Virus record (IMG/VR): IMGVR_UViG_3300025141_000016
Coordinates: 186,001-250,000 of that record
Length of the DNA: 64,000 nt
Reading direction: 5' to 3' (one strand)
The notes beneath the pieces are model-generated. The model ran no database searches, was not told the DNA's origin, and worked only from the letters and a program-made list of their open reading frames with translations. The translations under genes were made by a program, and so were the position numbers. Below are positions 1-64,000 of the stretch, piece after piece; positions within the stretch are counted from its first letter, which is position 1, and every line of letters begins with the position of its first letter.

Positions 1-696
1 CTCGCGCTCGGCTTCGGCAAAGAACCCGTCGAGTTCTGCCTCCCTGTCGGTGCCTTCAACCCCCAACACCTGCTTCATCACCTGCCACTTGGCTTGTGAG
101 GGCAGCACGTTGAACCACGGATCGGGCTGCTTTCCCGGCTCCGGGTACGACAGGTAGTTGCAGGCACGGAACCCACACTCCCGATCAATGGCCTTGCGGC
201 TCTTGCCCGAAGCATCGAACAGGGCGCGTAGTTCCTTTTTCAAGACCACGATAGAGACATGGATCCGGCCCTGGTGCTTATCGAGAGCCTTTCCTATGGA
301 CATGGATTTCGGGAACCCGCTTCCGTAGGTCCATGCTTCCAGGCGCAGGTCCACGAGGCCAACCTCGGCCATCGCCGCTGTCATACGGTGAAACGTGCGA
401 GTCCCACTGAACGCCTTGACCACCCCTCCGGGGCGAAGGACACGGTAAATCTCATCCCACAGCGTCAGGGAAAACGCGATGCCAGTACCATCCCAAGTCT
501 TGCCCATGAACCCCCGACGATCCGTGCCCACACGAGCGCGTCCATACGGGTTGTCCACGAACTGACGGGAAGACCCCCCACGGCTCACCGAGGTCAGGTC
601 ATAGGGGGGGTCGCAGACCACAGCCCCAACTGACCCTTCCTCATATTCTCGGAGCACCTTCACGCAATCTCCGTATCGTAAAGTCAACGTCTGCAT
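1..696 (-). CDS. DNA methyltransferase (N4-C/N6-A, beta-class), runs off the left edge
   Basis: Not in the ORF track (no stop in window). My translation from ATG 696: MQTLTLRYGDCVKVLREYEEGSVGAVVCDPPYDL...GFMGKTWDG...YRVLRPGG...WTYGSGFPKS; contains DPPY motif IV. Confidence 0.9.
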   Translation of the reverse strand, partial: MQTLTLRYGDCVKVLREYEEGSVGAVVCDPPYDLTSVSRGGSSRQFVDNPYGRARVGTDRRGFMGKTWDGTGIAFSLTLWDEIYRVLRPGGVVKAFSGTRTFHRMTAAMAEVGLVDLRLEAWTYGSGFPKSMSIGKALDKHQGRIHVSIVVLKKELRALFDASGKSRKAIDRECGFRACNYLSYPEPGKQPDPWFNVLPSQAKWQVMKQVLGVEGTDREAELDGFFAEAERE

Positions 697-706
697 CCCA
701 CCCCCC

Positions 707-1522
707 TCAAAAGCCAAACAGATCGTCAAGAGTCAACGTCACGGGTTTCCCCTCCTGGGCTTTCTTGATGGTGTCCAGATCCGACGTGACCTTCGCAGCG
801 TTCCACCCAGCTTCACGGGTGTTCCAATGACGAACGCGGCCTTCCGCGATGGTGAGGTATTCCTCCCCCATCTCGATACCGATGAACTCATGCCCCGTTC
901 GGAGACAAGCGATACCTGTCGTCCCTGACCCCATGAAGGGGTCGGCCACCACAGCATCCTGGGGCACGTCTGCCAACAGCCTCTCCATGATCCCGATGGG
1001 CTTCACGGTCGGGTGGATGTTCCGGCGTTTCTGGACTCGGTTCAGGCCGATGCCTTGGGCCGCTTCGTAGTCCTCACCATCAGAGATGGCCCCTTGTGCT
1101 CCCCCTGACATGCCGAACACCTGCTCGGGGAGATGGTCGAGCCCTTCCTCTCGCTCGGAACGGCTGGCCTTGGCGACGTAATGAAGGTGGTCCCCATCAC
1201 CGGGCTGGTCGGGGACCATGATGCAATCACGGACCTCAAAGCCTCCGTCCTCGGCGTAGCAAGCCCCCGTGTGTCCCGTGGGCTCGTCGTCGGGTGCCGC
1301 CAACATCAGGTGACCCCCTGGTTTCAGGACGCGGTGCGCTTCCTTGATCGCCTGGAGGTCATCGAGAGGGCTCTCCAACACGATGCCGTGGACGCTCTCA
1401 TCCTCATGCCCGGACCAGTCATAGCCAGGAGTTGCATGGATGAAGACCCCATCGATCCCCTCTGGGTCGCCAGGGGTGATCATCGTCCGCAAGTAGTCCA
1501 CCAGTTCAAAGTGCAGGCTCAT
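707..1522 (-). CDS. DNA methyltransferase-like protein with a degenerate catalytic motif
   Basis: HRVLKPGG, HPTVKP and DPFMGSGTTG (SAM-binding) are present; ESPL occupies the DPPY position. Start taken at ATG 1522. Confidence 0.8.
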   Translation of the reverse strand: MSLHFELVDYLRTMITPGDPEGIDGVFIHATPGYDWSGHEDESVHGIVLESPLDDLQAIKEAHRVLKPGGHLMLAAPDDEPTGHTGACYAEDGGFEVRDCIMVPDQPGDGDHLHYVAKASRSEREEGLDHLPEQVFGMSGGAQGAISDGEDYEAAQGIGLNRVQKRRNIHPTVKPIGIMERLLADVPQDAVVADPFMGSGTTGIACLRTGHEFIGIEMGEEYLTIAEGRVRHWNTREAGWNAAKVTSDLDTIKKAQEGKPVTLTLDDLFGF

Positions 1523-1845
1523 GCGCCCCCCTTGGGCTTCAAGAGTTCTTTCAGCACATCCATGACGGGTTCTCCCCACGCTTCTTCCGTCATCACCGCT
1601 CGGGTCACCGAGGGCGAAGCGTAGGGGCACGCGGGGCACCCCAAGTAGGTACAGATGCCCTTGCCTCCACGGAGTTGGGGCATCTCGGCATCCACAACCA
1701 CGGAACACAAGTGGCCCCCACAGTTGGGACACGGAGGGGTGTCTGCTGGAGCACGCTCCCAAGTAGGGGTGCCTGTGGGTTCGGGGTCAGGGAGTCCGTA
1801 ATCGCGCAGGCTCATGGCTTGTTCCGAGGTCAGAGGGTGTGCCAT
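1519..1845 (-). CDS. small Zn-finger protein
   Basis: CPNC...CPAC pairs; overlaps the next gene by ATGA. Start uncertain (1845 or 1815). Confidence 0.6.
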   Translation of the reverse strand: MAHPLTSEQAMSLRDYGLPDPEPTGTPTWERAPADTPPCPNCGGHLCSVVVDAEMPQLRGGKGICTYLGCPACPYASPSVTRAVMTEEAWGEPVMDVLKELLKPKGGA

Positions 1846-2160
1846 CTGTACCCGAGAGGGAGGGAGCCACAACCCCCCACTACCAGATGGAGTCAGTGCG
1901 AGGCACCGGCTGGCCGTGCTGGCGCACCATCACGATCCCAACGACAATGAGAACCCCCACGCACAACCCCAGATGGACCGGAATGTAGAGGATCTTCTTC
2001 ACCCGAGGGCACTGGAAACGTGAACGGGGTCGGCGGCGGTTACCTCGCATGGGATCACTCCTGGGACCAGTGGGGGGAGATAGCGAGATCCCAGCAAGCG
2101 GGGAGTAGACCACTCGTTTGACGCACGGGAGGAACCTCACATGGCACCACCCTACCCATC

Positions 2161-2175
2161 CGGTGAGGTGTCTAT
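2161..2175 (+). promoter_or_regulatory. class L (putative late) promoter motif
   Basis: CGGT-GAGGTGT-CTAT, 28 nt before ATG 2203. Confidence 0.6.
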
Positions 2176-2202
2176 CCCTTCCCCCATAGGAAGGAGGTGG
2201 CT

Positions 2203-2463
2203 ATGGAAGTCAATCCCAAAGACCCAAAGACCCTGATGGCTGCCGTTGTGGTGGTGGCAGGAGCCCTTGCGGGCGGATCCGTCCTCGGTTTCACTATCGA
2301 ACCAGAGGAAACAACTGCCCTCCGGGTAGCCAATGCGACCCTTACCGAACGGGCTTCCAACTTGGAAGCCCAAGTCGAAGGCTTGGAAGGCCGGGTAGGG
2401 GTGCTGGAGGAGATCGTAGCGGATTGCAGTAGGGTGGTCGCCGCCCTCAACACCCCCCAATAG
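2203..2463 (+). CDS. membrane-anchored coiled-coil protein (possible lysis/spanin-like)
   Basis: GGAGG RBS; hydrophobic N-terminal segment followed by a heptad pattern. Confidence 0.6.
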   Translation: MEVNPKDPKTLMAAVVVVAGALAGGSVLGFTIEPEETTALRVANATLTERASNLEAQVEGLEGRVGVLEEIVADCSRVVAALNTPQ

Positions 2464-2472
2464 AGGTCCACC

Positions 2473-2769
2473 ATGCCCACCAAAACCCCTTCCTTTGTTC
2501 TTGTGCTCGGACTCTCCCTTGCGGTGGTCACAGGTGGGCTCATCGCTGCCTTCCTGCCCCCACCAGTGTACGCCCAGGATAGCGAAGACACCTTGCAACA
2601 GGACGTGAAGTCTCTGGAAGAACGCATCCAGCAATACGGGCAGAACCTACCTGTCCCCCAAGGTCCGACACGCGAGGAACTTCAAGCGCGGATCACCGAA
2701 CTGGAAGCCGAACTGGCAACCTCCAAGGCCGCGTTGACAGCGTGCCAAAAGGCCGCCACAGAGGAATGA
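2473..2769 (+). CDS. signal/TM plus coiled-coil protein
   Basis: Hydrophobic N-terminus, AYA-like cleavage region, coiled-coil C-terminus. Confidence 0.6.
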   Translation: MPTKTPSFVLVLGLSLAVVTGGLIAAFLPPPVYAQDSEDTLQQDVKSLEERIQQYGQNLPVPQGPTREELQARITELEAELATSKAALTACQKAATEE

Positions 2770-2972
2770 TCAAGGTCACGGAAGTTCAATGGGCGGTGTT
2801 GGAAACCATGCGGGGCACTGACCGCATCTACCGGCCTCGGAGCAGCTTGGAACGCCTGGAGAAGAAAGGGCTCGTGAGCGGCAACCGGAAAGCCGGATGG
2901 ACCCTCACCGACAAGGGCAAACTCCTCACCCGTACAGCGGTGTCCTCTCTGTCGGCACACTCAATCGAGTAG
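2766..2972 (+). CDS. small winged-helix-like protein
   Basis: ATGA overlap; SLERLEKKGLV...WTLTDKG wing pattern. Confidence 0.55.
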   Translation: MIKVTEVQWAVLETMRGTDRIYRPRSSLERLEKKGLVSGNRKAGWTLTDKGKLLTRTAVSSLSAHSIE

Positions 2973-2980
2973 GGACTGTT

Positions 2981-3643
2981 TCAGTCAGCCATAAAACCGA
3001 GTTGGACCCCGGCTGGGACCGCCCATGCGTAGGGCTCATCCCAATCCATCTGCCCGTGCTTGACAGCCCACTTTGCCAGCCACAGCAGGTAGGCTTCCAA
3101 CGACTTCTGCATCGGGATCTTGACGTTCGTGGGGAGGCGGATCTCGGTGAGATCCTTGATGTTCTTGAAGATTTGCTTGTCTGGAATCTGGTCCGTCAGC
3201 TTGTACCCCTTTTCTCGGGCGGCCAACTGGTCGAACGAGAGTTTCAGCTTCATCTTTGCCATGAAGGGGAAGATGCGATCTGGGGCGTATTGCGCCGACA
3301 TACCAGCGAGACGGGCCAGTCTCTCCCGACGGGAATCATGCTTCGCCGTTGCGGTGCCGGGACACTTGGATGCGGTACGCTTCATCCCCCGGAGAGCCTT
3401 GCCCACCATAGACAGCGCATCTCCCACAAGGTCATTGACCTCTCCGCTCATGCCCTGGGATTCCAAGTAGCGTGCGGTATCCGTCAAAGCGTCTTCTGCT
3501 TTGGTGAGTTTGGGCTTGGCCGTGGCCCAAACGTAGTCCCAGTTGCCAGCCAACTTCGCCAGGATCTTCCGGCGCGTGGGGTCACCCTTGGGAAGCCCAG
3601 CGGCTTTGTGGATGAGTGCGAAACGGTCGGGGTCAGTAGGCAT
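2981..3643 (-). CDS. tag-A protein, hypothetical
   Basis: N-terminal DRFALIHKAAGLPKGDPTRRKILAKLAG; internal KRTA. Confidence 0.8.
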   Translation of the reverse strand: MPTDPDRFALIHKAAGLPKGDPTRRKILAKLAGNWDYVWATAKPKLTKAEDALTDTARYLESQGMSGEVNDLVGDALSMVGKALRGMKRTASKCPGTATAKHDSRRERLARLAGMSAQYAPDRIFPFMAKMKLKLSFDQLAAREKGYKLTDQIPDKQIFKNIKDLTEIRLPTNVKIPMQKSLEAYLLWLAKWAVKHGQMDWDEPYAWAVPAGVQLGFMAD

Positions 3644-3684
3644 GGAAGGCTCCAGTGCGGGATGCTGCTTACCCTCCCCGCCCT

Positions 3685-3698
3685 ATAGAAAACCTACC
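3685..3698 (-). promoter_or_regulatory. class L promoter motif
   Basis: GGT-AGGTTTT-CTAT, 42 nt before ATG 3643. Confidence 0.55.
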
Positions 3699-3771
3699 CA
3701 CCCCAAAAAACTGACCGACTCGTGTCCGTTTGGCGGTTCTCGTTTCGTTTCCACCTATGGAGGAACGACCC

Positions 3772-4275
3772 ATGACCATCATCGGAACCCTTATCACCCT
3801 GCGCTACCCCCTCTCCGAAGCGGAGATCGAAGCCGTCATCAAAGACCGTGAGCGGACCTACCGCAAGACACGGGAATCCCTCGACCGAGTAGAGGGAGAG
3901 TGGGCCGACCGCATCCGTGCCCACATGGACTCTCCCCGCGCCAAGAAGCGTTGGGAAGTCGAGATGGAAGGGCTCCGTCGCATCTACCGCGTGTCCCCCG
4001 AGGACCGCCTACGGAACGAGTTGGACTTCTGGCAGCGGACGGAGGAGAGGTTGATGGAAGACCGGGAGGAGCCCAACGACTACCCCCTCCTCCCCTGGAT
4101 CTACAGTGCCCAGCGGGCACTGCGAAGGGACGACTTCTGGAAAGCCGTCCTCGTCCTGCGGGAAGCACTGGCTTCGGGCGTTCAAGTCCCCGAGGGCCTT
4201 GATGTTCTCCACGGGGAGATTTGGGAGGACGTGGACGTACCCCCTGTGGTCGATGCCCGAGCATGGCCCTCGTGA
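3772..4275 (+). CDS. hypothetical protein, paralog of 18053-18574
   Basis: GGAGG RBS; shares PLSExEI and PW...RAL...W.DV patterns with 18053-18574. Confidence 0.75.
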   Translation: MTIIGTLITLRYPLSEAEIEAVIKDRERTYRKTRESLDRVEGEWADRIRAHMDSPRAKKRWEVEMEGLRRIYRVSPEDRLRNELDFWQRTEERLMEDREEPNDYPLLPWIYSAQRALRRDDFWKAVLVLREALASGVQVPEGLDVLHGEIWEDVDVPPVVDARAWPS

Positions 4276-4403
4276 CCCCTTCGTATCCGCTTGGGGGCAC
4301 CCACTCCGTCTCTACCTATACAACCCCCGGAGATCCCATGAGCATGAGCACACCCATCTGGGAGATGAAGGACATAGATCCATCACCCATATGACCCCTG
4401 CAT

Positions 4404-4418
4404 CGGTAAGGTGGCTAT
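4404..4418 (+). promoter_or_regulatory. class L promoter motif
   Basis: CGGT-AAGGTGG-CTAT, 33 nt before ATG 4451. Confidence 0.6.
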
Positions 4419-4450
4419 GGACTCGTCACAGGGTAGACGGAGACTCGTCC

Positions 4451-4588
4451 ATGCCTATTACCGCCACCAACCGAAGAACCCTCATCCGAAAAGCTGCTTC
4501 CCTACCCGTGGGATTGGCTCGGGAGGTCCAGTCGGCTCTGGGGGGTGGGAAGCTACCTGACGAGTTCGATGAGCACAGCTTTGAATGA
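4451..4588 (+). CDS. 45-aa peptide consisting mostly of a partial tag A
   Basis: GGAGA RBS; MPITATNRRTLIRKAASLPVG...; stop overlaps ATG 4585. Confidence 0.65.
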   Translation: MPITATNRRTLIRKAASLPVGLAREVQSALGGGKLPDEFDEHSFE

Positions 4589-7500
4589 TGCCCAGGCCCT
4601 CCCATAAACGAGTCGCCCGTCGTTACGCTTCCCGCACCGCGAGTGAAGCAGAGAGGTTCCCCCACGGTCCCAATGGCCCCAAGGCCGATGAGTGGTTCAG
4701 GGCATGGAGAGCACGAATAGGCCCCTACATGAGAGGAGCCTGTTACGACTTGGCGGGGTTCCTTCACGATGAAGGCGGGTTTCCCGTATGGGGGGTGATT
4801 GATGAAGACGGTATCATCGCCCACGCCTTCGCGTACAACCCCCGCATCCGAAAGGGCTTGGATGCTCGGGGTGAGGTAGACCCCGAAGATATGATGGATG
4901 GGGTAATCGGTGCCGAAAGTGTCCGTCCCCTGACCAAGAAAGAGAACCGATCTCTGTGCTCCAGATGGGGCTCCGACGAACGTGACTTCGCCCAACAGTT
5001 CGGGAAATACCTTTGGGATTTACGGGGGAGTCGTCTCGGAGCAGCCTTACGCACCGCGACCTCTACCAAGATCCCCGCAAAGACTGTCTACGCAGGGGGG
5101 TGGGAATGGAACAAGGGAGGCTTCGCGGACTGGCCTTCATTCCGACGCAAGCCCAAAAGAGAGCAGATCGCGTGGGCGAAGGAATACGTTGGCTCTGGTA
5201 TCCGCGAGCCCGTTGAGGTCACCGTGTACTCGGACGGGGGCGTGGGGTTTACGGACGGCCACCATCGAGTCATGGCGGGAACACTGCTCGACATTGAGAT
5301 CCCCGTGCGGGTCAAGTCCCGCAACTTCGACAAAGACCTGTGGCCTGACCTCCTTGCTCTGTTGAAGGCTGGGTACACACCCAAGCAGTACAACCCGCAG
5401 GGGTGGAAGCTAACCAACTCCGGTGTGCCGCCCCTGGAGGTTGTTCGCCGTGGTCCCAACGCCGCTGACGAATGGATCATGTCGAACGAGAGGGTCAAGA
5501 CCGCAGCCCGTCCCATCCGTCTCCCGACACGGGAGATCAAGGCTCTCGCCAAGAAGTTGGCGCAGCGGCTCTACCAGTGGGGGCTGCCGAAGCCCGGTCG
5601 GGTGATCGCACAGGAGTACCTGCCTCTCACCAACGTCATGGGTGACGAGGTGGAGGTCGAGATTCTACTGACGGGTACGCCCAATAAGTGGCGTGACCCG
5701 TTCAGCAGCGAACTGGTCCAAGGCGGATTCGCTCTGACGCATAAGAGGTCCGATAATCCTTTGGTGCGGATCTTTGTGAACCCGGACTTGGGCACCCGGA
5801 CGTTTGAGATGCGACCTCGCAGGATTGTCGAGAGCGAGTTGTACGAAATCCTTGCTCACGAACTCACCCATGCCGCAGACACATGGCTGGGCAAAGGCTC
5901 GGCGGTGGGCGCACTGGAAGGGCTGGGGCCGGGTTCCCACCACAACCACCCGGCAGAGGTCAAGGCACTGATGCGGGACGTGGTGACGCACCTTGAAGAT
6001 GGCGAGTACGTCCGCGAGTTGATGGGCTACGGCATGGACTTCAACACGGCTTTCCGCGAGGCACTGAAGGAAACCCAGTGGCCGGACATTGAGCCCTACC
6101 TGACTCCGAAGAACCAGAAGACCATCCTCAAAGGGGTCTACACCCACCTCCAAGACCAAGGGCTCACCAAGGCCGCGAGCAGGACCGCTGGAGGGTTCCG
6201 TCGGATCATTGATGAGATCGAAGACAAGACAGGCTTGGAGGCCAAGGTCGAGGCCGGGGCTGACAACATCAAGATCGAGTTGAAGCGCGGGACGAAGATA
6301 GTCGGCTACTTCCGAGCCTCGACGGTAGACCCAAACAGCTTCCAATGGAAGGGGGCTCCTCTGGACTGCAAAGAGGCGTGGGGTCAGATAGGGGAGCCGC
6401 CAGTCTGGATTGTCCGAGGAGCCCTGCTGAGTTGGTGGCTCCGAGGCAAGGGGTTCGGCAAGCTGCTCTACAAGGCATTGTTCTCCCACATCGCCTCCAA
6501 GAAGGGCGTTGTGGGTCCGAACCGTTGCTCCGGGGGAAACACATCACCGGATGCACAGCGGGTCTGGAAAAGCCTACGCTCGATGTACCCGAAGCATGGT
6601 CCCTTGATCGACTTGCGGAAGATGGCATCAGCCAGCCGAGTAGCCTCCCGGTTCCGCAGGATGGAAGCGGGAATGAGGACCGTCAAAGACCTTCCTGACG
6701 ACTGGTACGTCGAGATCACCGGTTCACTGTCGAATCTCGGCATCTATCTGCTGGACGGTGATGACAACACCGTAGGAAGTTTGGACATCCACCGGACAGG
6801 GGACTTCCTCCAAATCAACGAGATTCAGGCACGTCAGGGGTGGGGGCCGCTTCTTTACGATCTGGCTATGGAAGTCGCAAACGAGTTCAATGACGAGGGA
6901 CTAATGCCCGACCGTTCCTCGGTTTCGCGTGAAGCACGGGCGGTCTGGGAGCACTACCTCAATCGCCGTTCGGACGTTGAAGCGACCCTCTTGCCAGAGT
7001 GGGTACATGAACTCGCGGGTTCAGGGCACGTTCGCACACACTTGGACCGATATGAACCTGATTCCCCCCTGTCATACTCTTACCGGAAGACCACTGGAAA
7101 CCCGTTCATGCGGCAACTGGCGCTCCAAGGTCAGTTGGAGTCTGACGATTACTCTTTCGACCTCCCACGGGCCGCCGCCAGCCGTGTCGCCTCCCGGTAC
7201 GCAGGCCGAGCCTACTGCATCTGCTGGCCGACTGACGGATTGCTCTACGTCGAGGTGCCCAGCTACGACCACCTCCGCAATCTGTTGTTGACGCAGAAAT
7301 GGCGCGGGGACGCGCATTTGCGAACGAAGGACGGCTATGTCCCGTACTTCGGTGGCGGCATCGCCTTCAGCTTCACGAAGATGCGGATGAAGGGAGTCCA
7401 CCCCGTCTGGTACATCCGCAAGGGCTTCACAAAGCAACAGGCCGTGGCCCATCTGGTGGAGGATGGCTTGTTTGTGAGCGAGCGAGACGCGCTGCGTCAC

Positions 7501-9144
7501 GCTGAAGGGGATTACCCTGGCGAGTGTGAGTGGAAAGGCAAGAAGGGCCTATCGTTTACCCCGGATGCCATCGAATACGTCTGGTTAGGTAAGCGGGCAG
7601 GCAAACCGTTCGATGAGGCGAAGGCCGAGCTTCACCAGTTCATTCCCGACCTCGACGTGCGGTCGGAGGCCCCACCTTCGGGCAACAGTCCGTGCCGAGT
7701 TGCCTCCCGGTTCCGCAGGATGGAAGCGGGGCTCCTACAAGCCCCGCCGAAACTCGTCAAAGCCGTGACCGAATGGGCACAGGCCACCTTCGCTGACCGC
7801 GCCCACCACAACGCCCTGGCCAAACAGGCCAAGTTCGACCGGACAGGAGCCGGAATCATCGGGGGTCAGGACACCCTCGATCTGTGGTTCAAGAGCATGA
7901 AGCCTTGGAAGCGCACCTCCGCTGGGAAAGGGGGTGAGGTGTCCACTACGTTCGACCTCACCGACTACCTTGATGGTTGGCGGTATCGGCACCTCTGGGA
8001 CAACCTCAATGCAGGCGAGCAACGTGCTCTCCGCAAAGGCCCTCTCCGTCCGATCACCGTGACCAACGCTTTTGATGAGGGACGTTCGGGTGCCATGGGT
8101 GCTTGGTCAGACAAGAGACATGAGTTCCAAGTGTGGCTCCCCGCCGATGTCTGGATGCCAGAAGTCATCCCCGACCTTGTGGAGAAGCACGACAAACTCA
8201 TCCCGAAAACCGTTCGCCACGAGTTGCAGCACGCCACCCAAGTCATCCTCGGTGCCTTGACGGGTCAGGATTACGGGGGCCTCCCGAAACGGAAGGTGAG
8301 GCAGCCTCACAGCATCGAGGAACAACGCCAGAAGCAGATTGAGGACAACGCATCCGCATCGCGTGAAACCTTCCGCTTTCCACCAGACACGTCCAGCCCA
8401 CGCGACGACCGACGGCGAGATCGGTATTACCGCTCTGATCTGGAGTACCAGACCTCCCTCACCGATGCCGTGGGCGATTGGGAGTCCGACTCCCTACCTC
8501 CGGTGCAACGATGGTTGGACGAGACGGACCTCAATGACCGCGACAAGGGCAAGGTGCTTCGGTGGGCTGTTCGCACCTTCGTCGGTGAAGGGCGAGCACG
8601 GTTCCCCACCCTTCCGCGTGACTTCAAACGCCCTGACTGGAACCCAGGCAAGATCAAGCCGTCCGAGTTCTTTACGCACATCAAGGGCGACCGGGAGCGG
8701 TGGGCAGATGCCGTGGCGACCTTTTACAAGGAGATCGCCCGCACCACCAAACTCGCCCGCCGTGTAGCTACCCGGTATGCGAAGCGTGACTACCCGAAAG
8801 CCGGAGGCTCCGTGAGTGGGCTGCGGGTCAAAGGGGATGCCCCCAACCAGAACTCCATCAGCGCCTCGTTCTCCGACTATGAAGTGCTCCCCGACGTGCG
8901 AGAGGTACCCCTCTCCGACTTCGATGCCGCACCACATGACATGTTCTACTCGGCAAGTGACCTGGGGAGGGTCCGAGAACTCGCGGAAGCCATCGAACAC
9001 AACGGCTGGATTGCACCTCTCATCGTGGTCATAGACGATGACCCCAAGCCGTACATTCTGGAAGGAGCACACCGACTCGCCGCACTGCACACCCTGTCGA
9101 AACGAACCTTCCCCGCCCTCGTGGTGAGAGACCTCGACGGATGA
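4585..9144 (+). CDS. polyvalent polyprotein: papain-like, ParB-like, zincin, GNAT, GNAT, unknown, zincin, ParB-like; tag-B linkers
   Basis: GACY...AHAF...LDARG; DGHHR; HELTH; LRGKGFGKLLY; QGWGPLLYDL; HELQH; LEGAHRL. Modules are separated by SRVASRF/Y, RRVATRY and [KR]TA. Confidence 0.85.
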   Translation: MMPRPSHKRVARRYASRTASEAERFPHGPNGPKADEWFRAWRARIGPYMRGACYDLAGFLHDEGGFPVWGVIDEDGIIAHAFAYNPRIRKGLDARGEVDPEDMMDGVIGAESVRPLTKKENRSLCSRWGSDERDFAQQFGKYLWDLRGSRLGAALRTATSTKIPAKTVYAGGWEWNKGGFADWPSFRRKPKREQIAWAKEYVGSGIREPVEVTVYSDGGVGFTDGHHRVMAGTLLDIEIPVRVKSRNFDKDLWPDLLALLKAGYTPKQYNPQGWKLTNSGVPPLEVVRRGPNAADEWIMSNERVKTAARPIRLPTREIKALAKKLAQRLYQWGLPKPGRVIAQEYLPLTNVMGDEVEVEILLTGTPNKWRDPFSSELVQGGFALTHKRSDNPLVRIFVNPDLGTRTFEMRPRRIVESELYEILAHELTHAADTWLGKGSAVGALEGLGPGSHHNHPAEVKALMRDVVTHLEDGEYVRELMGYGMDFNTAFREALKETQWPDIEPYLTPKNQKTILKGVYTHLQDQGLTKAASRTAGGFRRIIDEIEDKTGLEAKVEAGADNIKIELKRGTKIVGYFRASTVDPNSFQWKGAPLDCKEAWGQIGEPPVWIVRGALLSWWLRGKGFGKLLYKALFSHIASKKGVVGPNRCSGGNTSPDAQRVWKSLRSMYPKHGPLIDLRKMASASRVASRFRRMEAGMRTVKDLPDDWYVEITGSLSNLGIYLLDGDDNTVGSLDIHRTGDFLQINEIQARQGWGPLLYDLAMEVANEFNDEGLMPDRSSVSREARAVWEHYLNRRSDVEATLLPEWVHELAGSGHVRTHLDRYEPDSPLSYSYRKTTGNPFMRQLALQGQLESDDYSFDLPRAAASRVASRYAGRAYCICWPTDGLLYVEVPSYDHLRNLLLTQKWRGDAHLRTKDGYVPYFGGGIAFSFTKMRMKGVHPVWYIRKGFTKQQAVAHLVEDGLFVSERDALRHAEGDYPGECEWKGKKGLSFTPDAIEYVWLGKRAGKPFDEAKAELHQFIPDLDVRSEAPPSGNSPCRVASRFRRMEAGLLQAPPKLVKAVTEWAQATFADRAHHNALAKQAKFDRTGAGIIGGQDTLDLWFKSMKPWKRTSAGKGGEVSTTFDLTDYLDGWRYRHLWDNLNAGEQRALRKGPLRPITVTNAFDEGRSGAMGAWSDKRHEFQVWLPADVWMPEVIPDLVEKHDKLIPKTVRHELQHATQVILGALTGQDYGGLPKRKVRQPHSIEEQRQKQIEDNASASRETFRFPPDTSSPRDDRRRDRYYRSDLEYQTSLTDAVGDWESDSLPPVQRWLDETDLNDRDKGKVLRWAVRTFVGEGRARFPTLPRDFKRPDWNPGKIKPSEFFTHIKGDRERWADAVATFYKEIARTTKLARRVATRYAKRDYPKAGGSVSGLRVKGDAPNQNSISASFSDYEVLPDVREVPLSDFDAAPHDMFYSASDLGRVRELAEAIEHNGWIAPLIVVIDDDPKPYILEGAHRLAALHTLSKRTFPALVVRDLDG

Positions 9145-10478
9145 TCAAACCCTCTGCCAGCCGTGTTGCCTCCCGGTATGCGGGCCGCTCTGTCCCTCCC
9201 TTCAAGGTTCGGGATGCGGCGGCGAAGACACCTTCGGATCTGCCCGATGGGTGGTATGTGGTTGCCCGCTGGGTCGGCCCGTCGAGGTCATTCCAGTTGT
9301 ACGACGGAAAGAAAGAGGTCGGGTATATCCGAGCGACCCCGAACTCCTCCTGTGGTGGGGCCTATACGGTGCGTCAAGTATGGGCACCCTCCGGTTGGGG
9401 TCCGATGCTCTATGACCTGATGATGGAGGATGCGGGTCGTTATGGGGTGATGCCGGATCGAAGTCAGGTATCGGAAGACTCCGCTCGTGTTTGGTTCCAC
9501 TACCTCACGAAACGCCGCCGTGATGTGACCGCACACCCTTTGTGGGATGACCCCTCCATTCGTGATGATCGGGCGTGCGGCTATCATTATGAAGATACTG
9601 GTCCCGGTGTGTTTGAGTCCTTGGACTATCGGTACGTCAAGGACGGTCGCGGAGTGACGGGCTCACTGGAGCGTGAGGGCAGGCTCTTTGAAGGTGAGCA
9701 TCCCGAGTGGTCCGGTGTCCGAAAAGAAGCTGTGGCGCAGCGGTATGCGAAGCGACCCTTCGACCTCGCCATGAACGGACTGAAAGGTCTGGACGAGGGA
9801 AGGACCGTGACCCTGTACCACGGCACCACACGATCCTTCGACCGCTTTGACCTCACCAAGTCCAGGGACGAACTCGTCAACGACTTCTACGGCAAGGGGA
9901 TCTTCCTGACCCCATCCAAGAACGTCGCCTGGAAGTACGCCAACGCCAACCGGAACATCGGCCTCGACCCCAGCATCATTGGCGAACTGAAACGCAAGAA
10001 GCCCCAGGCCGGAGCCTTTCTGGAAAGCCTCTACTCCCAGGGATCCGATGCCTGGGAACCCATGCTCGCAGAAGCCAAAGCCGCAGGGCACGAACCCTAC
10101 GAGCACGAGGACTTCCTCAACGGGGTGGACGGGAACACCCTCGGTGACATAGCGGGGTACATCGAAGGGAGTGCAGTCCCACCACGCGGGGGCGGCTCAA
10201 CCAACATCTTCTCGACCAGTAGCGGTGCCCCCTACTGGCTCTACGACACCCTCGATGAAGTGGGCCTCGACTCCTCGGCGTACCGACCCAAGGTCTACAC
10301 CGTTGGGGTCACCGTACAGAACCCCCTCATCACCGCAAGCGCATCCGAAGCCCGCAAGGCAAGAGCCAATGGCTACGACAGCGTGGTCTTCCACGGCTCT
10401 CGGCTGGTCGATGGCTGGCCCGAGGTCGCCGTGTTTTCACCCAGGAACGCCAAGATCAAAAAGGTCGAGGTCGAGTAA
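9141..10478 (+). CDS. tag-B protein: GNAT plus ADP-ribosyltransferase-like (ART-PolyVal type) domain
   Basis: SASRVASRY; GWGPMLYDLMME; LYHGT...YGKGIFLT...GYDSV...EVAVF. Confidence 0.8.
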   Translation: MIKPSASRVASRYAGRSVPPFKVRDAAAKTPSDLPDGWYVVARWVGPSRSFQLYDGKKEVGYIRATPNSSCGGAYTVRQVWAPSGWGPMLYDLMMEDAGRYGVMPDRSQVSEDSARVWFHYLTKRRRDVTAHPLWDDPSIRDDRACGYHYEDTGPGVFESLDYRYVKDGRGVTGSLEREGRLFEGEHPEWSGVRKEAVAQRYAKRPFDLAMNGLKGLDEGRTVTLYHGTTRSFDRFDLTKSRDELVNDFYGKGIFLTPSKNVAWKYANANRNIGLDPSIIGELKRKKPQAGAFLESLYSQGSDAWEPMLAEAKAAGHEPYEHEDFLNGVDGNTLGDIAGYIEGSAVPPRGGGSTNIFSTSSGAPYWLYDTLDEVGLDSSAYRPKVYTVGVTVQNPLITASASEARKARANGYDSVVFHGSRLVDGWPEVAVFSPRNAKIKKVEVE

Positions 10479-10494
10479 GCAAGTCACCCCACCC

Positions 10495-10596
10495 ATGAAA
10501 CCGGAACCCCATGAAATCCCCTCGTGGGTACTCATAGTGCTGATAGCAATCGTGGTCGGAGCCGTCCTACTCTCGGATTACTTGCGCCTGAAATGA
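10495..10596 (+). CDS. small single-TM peptide
   Basis: MKPEPHEIPSWVLIVLIAIVVGAVLLSDYLRLK fills the intergenic gap. Confidence 0.4.
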   Translation: MKPEPHEIPSWVLIVLIAIVVGAVLLSDYLRLK

Positions 10597-10598
10597 CC

Positions 10599-10613
10599 CG
10601 GTGACTTCCCTAT
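10599..10613 (+). promoter_or_regulatory. class L promoter motif
   Basis: CGGT-GACTTCC-CTAT, 30 nt before ATG 10643. Confidence 0.65.
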
Positions 10614-11824
10614 CGGACCCGTAGGGTCAGGAGAAACTAACCATGTCCAAGACCATTACCGCTTCTGACCGGAGCCGATTGATTCGACTCGCTTCAACAA
10701 TGTCTGCTGGCTCTCCCGAGCGGAAGGCCATCCTCGCTGGGTTGTCAAAGACCGCTGGAGAACACCCGCTGGGCCGCATGGCAATCGTCTACTTCGATTT
10801 GATCATTGAGGCTTACAACATTGAGGAGGACGCGGAAAACGGTGACGAGTTCGCACAGAGCCTCATGGATGATGGTGGTCGAGGTATGAACAAGTTGGAG
10901 GGTGACGCTCTCAAAAACCTGTCCCGCATGTTCGGACAGCGAATCAGCAACGAGGGGCATGGCCCCGACGGCGCACTTGTCTGCAAGTTCCCAGTGAACT
11001 CGTGGGCAGAGGTCAAGAAAGCCAATGACGTAATCAACAAGAACCACACTGGCGGTGACGATAACATCGACACGGGCGTTCAGTACGTTGAGGCACGGGA
11101 CTTTCGCCTCCACCCGGAGGGCGTGGGACAAAATCAGGCTTTCTACGGTGAGCACTCCCGTGCAGAGGGTGATTGGGACGAGTGGCTGTCCGACCACAAG
11201 TAATCCCTATCGGACCCGTAGGGTCAGGAGAAACTAACCATGCCCAAGACCATTACCGCTTCTGACCGAGCCAGCTTGATCCGGCTCGCTTCCTGTCTAC
11301 CCGTAGAGCGGAAGGCAATCCTGGCTGGGCTCCAGAAGACGGCAGCCATGGAGCCGTGGGATTCCCCCGATTACGTCTTTGAAGACCCAAAGGATGAAGA
11401 TGACTACATCACTCTCTTTGAGGAAGGGACCACACGCCACTACGATGTGAACGTCTCTGGCCGCGTGGATTCAGCGAAGGATGGGCTCCTCCTACTCCAC
11501 AAGGAGTTCGGTCGTGGGGGTAAGGAAAGCCGCGACTTTGAGGGTCAGTACCTCTGGGGGACAGGCTACTCCATCACAGCGATCCCCCCAAACAATCTGT
11601 CCTATGAGCGGTGGCATAACGACAAGGCCCACTTGGCAAAGATCCACAAGGTTCTGGACAGGATCAAGAAGATGCCAGGAGTCAAAAAGGTCAGCTTGGA
11701 GGAACGGCCCGACAGTGCAGACCTGCATAAGAAACAAGGGCAGGCCATGAAGCGGTGGGTCGCCAAGGGTCGGACCCTGCGAACTGCGAAGAAGACACCC
11801 TATCGGACCCGTAGGGTCAGGAGA
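10608..11824 (+). repeat. three exact 27-nt leader repeats CCCTATCGGACCCGTAGGGTCAGGAGA
   Basis: Copies at 10608-10634, 11205-11231 and 11798-11824, each followed by ATG and a tag-A coding sequence; internal hairpin GACCC-GTA-GGGTC. Confidence 0.95.
10643..11203 (+). CDS. tag-A protein, hypothetical cargo
   Basis: MSKTITASDRSRLIRLASTMSAGSPERKAILAGLSKTA. Confidence 0.85.
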   Translation: MSKTITASDRSRLIRLASTMSAGSPERKAILAGLSKTAGEHPLGRMAIVYFDLIIEAYNIEEDAENGDEFAQSLMDDGGRGMNKLEGDALKNLSRMFGQRISNEGHGPDGALVCKFPVNSWAEVKKANDVINKNHTGGDDNIDTGVQYVEARDFRLHPEGVGQNQAFYGEHSRAEGDWDEWLSDHK

Positions 11825-12244
11825 TACACCATGCCCAAGACCCTCACCGCAACTGACCGATCCCGATTGATCCGGCTCGCTTCCACTATGGCTGCTGGCT
11901 CTCCCGAACGGAAAGCGATCCTCGCGGGCTTGGAGAAGCAAGGGGGTGCGTCGAAGACGGCCTACAGCGACAAGTTTGGTCTTCGGTTCAACTTTCGGGA
12001 CGGTTTCTCATTCACGACGGTCCCTGTTGACCCCCCCTACAACCAGACATATTCGGGCTTTATCCTGATAAAGAAGCCCGGACGGGTGAAGGCGTACAGA
12101 GCGGCGATGGCCTACGTCAACCAGAACCGTAGGGAGATCGAACGCATGAAAAGAACAAAAGATGTTCTCGGTGCCATCAACGACTACGCCCGTCAGGTGA
12201 GCGGTAAGGAGCCCTACTGGCACCGATACCTGATGCCAGACTGA
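11240..12244 (+). CDS. double tag-A protein (in-frame fusion of two cassettes; internal start at 11831)
   Basis: Tag A at the N-terminus and again at ATG 11831, which has its own leader repeat and RBS. Confidence 0.85.
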   Translation: MPKTITASDRASLIRLASCLPVERKAILAGLQKTAAMEPWDSPDYVFEDPKDEDDYITLFEEGTTRHYDVNVSGRVDSAKDGLLLLHKEFGRGGKESRDFEGQYLWGTGYSITAIPPNNLSYERWHNDKAHLAKIHKVLDRIKKMPGVKKVSLEERPDSADLHKKQGQAMKRWVAKGRTLRTAKKTPYRTRRVRRYTMPKTLTATDRSRLIRLASTMAAGSPERKAILAGLEKQGGASKTAYSDKFGLRFNFRDGFSFTTVPVDPPYNQTYSGFILIKKPGRVKAYRAAMAYVNQNRREIERMKRTKDVLGAINDYARQVSGKEPYWHRYLMPD

Positions 12245-12259
12245 TTAGGAGATCCCACC

Positions 12260-12784
12260 ATGCCCAAGACCATTACCGCTGCCGACCGATCCCGATTGAT
12301 CCGGCTCGCTTCCTCGATGCCCGTAGGCTCCGATGAGCGGAAAGCCATCCTCGCTGGGTTGAGGGTTGCTGACCGCGCTATCGACAAAGCCGTGGACTAT
12401 CTGGTGAAGGCCCAGCGTATTCTCTCGGGAGTCCCCGGATGGGGCACTGCTCCGTATGGGGGGTATGACCGCTCCCTGACCGAGTTGATCAAGGTCTTAC
12501 GGGCCGGACCCAACAAGAAGGCTTCAGCTTCGTTGAAGGATGTGCTGCGAAAGTGGCCCGAGTTTGCCCCCGAGATCCAAAAGGAACTGCGAGGGCTGCG
12601 GGCGGCGTTGCGAGGCGACCCCGACTTCGGGCGCGTGAGTAATGCCCTCATACAGATCCAGATGCGGCTGGAAGACGACCACCGCAGAGACCCAGCGGCT
12701 TTCCATGCCCGCGCACCCTTCAACAAAGCACTCGCTGACTTTGCAAAGGCCGAGTACGAACACAAGACGGGCAATAAGTGGTAG
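12260..12784 (+). CDS. tag-A protein, hypothetical cargo
   Basis: MPKTITAADRSRLIRLASSMPVGSDERKAILAGLRVA. Confidence 0.85.
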   Translation: MPKTITAADRSRLIRLASSMPVGSDERKAILAGLRVADRAIDKAVDYLVKAQRILSGVPGWGTAPYGGYDRSLTELIKVLRAGPNKKASASLKDVLRKWPEFAPEIQKELRGLRAALRGDPDFGRVSNALIQIQMRLEDDHRRDPAAFHARAPFNKALADFAKAEYEHKTGNKW

Positions 12785-12797
12785 GCAGCGTAACGCC

Positions 12798-13082
12798 CTA
12801 CGCCTCTCCAACCACGTCCGAAGCCTTGTACTGGATGAGGGCATCAATCTCGTCACGGAACTCGATGAGTTCCGTCAGCGTGAACACACGAGCATCCTTC
12901 AACACACTCTCGGGGAACACCGCGATGGTCGATTGCGTGTCCTCATGGATGGAGGTCGCGATCTCACGAACCTCCTCCACCTCGTAGGGAGTAGCATCAT
13001 CCGCTACCACCAACACGATGAGGTCATACCGACCAGCCCGTAAAACCATCTGCCGAACCGCTGCTTGGCAAGCATCACCCAT
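12798..13082 (-). CDS. hypothetical protein
   Basis: Member of a tightly packed minus-strand run. Confidence 0.55.
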   Translation of the reverse strand: MGDACQAAVRQMVLRAGRYDLIVLVVADDATPYEVEEVREIATSIHEDTQSTIAVFPESVLKDARVFTLTELIEFRDEIDALIQYKASDVVGEA

Positions 13083-13097
13083 TGACCAACCCCGTCT

Positions 13098-13427
13098 CTA
13101 TACCTGATCGGGAACGATAGACAGCCTACCTCTGCCGTCCTCGACTGTAGAGCACCGCTCGCATGGCTTCTCCGGGCCACACGTCTCACAACGACCAGCC
13201 AAAGCCCACGGGAAGGTGCCCTGCGGGTTCTGGGAAGCAACCTGAAGGTGACCGCCAGACGCACGGTACTCGTCCGCTGTCACCAAGGCTTGCGCTAACT
13301 CCTCCCCCAACCGCCGTACCTCACCCTCCTGGGCCGGGTCCGTCATGTCGAACAACAGGTGAACACTCTCCTCGTCAGAACGCACACGCTCCGGGTTTAC
13401 AAACACCAACTTCATCCATCTGCTCAT
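13098..13427 (-). CDS. hypothetical protein with C-terminal Zn-ribbon
   Basis: CETC...CERC; GAGG RBS. Confidence 0.65.
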   Translation of the reverse strand: MSRWMKLVFVNPERVRSDEESVHLLFDMTDPAQEGEVRRLGEELAQALVTADEYRASGGHLQVASQNPQGTFPWALAGRCETCGPEKPCERCSTVEDGRGRLSIVPDQV

Positions 13428-13430
13428 CCC

Positions 13431-13775
13431 TCACCTCTCCTGCCCCTCCGGGCCGTTTCTCTCCAACAGCGGAGGGTCGATACGGACAACCTCCCATTGG
13501 TACTCTTCTATGGCTGATACAGGGTCAGGGTCAATGGCGACCATCTCGGCCTTCCACTCACGACCTCCCTGGAGGGCAAGGTCCATCCCGACAAACTCGT
13601 AGGGGAGTTCACCGGAAGCGTGCTCGGTGGACCACACCACCTTGTAGGTGGATGGTCGCTGCTCCTCGACCTCGGCATACCCGAGCATCTTCTCCATCAC
13701 CATGTCGTCCAAGTCCTTTTGGCAAGCCTCGCCCATGATGGACTCGGGACCACCGAACATCGTTCGCTTACTCAT
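13431..13775 (-). CDS. hypothetical protein
   Basis: Packed minus-strand run; start uncertain. Confidence 0.55.
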   Translation of the reverse strand: MSKRTMFGGPESIMGEACQKDLDDMVMEKMLGYAEVEEQRPSTYKVVWSTEHASGELPYEFVGMDLALQGGREWKAEMVAIDPDPVSAIEEYQWEVVRIDPPLLERNGPEGQER

Positions 13776-13971
13776 CCCGCTCATCCTCGACCTCATCGGC
13801 GTTGTACTGGCGCACCGTCCCCAGGACGTGCTGCCCGTCCAGCCATAGGTTGACGACCTCTCGCCCGTTGGGGAGCGTTTCGCGTTCAAGCAGCCGCATA
13901 CGCCGCCCGCCATAAGGGCGCACCCCTCGCTTGATGCGGACGGTCGTGCTCGGTTTGATCTTACTCATCAC
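13768..13971 (-). CDS. small beta-barrel-like hypothetical protein
   Basis: GGAG RBS; overlaps both neighbours. Confidence 0.55.
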   Translation of the reverse strand: MMSKIKPSTTVRIKRGVRPYGGRRMRLLERETLPNGREVVNLWLDGQHVLGTVRQYNADEVEDERDE

Positions 13972-14711
13972 TCACTCCTTCGATCCATGCAGCCAGGATG
14001 AACCCAGCCCAGGTTCCCACCACCCCACACGGGAATCACTCCGTGCGTGGGGTCCAGTAAGGACTCCCCACAGAAAGGACACCGCGTAGGCGAATGGTCG
14101 GCCAAGTCCGCAAGGCTCTCCGCAACCGCAAGACCCGAACGCCACACCCCCAACAACAACTCCGTCTGATACCGGTGTGAACCGTCGGGTCGGTCAAAGA
14201 GGGGCAACGGCAACAACGGGGACACATGAGGTCGCTGTTTGGACCTGACGTAGAGGGGTATCCCCCTCCGAGGGTCCAAGTGATAGACGTGCGGAGCCAT
14301 CTCCGTGGCCAACCGCCTTCCCACGTCAGGAAGGTGGTGGCTCATGGCGTACTCCCGATCAGTGACCGTGAAGGACACCGAGTAGATGGGAGCATCCTGT
14401 TCCGTAGACACCACCTGTTCCGTAGACACCACACGGAGGGTGAAGACCGTAGCGGGGATCCGCTCCCGATACTCCACGTCCAACCGGGTCGTGAGTGTGT
14501 CCCGGTACTTCAAGTGGCCGTGCCCAAAAAGCCTGTTGCCAGATCCGTGCCTGACTTGGACCTCATCACCCCACTTGTCTTGGTGGGCTTCACCGAAACC
14601 GCCCCACATCGCACGGAGTACCCCTTCGATGAGGGGAACCCAGAGCCCTTCCCGCTCGTCGGGAAGAGGGCGAGTGGCGGGGCCTGGGGTCGGGGTGACC
14701 GTGGGGTCCAT
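13968..14711 (-). CDS. hypothetical protein with C-terminal CxxC...HxxC
   Basis: Start at ATG 14711 after GAGGA; CPFC...HPGC. Confidence 0.65.
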   Translation of the reverse strand: MDPTVTPTPGPATRPLPDEREGLWVPLIEGVLRAMWGGFGEAHQDKWGDEVQVRHGSGNRLFGHGHLKYRDTLTTRLDVEYRERIPATVFTLRVVSTEQVVSTEQDAPIYSVSFTVTDREYAMSHHLPDVGRRLATEMAPHVYHLDPRRGIPLYVRSKQRPHVSPLLPLPLFDRPDGSHRYQTELLLGVWRSGLAVAESLADLADHSPTRCPFCGESLLDPTHGVIPVWGGGNLGWVHPGCMDRRSE

Positions 14712-15061
14712 GGGAACGTCCTCTGCTGGGTTCTGGGTTCCTCTACCTGTACCGGCCAACACCCCCTCTCGCACCCCCCTGTAGGAGTCCCCGCCCCCGA
14801 AACGCAATACTTGAAACGTACTTGTGACTACTCGATACATGGCCCATGTGACAGTCACAATCGTGAATGAAGTATTGGGGCTCCTGGGTATCGGGTTTCG
14901 CCCACCGTTAGCGGGGGGTTGGGGAGGCCGAATACAAGGTGGTTGTGATTATCACGAACACGATCCCTCCCTGTGAGGCCCGCCAATCCAGAGAACAAGT
15001 CAAGCCCCCGGAGATTTTTCTGGCATGGGGTTTGCATGGGAAAATACTGTATTGGGTAAAT

Positions 15062-15157
15062 GTAACTGTTAGGTTTGCAAACGTAACTACATGGTATGCA
15101 AACGTAACTGTATTGGTTGCGTTTGTGACAGTCACGATTGGCGTTCGTGACTGTCAC
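15062..15157. repeat. phased array of 11-bp palindromes GTRACWGTYAC (five units, some degenerate)
   Basis: Units start at 15062, 15083, 15104, 15125 and 15147 (spacing 21, 21, 21, 22); a lone copy at 14848. Confidence 0.85.
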
Positions 15158-15175
15158 ACCCAAAACCCCAAACGC

Positions 15176-15211
15176 AAAAAACCCCCGACCGCCACGGAGG
15201 CAGTCGGGGGT
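15176..15211 (-). terminator. intrinsic terminator
   Basis: CCCCCGACTGCC-TCCGT-GGCGGTCGGGGG followed by TTTTTT on the minus strand. Confidence 0.8.
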
Positions 15212-15281
15212 CGGGGGTTGTTGGGGGTTGGGTCAGCGGCGGCTGTCTCGGGTCAGTCCGAGGGTCCGTCAGTTCGTGGGC

Positions 15282-15581
15282 CTACTCGTAGTGCGGAGTC
15301 TCGGTGGGGAAGGTCCGAGCGGGGTGGTCTTCGACGTAGACCTCGACGGCGACCCCGCCGAGGACAGAGTAAATGTCTCCCTCCGCGTGATCGGCGTACC
15401 GCTGTTTGAGTTGGTTGACCATGGTGCCCACGCGCCCATCGTCGGGACCGGTGGGGGTGAACGGGAGCGGCACGGACGCGAGGGGTTCCCCAGCGTTGTA
15501 CCACCACCCGCCTTCCTCGGGTCCACCGAAATGGCGGGTGACCGCGTAGGCGTTGACGTATGTAGAGGTTGCGGTAGGCAT
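15282..15581 (-). CDS. hypothetical phage protein (GGPEEGGWWY motif)
   Basis: GGAGG RBS; FGGPEEGGWWY motif, which I recall from phage hypothetical proteins (not searched). Confidence 0.75.
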   Translation of the reverse strand: MPTATSTYVNAYAVTRHFGGPEEGGWWYNAGEPLASVPLPFTPTGPDDGRVGTMVNQLKQRYADHAEGDIYSVLGGVAVEVYVEDHPARTFPTETPHYE

Positions 15582-15640
15582 GAGAGCCCTCCAGTTTGAA
15601 AGTGTGTCAAACACCGAATGTGAATACTCGGTTCGTAAAC

Positions 15641-15694
15641 GTGACTGTCACAAGGGGTGCCTGTAACAGTCACAAGTGCATCTGTGACTGTTAC
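15641..15694. repeat. phased palindrome array (three units)
   Basis: GTGACTGTCAC 15641, GTAACAGTCAC 15663, GTGACTGTTAC 15684. Confidence 0.85.
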
Positions 15695-15759
15695 AAAGTG
15701 GGACCGCCCAATACACCAAAGGCCCCCTCCAGGGGGGAGGGGGACCGGTGAGGGGGGGA

Positions 15760-16200
15760 TCAGGCAGCGGACTCCTCGTCCTCCGCAGCCGCGACCTCGG
15801 TGGCACTGACCACTGAAACCGACAGAGCCGGGAAGGTCACCTTGCCCTTGCAGTCGGTCAGGGTCGGTCCCTTGACCGCAGCGATAGCGACCTTGGCCCT
15901 CTTCTTGAGGGACGCGATCAGCTTGGGGTCGGCGGTGAGGGCTTCGCGGGTGAGGGAATCGACGGTCACGCCGTTGAGGTGGCTCAATGCCGCAGCCAGG
16001 AGCGTCCAGGGGTCAGCCTTGGCCACGATGGGCTGGGTGTAGTCATCACCGCAACGGGTAGTGGCGACCGTGTGCAGGGTGACGATCTCGTCCACGTCGT
16101 TATCCCCGACGGGGAGGTCAGCGCGGGTCGCGGATTTCGCAGCGGCGAGCGCCTTATGAAGTGCCGCGATGGTCGCGGGGGAGAGGGAAGTGAGGTCCAT
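15760..16200 (-). CDS. hypothetical protein
   Basis: ATG 16200 after hairpin and GGAGA; has its own class E promoter. Confidence 0.75.
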   Translation of the reverse strand: MDLTSLSPATIAALHKALAAAKSATRADLPVGDNDVDEIVTLHTVATTRCGDDYTQPIVAKADPWTLLAAALSHLNGVTVDSLTREALTADPKLIASLKKRAKVAIAAVKGPTLTDCKGKVTFPALSVSVVSATEVAAAEDEESAA

Positions 16201-16274
16201 GAGAAGTCTCCATTGGCCCGTCATTCGGGCTCGTGGGGGGTGTTTTGTGTGGGTAGCGGGGCTCCCTACACTCC

Positions 16275-16307
16275 TATACGGAGAAGCAAGGGGGAGTTGA
16301 ACCCCCC
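16275..16307 (-). promoter_or_regulatory. class E promoter GGGGGGTTCAAC-N15-CGTATA
   Basis: One of eight copies with invariant spacing. Confidence 0.8.
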
Positions 16308-16328
16308 TCCGTCGAGAAAGTTGAGGGT

Positions 16329-16610
16329 TTAGAACGGCATGTCTTGGTCGTCTGCGGCCCAGGCGGGGATGACGGGTTGGTCCTGGGGCACCACAATGTC
16401 ATCCCCCGACGGCGTGTACCCGTAGATTTCGGCGGCAGTGGGCTCCCGCTCGTCCTCGTCCGGTTCGGGTCCGTAGACCACAGCAGCCAGGAGGTCGTGG
16501 CACCGTGCGAGTTCGGCTTCCTGCTGCTCTGGGAGCAGGGAGGGTGAGCGGTAGCCAGCGAGGGCGAAGTACGCCTCGCGGATGGTGGAGAGCAGTTCAG
16601 CGTGGGTCAT
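16329..16610 (-). CDS. hypothetical protein
   Basis: GGAG RBS; acidic C-terminus ending DDQDMPF. Confidence 0.65.
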   Translation of the reverse strand: MTHAELLSTIREAYFALAGYRSPSLLPEQQEAELARCHDLLAAVVYGPEPDEDEREPTAAEIYGYTPSGDDIVVPQDQPVIPAWAADDQDMPF

Positions 16611-16789
16611 GTGGCTCCGGGGGTGGTCTGTTCGGGCGAAGGTGCGTCAGGGTGCCATCCACACTTGAAGCAGCCCTTCCTCGTGTAGATGCCCACCTCT
16701 CCTTTGGGGAGGAAGGTCACGACGTTCTTGATGGCCTTTTTCTTACCGCACTGTTGGCACTTGGTCTTGATGGTCATGGTGCCGGTCAT
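16607..16789 (-). CDS. small Zn-ribbon protein
   Basis: CQQC...CFKC. Confidence 0.55.
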   Translation of the reverse strand: MTGTMTIKTKCQQCGKKKAIKNVVTFLPKGEVGIYTRKGCFKCGWHPDAPSPEQTTPGAT

Positions 16790-16807
16790 GGGAGGTTCCA
16801 GAGAGGG

Positions 16808-16984
16808 TCAAAGGGTGTAGTCGATCTCGACCACCCCCCGCTCGGGGGCGGGGTCCGGTCGTTCCAGCACAGGACGGGGAGGCACAGGACGAGGTGCATA
16901 GAGGGGGAGCCGTCGGCGCTCGCTCTCGCGTTCCTCACGCTCGCGGCGTTCGCGCTCGATGATGGCTGGGTGGATGTGGGTCAT
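16808..16984 (-). CDS. 58-aa charged protein (below the ORF-track cutoff)
   Basis: MTHIHPAIIERERREREERESERRRLPLYAPRPVPPRPVLERPDPAPERGVVEIDYTL; GGAGG RBS directly after a class E promoter. Confidence 0.7.
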   Translation of the reverse strand: MTHIHPAIIERERREREERESERRRLPLYAPRPVPPRPVLERPDPAPERGVVEIDYTL

Positions 16985-17001
16985 AGTAGGGCCTCCACCC
17001 T

Positions 17002-17034
17002 TATACGGAGATAGGGGGGTGAGTTGAACCCCCC
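17002..17034 (-). promoter_or_regulatory. class E promoter
   Basis: GGGGGGTTCAAC-N15-CGTATA. Confidence 0.8.
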
Positions 17035-17052
17035 AAAACCAAGTATTCGGGT

Positions 17053-17138
17053 GTGACAGTCACGTTTTGGGCGCGGTTTTGCCTGTGACAGTCACGTTTG
17101 AAAACGTGACTGTCACGTTTAGGGGGTGTGACAGTCAC
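17053..17138. repeat. palindrome array (four perfect GTGACWGTCAC)
   Basis: Units at 17053, 17085, 17106 and 17128. Confidence 0.9.
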
Positions 17139-17156
17139 GTTTAGGGGGTGTGGGGG

Positions 17157-17453
17157 TCAAGCGGTCCCTGCGGTGGCCTCGACCTCTTCCCAGCCGAAGG
17201 AAGCGCATCGGAGGACACGTCCATCCGACAGGCGGATGCGGTCACCGACGGAGGTGGAGCGGCATCCCTCACCAGGGAAGGTCGAGGTGACCAGAGCGTT
17301 CTCCCACCAGTAGTGTTCGATGGTGTTGGTCAGTTCAAAGACGCGGGGGTAGTCCGCGTCGGGCAGGTCCACATCAGCGACGTGGATGAACTCGGTGGGC
17401 TCCGGCCCGGACCCGAAGGTGGGGCGAGTGGCGTGAAAGACTGCGATGGACAT
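17157..17453 (-). CDS. YodL-like domain protein
   Basis: VFELTN...RSTSVGD...FGWEEV resembles the YodL RS[LM]SVGD motif; ATG 17453. Confidence 0.6.
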   Translation of the reverse strand: MSIAVFHATRPTFGSGPEPTEFIHVADVDLPDADYPRVFELTNTIEHYWWENALVTSTFPGEGCRSTSVGDRIRLSDGRVLRCASFGWEEVEATAGTA

Positions 17454-17514
17454 GGGCGCTCCTGTTGGCCTCTCGATGAGGCTCGTGGGGATGAGGGAAG
17501 GTTCTCTCACCCCC

Positions 17515-17547
17515 TATACGGAGATAGGAGGCCGAGTTGAACCCCCC
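17515..17547 (-). promoter_or_regulatory. class E promoter
   Basis: GGGGGGTTCAAC-N15-CGTATA. Confidence 0.8.
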
Positions 17548-17548
17548 C

Positions 17549-17762
17549 TGTCGTAAATAGGTAGAGCGCCGTCGGCCTTACTCAACCAGAAAGGTCTTTC
17601 GCCCCACCGGAGAGTAGCCTCGGGCGGGTGTCGTAAATCGGAAGGGCACCGTCGGGCTTACTCAACCGGAAAGGTCTTTCGCCCCACCGAGGAGTAGCCT
17701 CGGGTGTCGTAGATAGGCAGAGCCCCGTTGGGCTTACTCAACCGGAAAGGTCTTTCGCCCCA
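17549..17762. repeat. tandem repeat of a 76-80 bp unit (about 2.7 copies), possibly a structured RNA
   Basis: Units at 17549, 17629 and 17705 share CTTACTCAACCRGAAAGGTCTTTCGCCCCA; inverted partial copy at 18035-18060. Confidence 0.85.
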
Positions 17763-18052
17763 ACTTGCGGGGGGTGGAACCACAGGTCCAGTTCTGGAAC
17801 CACAGGTCCAGGGGCGCTCCCCCGTTGTTGTAAAAACCCCTGATCGGGGTGTCATCAGAACGGCGTGCGCGAAAACCCCAGTGAAGGCAAGGGTTTAGCG
17901 AATCGGGCGGCCCCGAGGACATCCCCGAGACCTCGGACGACATCGCTGTGGGAGGCTTGTGGGGTCAGATCGGTGACCCCACGGGTGAGACTACCGCCGT
18001 CTCGGACGGCAGCCGTTCCCCGTGGAACACGGGTCAACGGTGCCCTTCCGAT

Positions 18053-18574
18053 CTACGACACCCACTCGCCCCCACCGATGAAGGCCACGTCGGACCACAT
18101 CTCGGTGTTCAGGTCCAGTTGTCCTGGCACTATCCCACCGAGCGCGGTGTTCAGGTCGCGAATGATGTTGAAGGCGAGGTCGAAGTCTACGTCCTGAATC
18201 GCCCGTAGGGCTCTGCGGAGCCACGGAGCCATGGAGAGCCCTTCCTCCTCGGCCTGCTCTATCTCCTCTTGGGAGAAGACCGAGGGGACTTCCTTGCCGG
18301 TGTCTACATCGGTGCCGTTCACCTCGACGTTCCACCACCACCACACCTCACGGGACAGCCGGAGGTAGGGGTGGGTCTGGAGGTGGCCCCGGATGAGGGC
18401 ATCTCCTCCCACGTCCCTGACGAGCAGGGTCCGTCGGAACGTGCCGAGGGTCGAATCGGGCGGGAAGCTGTCGAGGTTTGCGGCACTCTCCAGCCGTTCG
18501 GCGTGCCGGGTTTCCAGCACGGTGTTGATCTCCATCTCGGAGAGGGGGAACAGGACGCGGATAGGGGTAGTCAT
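18053..18574 (-). CDS. hypothetical protein, paralog of 3772-4275
   Basis: GGAGG RBS; FPLSEMEI...PWLRRALRAI...MWSDV. Confidence 0.75.
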   Translation of the reverse strand: MTTPIRVLFPLSEMEINTVLETRHAERLESAANLDSFPPDSTLGTFRRTLLVRDVGGDALIRGHLQTHPYLRLSREVWWWWNVEVNGTDVDTGKEVPSVFSQEEIEQAEEEGLSMAPWLRRALRAIQDVDFDLAFNIIRDLNTALGGIVPGQLDLNTEMWSDVAFIGGGEWVS

Positions 18575-18641
18575 CGGGCACCTCCACAGGGGTAGACGCA
18601 GGGGGGTGTCCACTTCGCACACTTGGGGGGCCAGAAACGAC

Positions 18642-18673
18642 AAAAGCCCCCACTCCCAGGCGGGAGTGGGGGC
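18642..18673 (-). terminator. intrinsic terminator
   Basis: GCCCCCACTCCC-GCCT-GGGAGTGGGGGC-TTTT. Confidence 0.75.
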
Positions 18674-18764
18674 GGCGGATGTGTAGTCGGGGGGATGGGG
18701 GCTGAAACCCACCGCCCACGACCCCGAACAAGGCATCTGGGGGGCCGTGAGGGCGGGCAGGAGG

Positions 18765-19217
18765 TCAGGTAGGCTTGAAGCCCACCCTGGGAGTGGGTTC
18801 GGCTCGTTCGATGGCTTTGAGCACGTCTGGCACCTCGCCAGAAGCCTTGCGGGTCTTGATGACCGCATCAATGTCCTTGCGAGCGTCGTACCGCACGTTC
18901 GTCACGAAGTAAGTGTCGAAGCAGTCTCCGAGGACGTGGCGCACCACGTCCCAATCAGTGCCCTTGCGAGCCTTGAACCGGGGCGACGGGAACGTCACGG
19001 ACACGCTTCCAGCATCGGTGTCGTAGTGGACGTGGCTCTCGTCCCCCCGCTGGGTAGACGCAAGGTCACGAAGGAGAGCCTTCAGGGGGTCCAGAGCCTC
19101 CTGGGCGTTAGAGATATGGCCCGCGAGGCGGCAAGCCACGCGGGCGATTTCCTGGGCGCTGCCCCCGCGCTTGGCGAGGTCAGTGGCTTCGGTAATGAGG
19201 GGGGTCAGGTCTTTCAT
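18765..19217 (-). CDS. hypothetical protein
   Basis: ATG 19217 after GGAG. Confidence 0.7.
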   Translation of the reverse strand: MKDLTPLITEATDLAKRGGSAQEIARVACRLAGHISNAQEALDPLKALLRDLASTQRGDESHVHYDTDAGSVSVTFPSPRFKARKGTDWDVVRHVLGDCFDTYFVTNVRYDARKDIDAVIKTRKASGEVPDVLKAIERAEPTPRVGFKPT

Positions 19218-19268
19218 GGGGATACTCCAGGGGCCGGTTGGACACCGACCCAAAAGTGGGTCAGGTGT

Positions 19269-20150
19269 CTACAGCGCGATGGCGCACTCCGTGTGGAAGA
19301 CTCCACGCCCTTCAACATGGGCAGCGGTGGCGTTGGCCTCGATGGTGCCCTTGCATCCCTCTGCCGAGCAGACGCAGGCGAAGGGGACCACGACGGTCGA
19401 GTAGTCAACCGAGGAAGTGGTGGCCTCGGGAGTCGGAGCCATGGACGTTTTCAGGGCAGCTACCAACCGCGCACGTTCGGCAGCGAGTTCGGCCTCGGCC
19501 TTGGCGACCTCGGCAGCGAACTCAGCATCGAGTTCGGAGGCCACCGTCGCCAGGGTGGTGATGGTCGATGCTTGGCACAGCCCAGCCAGAGGGCACCCCT
19601 CGCACTGCGAAGACCGTGAGGACCACAGGCTGAAGCAGTGGGTGTTGTCGATGGCCACGCGCCGGAGGTCAGCCTCCGTAGCGTAGGACCCGGCAGTCAC
19701 GGCACCGACGGGGGGCAGGTAAGCCATCCCCGAATCCTCGGTGATCACGGAGATCGCCGCTGGGGCTTCCTCGGTGGCTTCCTCGGTGACCATCTCGGTC
19801 AGGGTGACCGCTGCCATCGTCTCTACCTCGGTAGCCTCGGTGACTTCCGGTGCTGGCGCAGCAGCCAACTCGGAGGCCAAGGCGTAGTACCCGCGACGTG
19901 GGTTGACGGCCATACCGTCCTTCTTCAAGCGCCCACCCGCGAGGGTGACGGCTCGGTGTCCGGCGAAGTAGGGCTTGCCCCGCTTCATCTTCGTGCCCCA
20001 GGTACCCCAGCCAGGGAAATCGGTCAGGGACTCGATATGGGCGATCACGTCGCGGAACCGTACTTCCTCCCCTCGGGGTCCGAGGGCGCGGAGCGCGGCC
20101 AGGACATAGGGCATCCAAGCCGTGGTTTCCAGGGTGGTCGGGAAGTTCAT
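19269..20150 (-). CDS. Mrr-N-like winged-helix protein with Cys-rich C-terminal domains
   Basis: VLAALRALG...RLKKDG...PRRGYYAL; CEGCPL...C; CVC...HTEC. Confidence 0.6.
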   Translation of the reverse strand: MNFPTTLETTAWMPYVLAALRALGPRGEEVRFRDVIAHIESLTDFPGWGTWGTKMKRGKPYFAGHRAVTLAGGRLKKDGMAVNPRRGYYALASELAAAPAPEVTEATEVETMAAVTLTEMVTEEATEEAPAAISVITEDSGMAYLPPVGAVTAGSYATEADLRRVAIDNTHCFSLWSSRSSQCEGCPLAGLCQASTITTLATVASELDAEFAAEVAKAEAELAAERARLVAALKTSMAPTPEATTSSVDYSTVVVPFACVCSAEGCKGTIEANATAAHVEGRGVFHTECAIAL

Positions 20151-20226
20151 GGGGTGTCTCCAGTTGCCTCGCTCGATGCGGGTCATGGGGATGGGGTGAA
20201 AGGGTGCGGGGACGCCCCTACACTTC

Positions 20227-20259
20227 TATACGGAGAAGCAAGGGGGGGTTGAACCCCCC
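20227..20259 (-). promoter_or_regulatory. class E promoter
   Basis: GGGGGGTTCAAC-N15-CGTATA. Confidence 0.8.
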
Positions 20260-20271
20260 TGCCTGTTGGTT

Positions 20272-21489
20272 TCAGTCAGTTTCCTCGTCAGTGAAGCAAC
20301 CGCCGGTCACCACAGCGTCGATCAGGCGCATCGCGATGGTCCGAGAGTCCTTGTCCAGCCGGTGCAACCACGCTGCGAAACCCCTCTTCAAGAGGTTGGC
20401 AGGAGGGGTGCCGTCGGACAGCCAGAGCACGTCTTCGCACTCCGACAGGACTTCACACAGACCACGGTGGGTGAACTCCGCGTAGAGTTCTTCCGACTCG
20501 ATAGCCGCACGAATCTTGTCCGTAGCCTTGCCCAACTGGTCGATGACGGCAGGTGCCGCTTCTACCAGCGCCGGGTACTTCGACCGCAGGATCGCGGACT
20601 CATCATCCCAGTGCATGTGGGTGAACTCAACGAACCGACCCATCCGGTCGAGGATCGAAGCATCCATCCGCTGACTCGACATACGACCCGTCTCGTCACC
20701 CGTACCGCAGGAGTTCGCGGTGAAAGCGAACTGCGTTCCAGGGAACAAGGTGTGGACTTCACCCGTCGGACCAACGATCCGCTTGGAGGTGGTGTCCAGG
20801 GTCAACCGGAACTCCTCAATCTGCTCGGGGGTGCCCCGGTCAACATCGGAGAACAGGATCAGCGCGGGACGCGCAACACCGTCGGTTCCAACAACACCGT
20901 TGACGATGGCGTTCCAGAGAGTCCCGTAGGACCATGAGGTGCCAGCGTCGGTGATCTCGCGGGAGTAGAACCACCGCTTCACTTCCGTACCCGGAGTGAA
21001 GGTGTAGGCGAACGCCGGAGTGCGGGTGTAGCTGGAGAAGGCGTGAACCACCGCATCCTTACCGGTTCCGGGGCCACCCCAGATGAACACGGCACGCTTC
21101 TTGGCGAGGGCCAGGAGCGCACGCTGGTAAGCGGTGCGTGCCTTCCCTTTGGTGGGGAACGCATAGGCCCAGGGGAGGGGCAGGCAGAAGTGGAGGGGAA
21201 TCCCATGGTCCACTCGACACACGACTCCGAGGAGATCGCGGGTCAGGTCGGTGACCTCGGGAGCCGCCTTACGCCGCTTCCCTTTGAGGGCGCGGTCAAA
21301 GGCATCCAGAGCCTTGGTGCTGACGGTGAGAGCGCCAGGGTGAGCATCGAGGTACGCCTCGGGGGTCATCCCGTGAGCCTCGACCACATGGTCGAGCAGG
21401 GAGTGGGCGCGGTGTCCACACTCGATGCACTCGACGCGACCATCAACCACCGTGAGGTTGGGCGCGAGAGCAGTTGCAGCAGCAGGCAT
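20272..21489 (-). CDS. MoxR/CobS-like AAA+ ATPase with N-terminal C2H2 Zn finger
   Basis: CIEC...H...H; Walker A GGPGTGKD; atypical Walker B LILFSDVD; TANS; ASILDR. Confidence 0.85.
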   Translation of the reverse strand: MPAAATALAPNLTVVDGRVECIECGHRAHSLLDHVVEAHGMTPEAYLDAHPGALTVSTKALDAFDRALKGKRRKAAPEVTDLTRDLLGVVCRVDHGIPLHFCLPLPWAYAFPTKGKARTAYQRALLALAKKRAVFIWGGPGTGKDAVVHAFSSYTRTPAFAYTFTPGTEVKRWFYSREITDAGTSWSYGTLWNAIVNGVVGTDGVARPALILFSDVDRGTPEQIEEFRLTLDTTSKRIVGPTGEVHTLFPGTQFAFTANSCGTGDETGRMSSQRMDASILDRMGRFVEFTHMHWDDESAILRSKYPALVEAAPAVIDQLGKATDKIRAAIESEELYAEFTHRGLCEVLSECEDVLWLSDGTPPANLLKRGFAAWLHRLDKDSRTIAMRLIDAVVTGGCFTDEETD

Positions 21490-21574
21490 TGGGAGTCTCC
21501 AGTTGGCCTCTCGATGAGGCATAGGGAAGATGAAAGGGAACAGGATGGGGGGGTGTGCTCACCCCCTGCACCCA

Positions 21575-21607
21575 TATACGGAGATAGGGGGGTGAGTTGA
21601 ACCCCCC
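21575..21607 (-). promoter_or_regulatory. class E promoter
   Basis: GGGGGGTTCAAC-N15-CGTATA. Confidence 0.8.
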
Positions 21608-21626
21608 TGGAGGAAGAAAAGGTAAG

Positions 21627-21653
21627 AAAACTGACCCCCCGGAGGGGGTCAGT
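21627..21653 (-). terminator. intrinsic terminator
   Basis: ACTGACCCCC-TCCG-GGGGGTCAGT-TTT immediately after the VWA gene. Confidence 0.7.
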
Positions 21654-21657
21654 GAGA

Positions 21658-23307
21658 TTAGCGGAACCCGCCACTGGCCATCAGGCCGTCCAATGCGGCC
21701 TTCTTGGCGTGCTTCGGGAACACGATGGTCGAGATAGTCTCCATCATGCGCTTGGCCAGGGTATCCAAACTCGGGACCGTGACGTGCAACGGGAACAGGT
21801 TGGTCACAGCGTACCCGTCCTCGCCAATGCCCACGCCGATGACGAAGATGCCAGCCTCGGCAGCGAGCCGAATCTGGCGACGAACGACGCGGGGGCAGTC
21901 GGGCTGACCGTCAGTGAGCACCAGAATCACCCGATACCGCTCCTCGCGAGTGGACAACTCCTGCATGGCGAACTGGATGCCGTCAGACAGAGGCGTGCCC
22001 CCAGAAGCCGTGTAGCTACCGAAGCGGTCCTTGCAGGTTCGGAAGGGCTCATCCCAATCCTTGAAAAGATCGATCCGAGCACCCGAGATCCGGTGGAACG
22101 AAGCGTCGTCTTCGTTGTACTGCTCGGTCGTCGTGTAGGGAGCCCGACGACCGTTCCGAGGACCACAGCACATGACCGGAGAACCCAGGGTGTCGAACGC
22201 CTCGGCCATAGCGACCATCGCTGTCGCTGCCGACCGAGCGCGACTACCACGCATCGAGCCCGACTGGTCACCAACGACTGCGACCGCGATGGACACATCG
22301 TCCGACTTGACGTTCTGGAAGTAGGGGCGGCTGGGCCGGATACCCGACTTGATCTCGATGAACGACTCAACCAGACGACGCTCCGAGAGATCCTTTCCAC
22401 GGCGGGTGCCATGAATGACCTTCTTGGTCTTGGCCATCAGGAACTTCGCCCGGAACTGCGAGCGGATGCCCGCAGTCAGGAGTCGGGCATCATCCCGGTA
22501 AATCTTGGCCATGCCATTGTAGCCCCCGCTGGGACGAACGATCTCATCCAGGCTCGGGTCGAAGGGTCGCCAAACCTGCTCATAATCGAGGCAATCGTCA
22601 TCGCGCTCACCCTCGGTGGCACTACCCATCGCCTCGTTGTTGTCGAGCAGGTCCGTGTCGTTCGCTTCCAGAGCAGCCAGGAGGCCATCGAGAAACGCCT
22701 TGGGATCATCGCCCAGGTCGCAGTGACCCCCAGCCAGTGCATCCGAACCGGCACCCTCGGCACCGGGGTCACCGAAGTCATCGGAACCGTCACCGGCTGC
22801 GCCATCGGAGTCACCACCGGAGTCGCCACCGGAGTCACCACCGGAGTCGCCATCGGAGTCGCCGTCACCGTCTCCGTCTCCGTCGCCCGAGCCTTCGCCC
22901 TCACCGTCGGAGTCATCACCCTCGGAGTCGCCATCACCGGAGCCTTCACCGTCGGTGTCTTCGTCGGTATCCTCACCGCCCTCACCGTCGGAGCCTTCAC
23001 CGTCGGAGCCTTCACCGTCGGCATCAGTGTCGGCATCTTCACCGTCGCCTTCACCGTCGCCTTCACCGTCGCCTTCACCGTCGGTGTCTTCGTCGGTATC
23101 CTCGGTGTCTTCGTCGGTATCCTCGGTGTCATCACCCTCCGAGCCCTCGCCACCCTCGGGGGTGCCGTCGGTCTCGTCGGACTTCTCACCGTCGCCGTCG
23201 CCGTCGCCGGACCCGTCGCTGTCATCCTCGCGGGGCAGCGGAGCGAGGTCCATGTTGGACCCCACCAACTCGGTTCCGAGTCGGAGCATGTAATCGAAAA
23301 GAGCCAT
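21658..23307 (-). CDS. CobT-like VWA (MIDAS) protein with a long D/E/G/S-rich linker
   Basis: DQSGSM, GGTPL, VLTDGQP, IGVGIG; acidic low-complexity tract at about 22730-23225. Confidence 0.85.
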   Translation of the reverse strand: MALFDYMLRLGTELVGSNMDLAPLPREDDSDGSGDGDGDGEKSDETDGTPEGGEGSEGDDTEDTDEDTEDTDEDTDGEGDGEGDGEGDGEDADTDADGEGSDGEGSDGEGGEDTDEDTDGEGSGDGDSEGDDSDGEGEGSGDGDGDGDGDSDGDSGGDSGGDSGGDSDGAAGDGSDDFGDPGAEGAGSDALAGGHCDLGDDPKAFLDGLLAALEANDTDLLDNNEAMGSATEGERDDDCLDYEQVWRPFDPSLDEIVRPSGGYNGMAKIYRDDARLLTAGIRSQFRAKFLMAKTKKVIHGTRRGKDLSERRLVESFIEIKSGIRPSRPYFQNVKSDDVSIAVAVVGDQSGSMRGSRARSAATAMVAMAEAFDTLGSPVMCCGPRNGRRAPYTTTEQYNEDDASFHRISGARIDLFKDWDEPFRTCKDRFGSYTASGGTPLSDGIQFAMQELSTREERYRVILVLTDGQPDCPRVVRRQIRLAAEAGIFVIGVGIGEDGYAVTNLFPLHVTVPSLDTLAKRMMETISTIVFPKHAKKAALDGLMASGGFR

Positions 23308-23414
23308 CTGTGTCTCCGGGGCCTCTCGATGAGGCGGGGAAGAAAGGAAAGGAGTCGGGTCTTATTTAGGTCGAACCCGAGAAACGACCGGGGGTGTGCT
23401 CACCCCTACACTTC

Positions 23415-23447
23415 TATACGGAGATACCCAAGGGAGTTGAACCCCCC
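23415..23447 (-). promoter_or_regulatory. class E promoter
   Basis: GGGGGGTTCAAC-N15-CGTATA. Confidence 0.8.
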
Positions 23448-23461
23448 TGGGCATAGGTTTT

Positions 23462-24562
23462 TTAGTCGTCTATGACCACCGCAAACTTCAAGCCCTGACG
23501 GCCATCAGCATCCGGCAGACCAGCGAAGGTCACCTCGACAATCTCGCCAGCGTGGGGTCCGACCTTGGCGCGAGCCCTGTCACCCACCCGGAAGACGGGG
23601 AACTTCGGGGCCTTGCCAGAGCCGCCCTCACCCTCGCCTTCCGACGGGGGACCGGGAGGTCCAGGCTCACTCTCACCACCACCATCGTTGGAGGGGGGTG
23701 GGGAAGCCGGGGGTGTGTCGTGGCCCAACGCCACCAGCAGGGCAACGATTTCCATCGCCAGCCACCAGTGCCCAAGGTCATCCTCGGGGGTCAGTGCAAT
23801 CGCACGGTCGAGCAAGGGCTTCAACGGACCCTCCGTCACCAGACGCCAACCAGCCGGGGACCGCTCACGGTAACCAGCCAGGGCTTCGTTCTGGCGGTCG
23901 GTGTCGTAGCCGAGTCCGAGATCACGGAAAGCACCCATCACGACCGAGAGGTCGTTGTGGGGGTCAATCCCTCGGTGCTCGGAAGCCTCACGACCCTCGG
24001 ACTCCATCTTCAAGATCAAATCCTGCAAGTCAGCCATCTTGTCAGGGGCACCAGGGTACTTGGCACACCCACACCGCTCGATGCGAATGTCCTCAATGAT
24101 GTTGCCCCAGGTCAACACGGCACCGATGTAGGGTCGCCAGTCAGCCAGGAGTGTCCAACGCTCGGACAGCGGACCCCACACGTCTTCTATGGTGAGGTCA
24201 CGACGGCAGGAGTATTCGGTGTGCCACGCCTCGTGGTAGTCACCACCGATCCCCGCACGCGCCAGCCAGAGGGGGATGCGGTCGGGGTTGGTCGCCACGA
24301 CGATGTGGGGGTCAGAGACATAGGTGGCGTTGGCAGCGTTGAGGGCATCCTCGACCATCTCATAGCTGAACTCGTTGCCATAAGACACCGATTCACACAG
24401 CTTCCCCTGCATCACGCGGCAAGTCCACTTGTCCTTGTTGAAGAAGGAGGAGCCTCGTGCGAGTACCTTACGAGCATCCGCTGTCCGAGGGTCAAGGATA
24501 GCGTTGACCGAAGCCTGATGGCTCGCGGCCCACTTCTTGCCGTTGATGGTGAGTTCAGCCAT
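23462..24562 (-). CDS. HExxH protein resembling the N-terminal half of CobT-like VWA partners
   Basis: YHEAWH...NIIEDIRIE...YPGA; ATG 24562. Confidence 0.7.
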   Translation of the reverse strand: MAELTINGKKWAASHQASVNAILDPRTADARKVLARGSSFFNKDKWTCRVMQGKLCESVSYGNEFSYEMVEDALNAANATYVSDPHIVVATNPDRIPLWLARAGIGGDYHEAWHTEYSCRRDLTIEDVWGPLSERWTLLADWRPYIGAVLTWGNIIEDIRIERCGCAKYPGAPDKMADLQDLILKMESEGREASEHRGIDPHNDLSVVMGAFRDLGLGYDTDRQNEALAGYRERSPAGWRLVTEGPLKPLLDRAIALTPEDDLGHWWLAMEIVALLVALGHDTPPASPPPSNDGGGESEPGPPGPPSEGEGEGGSGKAPKFPVFRVGDRARAKVGPHAGEIVEVTFAGLPDADGRQGLKFAVVIDD

Positions 24563-24637
24563 GGGGTGTCTCCGGGCCTCTCGGTGAGGCGTGGGAAAAG
24601 GTGAAAGGGGTGGGGGTGTAGATGACCCCCGCACCCC

Positions 24638-24670
24638 TATACGGAAATGCCAGGGGTAGTTGAACCCCCC
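24638..24670 (-). promoter_or_regulatory. class E promoter
   Basis: GGGGGGTTCAAC-N15-CGTATA. Confidence 0.8.
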
Positions 24671-24761
24671 TCCGGCAAGTTTTCTGCTGGAGGCCCAAAA
24701 TAAGTGGTGGTGGCTGACCCCCTGTGTGCGACAAGCCCCCCGACCCTCGGGCGTAGCCCAA

Positions 24762-24806
24762 GGGGAGAACCGTCCATCCCCCTAAAGGGGATGGACGGTT
24801 CTCCCC
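24762..24806. repeat. perfect 20-bp inverted repeat
   Basis: GGGGAGAACCGTCCATCCCC-CTAAA-GGGGATGGACGGTTCTCCCC. Confidence 0.95.
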
Positions 24807-24857
24807 GACCGGGGGTGCCAGCCGGGGGTGCCAGCCGTGCGGCCCGTCCCCCCTCCG

Positions 24858-24893
24858 GTGCATGAGTATGCACCCCCACGCATACTCATGCAC
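24858..24893. repeat. perfect 14-bp inverted repeat
   Basis: GTGCATGAGTATGC-ACCCCCAC-GCATACTCATGCAC. Confidence 0.95.
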
Positions 24894-25087
24894 GGTCTGT
24901 TCAGTGCCACAACGTCCGATAACGTACATTATGTCAAGTAGCGGGAACGGGCGAACCTGGGTTTTCGCCGTCCGTTCAGGTGAACACCTGTTCACACTGA
25001 ACACCCCTCTGTTCAGTGTCCCGTATGCACCGAATATGCAGGGACGGGGCCTACCCCCCTGGGGTAACCGTTACTTTTCTTGCCGAA

Positions 25088-25120
25088 GGGGGGTTCAACT
25101 CGGGCCGGTATCTCCGTATA
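25088..25120 (+). promoter_or_regulatory. class E promoter (divergent copy)
   Basis: GGGGGGTTCAAC-TCGGGCCGGTATCTC-CGTATA. Confidence 0.8.
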
Positions 25121-25182
25121 GAAGTGGAAGGACACCCCCCACCGATTCCCGCGCCCCATCGAGGGGCCATAGGAGACACCCC

Positions 25183-25776
25183 ATGAAGAAAGGACTCACC
25201 GTCGTCGTGCGCGAGCACGCTGACCTCTGGCGACCCGTCACTGCCGAGGAGACGGCAGAGTGGTACGCATCCCCCGAGAGTAAGGGGATGGACTGCGCTG
25301 GCGAGAGCAAGCTGCCACCCAGGTCTGTCTACCGCCGTGACACCAGCGGCACCTACACTGTCACACGCGCCCGCGTGAACGCTCCCCGTGGCTGGGGCTC
25401 GCTGCCCAAGTGCTCGGAGATCATGGACCTCGATGGAGTCCTCTGGTTCTGCCGCCGCCGTGACCTGCACTCCCTGACCCCCGTGACCCCCACGGTCAGC
25501 ACGATGGCCCCCGCGAGGGACGGCCTCGACGCGGAGATCGAGGAGTGGGTCGCCAAGGTCAACGCCAAGTACCCTGGCAGTCGCACCATCGAGTGGGGCC
25601 GCAAGTACGCCAAGGTCGTCCGTGGTGGCTCGGTCTACTGCTTCGTGGTCCGAAGCAACGGGGACATTATGAAGGCAGCCAACTGGCGAGCCCCGGCCAA
25701 GCACGCTCGCGGCAACATCCGTGACGCTGACCCGCTGGCTGGCGTGACCGACTACGGCGCAGCGTACCTCCGATGA
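25183..25776 (+). CDS. two-domain hypothetical phage protein
   Basis: ATG 25183 after hairpin and GGAGA; C-terminal GSVYCFV...GDIMKAANWRAPAKHARGNI motif, which I recall from phage proteins (not searched). Confidence 0.75.
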   Translation: MKKGLTVVVREHADLWRPVTAEETAEWYASPESKGMDCAGESKLPPRSVYRRDTSGTYTVTRARVNAPRGWGSLPKCSEIMDLDGVLWFCRRRDLHSLTPVTPTVSTMAPARDGLDAEIEEWVAKVNAKYPGSRTIEWGRKYAKVVRGGSVYCFVVRSNGDIMKAANWRAPAKHARGNIRDADPLAGVTDYGAAYLR

Positions 25777-25992
25777 TGGCGGCTGCACTCTCCCTCATCC
25801 TCCCTGGCTCGGGCCAGTTCCTCGCCGGGAGGCCAGGGAGGGCCATCTACTTCTTCTCCCTCATGGTCCTGGCGTGGCTCATGTCCTGTGGGCTTCTTCG
25901 GATGGGTCATCCACATCTGTGCCGCTCTCGACGCATGGCACCTCACCACGACCAACGACACCTAACCACTCACCACCTTACCGGAGGATCCA

Positions 25993-26256
25993 ATGGCTAC
26001 CATGTGCCCCACCTTCAAGGCTGCTGTCTGTGCAGTCATGGCCAAGCATGAGGCTCGCACTCACTTCATGGAGGGTGGCCGTGGTGTCTGCTGCTACGTC
26101 TGGGTCACTGGCCCTGCCGTGACCCCAAAGGGCAACCCCAGCAAGAGGCTGGTCAAGGCGTGCTTCTCCAGCAACGGCCTGGACCTCACGGGCACCCTGG
26201 CCGCAGACATGAAGGCCATCCCAGGTTACGTTGGCCACTACGTCAACATCGACTGA
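25993..26256 (+). CDS. hypothetical protein
   Basis: GGAGG RBS; followed by a terminator. Confidence 0.65.
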   Translation: MATMCPTFKAAVCAVMAKHEARTHFMEGGRGVCCYVWVTGPAVTPKGNPSKRLVKACFSSNGLDLTGTLAADMKAIPGYVGHYVNID

Positions 26257-26302
26257 CCCTCCCGCATAGGGCTGACCGTCATGGTCATTCCCTCCCACCC
26301 AT

Positions 26303-26340
26303 AAGGGGCACAGGACCATTCTCGGTCCTGTGCCCCTTTC
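26303..26340 (+). terminator. intrinsic terminator
   Basis: AAGGGGCACAGGACC-ATTCTC-GGTCCTGTGCCCCTT-TC. Confidence 0.7.
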
Positions 26341-26430
26341 TCTGTATCTGCCCGCCGCGCCCACGCATAGGGGGGTAGGCCCCCACGGGGGACCGGGTAA
26401 TATGGGGTGACACCTACCAGGGAGGTCCAC

Positions 26431-26646
26431 ATGAAGGACTCACCACAGGACTTGCTCCTCACTCTCTCCAAGCCGACCGGCATCATGGGGAGCAAGGACT
26501 CCCTCGACGCTGCCCAGGTATGGGCAAGGGCCGTCTGCCATTCTATCCTCGGACCAGAGGAAGGAGAGAGGTACTACAGGCAGATGCCAGCCCTCTCCAC
26601 CCTCCTGGCCTACAAGGCCATGCTCGCGTCAGGCGAGTGGCATTAG
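26431..26646 (+). CDS. hypothetical protein
   Basis: GGAGG RBS before ATG 26431. Confidence 0.55.
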   Translation: MKDSPQDLLLTLSKPTGIMGSKDSLDAAQVWARAVCHSILGPEEGERYYRQMPALSTLLAYKAMLASGEWH

Positions 26647-26669
26647 TCGTTACTCAATACACGGAGGGT

Positions 26670-26765
26670 GTGACTGTCACAAACGTAAACGTAACAGTCA
26701 CACTCGGTAAACGTAACAGTATGGTATGCAAACGTAACAGTTAGGTATGCAAACCTAACAGTCAC
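26670..26765. repeat. phased palindrome array (five units, some degenerate)
   Basis: Units at 26670, 26691, 26713, 26734 and 26755; shares GGTATGCAAACGTAAC with the 15062 array. Confidence 0.85.
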
Positions 26766-27223
26766 AAACACACCCCAACGCCGACCTGTCAGAACCGACG
26801 ACAAAACCCCTGGGGGGGTACCGGCCCCCCCTGTTGGCCACATTGAAACCGCGTCCAAAATCGGAACGCTAATCCCAACCCCCCTTGGACAAACCCTTTG
26901 AAGGGTTGACCTCCACACAGACCCCCCTTCGCTGGAAGGCCCCCCTTTCTGTGTGCGTCCGAGGGGCGACTCCCCGAATGGCAAGTGGCTGTTGGTGGCC
27001 CTTTCTTATCTGGCGGTCACAGGTGTCCTCCCCCCGGTCACAGGTGTCCGGGCGTGATCCCACGATCCCTTTCGTCGCCGGTACGGTCCAGGGCACCATG
27101 GGAACCGACAGGAACCCATAGGAAATGACAGGCAAGCAGTTGAAACATAGGCGCTTTCTATCGGGGGGTGGTGTCGTCTGGGGTCTGGGTACAGATGAAG
27201 CGCACCCCTCACCAGAAGCACCC

Positions 27224-27652
27224 ATGCCTGACCTCATCACTCTCGACATATTCACCTTGTTTGGCCGTGATGATGGCCTCGGGGTCGAAGTCCAACCCGT
27301 CATCCCTGTGCGAACAAAAGGCGACACGGAACAAAGGTTTGAGGCGTTCCACAGGATGAACCCGCATGTCTACGGCCACATTGTTGAGATCGCCCTTGAC
27401 CTCAAAGGCCGGGGTTTCGGTCGCTGTAGCATCTGGCTCATCTTCAACCGCCTGCGGTGGCTCTACGCCCTCCAGACGCAAGGGGACGAGTTCAAGCTCA
27501 ACAACAACTACACGGCGTACTACGCCCGGTTGGTGATGGCGACCGTCCCCGACCTCGACGGGTTCTTTGAGACGCGGTTGCACAAAGGGCAAGACCCTTA
27601 CGTTCCCGATCTTGTGGCGTTGGGCTTCGGCGCGAGATTGACCCATGAATGA
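27224..27652 (+). CDS. hypothetical phage protein (FKLNNN..AYYAR motif)
   Basis: FEAFHRMNPHVY...RW...FKLNNNYTAYYAR...FFETR. Confidence 0.7.
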   Translation: MPDLITLDIFTLFGRDDGLGVEVQPVIPVRTKGDTEQRFEAFHRMNPHVYGHIVEIALDLKGRGFGRCSIWLIFNRLRWLYALQTQGDEFKLNNNYTAYYARLVMATVPDLDGFFETRLHKGQDPYVPDLVALGFGARLTHE

Positions 27653-28262
27653 CGTTGTGGATTTACTGTTCGATTGGCAGGACGAGGCAGAGGCCCGTAG
27701 GCGCGAGGCTGCTGAAGCCCCCGTCGAGCGTGGTACAAAAGGCAGTGGCCCAGCCCCACTCCCTTGGCCTCCCCGCGAGGTCACGGAGGAAGAACTCGCC
27801 AGTGGTTCGACCCGGACATGCAAGACGTGTCGGGGGACGTACCCCGAAACCCCCGAGTTCTACGTCATACGTCAAAGCGGCCCGAGGAAAGGATATGCGG
27901 GAACGGAGTGTCGGGAGTGCCAAAACCAGCGAACCCGCCACTTCACCGCGCAGAAGACACTTCCCTTTCGCTGTAGGAGGATTCACGGGGAAGCAAAGAG
28001 GCGTGGGATCGAGTGGGCCTTCGATTCCCCCGAAGTCCTACGCGAGTTCTACGGTGCTCCCTGTCATTACTGCGGGGGCGAGGTCGAGCACCGTCTTGGT
28101 CTGGACCGGGTGGACAACGACAAAGGCTACGTTCCCGGCAACGTGGTTCAATGTTGTGCGAGGTGCAACTGGATGAAAAGGGAACTCGCCGTAGACGAGT
28201 GGCTGGCTCACATGCGGCGGGTGTTGGATCACACCTCTCAATCAGGAAGCGGTTGTGAGTGA
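27645..28262 (+). CDS. HNH endonuclease
   Basis: CHYCG...LDRVDNDKGYVPGNVVQCCARCNWMK. Confidence 0.85.
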   Translation: MNDVVDLLFDWQDEAEARRREAAEAPVERGTKGSGPAPLPWPPREVTEEELASGSTRTCKTCRGTYPETPEFYVIRQSGPRKGYAGTECRECQNQRTRHFTAQKTLPFRCRRIHGEAKRRGIEWAFDSPEVLREFYGAPCHYCGGEVEHRLGLDRVDNDKGYVPGNVVQCCARCNWMKRELAVDEWLAHMRRVLDHTSQSGSGCE

Positions 28263-28944
28263 CCGCGAAGTCCTCACCCTCAACATGCTCATTGAGGACG
28301 CTGTGGTCGAGGGCGAGTCTGATTCCCACCGCGTATGGATGCGGAAACACCGAGAGGTCGCCGCGACAGGGAACGGGCTTCGACGGGCGTGGCCGTGGCC
28401 TCCCCGTGTGGTCTTTCCTTCGGAAAGGGCAGGTCCGTGTCGCCAGTGCGTAGTGTGCGACGAGGTGTACCCCCTCACAGACGAGTTTTTCCCAGCCAAC
28501 AAGAACCGCCAGAAGACCCGGATCGTCTCCCATCGGAAGGAGTGCCGTGGTTGTGCTCGTATCCGTCACAGGAACCTTGAACGCCACAAGGTCCGAGACA
28601 CCCCCTTGCAGTATCGCTACAGAATGATCCGAAAGGGTGCGCTACGACGGGGGCATCGGTGGGGGTTCAAGTCTCCCGAGGGTTTGCGTGGGTATCTGGA
28701 TGCTCCCTGCCACTATTGCGGGGGAGAGGTGGAGACTCGACTTGCCCTCGACCGCATCGACAGCATGAAGGGGTACACCCCCGGCAACGTGGTTTCGTGT
28801 TGCTGGCGGTGTAACCGCTGCAAGGTCGATCTCTCCACGGACGAGTGGTACGCCCACATGGAGAAGATCCTGGCTCACCGGAAGGGGGGTGGAGAAGACC
28901 TTTCACCGAGTAATGGAGGGAGTCTATCTGACCCCAGGAGTTGA
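28255..28944 (+). CDS. HNH endonuclease, tandem paralog
   Basis: CHYCG...LDRIDSMKGYTPGNVVSCCWRCNRCK. Confidence 0.85.
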   Translation: MSDREVLTLNMLIEDAVVEGESDSHRVWMRKHREVAATGNGLRRAWPWPPRVVFPSERAGPCRQCVVCDEVYPLTDEFFPANKNRQKTRIVSHRKECRGCARIRHRNLERHKVRDTPLQYRYRMIRKGALRRGHRWGFKSPEGLRGYLDAPCHYCGGEVETRLALDRIDSMKGYTPGNVVSCCWRCNRCKVDLSTDEWYAHMEKILAHRKGGGEDLSPSNGGSLSDPRS

Positions 28945-28947
28945 GCC

Positions 28948-29499
28948 ATGAGCCATCAGGACATTTTCGAGATTTTCAGTATGCCTGACCCTTCGGATGC
29001 GAAGCCCGAGCCTCGGGTTGTCCACGCGCCACCTCCAGCGTGGGCGACGTTGGAGGATGCTGTAGCCTTTGTGCAAGCCAATCTCGATGATGGTGTGGAG
29101 TGTCCTTGCTGCAATCAGTATGCCCGTCGTTACAAGCGGAGGTTCAACGCTACGATGACCCGTTCCCTCATCTGGCTGGTTCGGGAGTGGGAGGACAACG
29201 GGAACACCTGGGTAGAGGTGCCCAAACACGGTCCTCGTTGGCTTGTTCGGTCTAACCAGCTTCCGACGGTACGGTGGTGGGGTTTGGTCAAGCGTCCTCC
29301 GAGTAACGATCCGGCCTTGAAGCATGAGGGCCTTTGGTGTCCGACGCAGAAGGGTGTGGATTTCGCTCATGGTCGCATCAAGGTGCCGGAGCGTGCGGTT
29401 ACCTACCGGGGTGTTGTAGAAGACCTCATTGGAAAGGACGTGGCTGTACAGGACACTCTGGGCAAGAAGTTCAACTATGCCGAGTTGATGTCAACGTAG
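28948..29499 (+). CDS. hypothetical protein (CPCC; winged-helix-like)
   Basis: CPCCNQ; RWWGLV...GLWCPTQKG. Confidence 0.7.
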   Translation: MSHQDIFEIFSMPDPSDAKPEPRVVHAPPPAWATLEDAVAFVQANLDDGVECPCCNQYARRYKRRFNATMTRSLIWLVREWEDNGNTWVEVPKHGPRWLVRSNQLPTVRWWGLVKRPPSNDPALKHEGLWCPTQKGVDFAHGRIKVPERAVTYRGVVEDLIGKDVAVQDTLGKKFNYAELMST

Positions 29500-29565
29500 C
29501 CAAGAGGAGGGGGGTCCATTGTTGCTCCGTTCCGGTAAGGGGATTCTGACACGGAGGACTCCCCT

Positions 29566-29985
29566 ATGGCAGAAAAGATCCCTGACTTCTCTTGGTTGAA
29601 AGACCTTCCTCCCCCTGACCCAAAGATCGCGGCTGCTCTTGCCGAGAAACATGCGGCGAAGTGGGACCACCAGACCTGGGACGTAGTGATCTCCGACCGG
29701 GAGATGATCCTGCGACACTTGGAACGCTCTTGTGGGGGCAAGCACCCCAAGCCCTTCATGTCCACCGAGGGACACAACGACGTAGCAGTGGGCGAAGGCC
29801 CGACTCCCAAAGGGTTGCTCTACTCCCTCGACATGTTGATGACCCTCCGCGATGAGGGGCTCGTGACCTCATGGAAGGACGGCAAAGTCTACGTCACGAC
29901 GAACAGCCCTTCCACGACCATTGAGTGGTGGCTCGGAGATGAAGAGTTTGAGGGACCGGGTGTCCTCAACGGGGAGGAAATCTGA
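29566..29985 (+). CDS. hypothetical protein
   Basis: GGAGG RBS; part of a coupled operon. Confidence 0.7.
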   Translation: MAEKIPDFSWLKDLPPPDPKIAAALAEKHAAKWDHQTWDVVISDREMILRHLERSCGGKHPKPFMSTEGHNDVAVGEGPTPKGLLYSLDMLMTLRDEGLVTSWKDGKVYVTTNSPSTTIEWWLGDEEFEGPGVLNGEEI

Positions 29986-30452
29986 TGGGTCACGCGCATT
30001 TAGGAAACATCTCCGAGTTCGTCATTCGATACCTGTACGCCAAGGGGCAGGTGAGCATTGATGACATTCTCAATCAGATGCACCGGAAAGGGGAAACCCT
30101 CCATGCCTCCGAAGATGAGTACGACGACTACGGGACGATGGGCAGCGGCGTAGAGTCGGTCATTACGTTTCACCGGGGGAAAGGGGTGATTGAGCCCGCT
30201 GACCCCACTCCAGAGGAAACGGCTCTGTTGGATTACCCAGACAAACTCACCAACAGCAACTTCACTCAATCATGCGAGGGCTTTGGGTTCCCGTCCGATG
30301 CCGAACTGGTTGGCTATGGCTTCGCCAAAGAGGACAACAAGTTGTGGGAGGCTTTCTACAACATCAAGTGGCGATTCTGTGAGGGCCAGCGCAACCGCTA
30401 CAAGAACGGTGGCACATCCAACTACGACCACCTCGGGTCAATCACTGTTTGA
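29985..30452 (+). CDS. hypothetical protein
   Basis: TGATG coupling to the upstream gene. Confidence 0.7.
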   Translation: MGHAHLGNISEFVIRYLYAKGQVSIDDILNQMHRKGETLHASEDEYDDYGTMGSGVESVITFHRGKGVIEPADPTPEETALLDYPDKLTNSNFTQSCEGFGFPSDAELVGYGFAKEDNKLWEAFYNIKWRFCEGQRNRYKNGGTSNYDHLGSITV

Positions 30453-30461
30453 GGGGAAGTC

Positions 30462-31238
30462 ATGCTTTTGTACCACGGCACATCGGAGCGTGTTGCTCGC
30501 CTTGCTTTGAAGGAGGGGTTGTCCCCTCGGAACGAACTGGATGAGGACGGCAACTGGGAGGAGCACCCGTCATGTGGGGCGATGGTCTACCTGACGACTG
30601 CCTACGCTGGGTTCTTCGCTCTCAACGCCACGAAAGAGGGTGAGCGGTGGGGGATCATCGAGATCGACTCCGACCGCTTGGACGAGGACAACCTGCGCCC
30701 GGACGAGGACTTCTTGGAGCAGGCATCCCGCTCGGAGGAGAACCGGAAGGCATTTCACGCCATGGGCCTGGAACATGACCCCGAGGATGTGCTTGCCATG
30801 GATGCGTCCATGGCGGAACGGACTCGTTGGATTCGTGACCACATCGAGTTCTTCGGCCCTTGGTGGGGGAACGGCGACTTCTGGAAGAAGTCTATCGACG
30901 GCATTGGGAACTGCGCCCACTTCGGCTGGATTCCGGTCGAGGCGATTACGCGGGTGGGGCTGTTTGACCCCGAGTCGAACGGCACCATCGCCATGGTTGG
31001 TCTGGACCCCTCCATCTCGCTGATGAACTTCGCCATCTGCGAGGGGAAGTATCGTGCTCACACTCAATGGCTGGTGGGCGACGAGATCGATCCGGGTGCT
31101 CTCCTGGGCGCGACATGGACCAAGGAAGCCGTGGCCGACAACCCCCACGTCGCTGACAGTATGCAGCCCCACATCGAGCGGATGCGGGAGGCCCTGGCGT
31201 TCCGTGATGGCCTGGAGGTGATCCGTGCTGTTCGATAA
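30462..31238 (+). CDS. ADP-ribosyltransferase-fold protein (untagged)
   Basis: LLYHGTS...EGLSPR...VYLT...IPVEAI. Confidence 0.65.
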   Translation: MLLYHGTSERVARLALKEGLSPRNELDEDGNWEEHPSCGAMVYLTTAYAGFFALNATKEGERWGIIEIDSDRLDEDNLRPDEDFLEQASRSEENRKAFHAMGLEHDPEDVLAMDASMAERTRWIRDHIEFFGPWWGNGDFWKKSIDGIGNCAHFGWIPVEAITRVGLFDPESNGTIAMVGLDPSISLMNFAICEGKYRAHTQWLVGDEIDPGALLGATWTKEAVADNPHVADSMQPHIERMREALAFRDGLEVIRAVR

Positions 31239-31932
31239 TCTCCATGCGTTGCTCCAAGGCGGCGACCTGCGGACAGCCCGCGCTGTCTACCGGAAGATAC
31301 GATCCCAGATGGCTCCCGAGTGGCTGGCCAACCTCTACGGTGATTGCATCGCGGTGGAGATTGGCCTCACCCGCATCTCGGAGTCTCCAGTGAACCTGTA
31401 TCGGGTGTCGGCCCAGGTGATCCTGCTCGGGGATACCGAAGACAAGCCCGTAGGAACCGTCAGGAAGGGGCTCTACGCCCCCCACACCCTTTCTTATGAG
31501 GACGGGGAAGCCATCGAGGTTGGGGTGGGGGAGATCGCTGACGCATTGGACGTGGCTGCTGCCAGGGGCGGTGCCCTGTACGACTCCCTTCGACGGGAGG
31601 GGGAAGTAGAACCCATGTCTTCGGGCTGGCTGCACCTGGGTCAGATCGAACTGTTGCCCGCGTATCGGGGGCTGGGGATCTCCCACTATGTGATGAAGGA
31701 GATCGTCGCGGCGTTGGGTTCCAACGCGGTGGTGACTCTCCAGCCGTTCCCGCTTGGAACTGACCTGACCCCAACGCAGACCGATGCGGCAGCCGCCGCG
31801 TTGGAGGAGCACTGGGTTCGGTTCGGGGTCAAGAACGTGAGCATCGCCCACGATGGTTCTCGGATGCTGTGGTTTGACATGGCTTGTGTCAATCACGGCT
31901 CTCTACTGACTTATGAAGGAGCCCTCCCATGA
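31225..31932 (+). CDS. GNAT-family acetyltransferase (untagged)
   Basis: LHLGQIELLPAYRGLGIS acetyl-CoA motif; LEEHWVRFG. Confidence 0.7.
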   Translation: MLFDNLHALLQGGDLRTARAVYRKIRSQMAPEWLANLYGDCIAVEIGLTRISESPVNLYRVSAQVILLGDTEDKPVGTVRKGLYAPHTLSYEDGEAIEVGVGEIADALDVAAARGGALYDSLRREGEVEPMSSGWLHLGQIELLPAYRGLGISHYVMKEIVAALGSNAVVTLQPFPLGTDLTPTQTDAAAAALEEHWVRFGVKNVSIAHDGSRMLWFDMACVNHGSLLTYEGALP

Positions 31933-32279
31933 ATGACCCCTCCCTGCTGATCGAGCACGCACTCACCGAGGGGGAGTGTTTGGCTTTCCTCGACAGGTTC
32001 ACGGGCCTCAATCCCCACTGGAAGGGGGCCAGGGTTGCGGACGTGCTGGCGGTGCTCGATGACACGGACTCTCACTGTGGGGACATTGAGCAGGTCGTTG
32101 ACCACTTCAAGCCCACGGACACAGTAGAAAGTGCCCTGTACCGGATGGCTTCTTATGCGGTCCTCTACTCGGCCCACGGGGAGACGGTGGCCTCGCCCGT
32201 TGGTCTTCGTGACTTGGACGCACCCGGCAACCGGAACCGCATCCAGGCTCTCGTGGCAAAGGCACAGGGTCAGCCGTGA
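31929..32279 (+). CDS. hypothetical protein
   Basis: Overlaps both neighbours in the operon. Confidence 0.6.
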   Translation: MNDPSLLIEHALTEGECLAFLDRFTGLNPHWKGARVADVLAVLDDTDSHCGDIEQVVDHFKPTDTVESALYRMASYAVLYSAHGETVASPVGLRDLDAPGNRNRIQALVAKAQGQP

Positions 32280-32971
32280 CTGCCAAGCGTCATAGGTGGG
32301 TCTGCCCTACCTGCGAGGCAGGGGTGCTGGCTCCGAGCAAGCCTCGGCGTGATGATGTGCGGAGGTTCTGTCTGCCGTGCTCTGCCGAGACGGGTCGGAT
32401 GGTTGAGCGGACATGTCCTTCCCTGGACAAGAAGCGTGAACAGCGCCGTGTGAGCCGGAGCGAGCAGGACAAGAAGAAGCGGGCTACCGCCAAGCGCAAG
32501 GCCGAAGCCGAGGCCAAGGCACGGCATGAGCGGGAGGAGTCCCGTTGGTTCGTGGAGGGCCACGACATTCGCGAGGAGTTCGTTCGGCTGACTCGCTTCA
32601 CTCGGGTCTGGGCATCCATCCGAGGGAAGCCCACCCTGATGAGGTGGTGGAAGGGCTGGACGTTGACCACCTCGTATCGGTCGAAGGGAACACGAAGCCA
32701 GAGCGGCTACTGCAACGTGTACGGTCGCCAGATCAACATCTCGGTTTCGGACCATTCCAACTGGGCCTGTGTTCGCGAGACGCTGCTTCACGAGATGGTT
32801 CATGCGGTGCTGCCCCCGGAGGAAAACCACGGTGACCGGTTCCGCTACGGGCTGGCCCAGGCAGCACATGGGGTCGGCTACGTCCCCGAGGGAACGGTGA
32901 TCCCCGTGTCGGGGGCAACACACAAGGCCGACAACCTCATTGAACAATGCTTGATGGACATGGACAAATGA
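32276..32971 (+). CDS. SprT-like zincin metalloprotease with N-terminal Zn-ribbon
   Basis: ETLLHEMVH...HGDRF; CPTC...CLPC. Confidence 0.75.
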   Translation: MTAKRHRWVCPTCEAGVLAPSKPRRDDVRRFCLPCSAETGRMVERTCPSLDKKREQRRVSRSEQDKKKRATAKRKAEAEAKARHEREESRWFVEGHDIREEFVRLTRFTRVWASIRGKPTLMRWWKGWTLTTSYRSKGTRSQSGYCNVYGRQINISVSDHSNWACVRETLLHEMVHAVLPPEENHGDRFRYGLAQAAHGVGYVPEGTVIPVSGATHKADNLIEQCLMDMDK

Positions 32972-33405
32972 CCACCCCCAAACTCACCATCGAACTTGTG
33001 CCCAAGGGCCAGTGGGGCATGAACCTACGAAGCGAGTTGCCACGGGCAGCCTGGAACCGGCTCCGCAGGGACACCTACAAGGCGGCTGACTACCACTGCG
33101 AGGTCTGTGGTGGTGTGGGCAGCAAGCATCCAGTGGAGTGCCACGAGCGATGGCGCTACGACGACGACACCAAGACCCAGGTGTTGGAGGGGTTGATCGC
33201 CCTGTGCCCTGCGTGCCACGAGGTCAAGCACATTGGCCGTGCCGGTGCCGTGGGTCGGTTGGAGCACGCTGTCGCCCATCTGATGAAGGTGAATGGTTGG
33301 GAAGCTGACCGTGCCTTGGAGTACATAGACGATGCGTTCTCGCTCTGGGCGAAGCGGTCGCAAGCAGAGTGGACCCTGGACCTATCCTGGCTCCACGAAG
33401 GGTAG
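32968..33405 (+). CDS. HNH endonuclease
   Basis: CEVCG...ECHERW...LCPACHEVKH. Confidence 0.8.
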   Translation: MTTPKLTIELVPKGQWGMNLRSELPRAAWNRLRRDTYKAADYHCEVCGGVGSKHPVECHERWRYDDDTKTQVLEGLIALCPACHEVKHIGRAGAVGRLEHAVAHLMKVNGWEADRALEYIDDAFSLWAKRSQAEWTLDLSWLHEG

Positions 33406-33575
33406 GGTGGGGGTGTGTTCACCAAGACGGCCAGTTCCTTGTATTCACGAACCCCATTCCTTGTAATCACATTTCCAATCGTGACTTTCACACCCTGGAG
33501 GGGGGTTGTGGGGTTTCCGAATCCGGTAATACCGATTTGGAAACTTGACTGTCACAACCCTCCGAGGGAGAGAAC

Positions 33576-34187
33576 ATGAAGCTGATTCTGGAGTTCCGGT
33601 CGATGGAGGAGATGCGGGCATTTTGCCGGGAGCAGATGAGCCAAGAGGTTGTTGCTCCCCAGCGCGAGGTGCCTGTCAATGGGAGTTCCGATGCCCCGGT
33701 GTTGGAGGTTCCCGAGGACCAAGAGTCCATTACGGGGTTGGGCAAACGCCAAGTAGCTGTGTTGCGTGCCCTTGCTGATGGGGCGCACCGCCCAACGAAG
33801 TGGATCTCGGAGGAGATTGGTCTTGCCGTCCCCGCCCTCTCCACGACCCTCACAAGCCTCGCCAAGCGTGGATTGGTGAACAGGGTCAAGTGGGGCACCT
33901 GGGCCAAGGCTGACGGCGCTCCTGGGGTTCCCGAGGCCCCCGAGCCGGTAGTGGAGCCGGAGGTGGTTGAGACTCCCCCTGTGGAAGTGGGGGTCACCCC
34001 TCCCCCACCCAAGCCCAAGCGAAAGGCGAAGCCCAAGCCCAAGCCCAAGCCCAAGCCCAAGGCGAAAGAGAAAGAGAAAGAGAAAGAGAAGACCGAGCCG
34101 CCCACGACCCCTTTCCCTCCGTGGACCGGATATGAGGGTGAGGAGCAGGTGTTCTCGACGGTCGATCAGATCCTCGGAGACATTTGA
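33576..34187 (+). CDS. winged-helix DNA-binding protein with a KP/KE-repeat tail
   Basis: RQVAVLRAL...ISEEIGL...LSTTLTSLAKRGLV...GTW; KPKPKP/EKEKEK tract. Confidence 0.75.
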   Translation: MKLILEFRSMEEMRAFCREQMSQEVVAPQREVPVNGSSDAPVLEVPEDQESITGLGKRQVAVLRALADGAHRPTKWISEEIGLAVPALSTTLTSLAKRGLVNRVKWGTWAKADGAPGVPEAPEPVVEPEVVETPPVEVGVTPPPPKPKRKAKPKPKPKPKPKAKEKEKEKEKTEPPTTPFPPWTGYEGEEQVFSTVDQILGDI

Positions 34188-34188
34188 G

Positions 34189-34410
34189 ATGGTCATGGAC
34201 ACGGAGAGGTTCGTGCGTGAGGAGTCCTCGTTCACGACTCCCGCAGGTAAGACCGTTCCCGTCGGGGGGTCGGTCTATCTCGTAGGCTCGCCAAGCAAGG
34301 TGGCCACATTTACGGTGAAGACCATCTGGGATGATGGGAACGTAACCCTCACCCGTCTCTACGACGGTTCTATCCACTACCGTCAGACCTCCGAGTTGGA
34401 AGCCCCGTAG
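34189..34410 (+). CDS. small SH3/KOW-like hypothetical protein
   Basis: Fills the gap up to the convergent gene. Confidence 0.5.
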   Translation: MVMDTERFVREESSFTTPAGKTVPVGGSVYLVGSPSKVATFTVKTIWDDGNVTLTRLYDGSIHYRQTSELEAP

Positions 34411-35205
34411 CTACGCAGCGGTCATTTCGGCTACGTCCTGCTCAAAGTCGGACTTCCAGTTGGGGCGCTTCCGCATAAGGCCCAGGTACAGCAGCCGCCC
34501 TTTCTTGGGATTGATGCTGACTGGGTAGGGGCGTTGCTGGGACATGATGGTGAAGATCACGTCACCGCCTTTGGTGTACTTGAAGCCCATGATGTAGCCG
34601 GAGTAGTACGGTCCCTTGCGGTCCTCACCCTTCGCCGTGCCTCGTTCCTGATACTGTTGGACGACGTGCTTGCGGTAGGGTTCGACCTCGCCAGCCTTGG
34701 CGAAGTAGACCACTTCCATGTGCTGCTTCGCGGTGCCTTCGCTGTACTGGCTCTTGGGGCTGTAGCGGTAGAGGCCGGTCTTGGTTCCGGTGGAGTGTCC
34801 GAAGAAGCGAGCGGTCTGGCCGTTCTCAAACTTGACGAGAACGCCATCCTCATCAATCTTCTCGACGGTACAGGGCTTGTACTTGAACTGGTCGGCTACG
34901 TCTTGGTTTTGGGGCGGGGCCTTGTCGGGCTTGGGTAGGAGCATGTCGCCCACCTGAATGTTCGGCCCGCGCTTGGTCTTCTTGGTGTACGGGGTCGGCT
35001 CTCTGCCGAGGATCTTCTCCAGATACGTTTCCATGGCGCGTGGGGACATGGGGTCTTGGTTGAGGACGACCCAATCAATGAACTGGGAGGTTTCTGCTTT
35101 GAGGGCAGTCCTCTGGTGCAGCCCGGACAGGATCTCTCGCCGCTCCTCTGACCCCACCGGAAGTGTGGCGGCCTTACGAATGAGGGTTCTCCGGTCAGTG
35201 CTCAT
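34411..35205 (-). CDS. tag-A protein, hypothetical cargo
   Basis: MSTDRRTLIRKAATLPVGSEERREILSGLHQRTA. Confidence 0.85.
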   Translation of the reverse strand: MSTDRRTLIRKAATLPVGSEERREILSGLHQRTALKAETSQFIDWVVLNQDPMSPRAMETYLEKILGREPTPYTKKTKRGPNIQVGDMLLPKPDKAPPQNQDVADQFKYKPCTVEKIDEDGVLVKFENGQTARFFGHSTGTKTGLYRYSPKSQYSEGTAKQHMEVVYFAKAGEVEPYRKHVVQQYQERGTAKGEDRKGPYYSGYIMGFKYTKGGDVIFTIMSQQRPYPVSINPKKGRLLYLGLMRKRPNWKSDFEQDVAEMTAA

Positions 35206-35558
35206 CACAGCCCCTTGATCTTGTCGTCAATGTCCCTGGCGATAGGGGCGAGTTTCTTCAGCGCGGAGTCGAGGTTGCTGATGATCTCCTCTCGGAGTGC
35301 GCGGAGCCCTTTCTGGTCGCTGCCGTGTTCCTCAATCCAGAGGGCTAAACCATCCTCGGGGTCATCGAGGTAGGTCCACTTGGCCGCATCATGCACAGCC
35401 TTGACGACCCCCTTGTAGAACTCGGCATTGAGTTTCTGGATCTCGCGGGAAGGCGGGTCAGACCGACCTCCCCGCTTCAGGGCAGCGAGGATTTCCCGGC
35501 GCTCCTCTGACCCCTTGGGGAAGGAGGCAGCTTTTCGGATAAGGGTTCGGCGGTTCAT
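35205..35558 (-). CDS. tag-A protein, hypothetical cargo
   Basis: MNRRTLIRKAASFPKGSEERREILAALKRG. Confidence 0.85.
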   Translation of the reverse strand: MNRRTLIRKAASFPKGSEERREILAALKRGGRSDPPSREIQKLNAEFYKGVVKAVHDAAKWTYLDDPEDGLALWIEEHGSDQKGLRALREEIISNLDSALKKLAPIARDIDDKIKGL

Positions 35559-35578
35559 CGGTTCCTCACTTCTTTGGG

Positions 35579-35944
35579 CTACGAGAGGTAGGCCACGACC
35601 TCAAATCTGTGTTCATCAAGTTCGTGATACTGGAGATAGAGCATCGAGTTGGAGATCGCTGCTCCCGGCATGAAGGGGTTGGGGTCAGTGCTGACGAACT
35701 CGATGTCCGACCTCACTGTTCCGCTGGGGCGTGGGGTGAACTGGTGGGATGAGGTAAGCCCATCCACGGTGACCCCGAACTTCTGCATGATCTCGGCGGC
35801 CTTTGCGTAGCCTCTGGTGGGGCTGGCAAAGCGGCCATTCCCGTCCAGACCTGCCCGCTCCATCGCCTTGTTGATCTTCATGCGGAGGCTGCGGTCGATC
35901 TTCTGGACCAAACCCTCGGCGGCAAGAATCTTTCGGAGGCTCAT
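35579..35944 (-). CDS. hypothetical protein
   Basis: Starts MSLRKILAAEGL; ATGA overlap with the tag stub upstream. Confidence 0.75.
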   Translation of the reverse strand: MSLRKILAAEGLVQKIDRSLRMKINKAMERAGLDGNGRFASPTRGYAKAAEIMQKFGVTVDGLTSSHQFTPRPSGTVRSDIEFVSTDPNPFMPGAAISNSMLYLQYHELDEHRFEVVAYLS

Positions 35945-36015
35945 TTTGACCCCTTGGGGAAGGATGCTCGGCGGATCAATCGGCTTCGGTCAGCGGCGGT
36001 CAGGCTCTTGGACAT
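35941..36015 (-). CDS. 24-aa tag-A stub
   Basis: MSKSLTAADRSRLIRRASFPKGSK*; TAATG and ATGA couplings; not in the ORF track. Confidence 0.6.
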   Translation of the reverse strand: MSKSLTAADRSRLIRRASFPKGSK

Positions 36016-37886
36016 TAGTACAGGCTCTCTTCAGCGCGGTGTAGGACTGCGTTCAAGGTGACCAAGGTATCGAGAACCCTCCCCACCTCGGAGGACTCCC
36101 CATGCTTTCGGGCAAAGGCTTTCATCGTCTTGTGGAGAGAATCCACAGCCCTACGATCTGGGTCACTCACGGAGGGGAAATCGACCTTGGCACTGGAAGC
36201 GGTCTTCAGGGCAGCGAGGATGGATCGCCGTTCCTCTGACCCTTTGGGGAGGCGCGAGGCGAGTCGGATGCGGGCGGCCCGAGCGGTGGGGTCACGGCGC
36301 TTCGACCCGTACTTGTCCATCGAGCCGGTGGTTTCGTAGGCGGCTTCTTCCAGGGCTTCGTTGATCGAACCCCCACCAGTGTCGTCGGCGTACTGGCCGA
36401 GTTTCTGTTTCAGATACCGTTCCAGAACCTTGATGCCCCGGTCCCCATCTACGAAGTAGTGGTCCCAGTCACCGTCCCAGATGCCGACTCCCTCACCACG
36501 GAGGGTCATCAGCACGAGGTAGGCGGCCCCGTCGTCCAAGAGATCATCGACCTCCATGTCTTCAACGAGAGCATCGGCGTTCTTGCGGTGCCACTCCTCC
36601 ATCGCCTTTTCCAAATCCTGCTCAAACTTCTTGGCGAGAGCCTTCACGGCGCTGGTAGCTTCCGCATCACGGCTGTTGTCAAGGTCAGCGGATTCCGCCG
36701 CCCCTTCGGCCAACCAATCAAGTGTTCGGGGGGAGAGCCCCCGTTCGTGTCGGCCAGCCGTTCGTGTTGCTGCCATCCTTTCCGAGTGGCCGCCTTTCTC
36801 TGCTTGCTTCACGAGCCAGTCGGCACCGTCGCCGTACATCTGGTGGGATCTCCCTGACTGACCCTCAAACTTCTTGCCTCGCATCCGGTCGAAGTCCACG
36901 CGGCCCTTGGGGGTTTCGGCGTAGAACTCTCCGAAGCCCATGTGATGCACGGAGACTCCAGAGACACGCTGGCACTTGTTGATGAACGCGGTGTCCACAT
37001 ACCACTTGCGGTCGGAACCTTGGTGGTGGCCTGCTGTCTTGCCTGGGGCATGGGGCTTGGAGAAGTCCACAACCCCTTCGTTGAGGAGTTTGGCAGCCGA
37101 GGGCACTTGTTTGGGGTCAATGACAGGCATCTGCTTCCGGTCGGGTGCCCAACCGGGAACCTTCTGGCTCATCAGCTTGACGTTTTCCGCCATCTGGTCG
37201 ATGCCCGCCTCTACGGATCCGAAGGCTTTTTCCAGGGTGGCCTTCACGGCATCGGCGGTAACAGGGAACTCCCCTCCGATGCCCGTTGTCGTGTACTCTT
37301 CCAGCAGCTTTCGGACGTTCCCCGGCTTGAAGTCAGCGATTGCTCCCTTCCCCGCGTTGCCGTTGCGGACCTTGAACTTGCCCTTGCTGATGATGTTGAG
37401 GACTTTCAGCAACTCCTTACCGGGAAGGCCCGCAGCGTATCCTCCAACCTTGCCTTTGGAGCCGCCCGCGAGGATGGTCGCTGCCCAACGATGGTGACCG
37501 TCCAGAATGTGTTTGTCTTTTGAGACGATAGCTCCAAGGTCACCACCAATCTTGTCTTTCTTCAACATCCCCAAGGCCATCCCGATAGCCTTGGGGAGAA
37601 CCATTGTCTTCTGGGATGGGTTGAGGGCGGTAGCTGCCCAGGATCCCTTCCCGGCGCTGACCACATCGTCCCCCGAGTTGCCGTCACTCAGTCCCGACTG
37701 GACAATGTATTTGGCCACTGTGGGGTCAACTGCGTCCAGCTTGCCTGCGCTCGCGACTGCCTTTTCGATCTCCTCGGGCGTAGGAACACCTGAATATGCG
37801 GTGAGGTCGGAAGCCAGACGCACAAGGGCAGAACGGTATTCTGGGTGCTGGAGTGCGAGGTTCAGAATGAGGCGGCGGTTGAGCAT
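36015..37886 (-). CDS. multi-module tag-A protein with a ParB/Srx-like domain
   Basis: ILDGHHRWAA; GKTAG and TRTAG junctions; internal RIRLASRLPKGSEERRSILAALKTA. Confidence 0.8.
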   Translation of the reverse strand: MLNRRLILNLALQHPEYRSALVRLASDLTAYSGVPTPEEIEKAVASAGKLDAVDPTVAKYIVQSGLSDGNSGDDVVSAGKGSWAATALNPSQKTMVLPKAIGMALGMLKKDKIGGDLGAIVSKDKHILDGHHRWAATILAGGSKGKVGGYAAGLPGKELLKVLNIISKGKFKVRNGNAGKGAIADFKPGNVRKLLEEYTTTGIGGEFPVTADAVKATLEKAFGSVEAGIDQMAENVKLMSQKVPGWAPDRKQMPVIDPKQVPSAAKLLNEGVVDFSKPHAPGKTAGHHQGSDRKWYVDTAFINKCQRVSGVSVHHMGFGEFYAETPKGRVDFDRMRGKKFEGQSGRSHQMYGDGADWLVKQAEKGGHSERMAATRTAGRHERGLSPRTLDWLAEGAAESADLDNSRDAEATSAVKALAKKFEQDLEKAMEEWHRKNADALVEDMEVDDLLDDGAAYLVLMTLRGEGVGIWDGDWDHYFVDGDRGIKVLERYLKQKLGQYADDTGGGSINEALEEAAYETTGSMDKYGSKRRDPTARAARIRLASRLPKGSEERRSILAALKTASSAKVDFPSVSDPDRRAVDSLHKTMKAFARKHGESSEVGRVLDTLVTLNAVLHRAEESLY

Positions 37887-37940
37887 GGCAGGATCTCCTG
37901 TTCACCCCCACGGGAGGTATAGGAGAAGTATTACCCGACC

Positions 37941-37955
37941 CGGTATTCCCCCTAT
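37941..37955 (+). promoter_or_regulatory. class L promoter motif
   Basis: CGGT-ATTCCCC-CTAT, 38 nt before ATG 37993. Confidence 0.6.
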
Positions 37956-37992
37956 ACGCAAGGGAGGGTGGCTACCCGTGGAGGAACCCCTC

Positions 37993-38694
37993 ATGCGCCT
38001 ACTGATGATCATCTGCACCCTCATCCTTTCGGCGTGCATCAAGAAGCCTGTCCCGACCAGCCCAGTGGAGTCACCGGATCCGATTCCGGTGGTGTTGATC
38101 TCATTGGAGTCCGCGAGTTCCATCAGTGCTGTAGCGGGGCAGTTTGCCCAACAGTCTGGCGACTATGTGGGTTGTGTGACCGGCCTTGCCCTATCGGCGG
38201 CTTTGACCACAGCCCGCGACGGGGTGGCTGGGAACATTGAGGGTGGCCTCATCCCTGGCGTGGACCTCGATGTGGGTGTGTGCTTGGACCTCGCAGAGTC
38301 GCAACCCGAGGGCGAGGATGTTCCGGCGCTTGTCCAGCCCCTTGTGGATGTTGGGCTCCAGACAGTCAAGACTGTCCTCGACATTTACGGCAGTCAGATC
38401 GACTGCGCGGCGTTGGCATGGACCCAGGCTGGTCTGACCTACGCGGGTCAGGTGGTGGGTGCTGCGGTTGCAGAGATCGAAAGCCCCGACGGTAAGGTGA
38501 CCTTGGGTGAGGTCAGCGTGGACCTTGCAGACTGTGAACCTGCTCCCGAGGAACCTGCTCCCGAGGAAGCCCCTGTCGAGGAACCTGCTCCCGAGGAACC
38601 TGCTCCCGAGGAACTTGCTCCCGAGGAACCTGCTCCCGAGGAACCTGCTCCCGAGGAACCTGCTCCCGTCGAGGAGTCTACCGACTCACCGTGA
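37993..38694 (+). CDS. lipoprotein with C-terminal EEPAP repeats
   Basis: MRLLMIICTLILSAC lipobox; GAGGA RBS. Confidence 0.75.
   Translation: MRLLMIICTLILSACIKKPVPTSPVESPDPIPVVLISLESASSISAVAGQFAQQSGDYVGCVTGLALSAALTTARDGVAGNIEGGLIPGVDLDVGVCLDLAESQPEGEDVPALVQPLVDVGLQTVKTVLDIYGSQIDCAALAWTQAGLTYAGQVVGAAVAEIESPDGKVTLGEVSVDLADCEPAPEEPAPEEAPVEEPAPEEPAPEELAPEEPAPEEPAPEEPAPVEESTDSP
38536..38675 (+). repeat. 15-bp coding tandem repeat GAGGAACCTGCTCCC (EEPAP)
   Basis: About nine near-identical units. Confidence 0.9.
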
Positions 38695-39751
38695 TGCGGT
38701 CAGCGAGGAAGGTGACATCTGCCTTCCCCCATGGTGCCCATATCTGTTCCCAGTTGCCGCGTTTGCCCGCCGTGGGGGGGATGTAGAGCAAGACCATCTT
38801 GACCTTGGCTTCCCCGAGCATGACCATATCCGCTCCCTGGAAGGGGATCGCTGTGTTGGCCATGACCCCAAACACCAGGGAGAATGAGTCTATCCCGTCC
38901 GACCGATGTGGATGGGCCTGGGTGAAAGCCTTGCCGGACGAAGATTCCCACCAGGGAATCGCCCCTCTCCCCAGGTAGGAAAAGAGCAGGCGACCCAGGC
39001 GGTCGGATTCCATCGGCGTTGCTTGCAACTCTCGTCTCCGTCGGACTTTCTCTCGGCGGTCGAGAGGGCGACCATCGGGGCCAAAGCCGTACTGCACGGT
39101 TTCATATCGGAGTGCCCGTTTGAGTTTGCCGGGTAAGTCGCTGGGGCCGAAATACTCTCCGTACCAGAGTTCTACGTCGCGGGGCTTCAAGCCCAGTTCG
39201 TTGATCATGTCGTCTACTTCGTCAGCAGACACCTTACGGATCTTCCCGTTCTCACCCACGGCGTACCACTGTCTCACGTCACCCTTGCTGGCGTGGACCG
39301 AGCACCCGAGCCCGGTGTAGCAGAAGTCGGGGTCAATCGAAATGGTGCCAGAGTCCGGCTTCAGTTCGCCATCAGCCCCCGTAAGATGGGCGAAGACGCG
39401 CCCGTTGCCGTCGATCTCCGCGACGAACAACTCGTGGCCAAGCCGTTTGCCTTGCTGGCTGACCCCCCACTTCGCCACCTTGTCCCTGTCGGCACCCCAT
39501 TGAGCCCCAAAGGCTCGCTCCCCCTCAACGGAGTAGGAGCCGCCCTTGATCTCACCTGTGTCCCAAATGTCCCTGACTTCTTCGCCGTCCATGACCCGGA
39601 ACAGCGGCACCGAGGAGAGGAACTTCCCCACGGCGATGTTCCCACCGAAGCGGGATTGGGCTTTCTCGGTAGCTTCGGGGATCACCTCGACCTTCACGCT
39701 TCCAGCGGAGAGGTGACGGGCTGCAACTCGGCTGCAACTCGGACGGGTCAC
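38678..39751 (-). CDS. tag-B protein, possible ART-like N-terminal domain
   Basis: MTRPSCSRVAARHLSA; LFRVMDGEE...GEI. Confidence 0.7.
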   Translation of the reverse strand: MTRPSCSRVAARHLSAGSVKVEVIPEATEKAQSRFGGNIAVGKFLSSVPLFRVMDGEEVRDIWDTGEIKGGSYSVEGERAFGAQWGADRDKVAKWGVSQQGKRLGHELFVAEIDGNGRVFAHLTGADGELKPDSGTISIDPDFCYTGLGCSVHASKGDVRQWYAVGENGKIRKVSADEVDDMINELGLKPRDVELWYGEYFGPSDLPGKLKRALRYETVQYGFGPDGRPLDRREKVRRRRELQATPMESDRLGRLLFSYLGRGAIPWWESSSGKAFTQAHPHRSDGIDSFSLVFGVMANTAIPFQGADMVMLGEAKVKMVLLYIPPTAGKRGNWEQIWAPWGKADVTFLADRITVSR

Positions 39752-40044
39752 AGGCTGTTCTCAAAGGCGACGAACCAGTCCCGCAGGGCGACCTCCGTGG
39801 CTTCACCATAGGTCGAGTCGTAGACACCCTCCGGCGAGGACTCATGTCCTACGACCGTGGCCGAGTAGCGGGGGCGCGTGCCTGCCATCAACGTGTCGAT
39901 GGTGTAGACCTCTCCTGCCGGAACCTCGATCTTGACCACAAGGCTCTCTGGTTCCTCAAAGGTGACGCTGTAGGACGGAAGCCCAGCGACCACCGCCACC
40001 CAGCGACCTTTCCAACACTCATTGGCGATCTCTTGGAGACTCAT
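39748..40044 (-). CDS. hypothetical protein
   Basis: GGAGA RBS before ATG 40044. Confidence 0.65.
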   Translation of the reverse strand: MSLQEIANECWKGRWVAVVAGLPSYSVTFEEPESLVVKIEVPAGEVYTIDTLMAGTRPRYSATVVGHESSPEGVYDSTYGEATEVALRDWFVAFENSL

Positions 40045-40052
40045 CTCTCCCC

Positions 40053-40946
40053 CTAAATGAAGCTGCGCGGGCTCAACACGCCCCGCCCCACGTTCGGGCC
40101 AAACGCGGATCTGACCCCACGCCCGAATCGGGGCTGCGCGAGTCCACGCATGTACTTGGTTGTGCGAGACTTGGCCTCGCATAGCTTGTCCCACTGGTCT
40201 TCGGCGTTCTGCTTCATGCCCTCGTACTTGCTGGACTTCTCGACGGAGAGGCTGATCCCACCGATGCTGTAGTCGAACTCGTTGGCAATCCAGTTGTAGG
40301 TGAGGGCTTGGGCCGCATTGACCAGAGCCCCCCAGAGCATCGCTGCTTTCCATGAGGGCTTCTGGGCGCAAAGCACCTCCAGTGTCCGCAGTTCCTCCGT
40401 TTCGGGGGGCTGCATGTTCCACTTCCACAAGGCCATCTCCAAATACTCCGCGAACTCCTCGTCCGTCCAGATGTAGCCAAAGACTTGGTTGAAGCACCCG
40501 ACCGTGCCTTCGCCCTCGGGGGGCATGAAGCGGTAGTTGCGGTCGGGGTTGTTATCCCTGGTGAGGAACCGCATCTTGCGGATGAGGTCAGTCACGCAGG
40601 TCGAGTAGGTGGACGAGGTGGTCACCGCGTCAGACACCACCCCCCATTCTTGGACTGCCCCTTCCTCGGGATCGACTGCTGTCTCACGGAAGCGCCATCG
40701 GATCACATAGTCACCGGGGACCGCACTCGCAGGGACTTGGAGGCTCGCGTAGTATTCCCCAACAGCCGGGTTGACCGGGGTACGGGTGGCTGACCCGATC
40801 AAGACCTCATCGCTCGTGTCAGGGTCCACGAGGTAGATGGCGTAGGAGATGCTGAAAGCGTTGACCGGATTCCCCGTATCGTTGGACAGGAAAATGTCGA
40901 GATCCCCTCGCTGTAGGGTTTCTCCTTGTGTGAAGACGACGCTCAT
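40053..40946 (-). CDS. probable virion structural protein (Ig-like N-terminus plus neck/connector-like helical part)
   Basis: AGGAGG RBS; beta-rich N-terminus (VGEYYA...PGDYVIRW); FDYSIGGISLSV. Function is inferred. Confidence 0.5.
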   Translation of the reverse strand: MSVVFTQGETLQRGDLDIFLSNDTGNPVNAFSISYAIYLVDPDTSDEVLIGSATRTPVNPAVGEYYASLQVPASAVPGDYVIRWRFRETAVDPEEGAVQEWGVVSDAVTTSSTYSTCVTDLIRKMRFLTRDNNPDRNYRFMPPEGEGTVGCFNQVFGYIWTDEEFAEYLEMALWKWNMQPPETEELRTLEVLCAQKPSWKAAMLWGALVNAAQALTYNWIANEFDYSIGGISLSVEKSSKYEGMKQNAEDQWDKLCEAKSRTTKYMRGLAQPRFGRGVRSAFGPNVGRGVLSPRSFI

Positions 40947-40974
40947 AGACGGACCTCCTGCCCCCTGCCCCTTC

Positions 40975-40989
40975 ATAGACGACCTACCG
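40975..40989 (-). promoter_or_regulatory. class L promoter motif
   Basis: CGGT-AGGTCGT-CTAT, 29 nt before ATG 40946; back-to-back with the 40999 copy. Confidence 0.65.
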
Positions 40990-40998
40990 CCCCCCAAT

Positions 40999-41013
40999 CG
41001 GTAGGCCGCCTAT
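40999..41013 (+). promoter_or_regulatory. class L promoter motif
   Basis: CGGT-AGGCCGC-CTAT, 43 nt before ATG 41056. Confidence 0.65.
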
Positions 41014-41055
41014 ACCTTCCGACAGACCAAAGACGATTTTACGGAGCCATCTCCT

Positions 41056-44000
41056 ATGGACAAAGAAGCCGCTCGGCCACCCTCGGTGACTCCTCAAAAT
41101 ATGAGCGAGTTGATCCTTTTTCTCCTGGCCTTCCGCTCCTATGTGCTCTTGAAGGGAGAGGAAGACCCTCACACGGCTCTGGGGAAGAAGATTGCTCAAC
41201 GGTACCGCAACCTCTCGGAAGCGGGGTTCGCCAGATACTTTGAACCCCTCATCGAAGGGGACCAGAAGTTCTCCCGGTTCAAGCCCTTCTACCGCAGGGC
41301 GACGATGGGAGCCCCTTTGCAGGCAGCACTTTCACAAGGGGAGTTTCTGACTGAACTCCTCCCGCTCCTTTCACAACGCGCCACCGTGTTGCAGGAGACG
41401 TTCTCGGATTCCCGCGCTGTCCAAGTTGTCCGTAAGGCTGGGCTGGCTTGCCACGAGGAAGACCCCGCAGTAGTGCTGCGGGGGATCGCCCTTGTGCCCT
41501 CTGCCGCCAAGTTGAAGATTCCCCGCGCTTGGGTTCGGGAAGCGGTTGCTTTGGCAGACGTGTCGATTGAGCCAGCCGAAGGAGTGTTGGCTGATTCGGA
41601 GACAGCCCAGACCATCGGAGAAGAACTCCGCGAGGTCGAGGCTCACATCCTTCAAGTGGACCCTCTTACGGAGGAGGGTGTTGCCCTCCGTGAAGCCAAA
41701 GAGGAGATCATTGACCGTATCGACGGTGTGGCAGCGGAGAGCGAAGTGCCCTCTGCCGTTTTTGGTGCCGCAGCGGGAGCGGCGGCACAACCCAAAGAGT
41801 ATCGAACCGCGACAGGAGCCACACGGAAGCTGCTCCCTGACAAGGAAGCGGCGATGATGATTCGTGGTCGTGGGATCATCGCGGCTGGGGCCGGAGCAGG
41901 GAAGACGATGACCCTGGCCTCCAAGGTCGTCTACCACATCAATGAGTTGGGGGTTCCGGCGAGCAGCGTGATCGCCACCTCTTTCTCCCGAAAGAGTGCG
42001 GCGGAACTACGGAAGCGTATCGAGAAATATGGGGCCTCCTTGGGGAGCAAGCGGGCTGCCGCAGGGTTCGGAACCACCCACTCGGTCGTCTCCCAACTGA
42101 TGCAACAGTACGGGAACGGCGAAAGGAAGGAAGGGCTCAAAGACTATGGTGTGACGACGCTGGTTCGTTTGGCGATGGAGCAGGTACAGATGGGGGGAGG
42201 GGGAACACCCCCCGAGGCCATGAGTCTGTTTGCTGGGCTTTCCGCAACTGCTCCCACTCCTGCGGACGTGGACTCTCCTGATTCGGCTCCTGGGATTGGC
42301 CTCACGTTCATGGAGGCCCTTCAGTTAGCCGCAGACCGGAAGCAGAAGATCAAGTGGAACAACTTTCTTTATGGCTACCTCCGAGGCTTCTTTGACTCGC
42401 GGGACCAGTGGCATCGTTTCAAGATGCGTAGCACCAAGAACATGACTGACCCTCGTGGGATGAACGACAAGAACAAGGGCATCGTGGAGCAAATCTTCCA
42501 GTATACGGGAGTGGACTACGACATTTGGAACCCCGAGCAGAAAGACCCCAACCTCTCGGGGACCACGCGCACGGGTGCCCCGAAGAAAAAGAAGCGGGAC
42601 AAGGACAAGGGGCTTCGTGAGAAGTACGAGTTCTTTGGCCGTCCGGCTCGGGAGTGGTTCAACCTCGGCTTGGACCTGACGACGGAAGGCGCGGATGGGG
42701 AAAAGACCCCCATGCCGGTGGGGGAGTTCAAGGGGGCCATCACGAAGATGAAGGGGAAGCTCATTTCCCCCACCGAGGCTTGGCATGATGATGCTCACGA
42801 GGATGCCCACGCTGCGGTGTACGCGGCGTATGAGTGGTTGAAAGGCCCTTACGGCGAGGAGGATTTCCAGAATCACGGCGACTTTGACGACGTATTGATT
42901 GATATGTCGAAGATGATGCTTCGTGACCCCAGAGCCCGAAAGAAGATCCAATCACGCTTCCGTGTCCTGCTCATTGACGAGGCCCAGGATCTCAACCGCG
43001 CACAGCACCTCATGTTTGGCCTGATGGCTGGCTTCATCGATCCCGATAAGGTCGATCAGGTCGCATCCGTGGACAACATCATGGATCTCGCAAACGACGA
43101 CGGCTCCATGACCGCTGACACATTCTGCTTCATCGGAGATGACAAGCAGGCCATCTACGAGTTCCGTGGTGCCGACCCCGAAGCCTTCATTGGCTTGTCT
43201 GATCTGGTGGAGGGGGGCGCAGGGTTTGAAACCCATGTGCTGGAAACCAACTTCCGCTCGGGCAAGCTGATTGTGGAAGCAGCCAACCGTCTCATGGCGT
43301 ACAACACACGTCAGATTCCAATGGTGTGCAACGCCAACCCGGATCGGGCCGACGAAGGTGGAATCAAGGCCATCTCTTTCGCGCCTGTAGAGGGTTCCGA
43401 TTTCAGTGAGCCCGCCGATTGGGTGGCTGGCCACATTCAGGAACAGATGGGGTTGGGGGCGGGAAACAGCGAGGACGCTCCTTCCTGGGATGCCTTTGGC
43501 ATCGGGTTGAGGACCAACGGCGAAGCCATGGCGTATGGGTTGGAACTGATCCGGCGCGGCATCCCCTTCCGGTCCAAGGTCAACTTCTTCAGTGACCGCA
43601 CCACGAAGGCTCTGCTCGGATGGCTGACTATCGCAGACGAAGGGGTCAACGGGAACCCCGACCGTATCAACGCGGCTGTGATAAACGTGAAGAACGCTCC
43701 CGTGACCATGTTGGGCAAGACCTTCGTGGAGCGGCTTGGGGAGAACGCCACAGGGAACTACATCGAATGGCTCCAGTCAGACGGGCCGAGCATCTATGGC
43801 CCGCGTGCCAGATGGACCAAGAACGTCAATGACTTCACGGCCAATCTGGTGGCGATAGCCGCATTGAAGGGTGCGGGGATGGACGCGAAGGAAATCCTCC
43901 ATGAGATTTTCCAACTCCAAGGATTCGATGGCACCAACATCAAGGAAACCCTCATTGACGCTGTGCGAGAGGACAAAGACCGCATGGCCGAGTTGATGGC

Positions 44001-44637
44001 CGCCGCTCCTGGGGGAGTGGTGTCCGATGAACAGGTAGAGGAGGAAGCCATGGGGGCTATCGGCCCCCTCCTGGGGCTCTTGGAGTCCCGTGCGGACTTG
44101 CCCGAGGCCATGGAATATGTACGACAGTTGGAGCGAGCCAACGAGAAACTGGCCGCCTACGATGATCCCGACAACGCCAAGGCACGAGAACCAGCGGTGA
44201 CGTTGGGGACCATGCACTCATGGAAGGGCTTGGAAGTCCCCAACATGTACATCCCCATGGTCGGGGGGCGCTTCCCTCGCTTCGACAAGCAGAGCGAAGA
44301 AGACCTTGCCTCTGAACGGCGGCTCGCCTACGTCGCGGTCACTCGCGGTGAGGACAACGTGTTCGTTCTCGACATTCCAACAGCGCGGACGACCAAGGCG
44401 GGAACGGTCATTCAACGGAGTCAGTTCGTCGGGGAACTGTGTGTCCCTGACCTCTCCGCTGGGGCTCGTATCGCTTCCGATGCCGCCGAGGCGGATGAGG
44501 AGGAGATGCAGCAACTTACCGAGGACATGGATGCCATGATCGATGTGTACCTTGCTTCGGATGAGGCCACACCACCGGAACAGAGACTCGCCGTATCCTG
44601 GGGATCTACCCTCTTTGCCCCTCGGGGTGAGGGATGA
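41056..44637 (+). CDS. uvrD: UvrD/PcrA-family SF1A DNA helicase with N-terminal extension and insertion
   Basis: AGAGAGKT, LIDEAQD, IGDDKQAIYEFRGADP, LETNFRS, TMHSWKGLE, ERRLAYVAVTRG. Confidence 0.93.
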   Translation: MDKEAARPPSVTPQNMSELILFLLAFRSYVLLKGEEDPHTALGKKIAQRYRNLSEAGFARYFEPLIEGDQKFSRFKPFYRRATMGAPLQAALSQGEFLTELLPLLSQRATVLQETFSDSRAVQVVRKAGLACHEEDPAVVLRGIALVPSAAKLKIPRAWVREAVALADVSIEPAEGVLADSETAQTIGEELREVEAHILQVDPLTEEGVALREAKEEIIDRIDGVAAESEVPSAVFGAAAGAAAQPKEYRTATGATRKLLPDKEAAMMIRGRGIIAAGAGAGKTMTLASKVVYHINELGVPASSVIATSFSRKSAAELRKRIEKYGASLGSKRAAAGFGTTHSVVSQLMQQYGNGERKEGLKDYGVTTLVRLAMEQVQMGGGGTPPEAMSLFAGLSATAPTPADVDSPDSAPGIGLTFMEALQLAADRKQKIKWNNFLYGYLRGFFDSRDQWHRFKMRSTKNMTDPRGMNDKNKGIVEQIFQYTGVDYDIWNPEQKDPNLSGTTRTGAPKKKKRDKDKGLREKYEFFGRPAREWFNLGLDLTTEGADGEKTPMPVGEFKGAITKMKGKLISPTEAWHDDAHEDAHAAVYAAYEWLKGPYGEEDFQNHGDFDDVLIDMSKMMLRDPRARKKIQSRFRVLLIDEAQDLNRAQHLMFGLMAGFIDPDKVDQVASVDNIMDLANDDGSMTADTFCFIGDDKQAIYEFRGADPEAFIGLSDLVEGGAGFETHVLETNFRSGKLIVEAANRLMAYNTRQIPMVCNANPDRADEGGIKAISFAPVEGSDFSEPADWVAGHIQEQMGLGAGNSEDAPSWDAFGIGLRTNGEAMAYGLELIRRGIPFRSKVNFFSDRTTKALLGWLTIADEGVNGNPDRINAAVINVKNAPVTMLGKTFVERLGENATGNYIEWLQSDGPSIYGPRARWTKNVNDFTANLVAIAALKGAGMDAKEILHEIFQLQGFDGTNIKETLIDAVREDKDRMAELMAAAPGGVVSDEQVEEEAMGAIGPLLGLLESRADLPEAMEYVRQLERANEKLAAYDDPDNAKAREPAVTLGTMHSWKGLEVPNMYIPMVGGRFPRFDKQSEEDLASERRLAYVAVTRGEDNVFVLDIPTARTTKAGTVIQRSQFVGELCVPDLSAGARIASDAAEADEEEMQQLTEDMDAMIDVYLASDEATPPEQRLAVSWGSTLFAPRGEG

Positions 44638-45500
44638 ACACCTCTCGCACAGCGGCGGGAACCTACGTCCAGATCACTCGGCAGGAGTTTGAGGATTGGC
44701 TGGACTCCCTCGGGTTCCGGGGGAAGTGGCGACTCAAACCCGGTCGGGGCGGGATGTACCAACTCTTTTTGAGCCCCCAGGTGATGATTGAGATCAACAG
44801 CACCACGGGGTCACAGGCCCAGGTGATGCAACGGGGCCGCGCCTCCATGTCGTTGAAACTCGTCTCGCGGATCACGGGGAAGGTGCTGAACAAGAAAGCC
44901 ATGGGACAGCGACACTTCGCGAGAACAACGAACTGGCGTAAGAACTGGGCCAAGGGCGTTGAGCGGATGAAGACCGCCTACGAGGGGTCAAGGGGCTGGT
45001 ACGACCAGATTGCCGAGATTGAAGACCGCGACAAGTACAAGGCTGAAATGATGGGGCGTATCGAAGCCATCCCTGACTGGGACGGTGACGCTTTTCTCAC
45101 GAGCCTCCACGAACGGCTGGGGAAGGGTGGTGTCCTGACGGGCAAGCAAAAGGCAGCCCTGGAAAGAACAGAGGGAAGACGGCAGCCTGCACGGGAGCCG
45201 GAACAACCCCCCCGGCCTCGACGCGAGCGCCCGGAACCACCTACCCGTTCGCGGGTCCGAGAGCCGGAGCCCCCAGCGGAGCCCGCATGGCAACCTCCTG
45301 ACATTGAGACGGTACGGGAACTCTATCGCAGGGCTCGTGCTTCCAACGACACTTGGACCTTGGGGTTCGTGGAGTCTGTGGGGAAGATGATCAAGGGGGG
45401 TCGTCCATTGAGCGACCGCCAACAAAAGGTGCTTGATGAGAAGCTGGAAGACTACCGGCTCGGCCCGAACTCCCGGCGTGCCCATATCGTAGGGTGGTGA
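44634..45500 (+). CDS. hypothetical protein with two F..S.......L[TS].[KR]Q helical repeats
   Basis: MNTSRTAAG; FLTSLHERLGKGGVLTGKQ and FVESVGKMIKGGRPLSDRQ. Confidence 0.75.
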   Translation: MNTSRTAAGTYVQITRQEFEDWLDSLGFRGKWRLKPGRGGMYQLFLSPQVMIEINSTTGSQAQVMQRGRASMSLKLVSRITGKVLNKKAMGQRHFARTTNWRKNWAKGVERMKTAYEGSRGWYDQIAEIEDRDKYKAEMMGRIEAIPDWDGDAFLTSLHERLGKGGVLTGKQKAALERTEGRRQPAREPEQPPRPRRERPEPPTRSRVREPEPPAEPAWQPPDIETVRELYRRARASNDTWTLGFVESVGKMIKGGRPLSDRQQKVLDEKLEDYRLGPNSRRAHIVGW

Positions 45501-45504
45501 CCCC

Positions 45505-48500
45505 ATGGCACCCTTCCCCCAGCGTCTTCGATGCCAGGAGGACGGTGACTTCTACTTGATGGATCTGGCGAAGGATACCTTCGTTCACTTCACGCCCCCC
45601 GAACGGGCCGAGCAGATCATCCGGTCAGGTAAGTTGCTGATGCGACCGCCGTACAAGAAGTTCGGGATCGACGCGGTGACGGCGGTGTCAGCGGTATGGG
45701 GTAGCTTCGTACCCGGTGTGCAAACCACCCACAGCAAGCGTGATGATCTTGTCGCGGTGGTGTTTCAGACCAGAACTCTTCCCCAGGTCGGTCACCCCGA
45801 GGAGGTCATCTGGAAGCGCGATGTGGCTCTCGTCAACCCCAAGATCGTGTCCTACTCCAAGGGCAAGGGGATGCTGCGAAGTGGGTTCGACGGTCAGGTC
45901 TACTACTCGATGCCCTCGTGGTGCGATGGGGTCGAGAGTCGAACGGCCTCCCTGCTTTGCAATCCCAATGCTCTCTCGGGAGCATGGATTGACCCCACGG
46001 GGAAGGTATACGAGATACGGCGTGGGCTGACACATGACCAGTGGGCTGACGACCACCTCACCAACGACAGGGAATACCAGCAACAGATGTGGGATGTTGG
46101 TGCAGGTTCTCTCCTCCAAGATCGAGGATGGGTCCGGTTCGTCAACTTCATCAACATGGCTGTTGGAACCCGACCCTCTCGGGCAGCGATGGAAGCGGCT
46201 GCTGACCTCGTAGCTGATTGTGTGCTCTCCAGGCGTGATGTTGACCCCGAGAAGGACACCCTTTGGCTTGAGACGGGGCCGATGCCCCATGCCCGTGAAC
46301 TGTCTATATCCACCTTCATAGAGGAATACGGTTCCAAGGCCACGGAGGAGAAAATGTGGGAAGGTTTGCTGGCCCGCTTGGCTTCCCGAGTCACTGCTCG
46401 TTATCTCGATGCCGCCTGTGGTCCGGTGCCTCGGATCGTGGTTGCAGCCAACCTCAAAGCGTTGAAGCCGAACGACTGGCTGACCGTCTACCACGGCACT
46501 ACGCTGTCCACGGCCCCGAAACTACTCAACGGGTTCGACTCTACGAGAGTCAAGTCCCGACAGTTCGGGGGGCCGCGTCATAAAGGGCTGTTCGTCACCC
46601 CCACCTTCCGCACGGCACGCAACTTCGCCTCGTATGGACCAACCGTGCTGGAAATGGTGGTCCGGGCCAAGAACCTCCACGGCACGGACTACTCCGGGGT
46701 CACTGGACGGGATGATCCCAGAAGGGAAGAGATTTGGCGAGACAAGTACCCCGACTCCTTTCGGCCTTACTTGTCCCAGACATTGACACAGGGACATGAA
46801 CCGCAGGCGCTACTTCAAGGGCTCGTCGCACCGCGCCAGATCAAACGGGTTTGGCACGCACCGGGCCAGAATGAGCCGGGACAGTGGTATTCCCGTAAGG
46901 AGTTCCTCGATCTGGGGCTGGACCCCTCGGCCAACCCACGGGACAAGCAAGACCCCCTGCGGGATCTGGGCATTGACCTCTCCTACCCCAACTACGACTA
47001 TGACGAGTTCATAGAAGCCCTCGGGGTAGCCTATGGAAAACCCGGCAAGCCAATGAGCCGTGAACGCATCGAGAAGACGCTCACCATGCACGCTGAAATC
47101 TCGATGATTCCGGGGCGTTCTGACACATTACTGGAACTGATTGAGGGGGCGGGGTTCCAAGGACGCGCAGCACAGCGTTACGCCGACCGATTCCGTGAAA
47201 CCCTCGCTCAACAAAGCCGAGAGGTTGCCGCCAGCGCAAGTCGAGTCGCTGCCCGCTACCTCGTCGCAGACTGCAATCTGCGGCTTCCCTCTCATTCATG
47301 GATTGACCCCAAGGGGAAGGTTCATTTGGTTCCCCTTATGCACGATGTCTGGGCCGAGGAAAAGATACGATCTACGCCCTCGATGCTGCGTTCGTTTGTG
47401 AAACGCTACAGGGAATACTATCCCGATGAACTCTATGAGATCGACCATCCGTGGACCAGTTTTCTGGTTGACCAAGGTTGGGTGAGGGTGGCGAACTTTC
47501 TGAACTTTGAGGGGAGAGATCACCTTGTTTCCCCGCACGCTTGGGAGTCAGCCGCAGACCTCATCATCAACTGTGTGGTCAAGAAGCAGCTTGACCCCGA
47601 GACTACTGTCGTGACGGTCGCTGGATATGGGAAGCAGCGATACTCGGTGTCCCAGATCGTCAGGGAATGGGGTGGGCGCAAGGCCGAGGATCGGTTGTTT
47701 GGGGCACTCATGGCCCGCACCGCTGCCCGACTTTGGTATCACGGGACTGAAAAGCGTTTTGAAGAGTTCAAGACCTTTGAGAGCCACACGTTTGGGTCTG
47801 ACCCCTCCGAAGTGCCTCTGTTCTTCTCGCCCTCCAAGTCCTTTGCAAAGATGCACGCCCAAGGACCGAAGGGGGTCATCTACACGGCGCGGCTGAAGTG
47901 GCGCAAGGTGTTTGATAGCGCCAACTTGTATCGGGAATCTCGGTACTGGCCCCCCGAACGTGACGCTCTGACCCAAGAGGGGAAGGCCCTGTACGACGAC
48001 CTCGTAGGGGGCAAGGTGTTTCCCGGCATTGATGAAGACGATCTGCTTGACGGGTATCCGAGTCTTTGGTCGCAGGTGCTCCGTATGGATTACGATGTGA
48101 TTGAAACGACGGAGTTCAAGCGGTGGCTCAAAAAGAACGGTTACGACGCGGCTTATGTCACGGGAGATGGTGAGCAGAACGTGTTTGTCTTCTCCCCGAG
48201 ACAGGTCGAGGTTGTGGGCGTGCAAAGGGCCTCCGCATCCGTTTCTGCTTCCCGTGTCGCTGCTCGCCATCCCGTCGTGGACATTGACCCCAGCAAAGTA
48301 AAGTTCAAGATCCGATCCAGTAGCGATGCTGTGGCTGTGGAAATGCGGTATGGCGGTAAGCGCATTGGCGGCATGAACGCCCACAAGGTCCGTTATCCAG
48401 AAGAGAAGGACTGCCCTCGGGACGTTACCGCGTTGGCTGAACGCTTCCCCGAGTTGGTGACGGGAGAATGGAAGCGCAGCGATGGTGAGGTGTGGCGATA

Positions 48501-49248
48501 CATCACCGCGCTGGCCGTCTTCAAAGCGTTCATCACCGAGGAGGAGTTTCGGGGGTATGGGCTCGGCAAGAAGATGTATAAGGCACTGATGGGGGCTTGG
48601 TTCAAGAAGGTCGGACCATTTCTTTTCATGCCCTATAAGTGTGACGGGGGTTCGGGCACGTCACCAGACGCGATGCGGGTTTGGCACTCTTTAGCCAAGG
48701 AGTTTCCATCAAGTGGCGACGTGGTTGCGGTGATGAAGAATCCGCGTGTGGCTCGGGGGCAGTTACCCCAGTACCGAAAGAGGGCACACACCCCCGACTC
48801 CAGCGAGGAGGTCGAGAACTGGGTGGATGACTTTGGGCGGGAAAACAACTACACGCCTGGAACCTGTGACCTCAACCGTGGCGACTGCGACATGATGTCA
48901 AACGTCTTCGCGGACTGGTTTGAGGACCAGACTGGCGTGGGGCTTCAGATATGGGCCGGTCAGGGGTTCATCCCTCCTCTCGGGAAGGATGCCAATGACC
49001 TCTGGGTCATGCTTTCGGGGGACAAAGCCCACAAGAAAGGCGAGAAACCCCTCTCCCATGTGGTCGTCGTCTGGGGGGATTGGGTCATTGACCTTACAGG
49101 TCGTCAGTTCGGTTCCAAGTACAAGGCCCCTGTGTACTCTCTTTCGGAGTTCAAGAAGCGGTGGGCCACCGTTGGGAAGGCCCGTCGGGCTGACCGAGGG
49201 ATCAACAACCTCCGACGGATGATGCTCCAGAACTCCAGCGATTGGTAG
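45505..49248 (+). CDS. polyvalent polyprotein: three ART-like domains, two WIDPxG repeats, GNAT, papain-like; tag-B linkers
   Basis: FVHFT...EEVIW; VYHGT...GLFVT; WYHGT...LFFS...GYDA; FRGYGLGKKMY; GDCD...SHVVV...VIDLTGRQF; linkers SRVTARY, SRVAARY, SRVAARH and RTA. Confidence 0.85.
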   Translation: MAPFPQRLRCQEDGDFYLMDLAKDTFVHFTPPERAEQIIRSGKLLMRPPYKKFGIDAVTAVSAVWGSFVPGVQTTHSKRDDLVAVVFQTRTLPQVGHPEEVIWKRDVALVNPKIVSYSKGKGMLRSGFDGQVYYSMPSWCDGVESRTASLLCNPNALSGAWIDPTGKVYEIRRGLTHDQWADDHLTNDREYQQQMWDVGAGSLLQDRGWVRFVNFINMAVGTRPSRAAMEAAADLVADCVLSRRDVDPEKDTLWLETGPMPHARELSISTFIEEYGSKATEEKMWEGLLARLASRVTARYLDAACGPVPRIVVAANLKALKPNDWLTVYHGTTLSTAPKLLNGFDSTRVKSRQFGGPRHKGLFVTPTFRTARNFASYGPTVLEMVVRAKNLHGTDYSGVTGRDDPRREEIWRDKYPDSFRPYLSQTLTQGHEPQALLQGLVAPRQIKRVWHAPGQNEPGQWYSRKEFLDLGLDPSANPRDKQDPLRDLGIDLSYPNYDYDEFIEALGVAYGKPGKPMSRERIEKTLTMHAEISMIPGRSDTLLELIEGAGFQGRAAQRYADRFRETLAQQSREVAASASRVAARYLVADCNLRLPSHSWIDPKGKVHLVPLMHDVWAEEKIRSTPSMLRSFVKRYREYYPDELYEIDHPWTSFLVDQGWVRVANFLNFEGRDHLVSPHAWESAADLIINCVVKKQLDPETTVVTVAGYGKQRYSVSQIVREWGGRKAEDRLFGALMARTAARLWYHGTEKRFEEFKTFESHTFGSDPSEVPLFFSPSKSFAKMHAQGPKGVIYTARLKWRKVFDSANLYRESRYWPPERDALTQEGKALYDDLVGGKVFPGIDEDDLLDGYPSLWSQVLRMDYDVIETTEFKRWLKKNGYDAAYVTGDGEQNVFVFSPRQVEVVGVQRASASVSASRVAARHPVVDIDPSKVKFKIRSSSDAVAVEMRYGGKRIGGMNAHKVRYPEEKDCPRDVTALAERFPELVTGEWKRSDGEVWRYITALAVFKAFITEEEFRGYGLGKKMYKALMGAWFKKVGPFLFMPYKCDGGSGTSPDAMRVWHSLAKEFPSSGDVVAVMKNPRVARGQLPQYRKRAHTPDSSEEVENWVDDFGRENNYTPGTCDLNRGDCDMMSNVFADWFEDQTGVGLQIWAGQGFIPPLGKDANDLWVMLSGDKAHKKGEKPLSHVVVVWGDWVIDLTGRQFGSKYKAPVYSLSEFKKRWATVGKARRADRGINNLRRMMLQNSSDW

Positions 49249-49470
49249 CTACCGTTTGAGGAAGGCGGCGGCGACACCCCATCCCTTCGACGTGAGCCGA
49301 CGGGGCTCTTTCTTGGTGATCCAGCCCTTTGTCAGTGCATGGTGGTGGTAGGGGCAAGGCCCCGAAACCGGGATGGAACCCAGAGGGTTTTTCAAGCAGT
49401 GGTCGGCCCACTTGATCATCACCTTCCGAGTCATCTGGTTGATGAACGCCTCTTCGCCTTTCGATCTCAT
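49249..49470 (-). CDS. small winged-helix-like protein
   Basis: GGAGA RBS; KGWI...LTSKGW. Confidence 0.6.
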   Translation of the reverse strand: MRSKGEEAFINQMTRKVMIKWADHCLKNPLGSIPVSGPCPYHHHALTKGWITKKEPRRLTSKGWGVAAAFLKR

Positions 49471-49520
49471 AGGTATCTCCTGCCCCACTATACCGAGGGG
49501 GTGCGCTTCATCTGTACCCC

Positions 49521-49535
49521 CGGTACTCATGCTAT
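49521..49535 (+). promoter_or_regulatory. class L promoter motif
   Basis: CGGT-ACTCATG-CTAT, 30 nt before ATG 49565. Confidence 0.65.
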
Positions 49536-49564
49536 GGGCACACGAGAATGAGAGAGCACCGCCT

Positions 49565-50578
49565 ATGTCCGAACTTCACCTGTATGACTTCGACGGAACA
49601 CTGTTCCGAAGTCCCCATGAGCCTGCGGTGTGGGATGGTCAGTGGTGGAACGACGTGCGCTCCCTGATCCCCCCGTGTGTCCCACAGAAGCCGGGGGCTG
49701 ATTGGTGGGTCAACCAAACTGTCAGCAGTGCCAAGCAGTCGATCTCCGACCCAGACGTGTTTGCCATGATGATCACAGGGAGGAATGCAAACTCGGGTCT
49801 TCGGTTCCGGGTGCCAGAACTCCTCAAACAGCGAGGGCTCAACTTCGATGAGGTCCATCTGACCCCCGTTAGCAGCACCCTGGGGTACAAGAAGAAGCTG
49901 CTGGGGAATACGTTGGGGCGGTATCCCCTCATCGACACCGTGCGGATGTGGGACGACAGACCCTCACACCTCCGAGCCTTCGCGCAGGTTGCGGAGAAGA
50001 TGGGGATTGACCCCGAAAACATCCATGCCACCCAGGTCCGGGCCAAGTCCAAAGACCCCGAGTGCGAAGAAGACAGCCCAGCAGGGGGTGGTTTCCTGTC
50101 AGACCCCCCTCCAATCGGAGACGTGTGCCGATATGTAGGGGTTTTTCTTGATGCTTCTTCCAAGGCAGCCCTGTCACATGCGTTCCCTTTTGCCCACAAC
50201 AAGATCAAGAACGACCATGTGACCCTCTGCCTTGGCCCCGCTCTTGGGGGAAACATAGCGGAGGGTGCCCTCGATCTCCTGGGAACGAAGGTACGCATGA
50301 AGGTGATTGGCTACGCCGAGGATGAGGATGGGCAAGCAGTAGTGGTTTCTGTTCCCCCCGGACTCATCTCGGACGCTTCCAGAATCCCTCATGTCACCTT
50401 GTCCATCTCGGACTCGGTGCAGTCCAAGTACAGCAACACTCTCCTCCGCAAAGGGTGGGAGCGTGTTCGCGGCCCCGCCATCAGTGGGGTGATTGATATG
50501 TTTCCGCGCTCCATGCGAAGGCAAGCAAGTGCAGTTCGGGTAGCCTTCCTGCATTCTCGCTTGGGCCGTAGCGGGTAG
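49565..50578 (+). CDS. HAD phosphatase (Swiss-Army-knife RNA-repair type) fused to a 2H phosphoesterase
   Basis: LYDFDGTLFRSP, ITGR, MWDDR; two HVT motifs; C-terminal RQASAVRVAFLH. Confidence 0.8.
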   Translation: MSELHLYDFDGTLFRSPHEPAVWDGQWWNDVRSLIPPCVPQKPGADWWVNQTVSSAKQSISDPDVFAMMITGRNANSGLRFRVPELLKQRGLNFDEVHLTPVSSTLGYKKKLLGNTLGRYPLIDTVRMWDDRPSHLRAFAQVAEKMGIDPENIHATQVRAKSKDPECEEDSPAGGGFLSDPPPIGDVCRYVGVFLDASSKAALSHAFPFAHNKIKNDHVTLCLGPALGGNIAEGALDLLGTKVRMKVIGYAEDEDGQAVVVSVPPGLISDASRIPHVTLSISDSVQSKYSNTLLRKGWERVRGPAISGVIDMFPRSMRRQASAVRVAFLHSRLGRSG

Positions 50579-50587
50579 CCTCTCTAT
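50574..50587 (+). promoter_or_regulatory. class L promoter motif
   Basis: GGT-AGCCTCT-CTAT, 30 nt before ATG 50617. Confidence 0.65.
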
Positions 50588-50616
50588 CAAGGCTCCCACC
50601 GTAGAGGTATTCGTTT

Positions 50617-51942
50617 ATGGCCCATGACGACGATGCAAAGAAAACCAGTGAGACTCCGTTTTCTCTGACGCAGAACCCCGCTCCGAACCCTGTGACGGGG
50701 TTGGCGTACAAGACCCAGAAACGGGATCTTGTAGAGAAGATCCTGGCGACGTTCCGGTCTGTGCTGCCGAGCAACTATGTCGCACAGGTCAATGGCCCCT
50801 GGTACTCGTTGCAGTTTCAGGCGATGGCCGAGCAGTTGGCCGAGATCCAAATCTTGGGGACCGAGGTCTACAAAGACTCTGATTGGGACTTCACGCGCAC
50901 AGACTTCTTGTGGCAAGTGCTGGGGTCACTCGTTTTTCCAGGGGCGACTGACCGCTCGGGCATCCCGGCCATCGACGGGGACACCGCCTATCGGCAGTTC
51001 CTACATAAGATGGTGTTGTTTCTGTTGGACGGAGCCACCAAAGCCAGCCTGGAAAGAGGGTTAGAGGCCCTTGATCCCGATGTGGTGGCCACCATCACCG
51101 AGAGGTATCTGGAGTCCCCCCCTCGTGATGAAGATGGGGCCTTCACCATTGATGACCAGTTCGTCATCGACGTTTTCATCGAGGGGGCAGCACCCAACAC
51201 CTTCCCTGCTGACCCCTTCGTTCTCCAGCAGAACGCGGAACTGGTGCTGGCAGCCTTGAAGCCAGCGCACGTCATCTATTCGTACTCCTACTTGTTCCGC
51301 GATGCCTTCGACAAGATCGCGGATGACAGTGGGGGCCTTTCCCTTGATCTCGACTCCTATTACTACGCCGACCTGCGGAAGTGGTGTCTGGGTGCCCAGC
51401 GCATCACCGGATCCGGGGACACCCTCACCAACCGGATGCACTTTTCGGACCCCACCAAGTCCTTCCAGAACGTCCGGGCTGGGGCAATCCTCACCTTATC
51501 CGCTGGTGCTAACAAGGGTCGCTATCGGGTGGTGTCAAAGAGGGTTCTCCTGGGGGGCATCGACCCAACATCAGTGACCTACACCCTCTCCACGTCCCTT
51601 GTTCTCACAGGGACTCTGACCGCTCCTGGCGTGGATACGGTGACATTGAGCGCGGCCCCTGATTGGAGCCTCATCCCAGTGGACACCACCATCACCATTG
51701 GAAGTGGGATCAACGCTGGGACGTATCGCTTGGACACAGTGCTGGGGCCAACGGGAGGACCAGTGGGAACTGTTGGGATCAGTGGCGCACAGGTGCGCCT
51801 GTCCCCCAGCATCCTTCAGGTGGAACGCCGAATGTTGAGCACGTTGAATGCTCAAGCCTATGAGGTCGGTGTGGATCGACTCGGGGTACAACTCCCCCAC
51901 GTTGTTGCTGGTGAGAACGTCTCCACCCAGTTCCTTTTGTGA
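50617..51942 (+). CDS. baseplate wedge-like structural protein
   Basis: LPSNY...DTAYRQFL...GAT...LKPAHV as in P2 gpI/Mu gp48-type proteins; T/G-rich beta C-terminus. Confidence 0.65.
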   Translation: MAHDDDAKKTSETPFSLTQNPAPNPVTGLAYKTQKRDLVEKILATFRSVLPSNYVAQVNGPWYSLQFQAMAEQLAEIQILGTEVYKDSDWDFTRTDFLWQVLGSLVFPGATDRSGIPAIDGDTAYRQFLHKMVLFLLDGATKASLERGLEALDPDVVATITERYLESPPRDEDGAFTIDDQFVIDVFIEGAAPNTFPADPFVLQQNAELVLAALKPAHVIYSYSYLFRDAFDKIADDSGGLSLDLDSYYYADLRKWCLGAQRITGSGDTLTNRMHFSDPTKSFQNVRAGAILTLSAGANKGRYRVVSKRVLLGGIDPTSVTYTLSTSLVLTGTLTAPGVDTVTLSAAPDWSLIPVDTTITIGSGINAGTYRLDTVLGPTGGPVGTVGISGAQVRLSPSILQVERRMLSTLNAQAYEVGVDRLGVQLPHVVAGENVSTQFLL

Positions 51943-51949
51943 GGCGGCG

Positions 51950-52771
51950 ATGACCCCTTCAAGCCAACGTGTAGCTTCCCGGTGGGCGAAGTCCCAAGCC
52001 AACTGGACGCTGCCCTATCTGGAAAAACTCATCAAGGCAGCCGAGGGTGACCCCACAGGGTGGGGGGAGAGTAGTCCTGCCGCCCGCGTCCTGCGGCAGA
52101 TGATCAAGTCCTCCGGGTTCGGGAACCTTGACCCGTTCCCAGTAGGTGAACTGTGGGACTACTTGACCTCATACGATGTGGACTCCGACGAGATCGCGGT
52201 GTTGAAGAAAGTTCGACCCCCCCGAGCACGGAAAAGGAAGGTAGGTCCGACATTCTACGAAGCACTACGCGCCTTTGAGCAGGCAACGGGGAAACACACG
52301 ACCACATCCCGCATTGACTGGGACAACGACCACCACTTGGCCCCGGCATTGTTGGCGATCACCAAAGCCGTCTCCAAGTTGCCCAAGCGGGCTGCCCGCC
52401 TCTGGCAGTCGGAAGTCAAGGAGGTGATGCTGGTCGGGCGCAACAAGAGCACCGAGGATGCCTCTTGGCGGGCCGGTGGCGTGATGCGTTTAGTGCTCGG
52501 AAAGAGTGGTTTCCACTCTGTGTCCCAAAGCGTTCCCCCCTGGCGCTCCCACATTGTCCATGAACTCGGGCACGCACTGGAGGACAAGTTGAATCTGGTG
52601 GTGACCGCTTGGTCCTCGGACCCCTACGGCCATGAACCATACATTTCGGCATACGCGGACACGAACGCCTCGGAGGACTTTGCCGAGACGTTTCAGGCTT
52701 TGGAGATGGAGCCGAGCCGCCTACGACGAGTAGCCCCTGCCAAGTATGAGGACATGAAGGCTCGCTTTTGA
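51950..52771 (+). CDS. tag-B zincin metallopeptidase
   Basis: MTPSSQRVASRW; IVHELGHALE...ISAYADTNASEDFAE. Confidence 0.8.
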   Translation: MTPSSQRVASRWAKSQANWTLPYLEKLIKAAEGDPTGWGESSPAARVLRQMIKSSGFGNLDPFPVGELWDYLTSYDVDSDEIAVLKKVRPPRARKRKVGPTFYEALRAFEQATGKHTTTSRIDWDNDHHLAPALLAITKAVSKLPKRAARLWQSEVKEVMLVGRNKSTEDASWRAGGVMRLVLGKSGFHSVSQSVPPWRSHIVHELGHALEDKLNLVVTAWSSDPYGHEPYISAYADTNASEDFAETFQALEMEPSRLRRVAPAKYEDMKARF

Positions 52772-52777
52772 GGGGTG

Positions 52778-52792
52778 CGGTAAGTCCTCTAT
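52778..52792 (+). promoter_or_regulatory. class L promoter motif
   Basis: CGGT-AAGTCCT-CTAT, 32 nt before ATG 52824. Confidence 0.65.
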
Positions 52793-52823
52793 TGATTGGT
52801 GTGGCGTAGAGGAGACTTCTCGT

Positions 52824-53201
52824 ATGTCTGACCAACCCAGTACCCGGCGAGTGGCCCGTGCGTTCCAAGCGGCACGAAACACCCGCCGCCTCAAAGAAGC
52901 CCTGGAGGCATACCTCCACTCCATCCAAATCGAATCCGAGCAGATGATGGATGACCCCAAGTGGGGGAAGGGGGGCAAGTATGACCCCGTAGCGGATGCC
53001 GGTGTTTGGATCGGGGACCGGGCCAAGGACGAAGCGGGGGCCGATGTGGTGCTCCACTTTGATGGGGCTGGGTATGACTATTTCTACTACGGGTCACGCA
53101 TGGCTGAACCTCACCGCAAGGCGGTGAGGGCCATCGCCAAGAAGCTGGGCTACGAGATGGAAGACAACACCAACTGGAACATCGGCTTCTACCCGAGATA
53201 A
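52824..53201 (+). CDS. tag-B protein, hypothetical cargo
   Basis: MSDQPSTRRVARAFQAA. Confidence 0.75.
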   Translation: MSDQPSTRRVARAFQAARNTRRLKEALEAYLHSIQIESEQMMDDPKWGKGGKYDPVADAGVWIGDRAKDEAGADVVLHFDGAGYDYFYYGSRMAEPHRKAVRAIAKKLGYEMEDNTNWNIGFYPR

Positions 53202-53238
53202 CCGCTAAAGGAGAGGCCAATGCCCACCAACGACGGAC

Positions 53239-53631
53239 CTACGCCGAGTCAGATACAGCGGGGGTAGCCAGCGCACCCACCCGAACCAGAACTTCCTCAC
53301 ACGCCGCATCTATGAAGGTGTCGGTCATCCGAAGTAGTCGTAGTCGGACTCGTTCGGCCAAGTCCTTCCGGTCCAGGGGCTCTGCGGATCCATTCTCCCG
53401 CTCGGAAATCGTGACGAGAGCCAAGAGATAGGCTTCATGCCGAAGCATCTCCACGAACAGAGAATGACCTGCTTGGGCCAGACCCCCAGAGGGCCACCCC
53501 CCCATCACTTCTGCATCAGTGTCCGAGGCTGGGCGATGTGAGGTCTGGAGGGAACCGTCGTTGAGGTTGTGCCTCATCTCCAAGATGAGACGCACGACTT
53601 CCACATCAGCTTCGGGGGTTTTGTTTTCCAT
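53239..53631 (-). CDS. hypothetical protein
   Basis: ATG 53631, downstream of nrdJ. Confidence 0.6.
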   Translation of the reverse strand: MENKTPEADVEVVRLILEMRHNLNDGSLQTSHRPASDTDAEVMGGWPSGGLAQAGHSLFVEMLRHEAYLLALVTISERENGSAEPLDRKDLAERVRLRLLRMTDTFIDAACEEVLVRVGALATPAVSDSA

Positions 53632-53704
53632 GCTGCACCTTACCCGGAGGGGTCGCCTTTCAGACCCCTGTGGCCGCTCGCGCAATCATCACGGACACCG
53701 CTGT

Positions 53705-55735
53705 TTAGGGGGTGCTGGCGTGGGCATCGAAGTCAATCTCGCAGGAACCCCCCATGCAAGCAAGGGTCTGTGCGCCCTGGCCCATGTCCTCTGTCTCGTA
53801 GCGGGAGAGGAGTCCGTAATCGACGGTGGGAAAGTCCTCACTCAACCGTAGGTATTCTTCCTCGGTGATCTTCGTGTAGGGGGCGAGTTCGTAGTTGCCC
53901 CCATCGTAGGGGAGAAACGAGAGGCCGGTCACTTCATCGAAGTGCGTGTAGAGCCAGTTCCCTACCTCGTCCCACTCATGGTCACGAACGTAGACGGTGG
54001 CACTCTGGTTGTGGCCGCGCCGAGAGCACCACGTCTGCATGATGTGAAGGTAGCGTCCAAGCTGTTCCAAAGCAGTCTCATCGTCGCGGGTCATGCACCC
54101 CTTGGGGGCCTTCACGGGGAACTCGACCACCCATGTAGGACATTCATCATCAGGTCCGTCCTTGTATTTCACGTCCTTGTGGACAGGAGCACCCGAGTCG
54201 CGAATGAGGTGGAAGAGAGGATCGGTGGCACTGACCCGCACGCGACGGATGTAGAACGGTGACCACCGTGTGTGGAACCCGCTCGCACAATCCACAGCCT
54301 GTGAACTGTTGCCACTCGGCTTCCCACAGGCCACCGAAGCGGGCATCGGAATGTTGAGGTGAGCCGAGGCTGCGGCAGCAGTTTCCAGGGCCACGCGGTT
54401 GAAGTAGGTCATGGCCTTGGGGTCATTGGACAGGGTGGGGTTGTCACAGTGCCCGGTAATGTCCACTCCCAGGAGCCGGTCCTCATCACAGTGCTTCTTC
54501 CAAGCCGGACGGAGGTACGGGAAGTGGGTGAAGGACGCTTGAATCGCGCCGATCCAAGTAGCCACCTTGACCTTTTCAGCGAAGGAATGAACAGTGTCGT
54601 CGGCTCGCATGACAGCAGCCGAGAGATTGCAGAACTGGCCTCCACCCCCTTCGCCGGTCCAGGGGTCTTCCGCTACCGCGTAGCGGAGTAGGATCTCCCC
54701 ACACGGGTTGGAGCGCATGTCTCCACGGCGTTCTCGACGCTTGGCGCTCGGGATCATGTAAAACCCACGCTCACCGCTGCCGCTGTTCCGTAGGGCGGCC
54801 CACTCTGCATCGAAGGTCTGACGGTCAGGCTTATCGCTCCAGAATGCAGACAGGTTCGCCATGTATCGGTGCTCGGGAAACTTGCCTCGGCTCCAGTCTT
54901 TCGCGTGGCGCATCTCCTCGTCGTCAGGGTCAGAGAAGCAGATGAGAGCAGCACGACGCACACCCCCTGCCTTGACGATCTCTCCGATCATGCAGCAAAT
55001 GTCGCTGACCTCCAACGAGGTCAGGTGTCGGCCCGAGGCCCCGTCGATGACCTCCTGGCAGAACTCCAAGAGAAGACGTAGAGGTTTTGGCCCGGAAGCC
55101 CTGCCCCCTTTCGTCATGCACCGTGAACCTTCAAGTCGGATCAGGGAGTAGTCGAACTCGACCGTATAGCCCTTCCACATGGAGGTGAGTCCGTGGAACA
55201 CCGCGTCGGCCCAACCCTCCGTTGAGTCTGGGATCAGGTACGAGACTGTCTTCCCGTTACGGGGGGCAACCAACGGTAGATTGCTGACGAACTTCCGTTC
55301 GACGGAGTAGCCAACGCCAGTGCCCATCATCAAGATGTAGAGCATCTCCGCGAAGGCCCGCAGGTTGTCCATCGGCAGGAAGGAGCAGTTGTAGATCATC
55401 GTGTTGTCGCGCTCTGCCGCAGGACCAGCCGACCACAATGCCCGCATCGACGGCAGCGTCCCCATCTCCAGCATCCCCTCACGCACTGACTTCAACACCG
55501 CTGATGGAATGTCCCGATTCCGGTCGATGAAATCCACATATCGGTCCACCGCTTCGGGGTAGACCTCACGCCGAGAGTCCTCTTCCCGCCATCGCAGGTA
55601 GGAGCGTGTGATCACGAACTGGGAGAGGGGGTTGGCGAAGGAGAAGGTAGGTTTGAGGTCCGCATGGAAAACCGTCCCCGGAAGCGTCTGTAGGCCATCT
55701 GTATTGTGTGCGGCGGGGGGGCGTGGTTGGTCCAT
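53705..55735 (-). CDS. nrdJ: class II (adenosylcobalamin-dependent) ribonucleotide reductase
   Basis: PSMRALW, YNCSF, GTGVG, GGVRRAA, SNPCGEI, FCNL, KPSG, C-terminal CMGGSC. Confidence 0.92.
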   Translation of the reverse strand: MDQPRPPAAHNTDGLQTLPGTVFHADLKPTFSFANPLSQFVITRSYLRWREEDSRREVYPEAVDRYVDFIDRNRDIPSAVLKSVREGMLEMGTLPSMRALWSAGPAAERDNTMIYNCSFLPMDNLRAFAEMLYILMMGTGVGYSVERKFVSNLPLVAPRNGKTVSYLIPDSTEGWADAVFHGLTSMWKGYTVEFDYSLIRLEGSRCMTKGGRASGPKPLRLLLEFCQEVIDGASGRHLTSLEVSDICCMIGEIVKAGGVRRAALICFSDPDDEEMRHAKDWSRGKFPEHRYMANLSAFWSDKPDRQTFDAEWAALRNSGSGERGFYMIPSAKRRERRGDMRSNPCGEILLRYAVAEDPWTGEGGGGQFCNLSAAVMRADDTVHSFAEKVKVATWIGAIQASFTHFPYLRPAWKKHCDEDRLLGVDITGHCDNPTLSNDPKAMTYFNRVALETAAAASAHLNIPMPASVACGKPSGNSSQAVDCASGFHTRWSPFYIRRVRVSATDPLFHLIRDSGAPVHKDVKYKDGPDDECPTWVVEFPVKAPKGCMTRDDETALEQLGRYLHIMQTWCSRRGHNQSATVYVRDHEWDEVGNWLYTHFDEVTGLSFLPYDGGNYELAPYTKITEEEYLRLSEDFPTVDYGLLSRYETEDMGQGAQTLACMGGSCEIDFDAHASTP

Positions 55736-55792
55736 GTGGTTCCTCTCGGCAGAGCGTGGAGATGATAGGGATTCAGTGCATAAGGGTAAGGG

Positions 55793-56794
55793 CTATCGAC
55801 CCGTTACCGAACGGCAACCTTGAAGGAGAGAGGCTACACAAGCCACCCATGGGGCAGGGATGCCTTTGAGTAGCCCTCGGTCGGTGAAGGCAAGATTTCT
55901 TACGAGTTGCTGGAGGGATTTTACCCCCCATTTTCTCGCAGCGGGGATGTGGTCACGACGAACGGCCCATTCGGGCACACCAATGCCGGAGGCGATCCTT
56001 TGCCCATCCCAACCTCGGGCCAGGAGCAGGGACACGCGGAGCCATTGATAAGCCAGATCAGCGGGGCCACCCCGAGCCCGCAATAGGAGCATCGTGGGGT
56101 CAGTGACACTCTTTGCTCGGATCTTGGCGAGGGCTTTCGCAACCCTTACCTCGTCTGCGTTGGCCAATGCTTCCCGTAAGGGTTGCATGTCGGCATCGGG
56201 GGATCCCCGAACGGTAGCGCGTACATGCTCCACTGTGATGGTGGGTGTTCCCTCTGACCTTGCCAGTGCAGATGCCTTGGCCACTTCAAACGCCAACGTC
56301 CCGAGATCGGTGCCCACCGCTTCGACCCAGCGTTCCCCGAGACGTGGATCGATAGCGTTCTTCTGGCCCATCAGACGTGCCGATTCGGCCACCATAAAAC
56401 GACCTGCCAACTTACGTTGGTCCTTACGTTGGGTGGGCCATTTGAAGATGGTCTGGTAAGCCCCGTGGATGGGGGCTGTGGCGGGAAGTTTCTTCTCATC
56501 CACGGCCCCCCTTGCGGTGAGGAGCAAGCATGTCTGGGAAGGCTTCCCCTCGACTTGGACTTTGACCGTCTCGGGGTTCGCGTTCTTGGCCTCGGCTACG
56601 ACAAAGGTGGGGAGTCCAAAGGTTGCCCCCATGGAGAGCGCAGCACAGATTTCATCGTCGTCAGCGGCATGAACCACCTCAAACCCGGCGACATGCGCTC
56701 CGAGTATCGCCTCGCGAACCCAGCGCCGTCGCACAAAAGCATTGTCCCCTCCCACAACCATGGCTGCGGGAGGCTTGGCCCAAGACAGCTTCAC
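55793..56794 (-). CDS. holA: DNA polymerase III delta-like clamp-loader subunit
   Basis: VGTDLGTLAFEVAK, ITVEHVR, IGVPEWAV, DRGLLKG match the HolA layout. Confidence 0.7.
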   Translation of the reverse strand: MKLSWAKPPAAMVVGGDNAFVRRRWVREAILGAHVAGFEVVHAADDDEICAALSMGATFGLPTFVVAEAKNANPETVKVQVEGKPSQTCLLLTARGAVDEKKLPATAPIHGAYQTIFKWPTQRKDQRKLAGRFMVAESARLMGQKNAIDPRLGERWVEAVGTDLGTLAFEVAKASALARSEGTPTITVEHVRATVRGSPDADMQPLREALANADEVRVAKALAKIRAKSVTDPTMLLLRARGGPADLAYQWLRVSLLLARGWDGQRIASGIGVPEWAVRRDHIPAARKWGVKSLQQLVRNLAFTDRGLLKGIPAPWVACVASLLQGCRSVTGR

Positions 56795-57405
56795 GGCATG
56801 GCCTCCATCAACGCGGAGGCTGCCACCAAGTGTGATCCCTTGCCGTCGAGGAGAGGGCGGATTGCAACCCAGGCACGCACCATCGCAGCATCTTCCGTGC
56901 CTCGTCTGGCCATGACCTCACTGAACCCCACCAAGAGGCCACCCCACTCTTTCTTGCGGTCATGCAGGATTTCCAGACAAGTAGCTGCGTCCCCTGCTTG
57001 GAACGCATCGAACAATCGCTCGGCGTGCTCATCGAGGAAGGGTGAAGCCCACTTTGCGTCTGGGGGGCACCATCGAGGGAGGGTGCGGGATTGGATGGTG
57101 CCCGTGACCCCGCCCAGGTAGTCAGCCCAGAGAATGACCCCCAGAGGTCCGTCTGCCAGATCCTCCAGGGTCTTCAAGAGAGCGTCGGAAGCCTCGGGGG
57201 TGGCACGGTCGATGGGACCAAGCACTACTACGGGAGGTCGGTCCCCAACCCCAGAGTTCCCAGCCAGTTCCACAACCCGTCGGGAGTCATCCACTTTGAG
57301 CCCATCGTCTCCGATGGGGTCGAGGATCATCCGTCCTGTCTCCCGTGCATGGGAGATGGCGAGCCCTCTGGCGAGGGGTCCATGAAACAAGATCGGAGTG
57401 CTCAT
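56791..57405 (-). CDS. holB: short DNA polymerase III delta'-like clamp-loader subunit
   Basis: ILFHGP, KVDDSR, ASDALLKTLED, TIQSRT; Walker A lysine absent. Confidence 0.7.
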   Translation of the reverse strand: MSTPILFHGPLARGLAISHARETGRMILDPIGDDGLKVDDSRRVVELAGNSGVGDRPPVVVLGPIDRATPEASDALLKTLEDLADGPLGVILWADYLGGVTGTIQSRTLPRWCPPDAKWASPFLDEHAERLFDAFQAGDAATCLEILHDRKKEWGGLLVGFSEVMARRGTEDAAMVRAWVAIRPLLDGKGSHLVAASALMEAMP

Positions 57406-57587
57406 CAGAACACAATCTGGAAGAGGCGCTTACACGTCAAGCACCGATAGCGGAGGGTCATCGGATTGATGCCCTTGGGGGGCTTGAAGACTTGGATGAG
57501 TTCTGATTGTCGGCCTTCACACGCTGCAACCGCTCGACAAGCGATCCATTCCACCTTGCCTACTACTGGTCCTTTGCGCTGTGCCAT
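57405..57587 (-). CDS. small Zn-ribbon protein
   Basis: C...C and CLTC; TGATG coupling. Confidence 0.6.
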   Translation of the reverse strand: MAQRKGPVVGKVEWIACRAVAACEGRQSELIQVFKPPKGINPMTLRYRCLTCKRLFQIVF

Positions 57588-57638
57588 TTGCCATCCTCGT
57601 GAGCACTACTACCCAGATGCGGTGCGGGCCAACCCCCC

Positions 57639-58175
57639 TCAATAGCCCGCGTTTTCAGCTACGACCTGAATGATGCCAGCCATCGCCTCGATGTACTCTT
57701 TTGATGCGTACAAGGGGGATGGCAGTTGGCGGGAGACGCGGGCCATTCCTGCATCGTCTCCCTCGGAGTAGACAACCTCTCCGTCAGGACCGACCACATC
57801 ATTGGGGAGAGGCAACGGCTGACCCCATCCGCCGTCAGGTGAACTCACAACCACCCCATCGGTGACAGTGCGGGGAGAGAACTGCTTTGCCCACTGGAGA
57901 GTCCTCGCGTCAGACATGATGGGAACAACGACGTTCTCCCACTGGGTCCAGTGGACCCATATCGGGAGTGCCGACTCCAACGACTGTAGGGCTGGGGGCA
58001 GTTCCGCCAAAGGGATGACCTTCACCGCCAAGGAAGGAGCAGGTCGCCCGTTATTGGGAAACAACGGGCCAGCAAGACCTGTGGCTAACAGGTAGATGGT
58101 TCCAGGGAGGAGTTCTGCCAGTTCTGTGGCAGAACGGATCGGAGCCCTGCCCTTACGGTAGTCAGCCCTGCCCAT
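57639..58175 (-). CDS. hypothetical protein
   Basis: AGGAGG RBS. Confidence 0.7.
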   Translation of the reverse strand: MGRADYRKGRAPIRSATELAELLPGTIYLLATGLAGPLFPNNGRPAPSLAVKVIPLAELPPALQSLESALPIWVHWTQWENVVVPIMSDARTLQWAKQFSPRTVTDGVVVSSPDGGWGQPLPLPNDVVGPDGEVVYSEGDDAGMARVSRQLPSPLYASKEYIEAMAGIIQVVAENAGY

Positions 58176-58823
58176 GGTGAACCTCCTTTACAGGAGGGGA
58201 CGATAGACGATCTACGGAACGAAGGCGCAGTTGGACCCGGACAGCGAGTCCGTGATCGGAAAAGCGGAGTGGGATGGATAGGTGTAGGTGTATGGGTGGT
58301 GTTGCTACTACTACGGGAAGGAGTCTTTTGATGAAGGATCGGAGGATCATTATTGAGTGTCTGATTTATTTTGAATCGGTCAACCTAACGGTTTCCCTCT
58401 CCTAAACAGAGTCTATTGAGTCTGTCGTCCCCCTCCTGCGCCAGTGAGGGGGTAGAGGATGCCGAAGGTGAAGGATCCGATTTCCGAGCAGCACGCCTTT
58501 TGACTCCCTCTCTCCTTTCCCGAGGTGAGAGGGGTGGTGTCAAAAGGGCCGAGCGAAGACTGATCCCGAGAACCCGTCCCCTTTACAGGGGGGTGGGTCA
58601 ACCCTTGAAGTTCCGAATGGGAAAGAGCGAGCAAGCGGGGGTGTTCCTTACCCCTCGGGTTTCCCCGATCAAACAACCCAAAGATTCAGTCAAGCACCGA
58701 TCTGGCGACCGGCCTAAATGTCCCGTGAGTTTCTGACACCCCCTCCGAAGAGGGGGACTTACCGGGTAGGGTCTACTCGGATCGGGGGGTCTTCGCAACC
58801 CCCCTTCTCCGGGGAGGGGCGCT

Positions 58824-59135
58824 GTGTACCGATTATGGATTGTGGACCGGGATCTGAAACCGACCGTGCTGAGTGCGGCTTACCTGACCGTCCATGAGGC
58901 GATGGGGTCGGCAGCGCGTTTGATGAAGGGGTTTGGTGCCCCGGCGTTGGATGCCAGGAACATTCTGATGTGGGCAGGGAAGCCCAGCCTTGTGGTCTTT
59001 GACCCCACCTTTTCGGTCGTTGTGTCGGCGGTCATCGAGGGAGGTCAACTGGTGTCGAGTGGTGACGATCCTGTCCCCCTTGATCCTGACGACAACGTGG
59101 GTCCATGCCAGACGACCCCTTCAATCTCCGAGTAG
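58824..59135 (+). CDS. hypothetical protein
   Basis: GGAGG RBS before GTG. Confidence 0.5.
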   Translation: MYRLWIVDRDLKPTVLSAAYLTVHEAMGSAARLMKGFGAPALDARNILMWAGKPSLVVFDPTFSVVVSAVIEGGQLVSSGDDPVPLDPDDNVGPCQTTPSISE

Positions 59136-59150
59136 CGGTAGGAGCCCTAT
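59136..59150 (+). promoter_or_regulatory. class L promoter motif
   Basis: CGGT-AGGAGCC-CTAT, 29 nt before GTG 59179. Confidence 0.65.
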
Positions 59151-59178
59151 AGGTTCCGAGGGGTCAGGAGCCCTCATC

Positions 59179-60201
59179 GTGAATCACCCGGACCCCAAAC
59201 GAGTTGCTATCGCTGTGTCTCCGCAGCATCAGGCGGCTCGGGTAGCGGCTCGCTACGCCTCCTCCCCTCTGATAAAGGAGTTGGAGGAAGACTACCATTC
59301 CCTCTGGCATGACAAGCATGAAAGGGAGGACGGAAAGCCTCGGCTGTGCCCACTGAAAGCTGGGGTGCCCGATTGTGAGAAGATGACCCTCAAAGAGTTC
59401 GTTGCCAAGTGGAAGAGGCACGGGCTGAAGGCGGTAAAGGTCCAACGGCTTCCTACCACCTACTCCTACTATGACTGTGGGAGCCACGCCACGCTGCGGA
59501 CGGAACAGATCCATGGCAGCCGACTTTACCCCCAAGGCGACATCACGGTTGACTTGAACACCCCCATTCCTTGGAGCAAGGCGAAGAAAGGCGACTGGGT
59601 TCAATGGCCATGGCACCACGGAGTGGTGATTGATCCCAAGCGCAAGATTGTGGAGAGTTGTTGGGGGGTAGACGGATGGGTGTTTCAACACCCCGTAGAC
59701 CTTTCTACTTATGGGGCGAAGCCTACGGTTCATTCCGTGCATCCAAAAGAGAAGACCAAGACCGCCAGTTCTGATGGTCAGTGTATCGTCGGAGGCCAGT
59801 GCTTCCGCTACGCTGTCATGTGGGATGGCAAAGGCCCAGGATCATCCCCTGACGACATTGTTGTTCACGGGAACGTGCATGGCTTGGTCGGTCCTCACGC
59901 CTGGGTCGAGCGGAAGGACGGTCGCGTATTTGACTGGCAGACGGTTGAGGGGATCTGGGAGACGCTTGGCCGTCAACCTGACCCCAGCTACACCAAGCGC
60001 GGCTGGCCGAAGCGTGAGTTCTACGCGGAGTTCAAGCCGCGCAAGATGAAGCGGTACACCGCCGAAGACGCGCTGATCAACGGGATACGGAACCGGCACT
60101 ACGGTCCCTGGGACGCGGATGAGGAGTACCGTCCTCCAATCCGATCAGCATCGCGGGTTGCCGCTCGCTACTTGATGGCTTCTCGGCGGCAACGCCGGTA
60201 G
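59179..60201 (+). CDS. tag-B protein with two papain/transglutaminase-like (Cys-His-acid) domains
   Basis: AARVAARY; YDCGSHA...HHGVV...VESCWG; KTKTAS junction; GQCFRYA...PHAWVE...VFD; C-terminal SASRVAARY. Confidence 0.75.
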   Translation: MNHPDPKRVAIAVSPQHQAARVAARYASSPLIKELEEDYHSLWHDKHEREDGKPRLCPLKAGVPDCEKMTLKEFVAKWKRHGLKAVKVQRLPTTYSYYDCGSHATLRTEQIHGSRLYPQGDITVDLNTPIPWSKAKKGDWVQWPWHHGVVIDPKRKIVESCWGVDGWVFQHPVDLSTYGAKPTVHSVHPKEKTKTASSDGQCIVGGQCFRYAVMWDGKGPGSSPDDIVVHGNVHGLVGPHAWVERKDGRVFDWQTVEGIWETLGRQPDPSYTKRGWPKREFYAEFKPRKMKRYTAEDALINGIRNRHYGPWDADEEYRPPIRSASRVAARYLMASRRQRR

Positions 60202-60210
60202 CTTCTTTAT
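60196..60210 (+). promoter_or_regulatory. class L promoter motif (TTAT variant)
   Basis: CGGT-AGCTTCT-TTAT, 34 nt before ATG 60244. Confidence 0.55.
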
Positions 60211-60243
60211 CTCTCCGATAAGGTCAAGTACCGGAGACAACCC

Positions 60244-60693
60244 ATGTCCAAGACCCTTACTGGATCTGACCGTAAACGCCTCATCCGCCTTGCTTCTACC
60301 CTCCCCACGGGGTCAGATGAGCGGAAGGCTATCCTTGCTGGGCTTCACCATGTCGCCGTCCACAAGACCGCCTCCAAGAAGACCACCCTCTCGGCAGATT
60401 TGAAGTTGAAGGACGGGACCGTGTACGCGAAGGGATCGCGTGCAGAGGTGTTCTTCTCGGAGCGCAACCCCTCCATGTCCGAGGTGGAGATTGAGGGTAG
60501 GAAGATCAAACTCCGCACGGTCAGTCTCCACAAGTACCTCCGTGGTTTTCCAAAGCCCCCCTCCACGAGAGCCTTGCAGAAGATGGACAGTGAGGCTTCC
60601 GGGCCAACGGTCAGTGGGGTACGCAACGTCGAGATGGACGGCTATGGTCCCGATGGGTCACCCTCGTGGATGCTGGCCATGGGGCTCATCTGA
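60244..60693 (+). CDS. tag-A protein, hypothetical cargo
   Basis: MSKTLTGSDRKRLIRLASTLPTGSDERKAILAGL...HKTAS. Confidence 0.85.
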   Translation: MSKTLTGSDRKRLIRLASTLPTGSDERKAILAGLHHVAVHKTASKKTTLSADLKLKDGTVYAKGSRAEVFFSERNPSMSEVEIEGRKIKLRTVSLHKYLRGFPKPPSTRALQKMDSEASGPTVSGVRNVEMDGYGPDGSPSWMLAMGLI

Positions 60694-60773
60694 CCCTGTG
60701 CGCCTCGGTGGTCGCTCCGTGAAGGGGGTCAACCACCTACCGAATGTCCGTAGAGGGCACAACGGAGAATGGT

Positions 60774-61229
60774 ATGAGCGCATCCCCCCAGAAAGTAGCC
60801 GAGCGGTGGGCCTCCGAAGCCAAGTTCTTCCGTGGCCTCCACAGTCGCAACAAGGGCATCTTCTTTCGTGGGGCCAAGAACCCCGGTGCCGGTGGCGGGG
60901 CTGGCTTTGGTGCTCTGGGACGTGGCCTTTATCTCGCGTGGGACAAGGGGATCGCCCAGTTCTTTGCTGACCGAGCCGGGGGTCAGGTATACGCCTACAA
61001 GATTCCGTCCAGCCTCAAACTGCTCGATGCCCAGAGCAGCGAGATGGCGACGATCAAGGAAGGGATGGGATTCAAGCCCTGGCAGTATTCAGACGATCCC
61101 ATGTACGCCGCTGTCGTCACAGCCGAGGTAAAAGACCTTGGATACGACGGGGTGATCTCCGACAAAGCGGCAGATGGCCTTGTCTTGTTCGATCCCCGTA
61201 AAGCGAAGCTGGTGGACCTACCGGAGTGA
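60774..61229 (+). CDS. tag-B ADP-ribosyltransferase-like protein
   Basis: SPQKVAERW; FFRG...LGRGLYLA...GYDGVI...LVLFDP. Confidence 0.7.
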   Translation: MSASPQKVAERWASEAKFFRGLHSRNKGIFFRGAKNPGAGGGAGFGALGRGLYLAWDKGIAQFFADRAGGQVYAYKIPSSLKLLDAQSSEMATIKEGMGFKPWQYSDDPMYAAVVTAEVKDLGYDGVISDKAADGLVLFDPRKAKLVDLPE

Positions 61230-62384
61230 TGCAGCGACGGCGTAGGACTCGCCGGGAGCCTCGTCCAGAAGCCCCTGCTCACAGAGGTATGCGATTGCGC
61301 GGCGGGTGTCGGCAGCGTCGAGCCGGAGGTCTGACTGGATTTCCTCGCGGGTTGACCATGGCTCATCGGCCACGAGCCGCAGGATGCGTTCGGCGTTTCC
61401 AACGGTGACTGGACCGTCACGAAGAGACTTGCGAACTCGTCCGGCAAGGTGGGCTGCTCGGAGGGTGGAGACACCTTCGCTGGCAGCGATCTCATCGCGG
61501 GTAGCCCCAGCGATCAAAGCGTCGTAGACCCGCTGATAACGCTCGGCGGCTCCTCGGTGGGCAGCACGGACGAGAGCACGACCGCCTGTGGTCTGGATTG
61601 TGTCTTCGTCGGTGAGGATGAGCATATCTTCCGGGCTCGGGCTCCGAGAGATGATCACCTCATGGAGATCATCCTCGTCTCCCTCGTAGGCGACTTCCCA
61701 CTCGGTCCCCTGGTTGGCCCGCTGGCAAACGTACTCGGGGGATTCTGTCTCGACGCGAACTCGGATCTCGTGCTGGGTCCGTGCCCCACGCATCCGAGCG
61801 AGGGGTTCTGCGCCTCGGACGAAGACGCTGGAGAAGTGCTTGCGCTTCAGAAACTTGTAGAGCGTGGAGAGCGATACGGTGCCTTTCTCGGCCAGTGCCT
61901 TGTCGAAGGTGCCACCTGCGGCCCATTTGGCGATCCAGAGCCCCGTCAACGAGAGACATTCGGCGTAGTCTTCGGAGGGGTAGTCGCGGGAGAGCAGCGC
62001 GGCGAGTCGGCGGTCCAGGGCGCGGTCGCGCAGTTGGGCTTCCAGCCATTCTGATGAGGTCAGCGGTGCGGCTTCATCGACCAGGGAGGAGAGGTGGGTC
62101 GTCACCGTCTCGTGGTCGTCTGACCGGAGGTGGGAGAGCAGCCCAGCCGCGTCACCCTGGAGAGCAGACCAGAGGTCAGCGCAGAGGAGGGCTTGTGAGC
62201 CGGTGCCCCGGTAGCCGTTCTGGTTCACGGAGTCGCGTCGAACGATACTCCGTTTGCGGGCCGTGGCTTTGGCGAGGTCGGTGATCCCGGCTGCGACCAG
62301 CGATTCAACTTCGCTGGGAGTCTGGGGGGAAGCACCGTGGATGAGATCGAGCAGGGAGAGCAGGTATGAGAGTCGTCGGGTCAT
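61218..62384 (-). CDS. sigma-factor-like protein (region 4 HTH) with an extra C-terminal winged helix
   Basis: PSPEDML...RVYDALIAGATRDEIAASEGVS...RVRKSLR; STREEIQSDLRL...LCEQGLL. Confidence 0.6.
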   Translation of the reverse strand: MTRRLSYLLSLLDLIHGASPQTPSEVESLVAAGITDLAKATARKRSIVRRDSVNQNGYRGTGSQALLCADLWSALQGDAAGLLSHLRSDDHETVTTHLSSLVDEAAPLTSSEWLEAQLRDRALDRRLAALLSRDYPSEDYAECLSLTGLWIAKWAAGGTFDKALAEKGTVSLSTLYKFLKRKHFSSVFVRGAEPLARMRGARTQHEIRVRVETESPEYVCQRANQGTEWEVAYEGDEDDLHEVIISRSPSPEDMLILTDEDTIQTTGGRALVRAAHRGAAERYQRVYDALIAGATRDEIAASEGVSTLRAAHLAGRVRKSLRDGPVTVGNAERILRLVADEPWSTREEIQSDLRLDAADTRRAIAYLCEQGLLDEAPGESYAVAASLR

Positions 62385-62497
62385 GGGATTCCTTGGAGTT
62401 CCGATGCCAGCAAGCTGGACAGGATGGGTGAGTGGTTTTTGGTCGAGGACGGGGACGGTGCTCTTACCGAGCGGGTCAAGGTCTGCGACTTCTCAAC

Positions 62498-62526
62498 ATC
62501 CTATCCGCCGTGACCCTATGGGTCAA
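62498..62526 (-). promoter_or_regulatory. sigma70-like promoter for the 62384 gene
   Basis: TTGACC-N17-TAGGAT. Confidence 0.45.
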
Positions 62527-62625
62527 CCCCACCTTGGCCATCAAGTGGATCGAAGTGGGCCAGATGCGGCCCCGTGCCCCATGCTTATTTTTTGGCGGGG
62601 GGATCACCCCTGATCAGGGTGGTGT

Positions 62626-62640
62626 CGGTAGGTCGTCTAT
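62626..62640 (+). promoter_or_regulatory. class L promoter motif
   Basis: CGGT-AGGTCGT-CTAT, 45 nt before ATG 62685. Confidence 0.65.
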
Positions 62641-62684
62641 CTGGGTAGTGGGGGTAGAAGAGAAGTCCCTTTGGAGAGATCCCC

Positions 62685-64000
62685 ATGAATCGCTACGCTG
62701 CCGCTTTGGTTCGTTTGGCGGTATCCCTGCCGTCAGGGAGCCGTGACCGCCGAGTGATCCTTGCTTTGATCAAAGAGGCGGGAGCCCGTGAGGATTTTCT
62801 GGCTCGCTACGAGTTCCTTGGGGGGCTCACCGGCAAGTCGGGTGATCGGGTCAAGAGTGATCTGAAGCAGGGCGACTACGAGCCGTATGTGAAGGCACTT
62901 GCCGCTAATGGCTGGGACGAGGGCACCGCACAGCGCCCCGGAGAGGCCCTTACGTTCGTTGACCCCACGGCCAACATGGGGCTGTGGACGGCTTTGGTGA
63001 GGGGCGGAAACTCGGCCTTGGGCCGTGCCGTGGACGAGGTGGCCAAGTGGCAACCTGCCCTGTCAGGAATCTCTGGTGAGGATGTTGCCCAGGTACTCTC
63101 ACACGGGGGTCAACACTGGCCTGGGATGCGCTTCGACTCTCGCGTGAAGAATGAGAAAGGTGGCTTTGGTGATTATGTCGAGCGCGTGAGCGGCGAGGAG
63201 CCCTACGCGACTGGAGACAACATCTTCCGGTCTGTCGGGAAGGAACTGAAGTCCAAGAAGTTCAACCTCGCTTTCATTATCAAGAGGTTGATGGGGATTG
63301 CCCGCAACAAGACGAAGGATTGGGTCCGCTCGGTGGATGCCGGGAAGTGGGAGGGACCATTCCCCGAAACCGAGGAAGGCCAGCAGATTGTCCCGAGGGG
63401 ATACACACCCCCGGACCCTGCTGACATGCTCACCAAGGAGTTGTATCTGAAAGCCATCGATCCCGTGATGAAGCGGGTGTTGGCTGATGCCCCTGCACAG
63501 GCTCGGATTTGGGAGGCTCTGTTGGCTTCCGTCCAGGCCAACAAGAACTTTCTTGGGGTATCCGCGAGAGGAAAGGGGGAGGGTGATGTGACCCTGGAGG
63601 GCACGAAGTTCCGTCCCTTCATGGAGAAGTATTTTGAGGGGCAGACGGATGAAGACGACAACCCCATCCGAATCCCCACCACCCAGAAGATCGCCGCAAA
63701 CTTCCAGAAACTCCTGAAGAAGATGAGGGCTGCGTTGGCGGGTCTTTCCGACGCAGAGTTGGCCAAGGGGCTCCCGAGACAAGACCGTGAGATCCTGAAA
63801 GACCGTGACATAGCGAGTGTCTACTGGTCGGAGGTCCATCGTCGCCGTCGGGCTTTGCTCATTCGTATGGCTTCCACGTTCCCCGTGGGGTCAGAACACC
63901 GCAAGGTGTTGCTCCGGCAGGCATCGGATGTGGGGGCGAAGGACGTGTTGACCGAGAAATCGCTCATCAAGTATTTGAAGGCGACGGGGGATACTGTCTC
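62685..64000 (+). CDS. tag-A protein with a possible ECF-sigma-like domain, runs off the right edge
   Basis: Not in the ORF track; open from ATG 62685 to the window end. Tag A at the N-terminus and at about 63850; SGEDVAQ, RLMGIARNKTKDWVR, KLLKKMRAAL between them. Confidence 0.75.
   Translation, partial: MNRYAAALVRLAVSLPSGSRDRRVILALIKEAGAREDFLARYEFLGGLTGKSGDRVKSDLKQGDYEPYVKALAANGWDEGTAQRPGEALTFVDPTANMGLWTALVRGGNSALGRAVDEVAKWQPALSGISGEDVAQVLSHGGQHWPGMRFDSRVKNEKGGFGDYVERVSGEEPYATGDNIFRSVGKELKSKKFNLAFIIKRLMGIARNKTKDWVRSVDAGKWEGPFPETEEGQQIVPRGYTPPDPADMLTKELYLKAIDPVMKRVLADAPAQARIWEALLASVQANKNFLGVSARGKGEGDVTLEGTKFRPFMEKYFEGQTDEDDNPIRIPTTQKIAANFQKLLKKMRAALAGLSDAELAKGLPRQDREILKDRDIASVYWSEVHRRRRALLIRMASTFPVGSEHRKVLLRQASDVGAKDVLTEKSLIKYLKATGDTV

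What the first reader, a model, noticed from the sequence alone, without database searches (positions are those of the whole stretch)
2161..62640. Compact late-type promoter motif (C)GGT-N7-CTAT links tagged cargo genes to structural genes
Seen: 13 sites, at 2161, 3685(-), 4404, 10599, 37941, 40975(-), 40999, 49521, 50574, 52778, 59136, 60196 (TTAT variant) and 62626. Each is on the coding strand 28-45 nt before a start codon, including a back-to-back pair at 40975/40999. Downstream genes are tagged proteins, baseplate- and neck-like genes, membrane or lipoproteins and the helicase. I did not notice the motif before the 15-34 kb genes or nrdJ/holA/holB. A 7-base motif would give a few chance hits in 64 kb, so the evidence is the tight positioning. 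Inference: a late promoter with no canonical -35/-10 geometry, read by a phage-encoded factor.
Basis: partly seen in the sequence, partly recalled or inferred. Interest (0 to 1): 0.68.

Follow-up and report, generated by a model that had tools for sequence, protein, structure and literature searches.

The report
Compact phage promoter-like motif CGGTAG-N5-CTAT
An uncultured giant phage carries about 47 copies of a rigid 15-base signal (CGGTAG, five free bases, CTAT) about 30 bases ahead of its head, tail, lysis and some DNA-repair genes; it is most likely a phage-specific middle/late promoter unlike standard bacterial promoters, but no transcription start has been mapped.

Summary
All 13 sites are at the stated coordinates. 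The window has 16 GGT-N7-CTAT matches against 2.8 expected. The window is part of a 297-kb IMG/VR huge-phage record, which has 60 matches. Of these, 41 lie 15-70 nt upstream of a same-strand start codon (p about 1e-49).

The refined element is C-GGTAG-N5-CTAT with rigid spacing. Neither half is positioned on its own, and nothing upstream is conserved. A weaker GTA(G/A/T) element lies 13-14 nt downstream. The motif is kept upstream of the helicase gene in related uncultured phages down to about 45% helicase identity, while its flanks diverge.

The motif precedes portal, tail-fibre, baseplate, sheath and endolysin operons, but also helicase, recombination and clamp-loader operons. It is therefore middle/late rather than purely late.

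No phage RNA polymerase was found. A conserved gene pair, a NusG-like protein next to a protein with two sigma region-4 domains, is a candidate reader. CGGTAG equals the core of the RfaH ops site. Transcription starts are unmapped, so promoter function is inferred at about 0.6.

The parts
2161..2175 (+). Class B site CGGTGAGGTGTCTAT, 27 nt before ORF 2203-2463
3685..3699 (-). Class B site GGGTAGGTTTTCTAT, 41 nt before minus-strand gene 2981-3643
4404..4418 (+). Class B site CGGTAAGGTGGCTAT, 32 nt before small ORF 4451-4588, which overlaps the 1519-aa ParB-like ORF 4585-9144
10599..10613 (+). Class B site CGGTGACTTCCCTAT, 29 nt before gene 10643-11203
37941..37955 (+). Class B site CGGTATTCCCCCTAT, 37 nt before the ATG at 37993
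40975..40989 (-). Class B site CGGTAGGTCGTCTAT, 28 nt before minus-strand gene 40053-40946; one of the back-to-back pair
40999..41013 (+). Class B site CGGTAGGCCGCCTAT, 42 nt before the UvrD-like helicase 41056-44637; kept at this position in relatives
49521..49535 (+). Class B site CGGTACTCATGCTAT, 29 nt before gene 49565-50578 (PNK/HAD-like)
50573..50587 (+). Class B site GGGTAGCCTCTCTAT, 29 nt before gene 50617-51942
52778..52792 (+). Class B site CGGTAAGTCCTCTAT, 31 nt before gene 52824-53201; kept in the 88% relative L015
59136..59150 (+). Class B site CGGTAGGAGCCCTAT, 28 nt before gene 59179-60201
60196..60210 (+). Variant site CGGTAGCTTCTTTAT (TTAT), 33 nt before gene 60244-60693
62626..62640 (+). 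Class B site CGGTAGGTCGTCTAT, 44 nt before gene 62685 onward; heads a long operon with RecD/Dda-like and SbcC-like genes
58203..58217 (-).

Best explanation
The element is a phage-specific transcription initiation signal, here called class B. It is a rigid 15-bp sequence, C-GGTAG-N5-CTAT, on the coding strand, and is used about 47 times in the 297-kb record for middle/late operons.

It has no -35/-10 geometry. Because a Shine-Dalgarno sequence follows almost every site and begins at least 15 nt after CTAT, transcription must start at or within about 14 nt downstream of CTAT. Two sub-models fit: a start at the TA of CTAT, or a start at the GTA(G/A/T) element 13-14 nt further on.

No phage RNA polymerase gene is detectable in this record or in a complete 436-kb relative. 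The most likely reader is therefore the host core RNA polymerase redirected by phage protein(s).

Shown: the existence, positioning, rigidity, strand specificity and conservation of the motif, and the two-class partition.
For: - Enrichment and positioning: 16 against 2.8 expected in the window. Genome-wide, 41 of 60 hits lie in the 15-70 nt upstream zone, p about 1e-49, with little or no positioning in controls. It is the top dyad in an unbiased scan.
- Consensus: C at -1 in 36/40, A in 35/40, G in 30/40, with no information upstream.
- Rigid spacing: GGTA-N6-CTAT has 41 hits, 34 of them positioned, while all other spacings from N0 to N15 are at background. CGGTAG without CTAT occurs 207 times and only 4 are positioned.
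- Obligate promoter positions: 14 of 44 first genes after a strand switch carry it, including three divergent regions with a full or variant site on both sides (25/26, 217/218, and 48/49 where class A faces class B).
- Conservation upstream of the helicase gene at -35 to -42 in six lineages, including this phage, with 45-88% helicase identity in the relatives, while flanks and spacer diverge. In L132 the site follows a hairpin plus T9 terminator.
- The complete relative G003 keeps C-G-n-T-A-G-N5-CTAT and the downstream GTAG. Orthologue pairs share the site more often than chance (OR 8.4, p = 0.013).
- Complementary class A: about 23 sites before the DNA pol A, MoxR/VWA, kinase and phosphoesterase genes.
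- Class B precedes portal, tail-fibre-like, baseplate J, sheath and endolysin genes.
- SD constraint: 46 of 47 sites have an SD, beginning at least 15 nt after CTAT except for one mis-called start.
- No T7-like RNAP with a T7 positive control, no RpoB/RpoC domains and no DFDGD motif.
Against: - No transcription start is mapped.
- In co-directional operons a processing or factor-loading site would look the same.
- 23 of 44 obligate unit starts carry neither class A nor class B, so other promoters exist that I cannot see. A hidden promoter upstream of class B sites therefore cannot be excluded.
- The motif is patchy in relatives: absent as an exact pattern in L131 and L132, and not enriched in G004-G006 or LR745208.
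- Only 4 of 19 G000 class B genes keep an exact or near-exact site in G003.
- The record is only about 67% complete, so a divergent RNA polymerase could be missed. The complete relative G003 argues against this.
- My gene calls come from a home-made ORF scorer.
Confidence: 0.6

Rival explanations
1. The element is an ops-like loading or pause site rather than a promoter. CGGTAG is exposed in the non-template strand of an elongating polymerase in the 5' leader and recruits the phage's NusG paralogue (P0082), as RfaH is recruited at ops. This would make the long late operons termination-resistant and couple them to ribosomes.
For: - The hexamer equals ops positions C3-G8 of GGCGGTAGCGTG, the hairpin that RfaH reads (PMC5995543).
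- The spacer has a weak pyrimidine (70%) then G (58%) two bases after the hexamer, as in ops T11-G12.
- The motif lies on the coding (non-template) strand in leaders.
- The phage encodes a NusG-family protein: AF2 pLDDT 84; Foldseek E 1e-9 to NusG and 5e-7 to RfaH in the ops-paused complex; profile E 3e-6 to full-length NusG.
Against: - CGGTAG alone shows no positioning (4 of 207). The invariant CTAT at a rigid distance has no counterpart in ops.
- If the pause were at CTAT, the hexamer would lie 8-13 nt behind the RNA 3' end, outside a 10-11 nt elongation bubble.
- No conserved promoter lies upstream of the sites, even in 109-bp divergent regions.
- About 47 sites, often several per operon, is excessive for a factor that stays bound once loaded.
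- P0082 itself lies in a class B operon.
Confidence: 0.13
2. The 15-mer is a double-stranded binding site for an activator. The candidate is the tandem sigma-4 HTH protein P0081, with one HTH per half-site one helical turn apart. The site would overlap the -35 region, the downstream GTA(G/A/T) would be the -10-like element, and the start would be about 26 nt after CTAT, as in T4 MotA or Mu Mor/C promoters.
For: - The half-site centres are about 10 bp apart and the spacing is rigid.
- GTA(G/A/T) lies 13-14 nt after CTAT in 14 of 22 sites with long leaders, against 12% in controls, and is also seen in G003.
- The same GTATAG-like element ends class A and appears alone before some other genes.
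- P0081 has two Sigma70_r4 domains (E 6e-15) and a confident all-helical model. Its single domains match SigF and ECF sigma region 4.
Against: - A start about 26 nt after CTAT would fall at or beyond the start codon for the roughly 25 sites with 33 nt or less, and would leave their conserved SD untranscribed.
- The distance from the downstream element to the ATG varies from 6 to 15 nt, so it does not fit precise leaderless starts.
- The last position of the putative -10 hexamer shows no T preference.
- P0081 orthologues occur in phages without the motif.
Confidence: 0.14
3. The element acts at the RNA level in the 5' leader, as a processing site, a binding site for a translational regulator, or a stabilising 5' structure.
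For: - Its distance to the start codon is fixed and short.
- The first 26 leader nt fold slightly better than shuffles (mean z -0.6; one third below -1).
Against: - Pairing between the motif and its own downstream sequence is no better than with other sites' sequences (-7.3 against -7.5 kcal/mol, p = 0.69).
- There is no Rfam match.
- A separate, unseen promoter would be needed at every divergent site.
Confidence: 0.06

Closest known systems
T4-type late promoters (TATAAATA, read by gp55/gp33 with host core RNAP)
   Same: - Dozens of short promoters with no -35 element, placed directly before late genes of a large myovirus.
- Host polymerase redirected by small phage proteins.
- Short leaders.
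   Different: - The sequence is unrelated. This element is bipartite (6 + 4 bases with a rigid N5) and G+C-rich.
- No gp55-like region-2 protein was recognised.
- The class also covers DNA-metabolism operons.
T7/SP6-class single-subunit RNAP promoters
   Same: - A compact contiguous element ending in CTAT(A) just before the likely start (SP6: GGTGACACTATAG).
- An upstream specificity block.
- No -35/-10 geometry.
   Different: No T7-like RNAP gene in the record or in the complete relative, although the same search finds T7's own gene. The spacing between GGT and CTAT also differs.
RfaH ops element (GGCGGTAGnnTG)
   Same: - Identical CGGTAG core on the non-template strand.
- A NusG paralogue is encoded by the phage.
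   Different: - ops is a pause site inside a transcribed leader, typically one per operon leader, and has no CTAT half.
- Here both halves and their spacing are required, and the sites sit where promoters must be.
Sigma-54 (-24/-12) promoters TGGCAC-N5-TTGC
   Same: - Same 6-N5-4 layout with GG at the same positions.
- A start about 12 nt downstream would coincide with the GTAG element and respect the SD constraint.
   Different: - The near-invariant GC of the -12 element is AT here.
- I did not search the record specifically for a sigma-54 or enhancer-binding-protein gene; none turned up among the proteins scanned.
Jumbo-phage non-virion RNAP promoters (phiKZ TATG, AR9)
   Same: A short, start-proximal consensus in a huge phage.
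   Different: No split beta/beta' genes and no DFDGD catalytic motif were found.

Membership tests
Sigma-70 -35/-10 promoter | A TTGACA-like hexamer 17 +/- 1 bp upstream of a TAnnnT hexamer | tested here: not met
   No information content upstream of C(-1) in 40 aligned sites. No TAnnnT is present at a fixed offset.
T7-like single-subunit RNAP promoter | A cognate single-subunit RNAP gene (Pfam PF00940) in the phage | tested here: not met
   No match at E <= 1 in G000 or in the complete relative G003. The T7 control scored 1e-110.
T7-like single-subunit RNAP promoter | A conserved block running up to +1 | not testable with these tools
   The start site is unmapped. The SD constraint only places it at most about 14 nt after CTAT.
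RfaH ops element | The CGGTAG hairpin core (C3-G8) on the non-template strand | tested here: met
   The consensus C-GGTAG lies on the coding strand. The ops12 sequence and its hairpin come from PMC5995543.
RfaH ops element | The T11-G12 pause dinucleotide two bases after the core | tested here: inconclusive
   Pyrimidine in 28/40 and G in 23/40 at the equivalent positions.
RfaH ops element | The hexamer is sufficient and lies within a transcribed leader downstream of a promoter | tested here: not met
   CGGTAG without CTAT is not positioned (4/207). No upstream promoter motif was found.
Sigma-54 promoter | GG-N10-GC | tested here: not met
   GG is present, but the position of GC is occupied by the invariant AT of CTAT.
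phiKZ/AR9-type multisubunit phage RNAP system | Split beta/beta' homologues with a DFDGD motif | tested here: not met
   PF00562 and PF00623 gave no match, and no [AGSN][AD][DFY]DGD motif occurs in six frames.
NusG/Spt5 family (for P0082) | An NGN domain followed by a KOW domain | tested here: met
   AF2 pLDDT 84. Foldseek probability 1.00 to NusG, RfaH and Spt5 over both domains. Profile E 3e-6 to full-length NusG.
Sigma-70 family (for P0081) | Region 2 (melts the -10 element) plus region 4 | tested here: not met
   Two region-4 domains and no region 2. It is sigma-4-like, not a sigma factor.

The most novel reading that the evidence does not exclude
The adjacent, syntenically conserved genes for a NusG-family protein (P0082) and a protein made of two sigma region-4 domains (P0081) together form a split, sigma-like initiation factor. 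The NGN domain would sit on the beta' clamp helices where sigma region 2 normally binds. There it would read CGGTAG as a small hairpin in the non-template strand at the upstream edge of the open bubble, as RfaH reads ops, but during initiation, with transcription starting at the TA of CTAT 7-8 nt downstream. This would be the first case of a NusG paralogue acting as a promoter-specificity subunit.
Probability: 0.08. Interest if true: 0.9.

Novelty: new variant of a known kind. Interest (0 to 1): 0.58.

Why it matters
Huge uncultured phages are known almost only from sequence, and their gene-expression programmes are essentially uncharted.

This work gives a two-class promoter map for one such clade, probably marine (one homologue is labelled as from a Planctomycetaceae MAG, which may be a binning artefact). 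Class A covers early-type genes and class B covers head, tail, lysis and part of DNA metabolism. That lets unannotated genes be sorted by likely timing without cultivation.

The class B element has a geometry not described for any sigma factor or phage polymerase that I could match. The phage appears to lack its own RNA polymerase, which implies an unrecognised way of redirecting host polymerase.

Two further observations define a concrete, testable candidate mechanism. The first is the conserved NusG-like/double-sigma-4 gene pair, whose double-sigma-4 family has 542 clusters in metagenomes. The second is the identity of the hexamer with the RfaH ops core.

Tried and rejected
- **Hairpin between motif and leader.** By eye the motif and downstream leader looked complementary. 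This was rejected: same-site duplex energy equals permuted pairs.
- **5'-leader hairpin.** Only a weak trend.
- **Flexible spacing or a single half-site.** Rejected.
- **Chance or composition.** Rejected by shuffles and control patterns.
- **Terminators just upstream of the sites in this genome.** Only 1 of 47.
- **Near-identical DNA.** None in GenBank phages. The class A pattern has no exact match in IMG/VR. An identical 150-kb IMG/VR contig (L014) is the same phage, not an independent relative.
- **Metagenome contigs.** Whole records behind encoding-contig loci could not be searched.
- **Presence of P0081 as a predictor of the motif.** Fails. Orthologues occur in G004-G006 and LR745208, where the exact motif is not enriched.
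- **Complex prediction of P0081 with P0082.** Weak support only: score 0.56, best of 3 controls 0.24. The mark was reached by 58 of 80 solved complexes and 2 of 110 mismatched pairs, but at 0.60 or under by only 7 of those 80 and by both mismatches that passed. Runs agree in at least 68% of contacts, and partner pLDDT is at least 81. I do not count this as evidence of binding.
- **The 1343-aa and 3818-aa ORFs as hidden polymerases.** No PDB or PHROG similarity.
- **Literature.** Searches found no description of this motif.
- **Rfam.** No family in the window.

Full report
**Source.** The window is bases 186,001-250,000 of a single 297,104-bp IMG/VR virus record. The record is 59.5% G+C, and CheckV estimates it to be 67% complete. 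It has no near-identical relative in GenBank phages. I called 291 genes with a codon-bias ORF scorer of my own.

**Checking the observation.** GGT-N7-CTAT occurs 16 times in the window, against 2.77 expected and a maximum of 7 in 100 shuffles. All 13 listed sites are present.

Genome-wide there are 60 hits. Of these, 41 lie 15-70 nt upstream of a same-strand start, a zone that is 2.7% of sequence space (binomial p about 1e-49). Reversed, complemented and base-altered control patterns show little or no such positioning, at most 5 of 60 hits in the zone. An unbiased count of all 4-mer/gap/4-mer dyads in the 291 upstream regions puts GGTA-N6-CTAT first, with 34 regions against 0.24 expected.

**Refined anatomy.**
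- Aligning 40 positioned sites gives C-GGTAG-N5-CTAT: C in 36/40, A in 35/40, G in 30/40. The spacer shows a weak pyrimidine then G, and there is no information at all upstream.
- The exact 10-base consensus occurs 25 times, 22 of them positioned. One-mismatch variants occur 29 times, 19 of them positioned. About 47 sites in total meet the criteria.
- Spacing is rigid. Every other gap from 0 to 15 is at background, and the 207 copies of CGGTAG that lack CTAT are not positioned.
- The distance from CTAT to the start codon is 22-67 nt, with a median of 32.
- 46 of 47 sites have a Shine-Dalgarno sequence, which begins at least 15 nt after CTAT except for one mis-called start.
- A secondary element, GTA(G/A/T), begins 13-14 nt after CTAT in 14 of 22 long-leader sites, against 12% in controls.

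**What I ruled out about structure.** By eye the CTA of the motif seemed to pair with a downstream TAG. However, duplex energies between each motif and its own leader (-7.3 kcal/mol) are no better than with other sites' leaders (-7.5; p = 0.69). The leaders fold only slightly better than shuffles (mean z -0.6). Rfam finds nothing in the window.

**A second class gives context.** The same dyad scan revealed about 23 copies of a 40-nt element: an A/T run, then GGGGGTTCAACTC-N8-TATCTCCGTATA (class A). Eight copies lie in the window at about 16.3-25.1 kb. Class A resembles ECF-type AAC-N15-CGTA promoters and contains a G-run/C-run inverted repeat.

Gene content partitions between the two classes:
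- Class A precedes the DNA polymerase A operon, a MoxR AAA+/VWA pair, an AAA_33 kinase, a metallophosphoesterase and a weak PARP-like protein.
- Class B precedes the portal operon, giant beta-helix/LamG tail-fibre-like proteins, a baseplate J protein, a sheath-like 1829-aa protein and an endolysin.
- Class B also precedes a UvrD-like helicase, a 1519-aa ParB-like protein, a Topo IB/HAD/PNK protein and a PNK-like protein. It heads one long operon with RecD/Dda-like and SbcC-like genes, and another operon with Toprim, clamp-loader, NusG-like and double-sigma-4 genes.

Class B is therefore middle/late rather than strictly late. The nrdJ block lies downstream of a variant site at window 58203(-), with no real gap in between.

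**Promoter-like behaviour.** Of 44 first genes after a strand switch, which must each have a promoter, 14 carry class B, 6 carry class A and 1 carries a two-mismatch class B variant. The other 23 carry neither. In the 109-bp region between genes at 40946 and 41056, two class B elements stand back to back about 10 bp apart, and nothing else is conserved. Some unexplained starts carry a bare GGTATAG-like element.

**Conservation.** The helicase has many homologues on long metagenomic contigs. Upstream of the helicase gene, 35-42 nt before the start, the following are found:

| Lineage | Helicase identity | Site |
|---|---|---|
| This phage (G000) | 100% | CGGTAGGCCGCCTAT |
| L015 | 88% | CGGTAATCGGCTTAT |
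| L016 | 62% | CGGTAGGGGTTCTAT |
| L017 | 54% | CGGTAAGGTGTCTAT |
| L018 | 47% | CGGTAGCGGTTCTAT |
| L132 | 45% | CGTTAGCGACTTTAT |

Flanks and spacer are unrelated between lineages. In L132 the site directly follows a hairpin plus T9 terminator. L016 keeps the same back-to-back pair, and L017 has 7 positioned sites in 23.5 kb.

The complete 435.8-kb relative G003 (40% helicase identity) uses a different dominant motif, GGTCTTATCT-N11-AGAGTAGTCTAGG. It still keeps C-G-n-T-A-G-N5-CTAT with GTAG at +13. Orthologous genes share a site more often than chance, but only in 4 of 19 cases. The exact motif is not enriched in more distant huge phages.

**Who reads it.** No T7-like polymerase was found, although the T7 control was. 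No RpoB or RpoC domains and no DFDGD motif were found either.

A sigma-family search hit one gene, at genome 271749-272357. Its product, P0081 (202 aa), has two Sigma70_r4 domains and no region 2. The gene immediately upstream encodes P0082 (182 aa). Its model (pLDDT 84) matches NusG, RfaH and Spt5 over both the NGN and KOW domains, and its profile matches full-length NusG. This gene pair is syntenic in five phages whose proteins are 27-50% identical. The P0081 family has 542 clusters in metagenomes. A complex prediction for the pair gave weak support only: 0.56 against a best control of 0.24.

Both genes lie in a class B operon, so they cannot be the sole trigger of class B.

**The ops coincidence.** CGGTAG is exactly the C3-G8 hairpin core of the RfaH ops site GGCGGTAGCGTG, in which G5 and T6 are read by the NGN domain (PMC5995543). 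This supports a rival reading, a loading site for the phage NusG paralogue.

Three points argue against that rival. CTAT is required at a rigid distance. No upstream promoter is present. If the pause were at CTAT, the hexamer would lie too far behind the RNA 3' end for an elongation bubble.

The same geometry does fit an open promoter bubble with a start at the TA of CTAT. This is the basis of the speculative novel case.

**Verdict.** The motif is real, rigid, directional and conserved in a clade of uncultured huge phages. It is most likely a middle/late promoter with no known consensus (about 0.6).

Noticed in passing
window about 16240-25140: cores at 16275(-), 17002(-), 17515(-), 20227(-), 21575(-), 23415(-), 24638(-), 25109(+); about 23 copies genome-wide: A second, highly conserved 40-nt promoter-like class: an A/T run, then GGGGGTTCAACTC-N8-TATCTCCGTATA. 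It precedes early-type genes. It resembles ECF-type AAC-N15-CGTA promoters and contains a G-run/C-run inverted repeat around TTCAACT. Relatives have related versions: GGTTCAG-N17-GCGTAGT in L131 and GGTCTTATCT-N11-AGAGTAGTCTAGG in G003.
   Followed up: partly
outside the window: genome 271208-272357 (+), locus L121:1017-2163: Adjacent genes for a NusG/RfaH-fold protein (P0082) and a protein made of two sigma-70 region-4 domains (P0081). The pair is syntenic in five distantly related huge phages. The P0081 family has 542 clusters in metagenomes.
   Followed up: partly
window 24563-25182: A 620-bp non-coding region between two divergent class A promoters. It holds a perfect 20-bp inverted repeat (24762-24806), a 14-bp inverted repeat (24858-24893), a tandem 13-mer (24809-24834) and repeated TCTGTTCAGTG. 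It may be a replication origin or a regulatory hub.
   Followed up: partly
window 58176-58823: A 648-bp intergenic region with an unusually A+T-rich stretch and no called gene. There is no Rfam match.
   Followed up: no
window 4585-9144; genome 124830-127847 and 170287-172839: Three very large proteins (1519, 1005 and 850 aa) carry ParB-like or ParB C-terminal domains. A relative (L016) has a 1643-aa homologue with faint ART-PolyVal and ParB_N hits.
   Followed up: no
genome 155169-166625 (L009:169-11622): A 3818-aa ORF with no PHROG or PDB sequence similarity. It sits in a block with weak baseplate and tape-measure hits.
   Followed up: partly
window 49249-49470(-) upstream; genome 95824-95870, 106167-106219 and others: Several obligate unit starts that lack both classes carry a bare (C)GGTATAG(T/A) element 20-40 nt before the start. 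This may be a third, minimal promoter type related to the 3' end of class A.
   Followed up: partly
P0093 (homologue of P0082): One homologue lies on a 141-kb NCBI contig labelled as a Planctomycetaceae MAG, and related contigs come from marine samples. This may hint at the host, or it may be a binning artefact.
   Followed up: no
genome 136174-136188 (-), outside the window: A well-formed site, CGGTAATGGTCCTAT, lies between convergent genes with no minus-strand gene downstream for 2.4 kb. It may drive an antisense or non-coding transcript.
   Followed up: no

What the first reader, a model, noticed from the sequence alone, without database searches (positions are those of the whole stretch)
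2981..64000. Tag A: a reusable ~30-aa address label on unrelated proteins, candidate capsid-loading system
Seen: R..LIR[LK]AS.[MLF]P.GS.ER[KR].IL[AS][GA]L, in full or partial form, occurs about 13 times. It is N-terminal at 3643(-), 4451, 10643, 11240, 12260, 35205(-), 35558(-), 36015(-, stub), 60244 and 62685, and internal at 11831, near 36200-36270(-) and near 63850. The sequences that follow it share no visible similarity. Most copies are followed by KTA, RTA, RVA or KEA, and many of the genes lie behind the same upstream motif as the baseplate-like gene. Established: T4 internal proteins use a short N-terminal capsid targeting sequence removed by the prohead protease, and phiKZ-like phages process many inner-head proteins. 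Inference: tag A is a helix-turn-helix docking peptide that loads interchangeable cargo into the prohead for injection. Unlike the T4 sequence it appears internally and repeatedly. I do not recognise it as a described family.
Basis: partly seen in the sequence, partly recalled or inferred. Interest (0 to 1): 0.92.

Follow-up and report, generated by a model that had tools for sequence, protein, structure and literature searches.

The report
Reusable docking tag on phage proteins
A giant uncultured phage puts the same, almost invariant 34-residue helix-loop-helix module on about a dozen otherwise unrelated small proteins; the module is found on more than 1,700 protein clusters of related phages and in no described family, and most likely works as an address label that docks interchangeable cargo onto one shared partner, possibly the virion.

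Summary
A profile built from six copies finds exactly 13 copies in the window, at the stated positions (E 1e-19 to 5e-4; the next hit has E 0.18).

Conservation is at the protein level. The consensus is M[SP][RK]TLTASDR.ALIRLAS.LP.GS.ER[RK]AILAGL.K.A, a basic helix-loop-helix.

The module is absent from Pfam, PDB sequences, GenBank phages and bacterial genomes. It occurs on 1,775 protein clusters in metagenomes and in at least 25 large IMG/VR phage contigs. The window is bases 186,001-250,000 of a 297-kb contig.

Cargo is hypervariable: 78 tagged ORFs fall into 58 clusters, mostly without a known domain.

The module is not only N-terminal. It also occurs internally and at extreme C-termini, up to four times per protein. 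Some internal copies come from in-frame fusion of tagged units.

No recognised replication enzyme carries it. Several tagged genes share a phage-specific upstream motif with a putative neck protein and a polyvalent-protein operon. None sits behind the sigma-70-like promoters.

Best reading: a position-independent docking domain. Loading into the virion for co-injection, as with T4 internal proteins, is plausible but unproven. Removal by a prohead protease is not supported. It is an undescribed module and a new variant of a known strategy.

The parts
3533..3643 (-). Tag copy (divergent), N-terminus of ORF 2981-3643 (220 aa)
   Evidence: HMM E=4.5e-4 with the seed model and 8e-16 with the 12-copy model. 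The gene is also called publicly. The motif GGTAGG-N4-CTAT lies at 3685-3698 upstream.
4451..4588 (+). 45-aa mini-ORF that is little more than a tag with a degenerate second helix; its stop overlaps (ATGA) the start of the 1519-aa gene 4585-9144
   Evidence: HMM E=6e-16; frames read; called as a 45-aa gene in a public assembly.
4585..9144 (+). Untagged giant protein (1519 aa) with a weak ParB-like C-terminal region, directly behind the mini tag ORF
   Evidence: PHROG ParB-like hits at residues 1437-1516; precomputed weak Pfam ParB_N hit.
9141..10478 (+). Untagged ART-PolyVal protein between the giant gene and the tag-gene array
   Evidence: Pfam PF18760, E=1.2e-10.
10643..11203 (+). Tag (10643-10759) plus 147-aa cargo of unknown fold
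   Evidence: HMM E=2.9e-12 / 5e-19; no Pfam or PHROG hit.
11240..12244 (+). In-frame fusion of two tag-cargo units. Tags lie at 11240-11347 (with a 3-residue deletion in the loop) and 11831-11947 (which keeps its own Met, RBS and upstream element)
12260..12784 (+). Tag (12260-12376) plus 135-aa cargo
   Evidence: HMM E=5.7e-18; exact protein found on 7 public contigs.
10609..10636 (+). Repeated upstream element CCCTATCGGACCCGTAGGGTCAGGAGA. Further copies lie at 11206-11233 and 11799-11826, each about 34 nt before a tag-gene ATG
   Evidence: It resembles the leader of the connector-like gene in L017 and L031.
34411..35205 (-). Tag (35092-35205) plus 226-aa cargo; an ortholog in L027 is 57% identical
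   Evidence: HMM E=2.5e-19.
35205..35558 (-). Tag (35442-35558) plus 78-aa cargo
   Evidence: HMM E=8e-19; exact protein on 10 public contigs.
35579..36015 (-). Split tag gene. The stub 36015-35941 holds the first helix. ORF 35944-35579 (121 aa) starts with the second helix in another frame. The two overlap by ATGA
   Evidence: The sequence is identical in three assemblies. The cargo is 38% identical to part of L012:14302-15252, which clusters with the Peptidase_C39_2 protein L023:10393-11646.
36015..37886 (-). 623-aa chain of modules with an internal tag at 36189-36305 and a possible vestige of a first helix (RSALVRLAS) at 37809-37838
   Evidence: Internal tag E=4.7e-8 / 1e-13. Residues 41-280, 287-379, 384-530 and 567-623 each recur elsewhere as separate proteins. 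Three of those (41-280, 384-530, 567-623) follow an N-terminal tag; the 287-379 module starts at about residue 3 of its relatives, ahead of their later tags. The vestige itself is not significant (iE 23).
40053..40946 (-). Putative virion neck/connector-like protein (297 aa), the most conserved gene of the clade. It lies upstream of, and on the same strand as, the 34411-37886 tag island
   Evidence: 28% identity (E=4e-23) to Tunturi_5 gp319, annotated 'head-tail connector', which sits next to tail genes. Family of 1593 clusters. The AF2 model is a beta-sandwich plus a helical bundle. BFVD hits are phage G gp165 and tail-type proteins. The one PDB portal-adaptor hit is weak.
40975..41013 (.). 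Divergent pair of GGTAGG-N4-CTAT motifs, one in front of the connector-like gene (-) and one in front of the operon UvrD-like 1193 aa / 288 aa / ART-PolyVal 1247 aa (+)
   Evidence: 6 copies in the window against 0.02 expected.
59137..59150 (+). GGTAGG-N4-CTAT motif in front of the gene that precedes tag gene 60244
   Evidence: gene calls.
60244..60693 (+). Tag (60244-60360) plus 110-aa cargo
   Evidence: HMM E=3.4e-18.
62627..62640 (+). GGTAGG-N4-CTAT motif 58 nt before the multi-tag gene
62685..64000 (+). Conserved multi-tag protein (478 aa in full; it runs past the window end). Tags lie at 62685-62789 (N-terminal, divergent) and 63825-63941
   Evidence: HMM E=1e-4 / 1e-13 and 2.4e-16. The full gene is L005:12442-13878. 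Orthologs in other phages carry N-terminal, middle and extreme C-terminal tags. Synteny with the family of gene 61218-62384.

Best explanation
The tag is a small, basic helix-loop-helix docking domain of about 34 residues: helix 1 DR..LIRLAS, loop LP.GS, helix 2 ER[RK]AILAGL. It works in any position of a polypeptide and ties otherwise unrelated accessory proteins to one conserved partner encoded by this clade of large phages.

The most likely partner is a component of the assembling virion, either the inside of the procapsid or the portal/neck region. On that reading the tagged proteins, and through small tagged adaptors perhaps also the neighbouring untagged giant polyvalent proteins, are packed and delivered into the next host together with the DNA. 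This is the logic of the T4 internal proteins and the P1 Dar proteins.

Shown here:
- the module exists;
- it is conserved at the protein level;
- it is modular and independent of position;
- it is restricted to phages;
- its cargo is hypervariable;
- it is absent from recognised replication enzymes;
- it shares upstream motifs with a putative virion gene.

Inferred:
- that it binds a partner at all;
- that the partner belongs to the virion;
- that the cargo is injected.

Proteolytic removal of the tag is not part of this explanation.
For: Conservation. 12 or more positions are at least 85% conserved across 303 distinct copies, including surface-type charged residues (D-4, R-3, R+2, E+13, R+14, R/K+15). 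Nothing is conserved beyond +25. That pattern fits a fixed interface on a conserved partner.

Structure. A two-helix unit with so small a hydrophobic core is unlikely to fold alone. AF2 gives helix-loop-helix for both copies of the 478-aa protein, but with pLDDT of only 37-59 and no packing onto the rest of the protein.

Distribution.
- 1,775 protein clusters in the metagenome library.
- 43 loci on about 25 viral contigs of up to 297 kb.
- Only 2 MAG contigs among 185,579 species genomes.
- None in GenBank phages.

Cargo. 58 clusters among 78 tagged ORFs. Known domains are rare, and those found are of the conflict/effector kind: ADP-ribosyltransferase exoenzyme, pentapeptide and beta-solenoid repeats, DUF2958, DUF3846, Peptidase_C39_2. 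T-even internal proteins are described in the same terms, as a highly diverse set of defence proteins sharing only a capsid targeting sequence (PMC3012670).

Gene neighbourhood. Tag genes sit next to giant and ART-PolyVal proteins in the window and in L003 and L023. Phage-encoded polyvalent proteins are predicted to be packaged and injected (PMC5512222).

Promoters.
- GGTAGG-N3-4-CTAT occurs 6 times in the window against 0.02 expected.
- It precedes two tag genes, the gene just before a third, the putative connector-like gene and the polyvalent operon.
- In related loci, 7 of 22 genes led by the motif are N-tagged, against 38 of 654 genes overall.
- The sigma-70-like promoters (TTCAAC-N17-TATAG) precede no tag gene.

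Linkage. A tag gene lies directly beside the connector-like gene in L009, L016, L017, L019 and L031.

Multi-tag proteins. Proteins with up to 4 copies fit multivalent binding to a repeated surface.
Against: - No capsid, portal, scaffold, protease or terminase gene was identified within the roughly 125 kb of this genome that I could read.
- Canonical tags of the 297-kb contig map only to about 4.8, 198, 221, 246 and 287 kb. That arm is dominated by replication, recombination and nucleotide-metabolism genes.
- The 'connector' label rests on 28% identity to a structure-based annotation, on synteny in another phage, and on weak Foldseek support.
- The timing of the shared promoter motif is unknown.
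- Unlike the T4 signal, the tag is long, occurs at C-termini and internally, and has no conserved cleavage motif.
- No direct evidence of binding exists, and no multimer prediction was possible.
Confidence: 0.42

Rival explanations
1. Intracellular hub binding. The tag recruits diverse phage proteins to a shared partner inside the infected cell, such as a phage replication or transcription factory, a cytoskeletal or compartment protein, or a host hub such as RNA polymerase. Nothing is packaged.
For: - The tags lie in a genome arm with RNR, UvrD- and RecD2-like helicases, RecA, SbcCD-like proteins, primase, clamp loader, a sigma-like factor and an actin-like Volactin gene.
- Position independence and multiple copies per protein are typical of interaction modules.
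- There are weak, sub-threshold matches of two copies to the Rnk N-terminus, from an RNA-polymerase secondary-channel binder (E 0.03-0.05).
Against: - No recognised replication or transcription enzyme carries the tag.
- Cargo turnover between related phages is extreme. That fits conflict effectors better than factory components.
- The Rnk match is below the curated cut-off and is absent from 8 of the 10 sequences tested.
Confidence: 0.25
2. Nucleic-acid binding. The tag is a minimal basic helix-hairpin-helix-like DNA or RNA anchor that tethers cargo to the phage or host genome.
For: - The 32-residue core has a mean net charge of +3.3, and 75% of copies are at +3 or above.
- The LP.GS loop between two short helices resembles by eye the hairpin of HhH motifs (my recollection, not a test).
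- One tagged cargo family carries a ParB-like DGHHRW motif.
- Multi-tag proteins could bridge DNA.
Against: - No HhH family of Pfam matches, even at E up to 10.
- hhalign of 273 tags against the HhH domain of this clade's own RecD2-like helicases gives a probability of 0.2%.
- No PDB sequence matches.
- Invariant acidic residues (D-4, E+13) and strict conservation of almost every residue are unusual for a non-specific DNA anchor.
Confidence: 0.12
3. Docking on the outside of the virion. The tag plugs accessory proteins onto a tail, neck or baseplate hub, as conserved N-terminal docking peptides do for secondary receptor-binding proteins in branched Klebsiella phage tails.
For: - The tags are adjacent to the connector-like gene.
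- In L003 and L023 they are adjacent to a 1,700-1,800-aa protein with faint DUF2460 and sheath-C matches, a PG_binding_1 protein and a Peptidase_C39_2 protein.
- Docking peptides are known in branched receptor-binding systems (PMC6872550 and PMC13352976, listed).
Against: - The cargo proteins are small (45-300 aa). All but about 5 of 77 lack the beta-helix or fibre character of receptor-binding proteins.
- The tail-type hits on the giant protein are below the Pfam thresholds.
Confidence: 0.08
4. Self-association. Tags bind each other, forming four-helix bundles, so that tagged proteins and the conserved multi-tag protein assemble into an oligomeric body or condensate.
For: - Proteins exist that consist of two tags and a linker (P0022, 87 aa; P0071, 133 aa).
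- A conserved core protein carries 2-4 tags.
- The hydrophobic face is too small for a stable monomer.
Against: - AF2 did not pack the two tags of the 478-aa protein together.
- No oligomer prediction was possible.
- This reading is compatible with the best explanation rather than exclusive of it.
Confidence: 0.08
5. Not a functional protein module. The copies are a DNA-level repeat, such as a recombination or gene-conversion tract or a mobile promoter-leader cassette, or a chance similarity.
For: Copies 10643, 11831 and 12260 share about 80% DNA identity. Copies 10643, 11240 and 11831 also share an upstream element.
Against: - 56% of same-residue codon pairs use different codons.
- Most copy pairs are 35-65% identical in DNA but strongly conserved in protein.
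- The same protein consensus holds across contigs of 52-68% G+C.
- HMM E-values reach 1e-19.
Confidence: 0.01

Closest known systems
T4 capsid targeting sequence of internal proteins (IPI-III, Alt)
   Same: One short shared sequence sits on a highly diverse, fast-evolving set of small accessory or defence proteins. Their genes lie outside the head gene cluster (PMC3012670). Cargo can be exchanged.
   Different: From the literature: the T4 signal is about 10 residues, strictly N-terminal, and removed by the prohead protease. Here the module is about 34 residues and is predicted to be helix-loop-helix. It also occurs internally and at C-termini, up to 4 times per protein, and has no conserved cleavage motif. 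Packaging is not shown.
P1 DarB N-terminal packaging signal / Dar system
   Same: An N-terminal stretch of up to 30 residues is sufficient to send a reporter into the capsid. The cargo are large anti-restriction proteins with helicase and ParB-like modules, loaded with the help of small partner proteins (PMC9024508; PMC5512222). Here, tag genes flank giant, helicase-containing and ART polyvalent proteins.
   Different: The P1 Dar proteins share no consensus signal. Here the consensus is nearly invariant across hundreds of proteins.
MuF polymorphic toxins and portal/MuF-fused polyvalent proteins
   Same: A conserved N-terminal head-associated domain is joined to variable C-terminal effector domains (PMC5576092; PMC5512222).
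   Different: MuF is a large folded domain with a Pfam family and is N-terminal only. The tag is 34 residues, belongs to no family, and can sit in any position.
P22-type scaffolding protein coat-binding helix-loop-helix
   Same: A basic helix-loop-helix of about 30 residues at a protein terminus docks onto the inside of the procapsid. It has been used to load foreign cargo (my knowledge of the literature).
   Different: There is no detectable sequence relationship: hhalign probability is 0.1% against the last 60 residues of P22 gp8. The P22 module sits on a single protein, not on a family of cargo.
Encapsulin cargo-loading peptides
   Same: Short terminal peptides, at the N- or C-terminus and sometimes repeated, dock unrelated cargo to the interior of an HK97-fold shell (my knowledge).
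   Different: These peptides are shorter and have different consensus sequences. They belong to a cellular nanocompartment, not a virion. No comparison was run.
Docking peptides of secondary receptor-binding proteins in branched phage tails
   Same: A conserved N-terminal peptide attaches exchangeable modules to a virion hub (papers listed).
   Different: Cargo in those systems are depolymerases or tailspikes. Here the cargo are mostly small globular proteins of unknown function.

Membership tests
T4-type capsid targeting sequence | Short (about 10 aa) signal at the extreme N-terminus only | tested here: not met
   The module spans about 34 aa. In the 150 best proteins, 133 tags are N-terminal, 78 internal and 35 C-terminal.
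T4-type capsid targeting sequence | Removed by the prohead protease at a conserved cleavage motif | tested here: inconclusive
   After AGL there is only K (48%) followed by small residues, then no conservation. No protease gene was identified. Processing cannot be seen in sequence.
T4-type capsid targeting sequence | Shared by otherwise unrelated, rapidly diversifying cargo proteins | tested here: met
   78 tagged ORFs fall into 58 cargo clusters, and the 150 database proteins into 85 clusters.
T4-type capsid targeting sequence | Cargo present in the virion and injected | not testable with these tools
   No isolate and no proteome are available.
P22-type scaffolding coat-binding domain | Basic helix-loop-helix of about 30 aa | tested here: met
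   AF2 secondary structure gives H4-14 / loop / H20+ and H377-396 / loop / H404-414, at low pLDDT. Mean net charge is +3.3.
P22-type scaffolding coat-binding domain | Sequence homology to the P22 gp8 C-terminus | tested here: not met
   hhalign probability 0.1%.
Helix-hairpin-helix (HhH) DNA-binding motif | Match to HhH profiles | tested here: not met
   No HhH family in Pfam at E up to 10. hhalign against the RecD2 HhH domain gives a probability of 0.2%.
Polyvalent-protein associated domains (Iyer et al. 2017; Pfam LPD/PolyVal families) | The tag itself matches one of the described domains | tested here: not met
   No Pfam family hits any tag or tagged window protein. Only untagged neighbours hit ART-PolyVal, and LPD22 weakly.
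Polyvalent-protein associated domains (Iyer et al. 2017; Pfam LPD/PolyVal families) | Several unrelated modules joined in one polypeptide of a phage | tested here: met
   The 623-aa protein 36015-37886 is a chain of four modules that occur as separate proteins elsewhere. ORF 11240-12244 is a fusion of two units.
Rnk/GreA-like N-terminal coiled coil | Score above the Pfam gathering threshold for PF14760 | tested here: not met
   14.6-15.3 bits against a cut-off of 23.7, in 2 of 10 sequences.
ParB/Srx domain (cargo of 36015-37886) | Profile match to ParB/Srx families or structures | tested here: not met
   No Pfam hit. The profile against PDB gives only an SRP54 chance hit. hhalign to the ParB-like region of the 1519-aa protein gives 2.4% over a 13-residue DGHHR-like motif.

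The most novel reading that the evidence does not exclude
A whole clade of uncultured large phages uses one position-independent 34-residue 'zip code' domain as a general cargo-loading system for the virion. Any protein with at least one copy is packed and co-injected. Small tagged proteins act as adaptors for untagged giant polyvalent proteins. A conserved multi-tag protein is the internal hub. Polyvalent proteins arise by in-frame fusion of tagged units.
Probability: 0.28. Interest if true: 0.85.

Novelty: new variant of a known kind. Interest (0 to 1): 0.7.

Why it matters
If the tag is a loading signal, it would be the first sequence-defined, family-wide capsid or virion address label. It could be recognised by a simple profile, and it would mark about 1,800 protein clusters of unknown function as candidate injected effectors of uncultured giant phages. 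That is a ready-made catalogue for anti-defence and host-takeover discovery.

Such a signal would also be a portable handle for loading foreign proteins into phage particles.

The fusion series seen here runs from separate tagged genes, through read-through fusions, to multi-module proteins. It offers a concrete route by which polyvalent proteins could evolve.

Even if the partner turns out not to be the virion, a 34-residue module this conserved on this many unrelated proteins points to an unknown central hub in the biology of these phages.

Tried and rejected
- DNA repeat or gene conversion as the cause. Rejected by codon analysis.
- Known-family searches for the tag:
  - Pfam on full proteins and on tags alone at E up to 10;
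  - PHROGs;
  - PDB sequences searched with a profile;
  - all negative, apart from sub-threshold Rnk_N hits.
- HhH hypothesis. hhalign against the clade's own RecD2 HhH domain was negative.
- P22 scaffold helix-loop-helix. Negative.
- Fusello_VP2_Capsid hits among tagged proteins. My reading, not located by any tool, is that the hit lies on a separate motif (KHPGRLH..FGIP...LLRALNLAKTLRK) in double-tag proteins such as L023:8939-10390, not on the tag.
- ParB identity of the cargo in 36015-37886. Not confirmed.
- Structure of the conserved multi-tag protein. The AF2 model is mediocre (pLDDT 65.6), both tags are at low confidence, and Foldseek against PDB gave nothing.
- GenBank phages. No DNA match to the window, and no tag match with either a one-tag or a four-tag query. 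The nearest isolate, Tunturi_5, and the uncultured 485-kb phage LR745208 share core genes but no tag.
- Bacterial and archaeal genomes. Only two MAG contigs.
- Search for the head module by walking the public contigs. About 125 kb was read (1-15 kb and 186-296 kb), and no capsid, portal, protease or terminase gene was recognised. One look-up failed because I gave the wrong start codon.
- A first attempt to scan viral contigs with all 12 copies failed for lack of a conserved stretch.
- Literature. A full-text search for the core string, and for conserved N-terminal packaging signals in jumbo phages, found no description of this module.

Full report
**1. What is there**

The window has about 60% G+C and no tRNA genes. 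It corresponds to bases 186,001-250,000 of the 297,104-bp viral contig IMGVR_UViG_3300025141_000016; I derived this from locus L002. The same phage was assembled independently in ENA samples.

A regular-expression scan found six clean copies of the motif. A profile built from them, run over all six reading frames, found 13 copies with domain E-values from 2.5e-19 to 4.5e-4. The next best segment has E = 0.18.

Nine copies start a gene, and public gene calls agree. The remaining copies are as follows.
- The copy at 11831 lies inside ORF 11240-12244. It retains a Met, a ribosome-binding site and the 27-nt element that also precedes genes 10643 and 11240. That ORF is therefore a read-through fusion of two tagged genes.
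- The stub at 36015 is the first helix of a tag. After a 2-nt indel, the second helix opens ORF 35944-35579 in another frame. The same state is present in three assemblies.
- The copies at about 36293(-) and 63837(+) are truly internal.

**2. Protein-level conservation**

Among window copies, 56% of codon pairs that encode the same residue use different codons. Most copy pairs are only 35-65% identical in DNA.

Over 303 distinct copies from the window, related loci and database proteins, the consensus is M[SP][RK]TLTASDR[SK]ALIRLAS[TS]LP[KV]GS[PE]ER[RK]AILAGL.K.A. Conservation of single positions:
- R-3: 86%
- L0: 90%
- R+2: 92%
- P+8: 86%
- G+10: 97%
- R+14: 97%
- L+18: 91%

Nothing is conserved after +25. 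The 32-residue core is basic, with a mean net charge of +3.3.

In the AF2 model of the window's 478-aa two-tag protein, both copies are helix-loop-helix with the LP.GS segment as the loop. Confidence is low (pLDDT 37-59), and neither copy packs onto the rest of the protein.

**3. Distribution**

A profile search of 1.84 billion representative proteins gave 1,775 proteins at E <= 1e-3 and 614 at E <= 1e-10.

In the best 150 proteins, tags are N-terminal 133 times, internal 78 times and at the extreme C-terminus 35 times, with up to four per protein. Only 14 of 63 internal copies have a Met at the canonical place. Many are instead preceded by KKAS. The module is therefore a domain that works in any position, not only an N-terminal signal.

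IMG/VR holds it in 43 loci on about 25 contigs of 4-297 kb and 52-68% G+C. One genome per species of bacteria and archaea yielded only two MAG contigs. GenBank phages have none. Nor do the nearest relatives sharing core genes, Tunturiibacter phage Tunturi_5 and the 485-kb uncultured phage LR745208.

In the roughly 125 kb of this genome that I could read, at least 18 copies are present. Canonical copies of the 297-kb contig map only to about 4.8, 198, 221, 246 and 287 kb. The pattern scan behind that statement recovers about half of the window copies. The absence between 15 and 186 kb is therefore a real skew, though not proof of zero.

**4. Cargo and architecture**

After masking the tag, 78 tagged ORFs fall into 58 clusters. 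Few have Pfam domains. Those found are beta-solenoid/hexapeptide/bactofilin-like repeats, pentapeptide repeats, an ADP-ribosyltransferase exoenzyme domain, DUF2958, DUF3846, L5 gp82, Peptidase_C39_2 and DnaJ-type zinc fingers. The window's own cargo proteins have no Pfam or PHROG hit, apart from one PHROG of unknown function.

The 623-aa protein 36015-37886 is a chain of modules. Residues 41-280, 287-379, 384-530 and 567-623 each occur elsewhere as separate proteins. Three of these (41-280, 384-530, 567-623) follow an N-terminal tag in those relatives; the 287-379 module begins near the N-terminus of relatives whose tags lie further along. Its first module has a DGHHRW motif reminiscent of ParB/Srx, but no profile test confirmed that.

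A second class is a conserved, syntenic core protein: the window gene 62685 and, for example, L024:8555-10825. It carries tags at the N-terminus, in the middle and at the extreme C-terminus. Its fold matched nothing.

Tag-only ORFs of 45-66 aa also exist. In the window, one of them overlaps by ATGA the start of an untagged 1,519-aa protein with a ParB-like end. That protein is followed by an ART-PolyVal protein and then by the array of tagged genes. In L023 (same genome) and L003, a small tagged gene likewise abuts a protein of 1,700-1,800 aa.

**5. Context and regulation**

The recognisable window genes are:
- ribonucleotide reductase;
- a UvrD-like helicase;
- a polynucleotide kinase/HAD protein;
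- CobS/CobT-like proteins;
- endonuclease VII;
- an HNH endonuclease;
- two ART-PolyVal proteins.

Flanking parts of the genome encode RecD2, RecA, SbcCD-like proteins, primase, clamp loader, a sigma-like factor, SNase, Hc1 and an actin-like protein. None of these carries a tag.

Two promoter-like classes stand out.
- A sigma-70-like element, TTCAAC-N17-TATAG, repeated in front of minus-strand genes at 16-25 kb. It never precedes a tag gene.
- GGTAGG-N3-4-CTAT, with 6 copies against 0.02 expected.

The second motif precedes:
- tag gene 2981-3643;
- the multi-tag gene 62685;
- the gene just before tag gene 60244;
- the operon of the UvrD-like and ART-polyvalent proteins;
- gene 40053-40946.

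Gene 40053-40946 is the most conserved protein of the clade: 1,593 clusters, 66-91% identical among the best 120, one with an intein. The evidence for what it is:
- It is 28% identical (E 4e-23) to Tunturi_5 gp319, annotated as head-tail connector and lying next to the minor tail, tail terminator and sheath genes. That annotation came from structure-based prediction (PMC11924767).
- My AF2 model is a beta-sandwich plus a helical bundle.
- It matches phage G gp165 and tail-type proteins in BFVD.
- It matches a portal-adaptor chain in PDB only weakly.

I therefore call it a putative virion neck/tail protein.

In five other contigs a tagged gene lies directly beside this gene. A variant of the motif precedes it in L017 and L031. 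Across related loci, 7 of 22 motif-led genes are N-tagged, against 38 of 654 genes overall.

**6. Interpretation**

Near-invariance of almost every residue, the small hydrophobic core, positional freedom and multivalency all argue for a docking domain that recognises one conserved partner.

Which partner is not shown. The virion is favoured by five points:
- the parallel with T4 internal proteins, which are diverse defence proteins sharing only a targeting sequence (PMC3012670);
- the P1 precedent, in which 30 N-terminal residues of DarB suffice for capsid loading (PMC9024508);
- the neighbourhood of polyvalent proteins, whose phage-encoded members are predicted to be packaged and injected (PMC5512222);
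- the promoter motif shared with a putative virion gene;
- the effector-like nature of the few identifiable cargo domains.

Against it stand the lack of any identified head gene near the tags and the replication-rich arm in which the tags lie. The shared promoter class could equally be a middle class. The proposed removal by a prohead protease has no support.

Rivals remain open: an intracellular hub, DNA binding, external virion docking and self-association. The DNA-repeat explanation is refuted.

**7. Comparison and novelty**

The strategy of a common address on polymorphic cargo is known from the T4 targeting sequence, the P1 Dar system, MuF polymorphic toxins (PMC5576092), the P22 scaffold helix-loop-helix and encapsulin loading peptides.

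The module itself matches none of the families tested. I found no description of it in the searchable literature.

It differs from the known capsid signals in four ways:
- length;
- strict consensus;
- positional freedom and copy number;
- scale, at 1,775 clusters.

I rate it a new variant of a known kind, with an interest of about 0.7.

Noticed in passing
window 16260-16307, 16987-17034, 17500-17547, 20212-20259, 21560-21607, 23400-23447, 24623-24670: Seven copies of a ~48-nt intergenic element. Read on the minus strand it is GGGGGG-TTCAAC-N17-TATAG(A/G), a sigma-70-like -35/-10 pair next to a G/C hairpin. It lies in front of minus-strand genes, including the CobS/CobT-like pair, and is probably the early-promoter class of this phage.
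   Followed up: partly
window 3685-3698(-), 13117-13130(-), 40975-40988(-), 41000-41013(+), 59137-59150(+), 62627-62640(+): GGTAGG-N3-4-CTAT: 6 exact copies against 0.02 expected. It has no -35-like partner and lies 40-60 nt before start codons. It is a candidate promoter for a phage-encoded sigma-like factor; a Sigma70_r4 protein is encoded at L046:1529-2137.
   Followed up: partly
window 17549-17780; 15055-15132 and 26685-26762; 14838-17160: A 76-nt unit repeated three times in tandem. Arrays of a 21-nt GTAAACGTAAC(A/T)GT unit at two places 11.6 kb apart. Several TGTGACAGTCAC palindromes. These look like operators or iterons flanking the 15-27 kb block (families D6-D10).
   Followed up: no
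window 22780-23230 (inside gene 21658-23307, minus strand): A repeat with a 12-15-nt period, encoding an acidic/glycine-rich low-complexity stretch in the N-terminal part of the CobT-like VWA protein (families D1 and D2).
   Followed up: no
window 20272-21522 (-): The CobS-like AAA_5 ATPase carries an N-terminal Ros/MucR-type zinc-finger match (E 8e-5). A Ros/MucR match also occurs in L010:4833-6341.
   Followed up: no
window 40053-40946 (-) and its family; L043:289-3303: The connector-like protein is extraordinarily conserved and abundant: 1,593 clusters, including Tara Oceans sequences. One member carries an intein (P0271). A relative's ribonucleotide reductase carries an intein with a LAGLIDADG domain.
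   Followed up: partly
window 4585-4588 and 35941-35944: Both tag-only mini-ORFs end in an ATGA overlap with the start codon of the next gene, which suggests translational coupling of a bare tag peptide to an untagged downstream protein.
   Followed up: partly
window 41056-49248 (+): An operon of a 1,193-aa UvrD-like helicase with a 263-aa N-terminal extension of unknown nature, a 288-aa protein and a 1,247-aa ART-PolyVal protein. It is divergently placed to the connector-like gene and sits behind the same motif. In make-up it recalls the P1 DarB-type packaged helicase proteins.
   Followed up: no
L023:8939-10390 (same genome, ~286 kb) and L037:1390-3123: Double-tag proteins carry the motif KHPGRLH..FGIP....IP..KI...I.KL......LLRALNLAKTLRK. 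I take it, without a tool locating the hit, to be what draws the weak Pfam Fusello_VP2_Capsid match.
   Followed up: partly
L024:8555-10825, L028:9197-12472, L032, L043 (orthologs of window gene 62685): A conserved VPDALKKHQF...DKDGDGKTNEPKP segment, which looks like a calcium-binding loop, lies just before the C-terminal tag. The middle tag is followed by an AGCEKLP..M..NCE cysteine motif.
   Followed up: no
L046:23752-24756 and 23211-23393 (same genome, ~294 kb): The genome encodes an actin-like Volactin-family protein and an Hc1 histone-like protein (precomputed Pfam).
   Followed up: no

Follow-up and report, generated by a model that had tools for sequence, protein, structure and literature searches.

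Tag-punctuated multi-enzyme proteins of a huge uncultured phage resemble polyvalent proteins

Phages and conjugative elements encode polyvalent proteins, which, as described in 2017 by Iyer, Burroughs, Anand, de Souza and Aravind (PMC5512222), gather many unrelated catalytic domains in one polypeptide, with zincin metallopeptidases (MPTases), ADP-ribosyltransferases (ARTs), GNATs and ParB/Srx domains in their core repertoire, GNATs adjoining ART-PolyVal domains and extensive mosaicism between related phages. In the case of T4, the internal proteins and Alt carry a short conserved peptide for prohead entry, the capsid-targeting sequence (CTS), which is strictly N-terminal, ends in an (L/I)xE cleavage site and is cleaved off by the prohead protease (PMC3012670). 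The head-packaged anti-restriction proteins DdrB/Dar of bacteriophage P1 join, as the locus described here does, ParB/Srx and zincin domains in one phage protein. For DdrB/Dar, processing before packaging is a proposed model.

The window analysed here comprises 64,000 nucleotides (positions 186,001 to 250,000) of the IMG/VR record IMGVR_UViG_3300025141_000016, a huge uncultured phage of 297 kb. This record is viral: it encodes a major head protein (phrog_2522, E 9e-55) as well as a head maturation protease (G000 19549-21045; phrog_18299, E 1e-12). Two intact ORFs, hereafter the polyprotein and P2, share with the published polyvalent proteins (PMC5512222) the many-domain build, the set of core domains, a GNAT adjoining ART-PolyVal (in P2) and the mosaicism. 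They differ from them in having small modules (about 120-340 aa), very few of which any existing Pfam model covers; MuF, SNF2, methylase and LPD domains are absent, and a conserved leader, tag A, sits at junctions and is common to proteins genome-wide; the wording of that survey on linkers, cleavage and processing describes no tag of this kind. We consider it probable that both are polyvalent proteins of this sort, with tag A as a targeting or processing label for injected cargo.

Layout of the polyprotein and its partner

The start of P2 overlaps the stop of the polyprotein by 4 nt (ATGA; Table 1). Modules were delimited through an exhaustive HMMER search at E<=1e-3 (1258 hits), in which homologues matched the polyprotein in blocks at aa 22-147, 150-304, 301-531, 529-697, 681-867, 870-1040 and 1033-1200+, every one of which also recurs as a small protein by itself. 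Independently of any motif reading, these boundaries gave the same cut into eight plus two modules that the first-pass annotation had drawn; both ORFs are present just as it listed them, and every motif it quoted is present (in the polyprotein GACY at aa 51, AHAF 79, LDARG 92, DGHHR 224, HELTH 425, GGIAFSF 924, GECEW 979, HELQH 1212 and EGAHRL 1493). A tblastn search of phage genomes in GenBank with the polyprotein gave no sequence match.

Table 1. Features of the locus, in window coordinates
Feature	Position	Strand	Remarks
Polyprotein (P1)	4585..9144	+	1519 aa, ATG start, eight modules; ORF and homologue-matched blocks
Tag A, polyprotein N-terminus	4597..4629	+	PSHK-RVARRY-A
M1, putative Cys-His-Asp (papain-like)	4648..5025	+	aa 22-147
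M2, ParB/Srx-like	5032..5496	+	aa 150-304; invariant DGHHR
M3, zincin-like metallopeptidase	5497..6177	+	aa 305-531; HELTHAAD...NxPxE
M4, divergent GNAT-like	6178..6624	+	aa 532-680; LRGKGFGK (motif A); alignment A2
Tag A, M4/M5 junction	6625..6672	+	ASAS-RVASRF-RRMEAG; left arm of 37-nt direct repeat
M5, GNAT fold, phage-specific family	6676..7170	+	aa 698-862
Tag A, M5/M6 junction	7171..7209	+	AAAS-RVASRY-AGR
M6, ART fold, DarT/Tpt1/AbiGi-like	7210..7686	+	aa 876-1034
Tag A, M6/M7 junction	7687..7731	+	SPC-RVASRF-RRMEAG; right arm of 37-nt direct repeat
M7, HExxH module, candidate zincin	7732..8748	+	aa 1050-1388; RHELQHATQ; alignment A4
Tag A, M7/M8 junction	8749..8784	+	KLAR-RVATRY-AK
M8, ParB N-terminal-like	8788..9141	+	aa 1402-1519; EGAHRL
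P2, two-module partner	9141..10478	+	445 aa, ATG start; ORF
Tag A, P2 N-terminus	9150..9188	+	PSAS-RVASRY-AGR
P2-N, GNAT-fold paralogue of M5	9189..9710	+	P2 aa 17-190
Degenerate tag A, P2 internal junction	9723..9755	+	KE-AVAQRY-AKR
P2-C, ART-PolyVal ADP-ribosyltransferase	9756..10475	+	P2 aa 206-445; LYHGT ... PEVAVF
Three downstream genes (span 10643..12784)	10643-11203, 11240-12244, 12260-12784	+	each starts with tag B

Predicted folds of the ten modules

The ten modules are of unrelated chemistry, which speaks for a polyvalent identity: three with a GNAT fold, two with an ART fold, two ParB/Srx, one well-supported and one motif-called zincin, and one putative papain-like module. The chemistry proposed in the first-pass annotation largely holds at the level of fold, with the calls upheld for eight of the ten modules and none overturned, whereas the papain-like M1 and the second of its two zincins, M7, are motif calls.

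For M5, the AF2 model (pLDDT 93.2) is of a GNAT fold: GNATs made up 50 of the 50 top PDB matches in Foldseek, GCN5 was the best match in VIA (Z 8.6; 488 chains at Z>=5), and its atlas neighbours were phage proteins (TM 0.77) and a RimI-like GNAT (0.55). The profile of M4 matched phosphinothricin N-acetyltransferase weakly across motif A, and its hhalign comparison with M5 (probability 97%, E 1e-10) marks the two as homologous. P2-N, already noticed as resembling the second GNAT of the polyprotein, is 40% identical to polyprotein aa 682-803 (E 2e-16) and aligns within A3 with the invariant GWGP..YD..E and PDR..VS positions retained. All three share their fold with RimI-like and other GNATs, among them phiKMV Rac and the phage enzymes of polyvalent proteins; a glycine-rich β4-α3 loop sits at the pyrophosphate-binding position (RGKGFG in M4; xxxGWG in M5 and P2-N). 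Unlike known GNATs they have extra C-terminal strands; TM scores reach only about 0.4-0.55 against cellular GNATs, versus 0.77 for phage-only neighbours, and none of the Pfam GNAT models matches them.

M6 had been left unassigned as possibly ART-like, and its model (pLDDT 93.3, AF2) indeed has an ART fold, nearest to DarT, Tpt1 and AbiGi. Its best PDB matches in Foldseek were DarT, CteC, Tpt1 and pierisin, the six top matches in the Swiss-Prot AFDB were all DarT, and the model superposes over most of the domain with the DarT/Tpt1 (KptA)/AbiGi branch (VIA Z 6.5-8.2, with Tpt1 at 8.2 and DarT1 at 7.4; atlas TM 0.55-0.62, with AbiGi at 0.62 and DarT at 0.55). The substrates of DarT and Tpt1, its nearest solved relatives, are nucleic acids. 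Unlike these enzymes, M6 spans only about 160 aa, with conserved motifs of its own (YCIC, AH.RT, GGGIAF and ECEW; alignment A1), and none of the Pfam DarT, PTS_2-RNA and AbiGi models matches its sequence. The ART seen earlier in P2 is confirmed by Pfam, since P2-C exceeds the ART-PolyVal cut-off (PF18760, E 1.2e-10; 42.7 bits, cut-off 31.2); this module is 80% identical to P0002 744-999 and 54% identical to a protein of an uncultured 485-kb phage, with its His and Glu kept in the alignment. M4, M5 and P2-N would thus be acyltransferase-like units, and M6 and P2-C NAD+-using ones, although fold alone is no proof of activity.

The ParB/Srx calls are supported by PHROG matches for both M2 (phrog_26387, E 9e-5) and M8 (phrog_1033, E 4e-8). 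The profile of M2, with G, H, H and R invariant in alignment A6, also matches the ParB/Srx-fold protein SbnI (E 0.005). M8 scores 15.1 bits against Pfam ParB_N, under the family cut-off, and is 38-60% identical to ParB segments in the large proteins P0010, P0011 and P0012. Nucleotide hydrolysis, as proposed for these modules in the first-pass annotation, is a guess, DNase activity or NTP binding being equally possible for the superfamily.

Among the peptidase-like modules, M3 is a well-supported zincin by its sequence pattern: H126, E127, H130, N155 and E159 are invariant in alignment A5 and D133 nearly so, and metallopeptidase matches are recurrent but sub-threshold, with Peptidase_M91 in eight of the 25 alignment members and M48, SprT-like, M76, M10 and M90 in one each. 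The HExxH, the Asp three residues on and the Glu on the next segment are shared with the phage-type MPTase clade as described, and a standalone copy occurs in L004. M7 is presumed zincin-like from its HELQH motif; a conserved Glu (D.EYQT) lies 71 aa downstream of RHELQHATQ, searches of PDB, Pfam and the atlas gave no support for a zincin fold, and hhalign found no significant match to M3. M1, with C36, H63 and D76 conserved in the segment and only two homologues (P0037 and P0161), is a possible papain-like cysteine peptidase by its motifs; hhalign against look-alike domains returned nothing significant. An atlas lead from M1 to YunG was unconfirmed on follow-up.

Two leader peptides

Tag A ([AP]S[AP]S-RVA-x-R-[YFW]) forms a leader of roughly 10-15 aa at the N-termini of both proteins and at most module junctions; at M1/M2, M2/M3 and M3/M4 the full tag is absent and only [KR]TA[AS]-like remnants are seen. 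It went without mention in the first-pass annotation. Loose matches number 32 genome-wide against 3.2 +/- 1.8 in shuffles, and the 26 strict instances lie at N-termini, junctions and C-termini of at least 19 proteins of the genome, among them a PolyA_pol-type NTase, a NUDIX protein, a ParB-like protein, a C39-like peptidase and a second ART-PolyVal. The tag also extends to related metagenomic proteins (35 of 161), and 16 of 47 instances fall in the first 30 aa. All synonymous codons are used for it genome-wide while the peptide is kept, and selection therefore acts at the peptide level.

As with the T4 CTS (PMC3012670), diverse effectors, an ART included, have only a short peptide in common, and by this analogy we infer a targeting and/or processing label. 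Unlike the CTS, tag A is rich in Arg, lacks a conserved Glu and is also found internally and near C-termini, and its role as a label is putative. The absence of the Glu-type site of the T4, phiKZ and SPN3US proteases counts against processing, and tags a few residues from some C-termini would be odd for a propeptide.

The three downstream genes all open with another common leader, tag B (LIRLAS..P.GS.ERKAILAGL). A PHROG search gave no match for these genes, which possibly belong to the same cargo set.

Joint, label or docking site

Each module is found alone or recombined in another order in other metagenomic phages. In the syntenic contig L021, whose flanking genes are 65-88% identical to those here, the same locus encodes a single 999-aa M3-M4-M7-ART protein, and the differences are whole-module indels exactly at tags. 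Moreover, a direct repeat of 37 nt (97% identical, arms 1059 nt apart) brackets M5 and M6, and the tag DNA at the P2 N-terminus is 86% identical over 37 nt to the M5/M6 copy; such near-identical copies could drive in-frame homologous recombination. This modularity is part of the case for the preferred explanation, while the indels at tags and the near-identical copies would also suit a tag A that is only a conserved short helix or linker tolerating module swaps without misfolding and has no targeting role, in a polyprotein that acts uncleaved. N4 vRNAP and ArdC/TraC1 are proteins acting uncleaved. Some polyvalent proteins are likewise described as delivered unprocessed (PMC5512222). We nevertheless find this explanation unlikely: a pure linker is unexpected near C-termini or at the extreme N-terminus of single-domain proteins, many of which bear the tag there, and scrambled codons with a kept peptide argue for a peptide reader rather than a DNA homology patch.

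No more probable is that M3, M7 and perhaps M1 cut the junction motifs themselves, before packaging or after ejection and without help from the head protease. Self-processing was suggested by Iyer et al. for MPTase-bearing polyvalent proteins, with DdrB of bacteriophage P1 as a precedent (PMC5512222), and the polyprotein offers two modules with HExxH and, in M1, a possible Cys-His-Asp one. However, most tagged proteins of the genome have no detectable peptidase domain, so that a trans-acting reader would be required anyway; P2 bears tags yet no peptidase, and M3 as a solo tagged protein (P0014) suggests cargo, not processor.

Least probable is that the tagged proteins are made in the infected cell rather than carried in the virion, with tag A docking them to an intracellular hub that concentrates enzymes (a phage-encoded chaperone, scaffold, compartment import factor or a host machine): short linear docking motifs can indeed be N-terminal, internal or C-terminal, and the locus lies far from structural genes and near a UvrD-like helicase, a polynucleotide-kinase-like protein and methyltransferase homologues, but several tagged proteins flank or interleave with head-protease, scaffold-like and capsid genes, the ART, ParB, MPTase, NTase and NUDIX repertoire is that of injected polyvalent proteins, and no hub candidate was found.

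The preferred explanation, a label on injected cargo, has against it the distance of about 165 kb between the locus and the head module and the absence of annotation for its immediate neighbours. Published polyvalent proteins (PMC5512222, PMC7824862), as analogues, and the leader shared with head-flanking proteins make delivery at injection plausible. Small, independently folding enzyme modules would be strung together as two co-translated polypeptides and recruited by tag A to the assembling head. The tag might also mark cut sites for the head-maturation protease or the polyprotein's own zincins, cutting that would free single enzymes from the chain. These would then leave the head with the DNA and modify host proteins and nucleic acids early in infection. 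Host takeover is exemplified by T4 Alt, T4 Mod and the phiKMV Rac acetyltransferase. Takeover of this kind, or competition between phages, would fit the domains of this locus equally well as the disabling of host defence proposed at first.

Two polyvalent proteins in a tailed-phage genome

The linear IMG/VR virus record from which the window is taken (bases 186001-250000 of 297 kb, here G000; completeness 67% according to CheckV) is a tailed phage with a major head protein and a head maturation protease, the latter found through PHROGs instead of as the HK97-type protease PF04586, which is absent from the genome. About 165 kb from this head module lie two genes whose products, P1 and P2, were read in the first-pass annotation as an eight-module polyprotein (M1 to M8) and a two-module partner (P2-N and P2-C). 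Both open reading frames, the first uninterrupted and with its stop overlapping the ATG of the second, are present together with all the motifs quoted in that reading, in the proposed order, and the genes adjoining them gave no PHROG match. The modular organization was confirmed by the homologues: an exhaustive HMMER search with residues 1-1200 of P1 returned 1258 proteins at E<=1e-3, whose matched stretches fall into sharply bounded blocks (aa 22-147, 150-304, 301-531, 529-697, 681-867, 870-1040 and 1033 onward), and every one of these blocks was also found either standalone, in proteins of 120-350 aa, or reordered in other polyproteins. Among such metagenomic relatives, P0002 (999 aa) has the order M3-M4-M7-ART and P0016 the order M4-M2, P0018 joins M2 to an M3-type module, P0033 joins M6 to an M7-like module, and P0019 combines M5 with a Cys/His domain. 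Searches of GenBank phages by megablast and tblastn gave no match for P1, and the sole GenBank-phage match, that of P2-C, was to one uncultured 485-kb phage. A copy of P1 on another IMG/VR contig (L003, IMGVR_UViG_3300002514_003933, 150 kb) is 100% identical, so this contig is the same phage independently assembled.

Polyvalent proteins, as defined by Iyer et al. (2017, PMC5512222), combine in a single polypeptide between two and fifteen domains of unrelated function, most of them catalytic. With their eight and two modules, which comprise GNAT, ART, ParB/Srx and zincin folds or motifs, and their location in a virus record that has the head genes named above, P1 and P2 are polyvalent proteins because of their architecture, domain repertoire and phage origin. 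The window also contains a second polyvalent protein, encoded beside a UvrD-like helicase, whose residues 861-1084 are 27% identical to residues 480-685 of P1 (the end of M3 plus M4).

Genes, domains and repeats discussed in the text; coordinates are those of the window unless G000 (the whole record) or L004 (a related contig) is indicated
Feature	Coordinates	Remarks
P1	4585-9144 (+)	1519 aa
P2	9141-10478 (+)	445 aa
Tag-coding 37-nt repeat pair, 97% identical	6635-6671 and 7694-7730	in frame, 1059 nt apart
Tag-coding 37-nt repeat pair, 86% identical	7172-7208 and 9151-9187	
Tag B, all three genes directly downstream of P2	10643-11203; 11240-12244; 12260-12784	aa 23 and aa 223 in the second gene
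Tag B, elsewhere in the window	34411-35208 (-); 35205-35558 (-); 36015-37886 (-); 60244-60693	
Tag B, rest of the genome	G000 279784-280104; G000 285824-287254	
UvrD-like helicase	41056-44637	
Second polyvalent protein	45505-49248 (+)	1247 aa; tag A at aa 580; ART-PolyVal at aa 745-901, E 9.5e-12
Tag A proteins immediately upstream of the head genes	G000 11563-18583	
Protein with topoisomerase-IB-like segment	G000 14816-18583	1255 aa; outside the window
Head maturation protease	G000 19549-21045	phrog_18299, E 1.3e-12
Acidic repeat protein	G000 21055-22431	458 aa; outside the window
Major head protein	G000 23342-24226	phrog_2522, E 9e-55
Tag A proteins a few kb downstream of the head genes	G000 28689-32925	
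Protein with M1-like C-terminus	G000 28689-30617	
C39_2 peptidase	G000 287254-288507	
Solo M3 gene	L004 7911-8723	270 aa

Folds and motifs of the ten modules

Three modules (M4, M5 and P2-N) had been taken for GNATs, and the call holds. The model of M5 (aa 698-862), obtained from 24 sequences, has a pLDDT of 93.2, and its best 50 Foldseek matches in the PDB are all GNAT-superfamily enzymes (probability 0.93-1.0), as are its top VIA matches, with GCN5 as the best VIA neighbour (Z 8.6; 488 chains at Z>=5). In the ESM Atlas its closest shapes (TM 0.77) belong to phage-only proteins that have no Pfam family, with RimI-like GNATs next (TM 0.55), and the GNAT neighbours given by VIA and the Atlas include tRNA-acetylating toxins and RimI. 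Since M4 is a homologue of M5 by hhalign (97%, E 1e-10) and P2-N is 40% identical to it, the M5 model predicts three GNAT-fold modules, M4 and P2-N via homology. The pyrophosphate-binding loop of GNAT motif A (Q/R-x-x-G-x-G/A) has the textbook form R-G-K-G-F-G in M4, and in M5 and P2-N both glycines are kept (G55 and G57, invariant) with a variable first position. No Pfam GNAT model matched M4, M5 or P2-N at E<=1, and the sole sequence-model match among these modules was a weak profile match to phosphinothricin N-acetyltransferase (E 0.14).

M6 (aa 876-1034), which the first-pass annotation had left unassigned, is on its model (pLDDT 93.3) predicted to be an ART fold of the DarT/Tpt1-like kind. 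Foldseek matched it to ART-fold proteins only (DarT, CteC, Tpt1/KptA and pierisin), and the best 25 VIA rows were all ART-fold (Z 5.2-8.2, with Tpt1 at 8.2 and DarT1 at 7.4), covering residues ~10-165 of 173. The six best matches among the Swiss-Prot models of AFDB were DarT, and the ESM Atlas gave AbiGi (0.62), DUF2971 (0.56) and DarT (0.55). DNA or RNA is the substrate of the nearest structural relatives of M6. Within the family alignment GGGIAF, GV.P.W and ECEW are invariant and AH.RT is invariant or nearly so. Pfam, including its DarT, PTS_2-RNA and AbiGi models, had no match at E<=1 on this stretch, and BFVD returned uncharacterised viral proteins only. As for P2-C, already proposed to be an ART, it scores 42.7 bits against ART-PolyVal PF18760 (gathering score 31.2; E 1.2e-10), with only profile positions 2-49 of 140 aligned, and keeps the His of the HxT motif (LYHGT, H227) and the catalytic Glu (PEVAVF, E428), aligned with P0002 and P0004, which bears the assignment out. 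The Glu column of the ART-PolyVal alignment is occupied by N in the second ART-PolyVal of the window.

The two ParB/Srx modules were likewise correctly recognized, both conserving the Arg-containing motif and matching ParB models. M2 has an invariant DGHHR and matches a ParB-like nuclease (phrog_26387, E 9e-5) and the SbnI (ParB/Srx) profile (E 0.005); M8 carries EGAHRL and matches ParB phrog_1033 (E 4e-8). Pfam ParB_N remained below its cut-off.

Among the peptidase-like modules, the zincin call for M3 is backed by an alignment of 25 sequences, in which H126, E127, H130, E159 and an Asn are invariant and D133, three residues past HExxH, nearly so, and by recurrent metallopeptidase matches, all of them sub-threshold (Peptidase_M91 in 8 of the 25 members; M48, SprT-like, M76, M10 and M90 once each). 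An HExxH with an Asp three residues on is described for a phage-type MPTase clade by Iyer et al. (2017, PMC5512222). M3 also occurs as a solo gene, with 71% identity, in a different phage (L004, IMGVR_UViG_3300025810_000004), and a few kb further downstream lie large ORFs that look terminase- and portal-like by eye. For M7, also called a zincin, the motif stands (RHELQH..Q in eight sequences, with L175, Q180 and, 71 residues downstream, the conserved E248 invariant), but searches of metallopeptidase models, PDB, Pfam and the Atlas returned no supporting match. M3 and M7 are not demonstrably one family, because hhalign aligned only the HExxH helix (probability 5%).

A similar situation is found in M1, for which a papain-like peptidase was suggested: Cys, His and Asp are conserved in three sequences (M1 and two homologues, ~62% identity), but there was no Pfam match and no statistical link to any peptidase. 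Other candidates were discarded, since HMM searches of the whole genome returned nothing for the YunG-like lead from the Atlas, and hhalign probabilities were <1% both with the C39_2 peptidase of G000 and with look-alike C...GHAW...D domains at the C-termini of P0019 and of a protein near the head genes. These small domains (GxCY...VHG...GHAW.E...V.D...H.GPW; aa 195-298 in P0019) resemble M1 by eye. PDB profile searches with M3, M5, M6 and M7 produced no meaningful sequence match, the M6 search being empty and the PPR and cystatin rows spurious. In all, eight of the ten initial fold guesses are supported and none is refuted, M7 and M1 standing on their motifs.

Shared peptides at the module junctions

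A short peptide, [AP]S[AP]S-RVA-x-R-[YFW] (tag A), starts and divides both proteins, at aa 9, 685, 867, 1038 and 1393 of P1 and at aa 8 of P2, with a degenerate copy at aa 199 of P2; the remaining three junctions of P1 show [KR]TA[AS]-like remnants only. Among 264 crude gene calls covering the whole genome, a loose version of the pattern had 32 matches, compared with 3.2 +/- 1.8 in shuffled proteins, and the strict one gave 26 copies in 19 proteins, located at N-termini (aa 7-22), at internal junctions or a few residues from C-termini. Other bearers of tag A in this genome are, for instance, a PolyA_pol-type nucleotidyltransferase, a NUDIX protein, a C39-like peptidase and a protein that weakly matches ParB_N. 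Moreover, 35 of the 161 proteins in the set of P1 and its metagenomic relatives bear tag A, often at the N-terminus of solo modules (P0014, P0018, P0019 and P0034). A function of the repeated motif at the DNA level, as a regulatory or recombination element, was considered and rejected genome-wide. Similarity in DNA is confined to the copies inside P1/P2, whereas the 26 copies together draw on all four codons for Val and for Ala, on both codon families for Ser and on four to five codons at each Arg position, and therefore it is the peptide, not the DNA, that is conserved.

Further tag-like peptides were observed. Tag B is a leader of ~30 aa, [RS]xLIR[LK]AS..P.GS[DE]ER[KR]xIL[AS][AG]L, often followed by KTA[AS], with ten occurrences mostly near N-termini; the gene that follows P0002 in its contig, L021, also matches it at the N-terminus. 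The short [KR]TA[AS] is itself enriched in the genome (26 copies against 9.4 +/- 3.0 in shuffles), is present at aa 17 and aa 305 of P1, tends to come after one of the two tags, and may itself be where the chain is cut or hinged.

Comparison with L021 offers a view of how the locus evolves. On either side of the locus this contig keeps synteny with the window, most of the flanking proteins being 65-88% identical, and it encodes in place of P1/P2 the single protein P0002. Its M4/M7 junction reads ...ASAS-RVATRF-RRREAGLLQAPP, which, judged from the sequences, would be the expected product of in-frame recombination between the 97% identical tag-coding repeats that bracket M5+M6 in P1; a second, more divergent pair also lies in this locus. 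At the M7/ART junction of the same protein, the tag between M7 and M8 is merged with the internal tag of P2, and standalone M6 proteins end in ...PC[RK], the site where P1 reads SPC-RVASRF. Thus, with junctions located in the tags, 'tag plus module' behaves as a cassette.

Proteins with tag A flank the head genes, immediately upstream and a few kb downstream of the protease, scaffold-like and capsid genes. The protein encoded just upstream of the head protease has a topoisomerase-IB-like segment preceded by GRVVAKYQGKKEVP, and the tag variant RVA(A)KFQKKK likewise precedes the topo-IB modules of P0007, P0009, P0039 and P0127. A highly acidic repeat protein (EEASDEEEAKGKKAR...) without any family match, encoded between the genes for the head protease and the capsid, is probably the scaffold; its charge is complementary to that of the Arg-rich tag A.

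A possible address label for capsid cargo

Polyvalent proteins are regarded as the earliest weapons that a phage delivers. To our knowledge, the sorting, packaging and release of their domains are almost unstudied beyond phage P1 and T4. The capsid-targeting sequence of T4, a short leader that is the sole common part of diverse internal defence proteins, draws them into the scaffolding core, after which the prohead protease cleaves it off (PMC3012670), and giant phages, SPN3US among them, likewise process head and ejection proteins by removing N-terminal propeptides 20-254 residues long. By analogy, the T4 sequence is the closest mechanistic precedent for tag A, which is also a short peptide common to unrelated proteins of one phage, although the Glu of the known T4-type cleavage sites is absent from it. 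From these precedents we infer that tag A may serve as an address and/or processing label, which some phage component would recognize in trans, the head protease or the scaffold being the most plausible, and that P1 might reach its destination as, or cut into, single enzymes. Polyvalent proteins have in fact been proposed to be packaged and delivered with the DNA, some of them processed by their own MPTase domains, by Iyer et al. (2017, PMC5512222).

Tentatively, and with rather more doubt than conviction, we propose for this clade of huge phages an address-label system in which one or two short leaders, tags A and B, would mark about 30 otherwise unrelated enzymes as capsid cargo and also the cut sites of polyproteins, 'tag plus module' being the evolutionary unit. 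No similar tag was found in a limited search of the literature, and a genome-wide tag system that punctuates a polyprotein and marks module cassettes is apparently undescribed. What the cargo would do in the host is a separate matter. According to a 2021 survey of jumbo phages, the host machinery may be redirected by ART and GNAT domains that injected polyvalent proteins contain, and the initial interpretation of the locus, an arsenal delivered at injection to disable host defence, is supported in part, an anti-defence role being one option among several, beside host takeover and inter-phage conflict.

The locus is a clean natural experiment: its ten modules are compact, and the syntenic relative departs from it by indels of whole modules only. 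Two confident new family-level assignments missed by current Pfam models also come from it, one to a GNAT-fold family confined to phages and one to a small ART family of the DarT/Tpt1-like kind; both families, on their predicted structures, are candidates for new host-modifying or anti-defence activities. A peptide label on about 20 proteins could define the cargo set of an uncultured phage of 300+ kb. If the address-label proposal is true, effector arsenals would be rebuilt through in-frame exchange of cassettes at the tags, and the injected proteome of uncultured phages could be readable from sequence alone.
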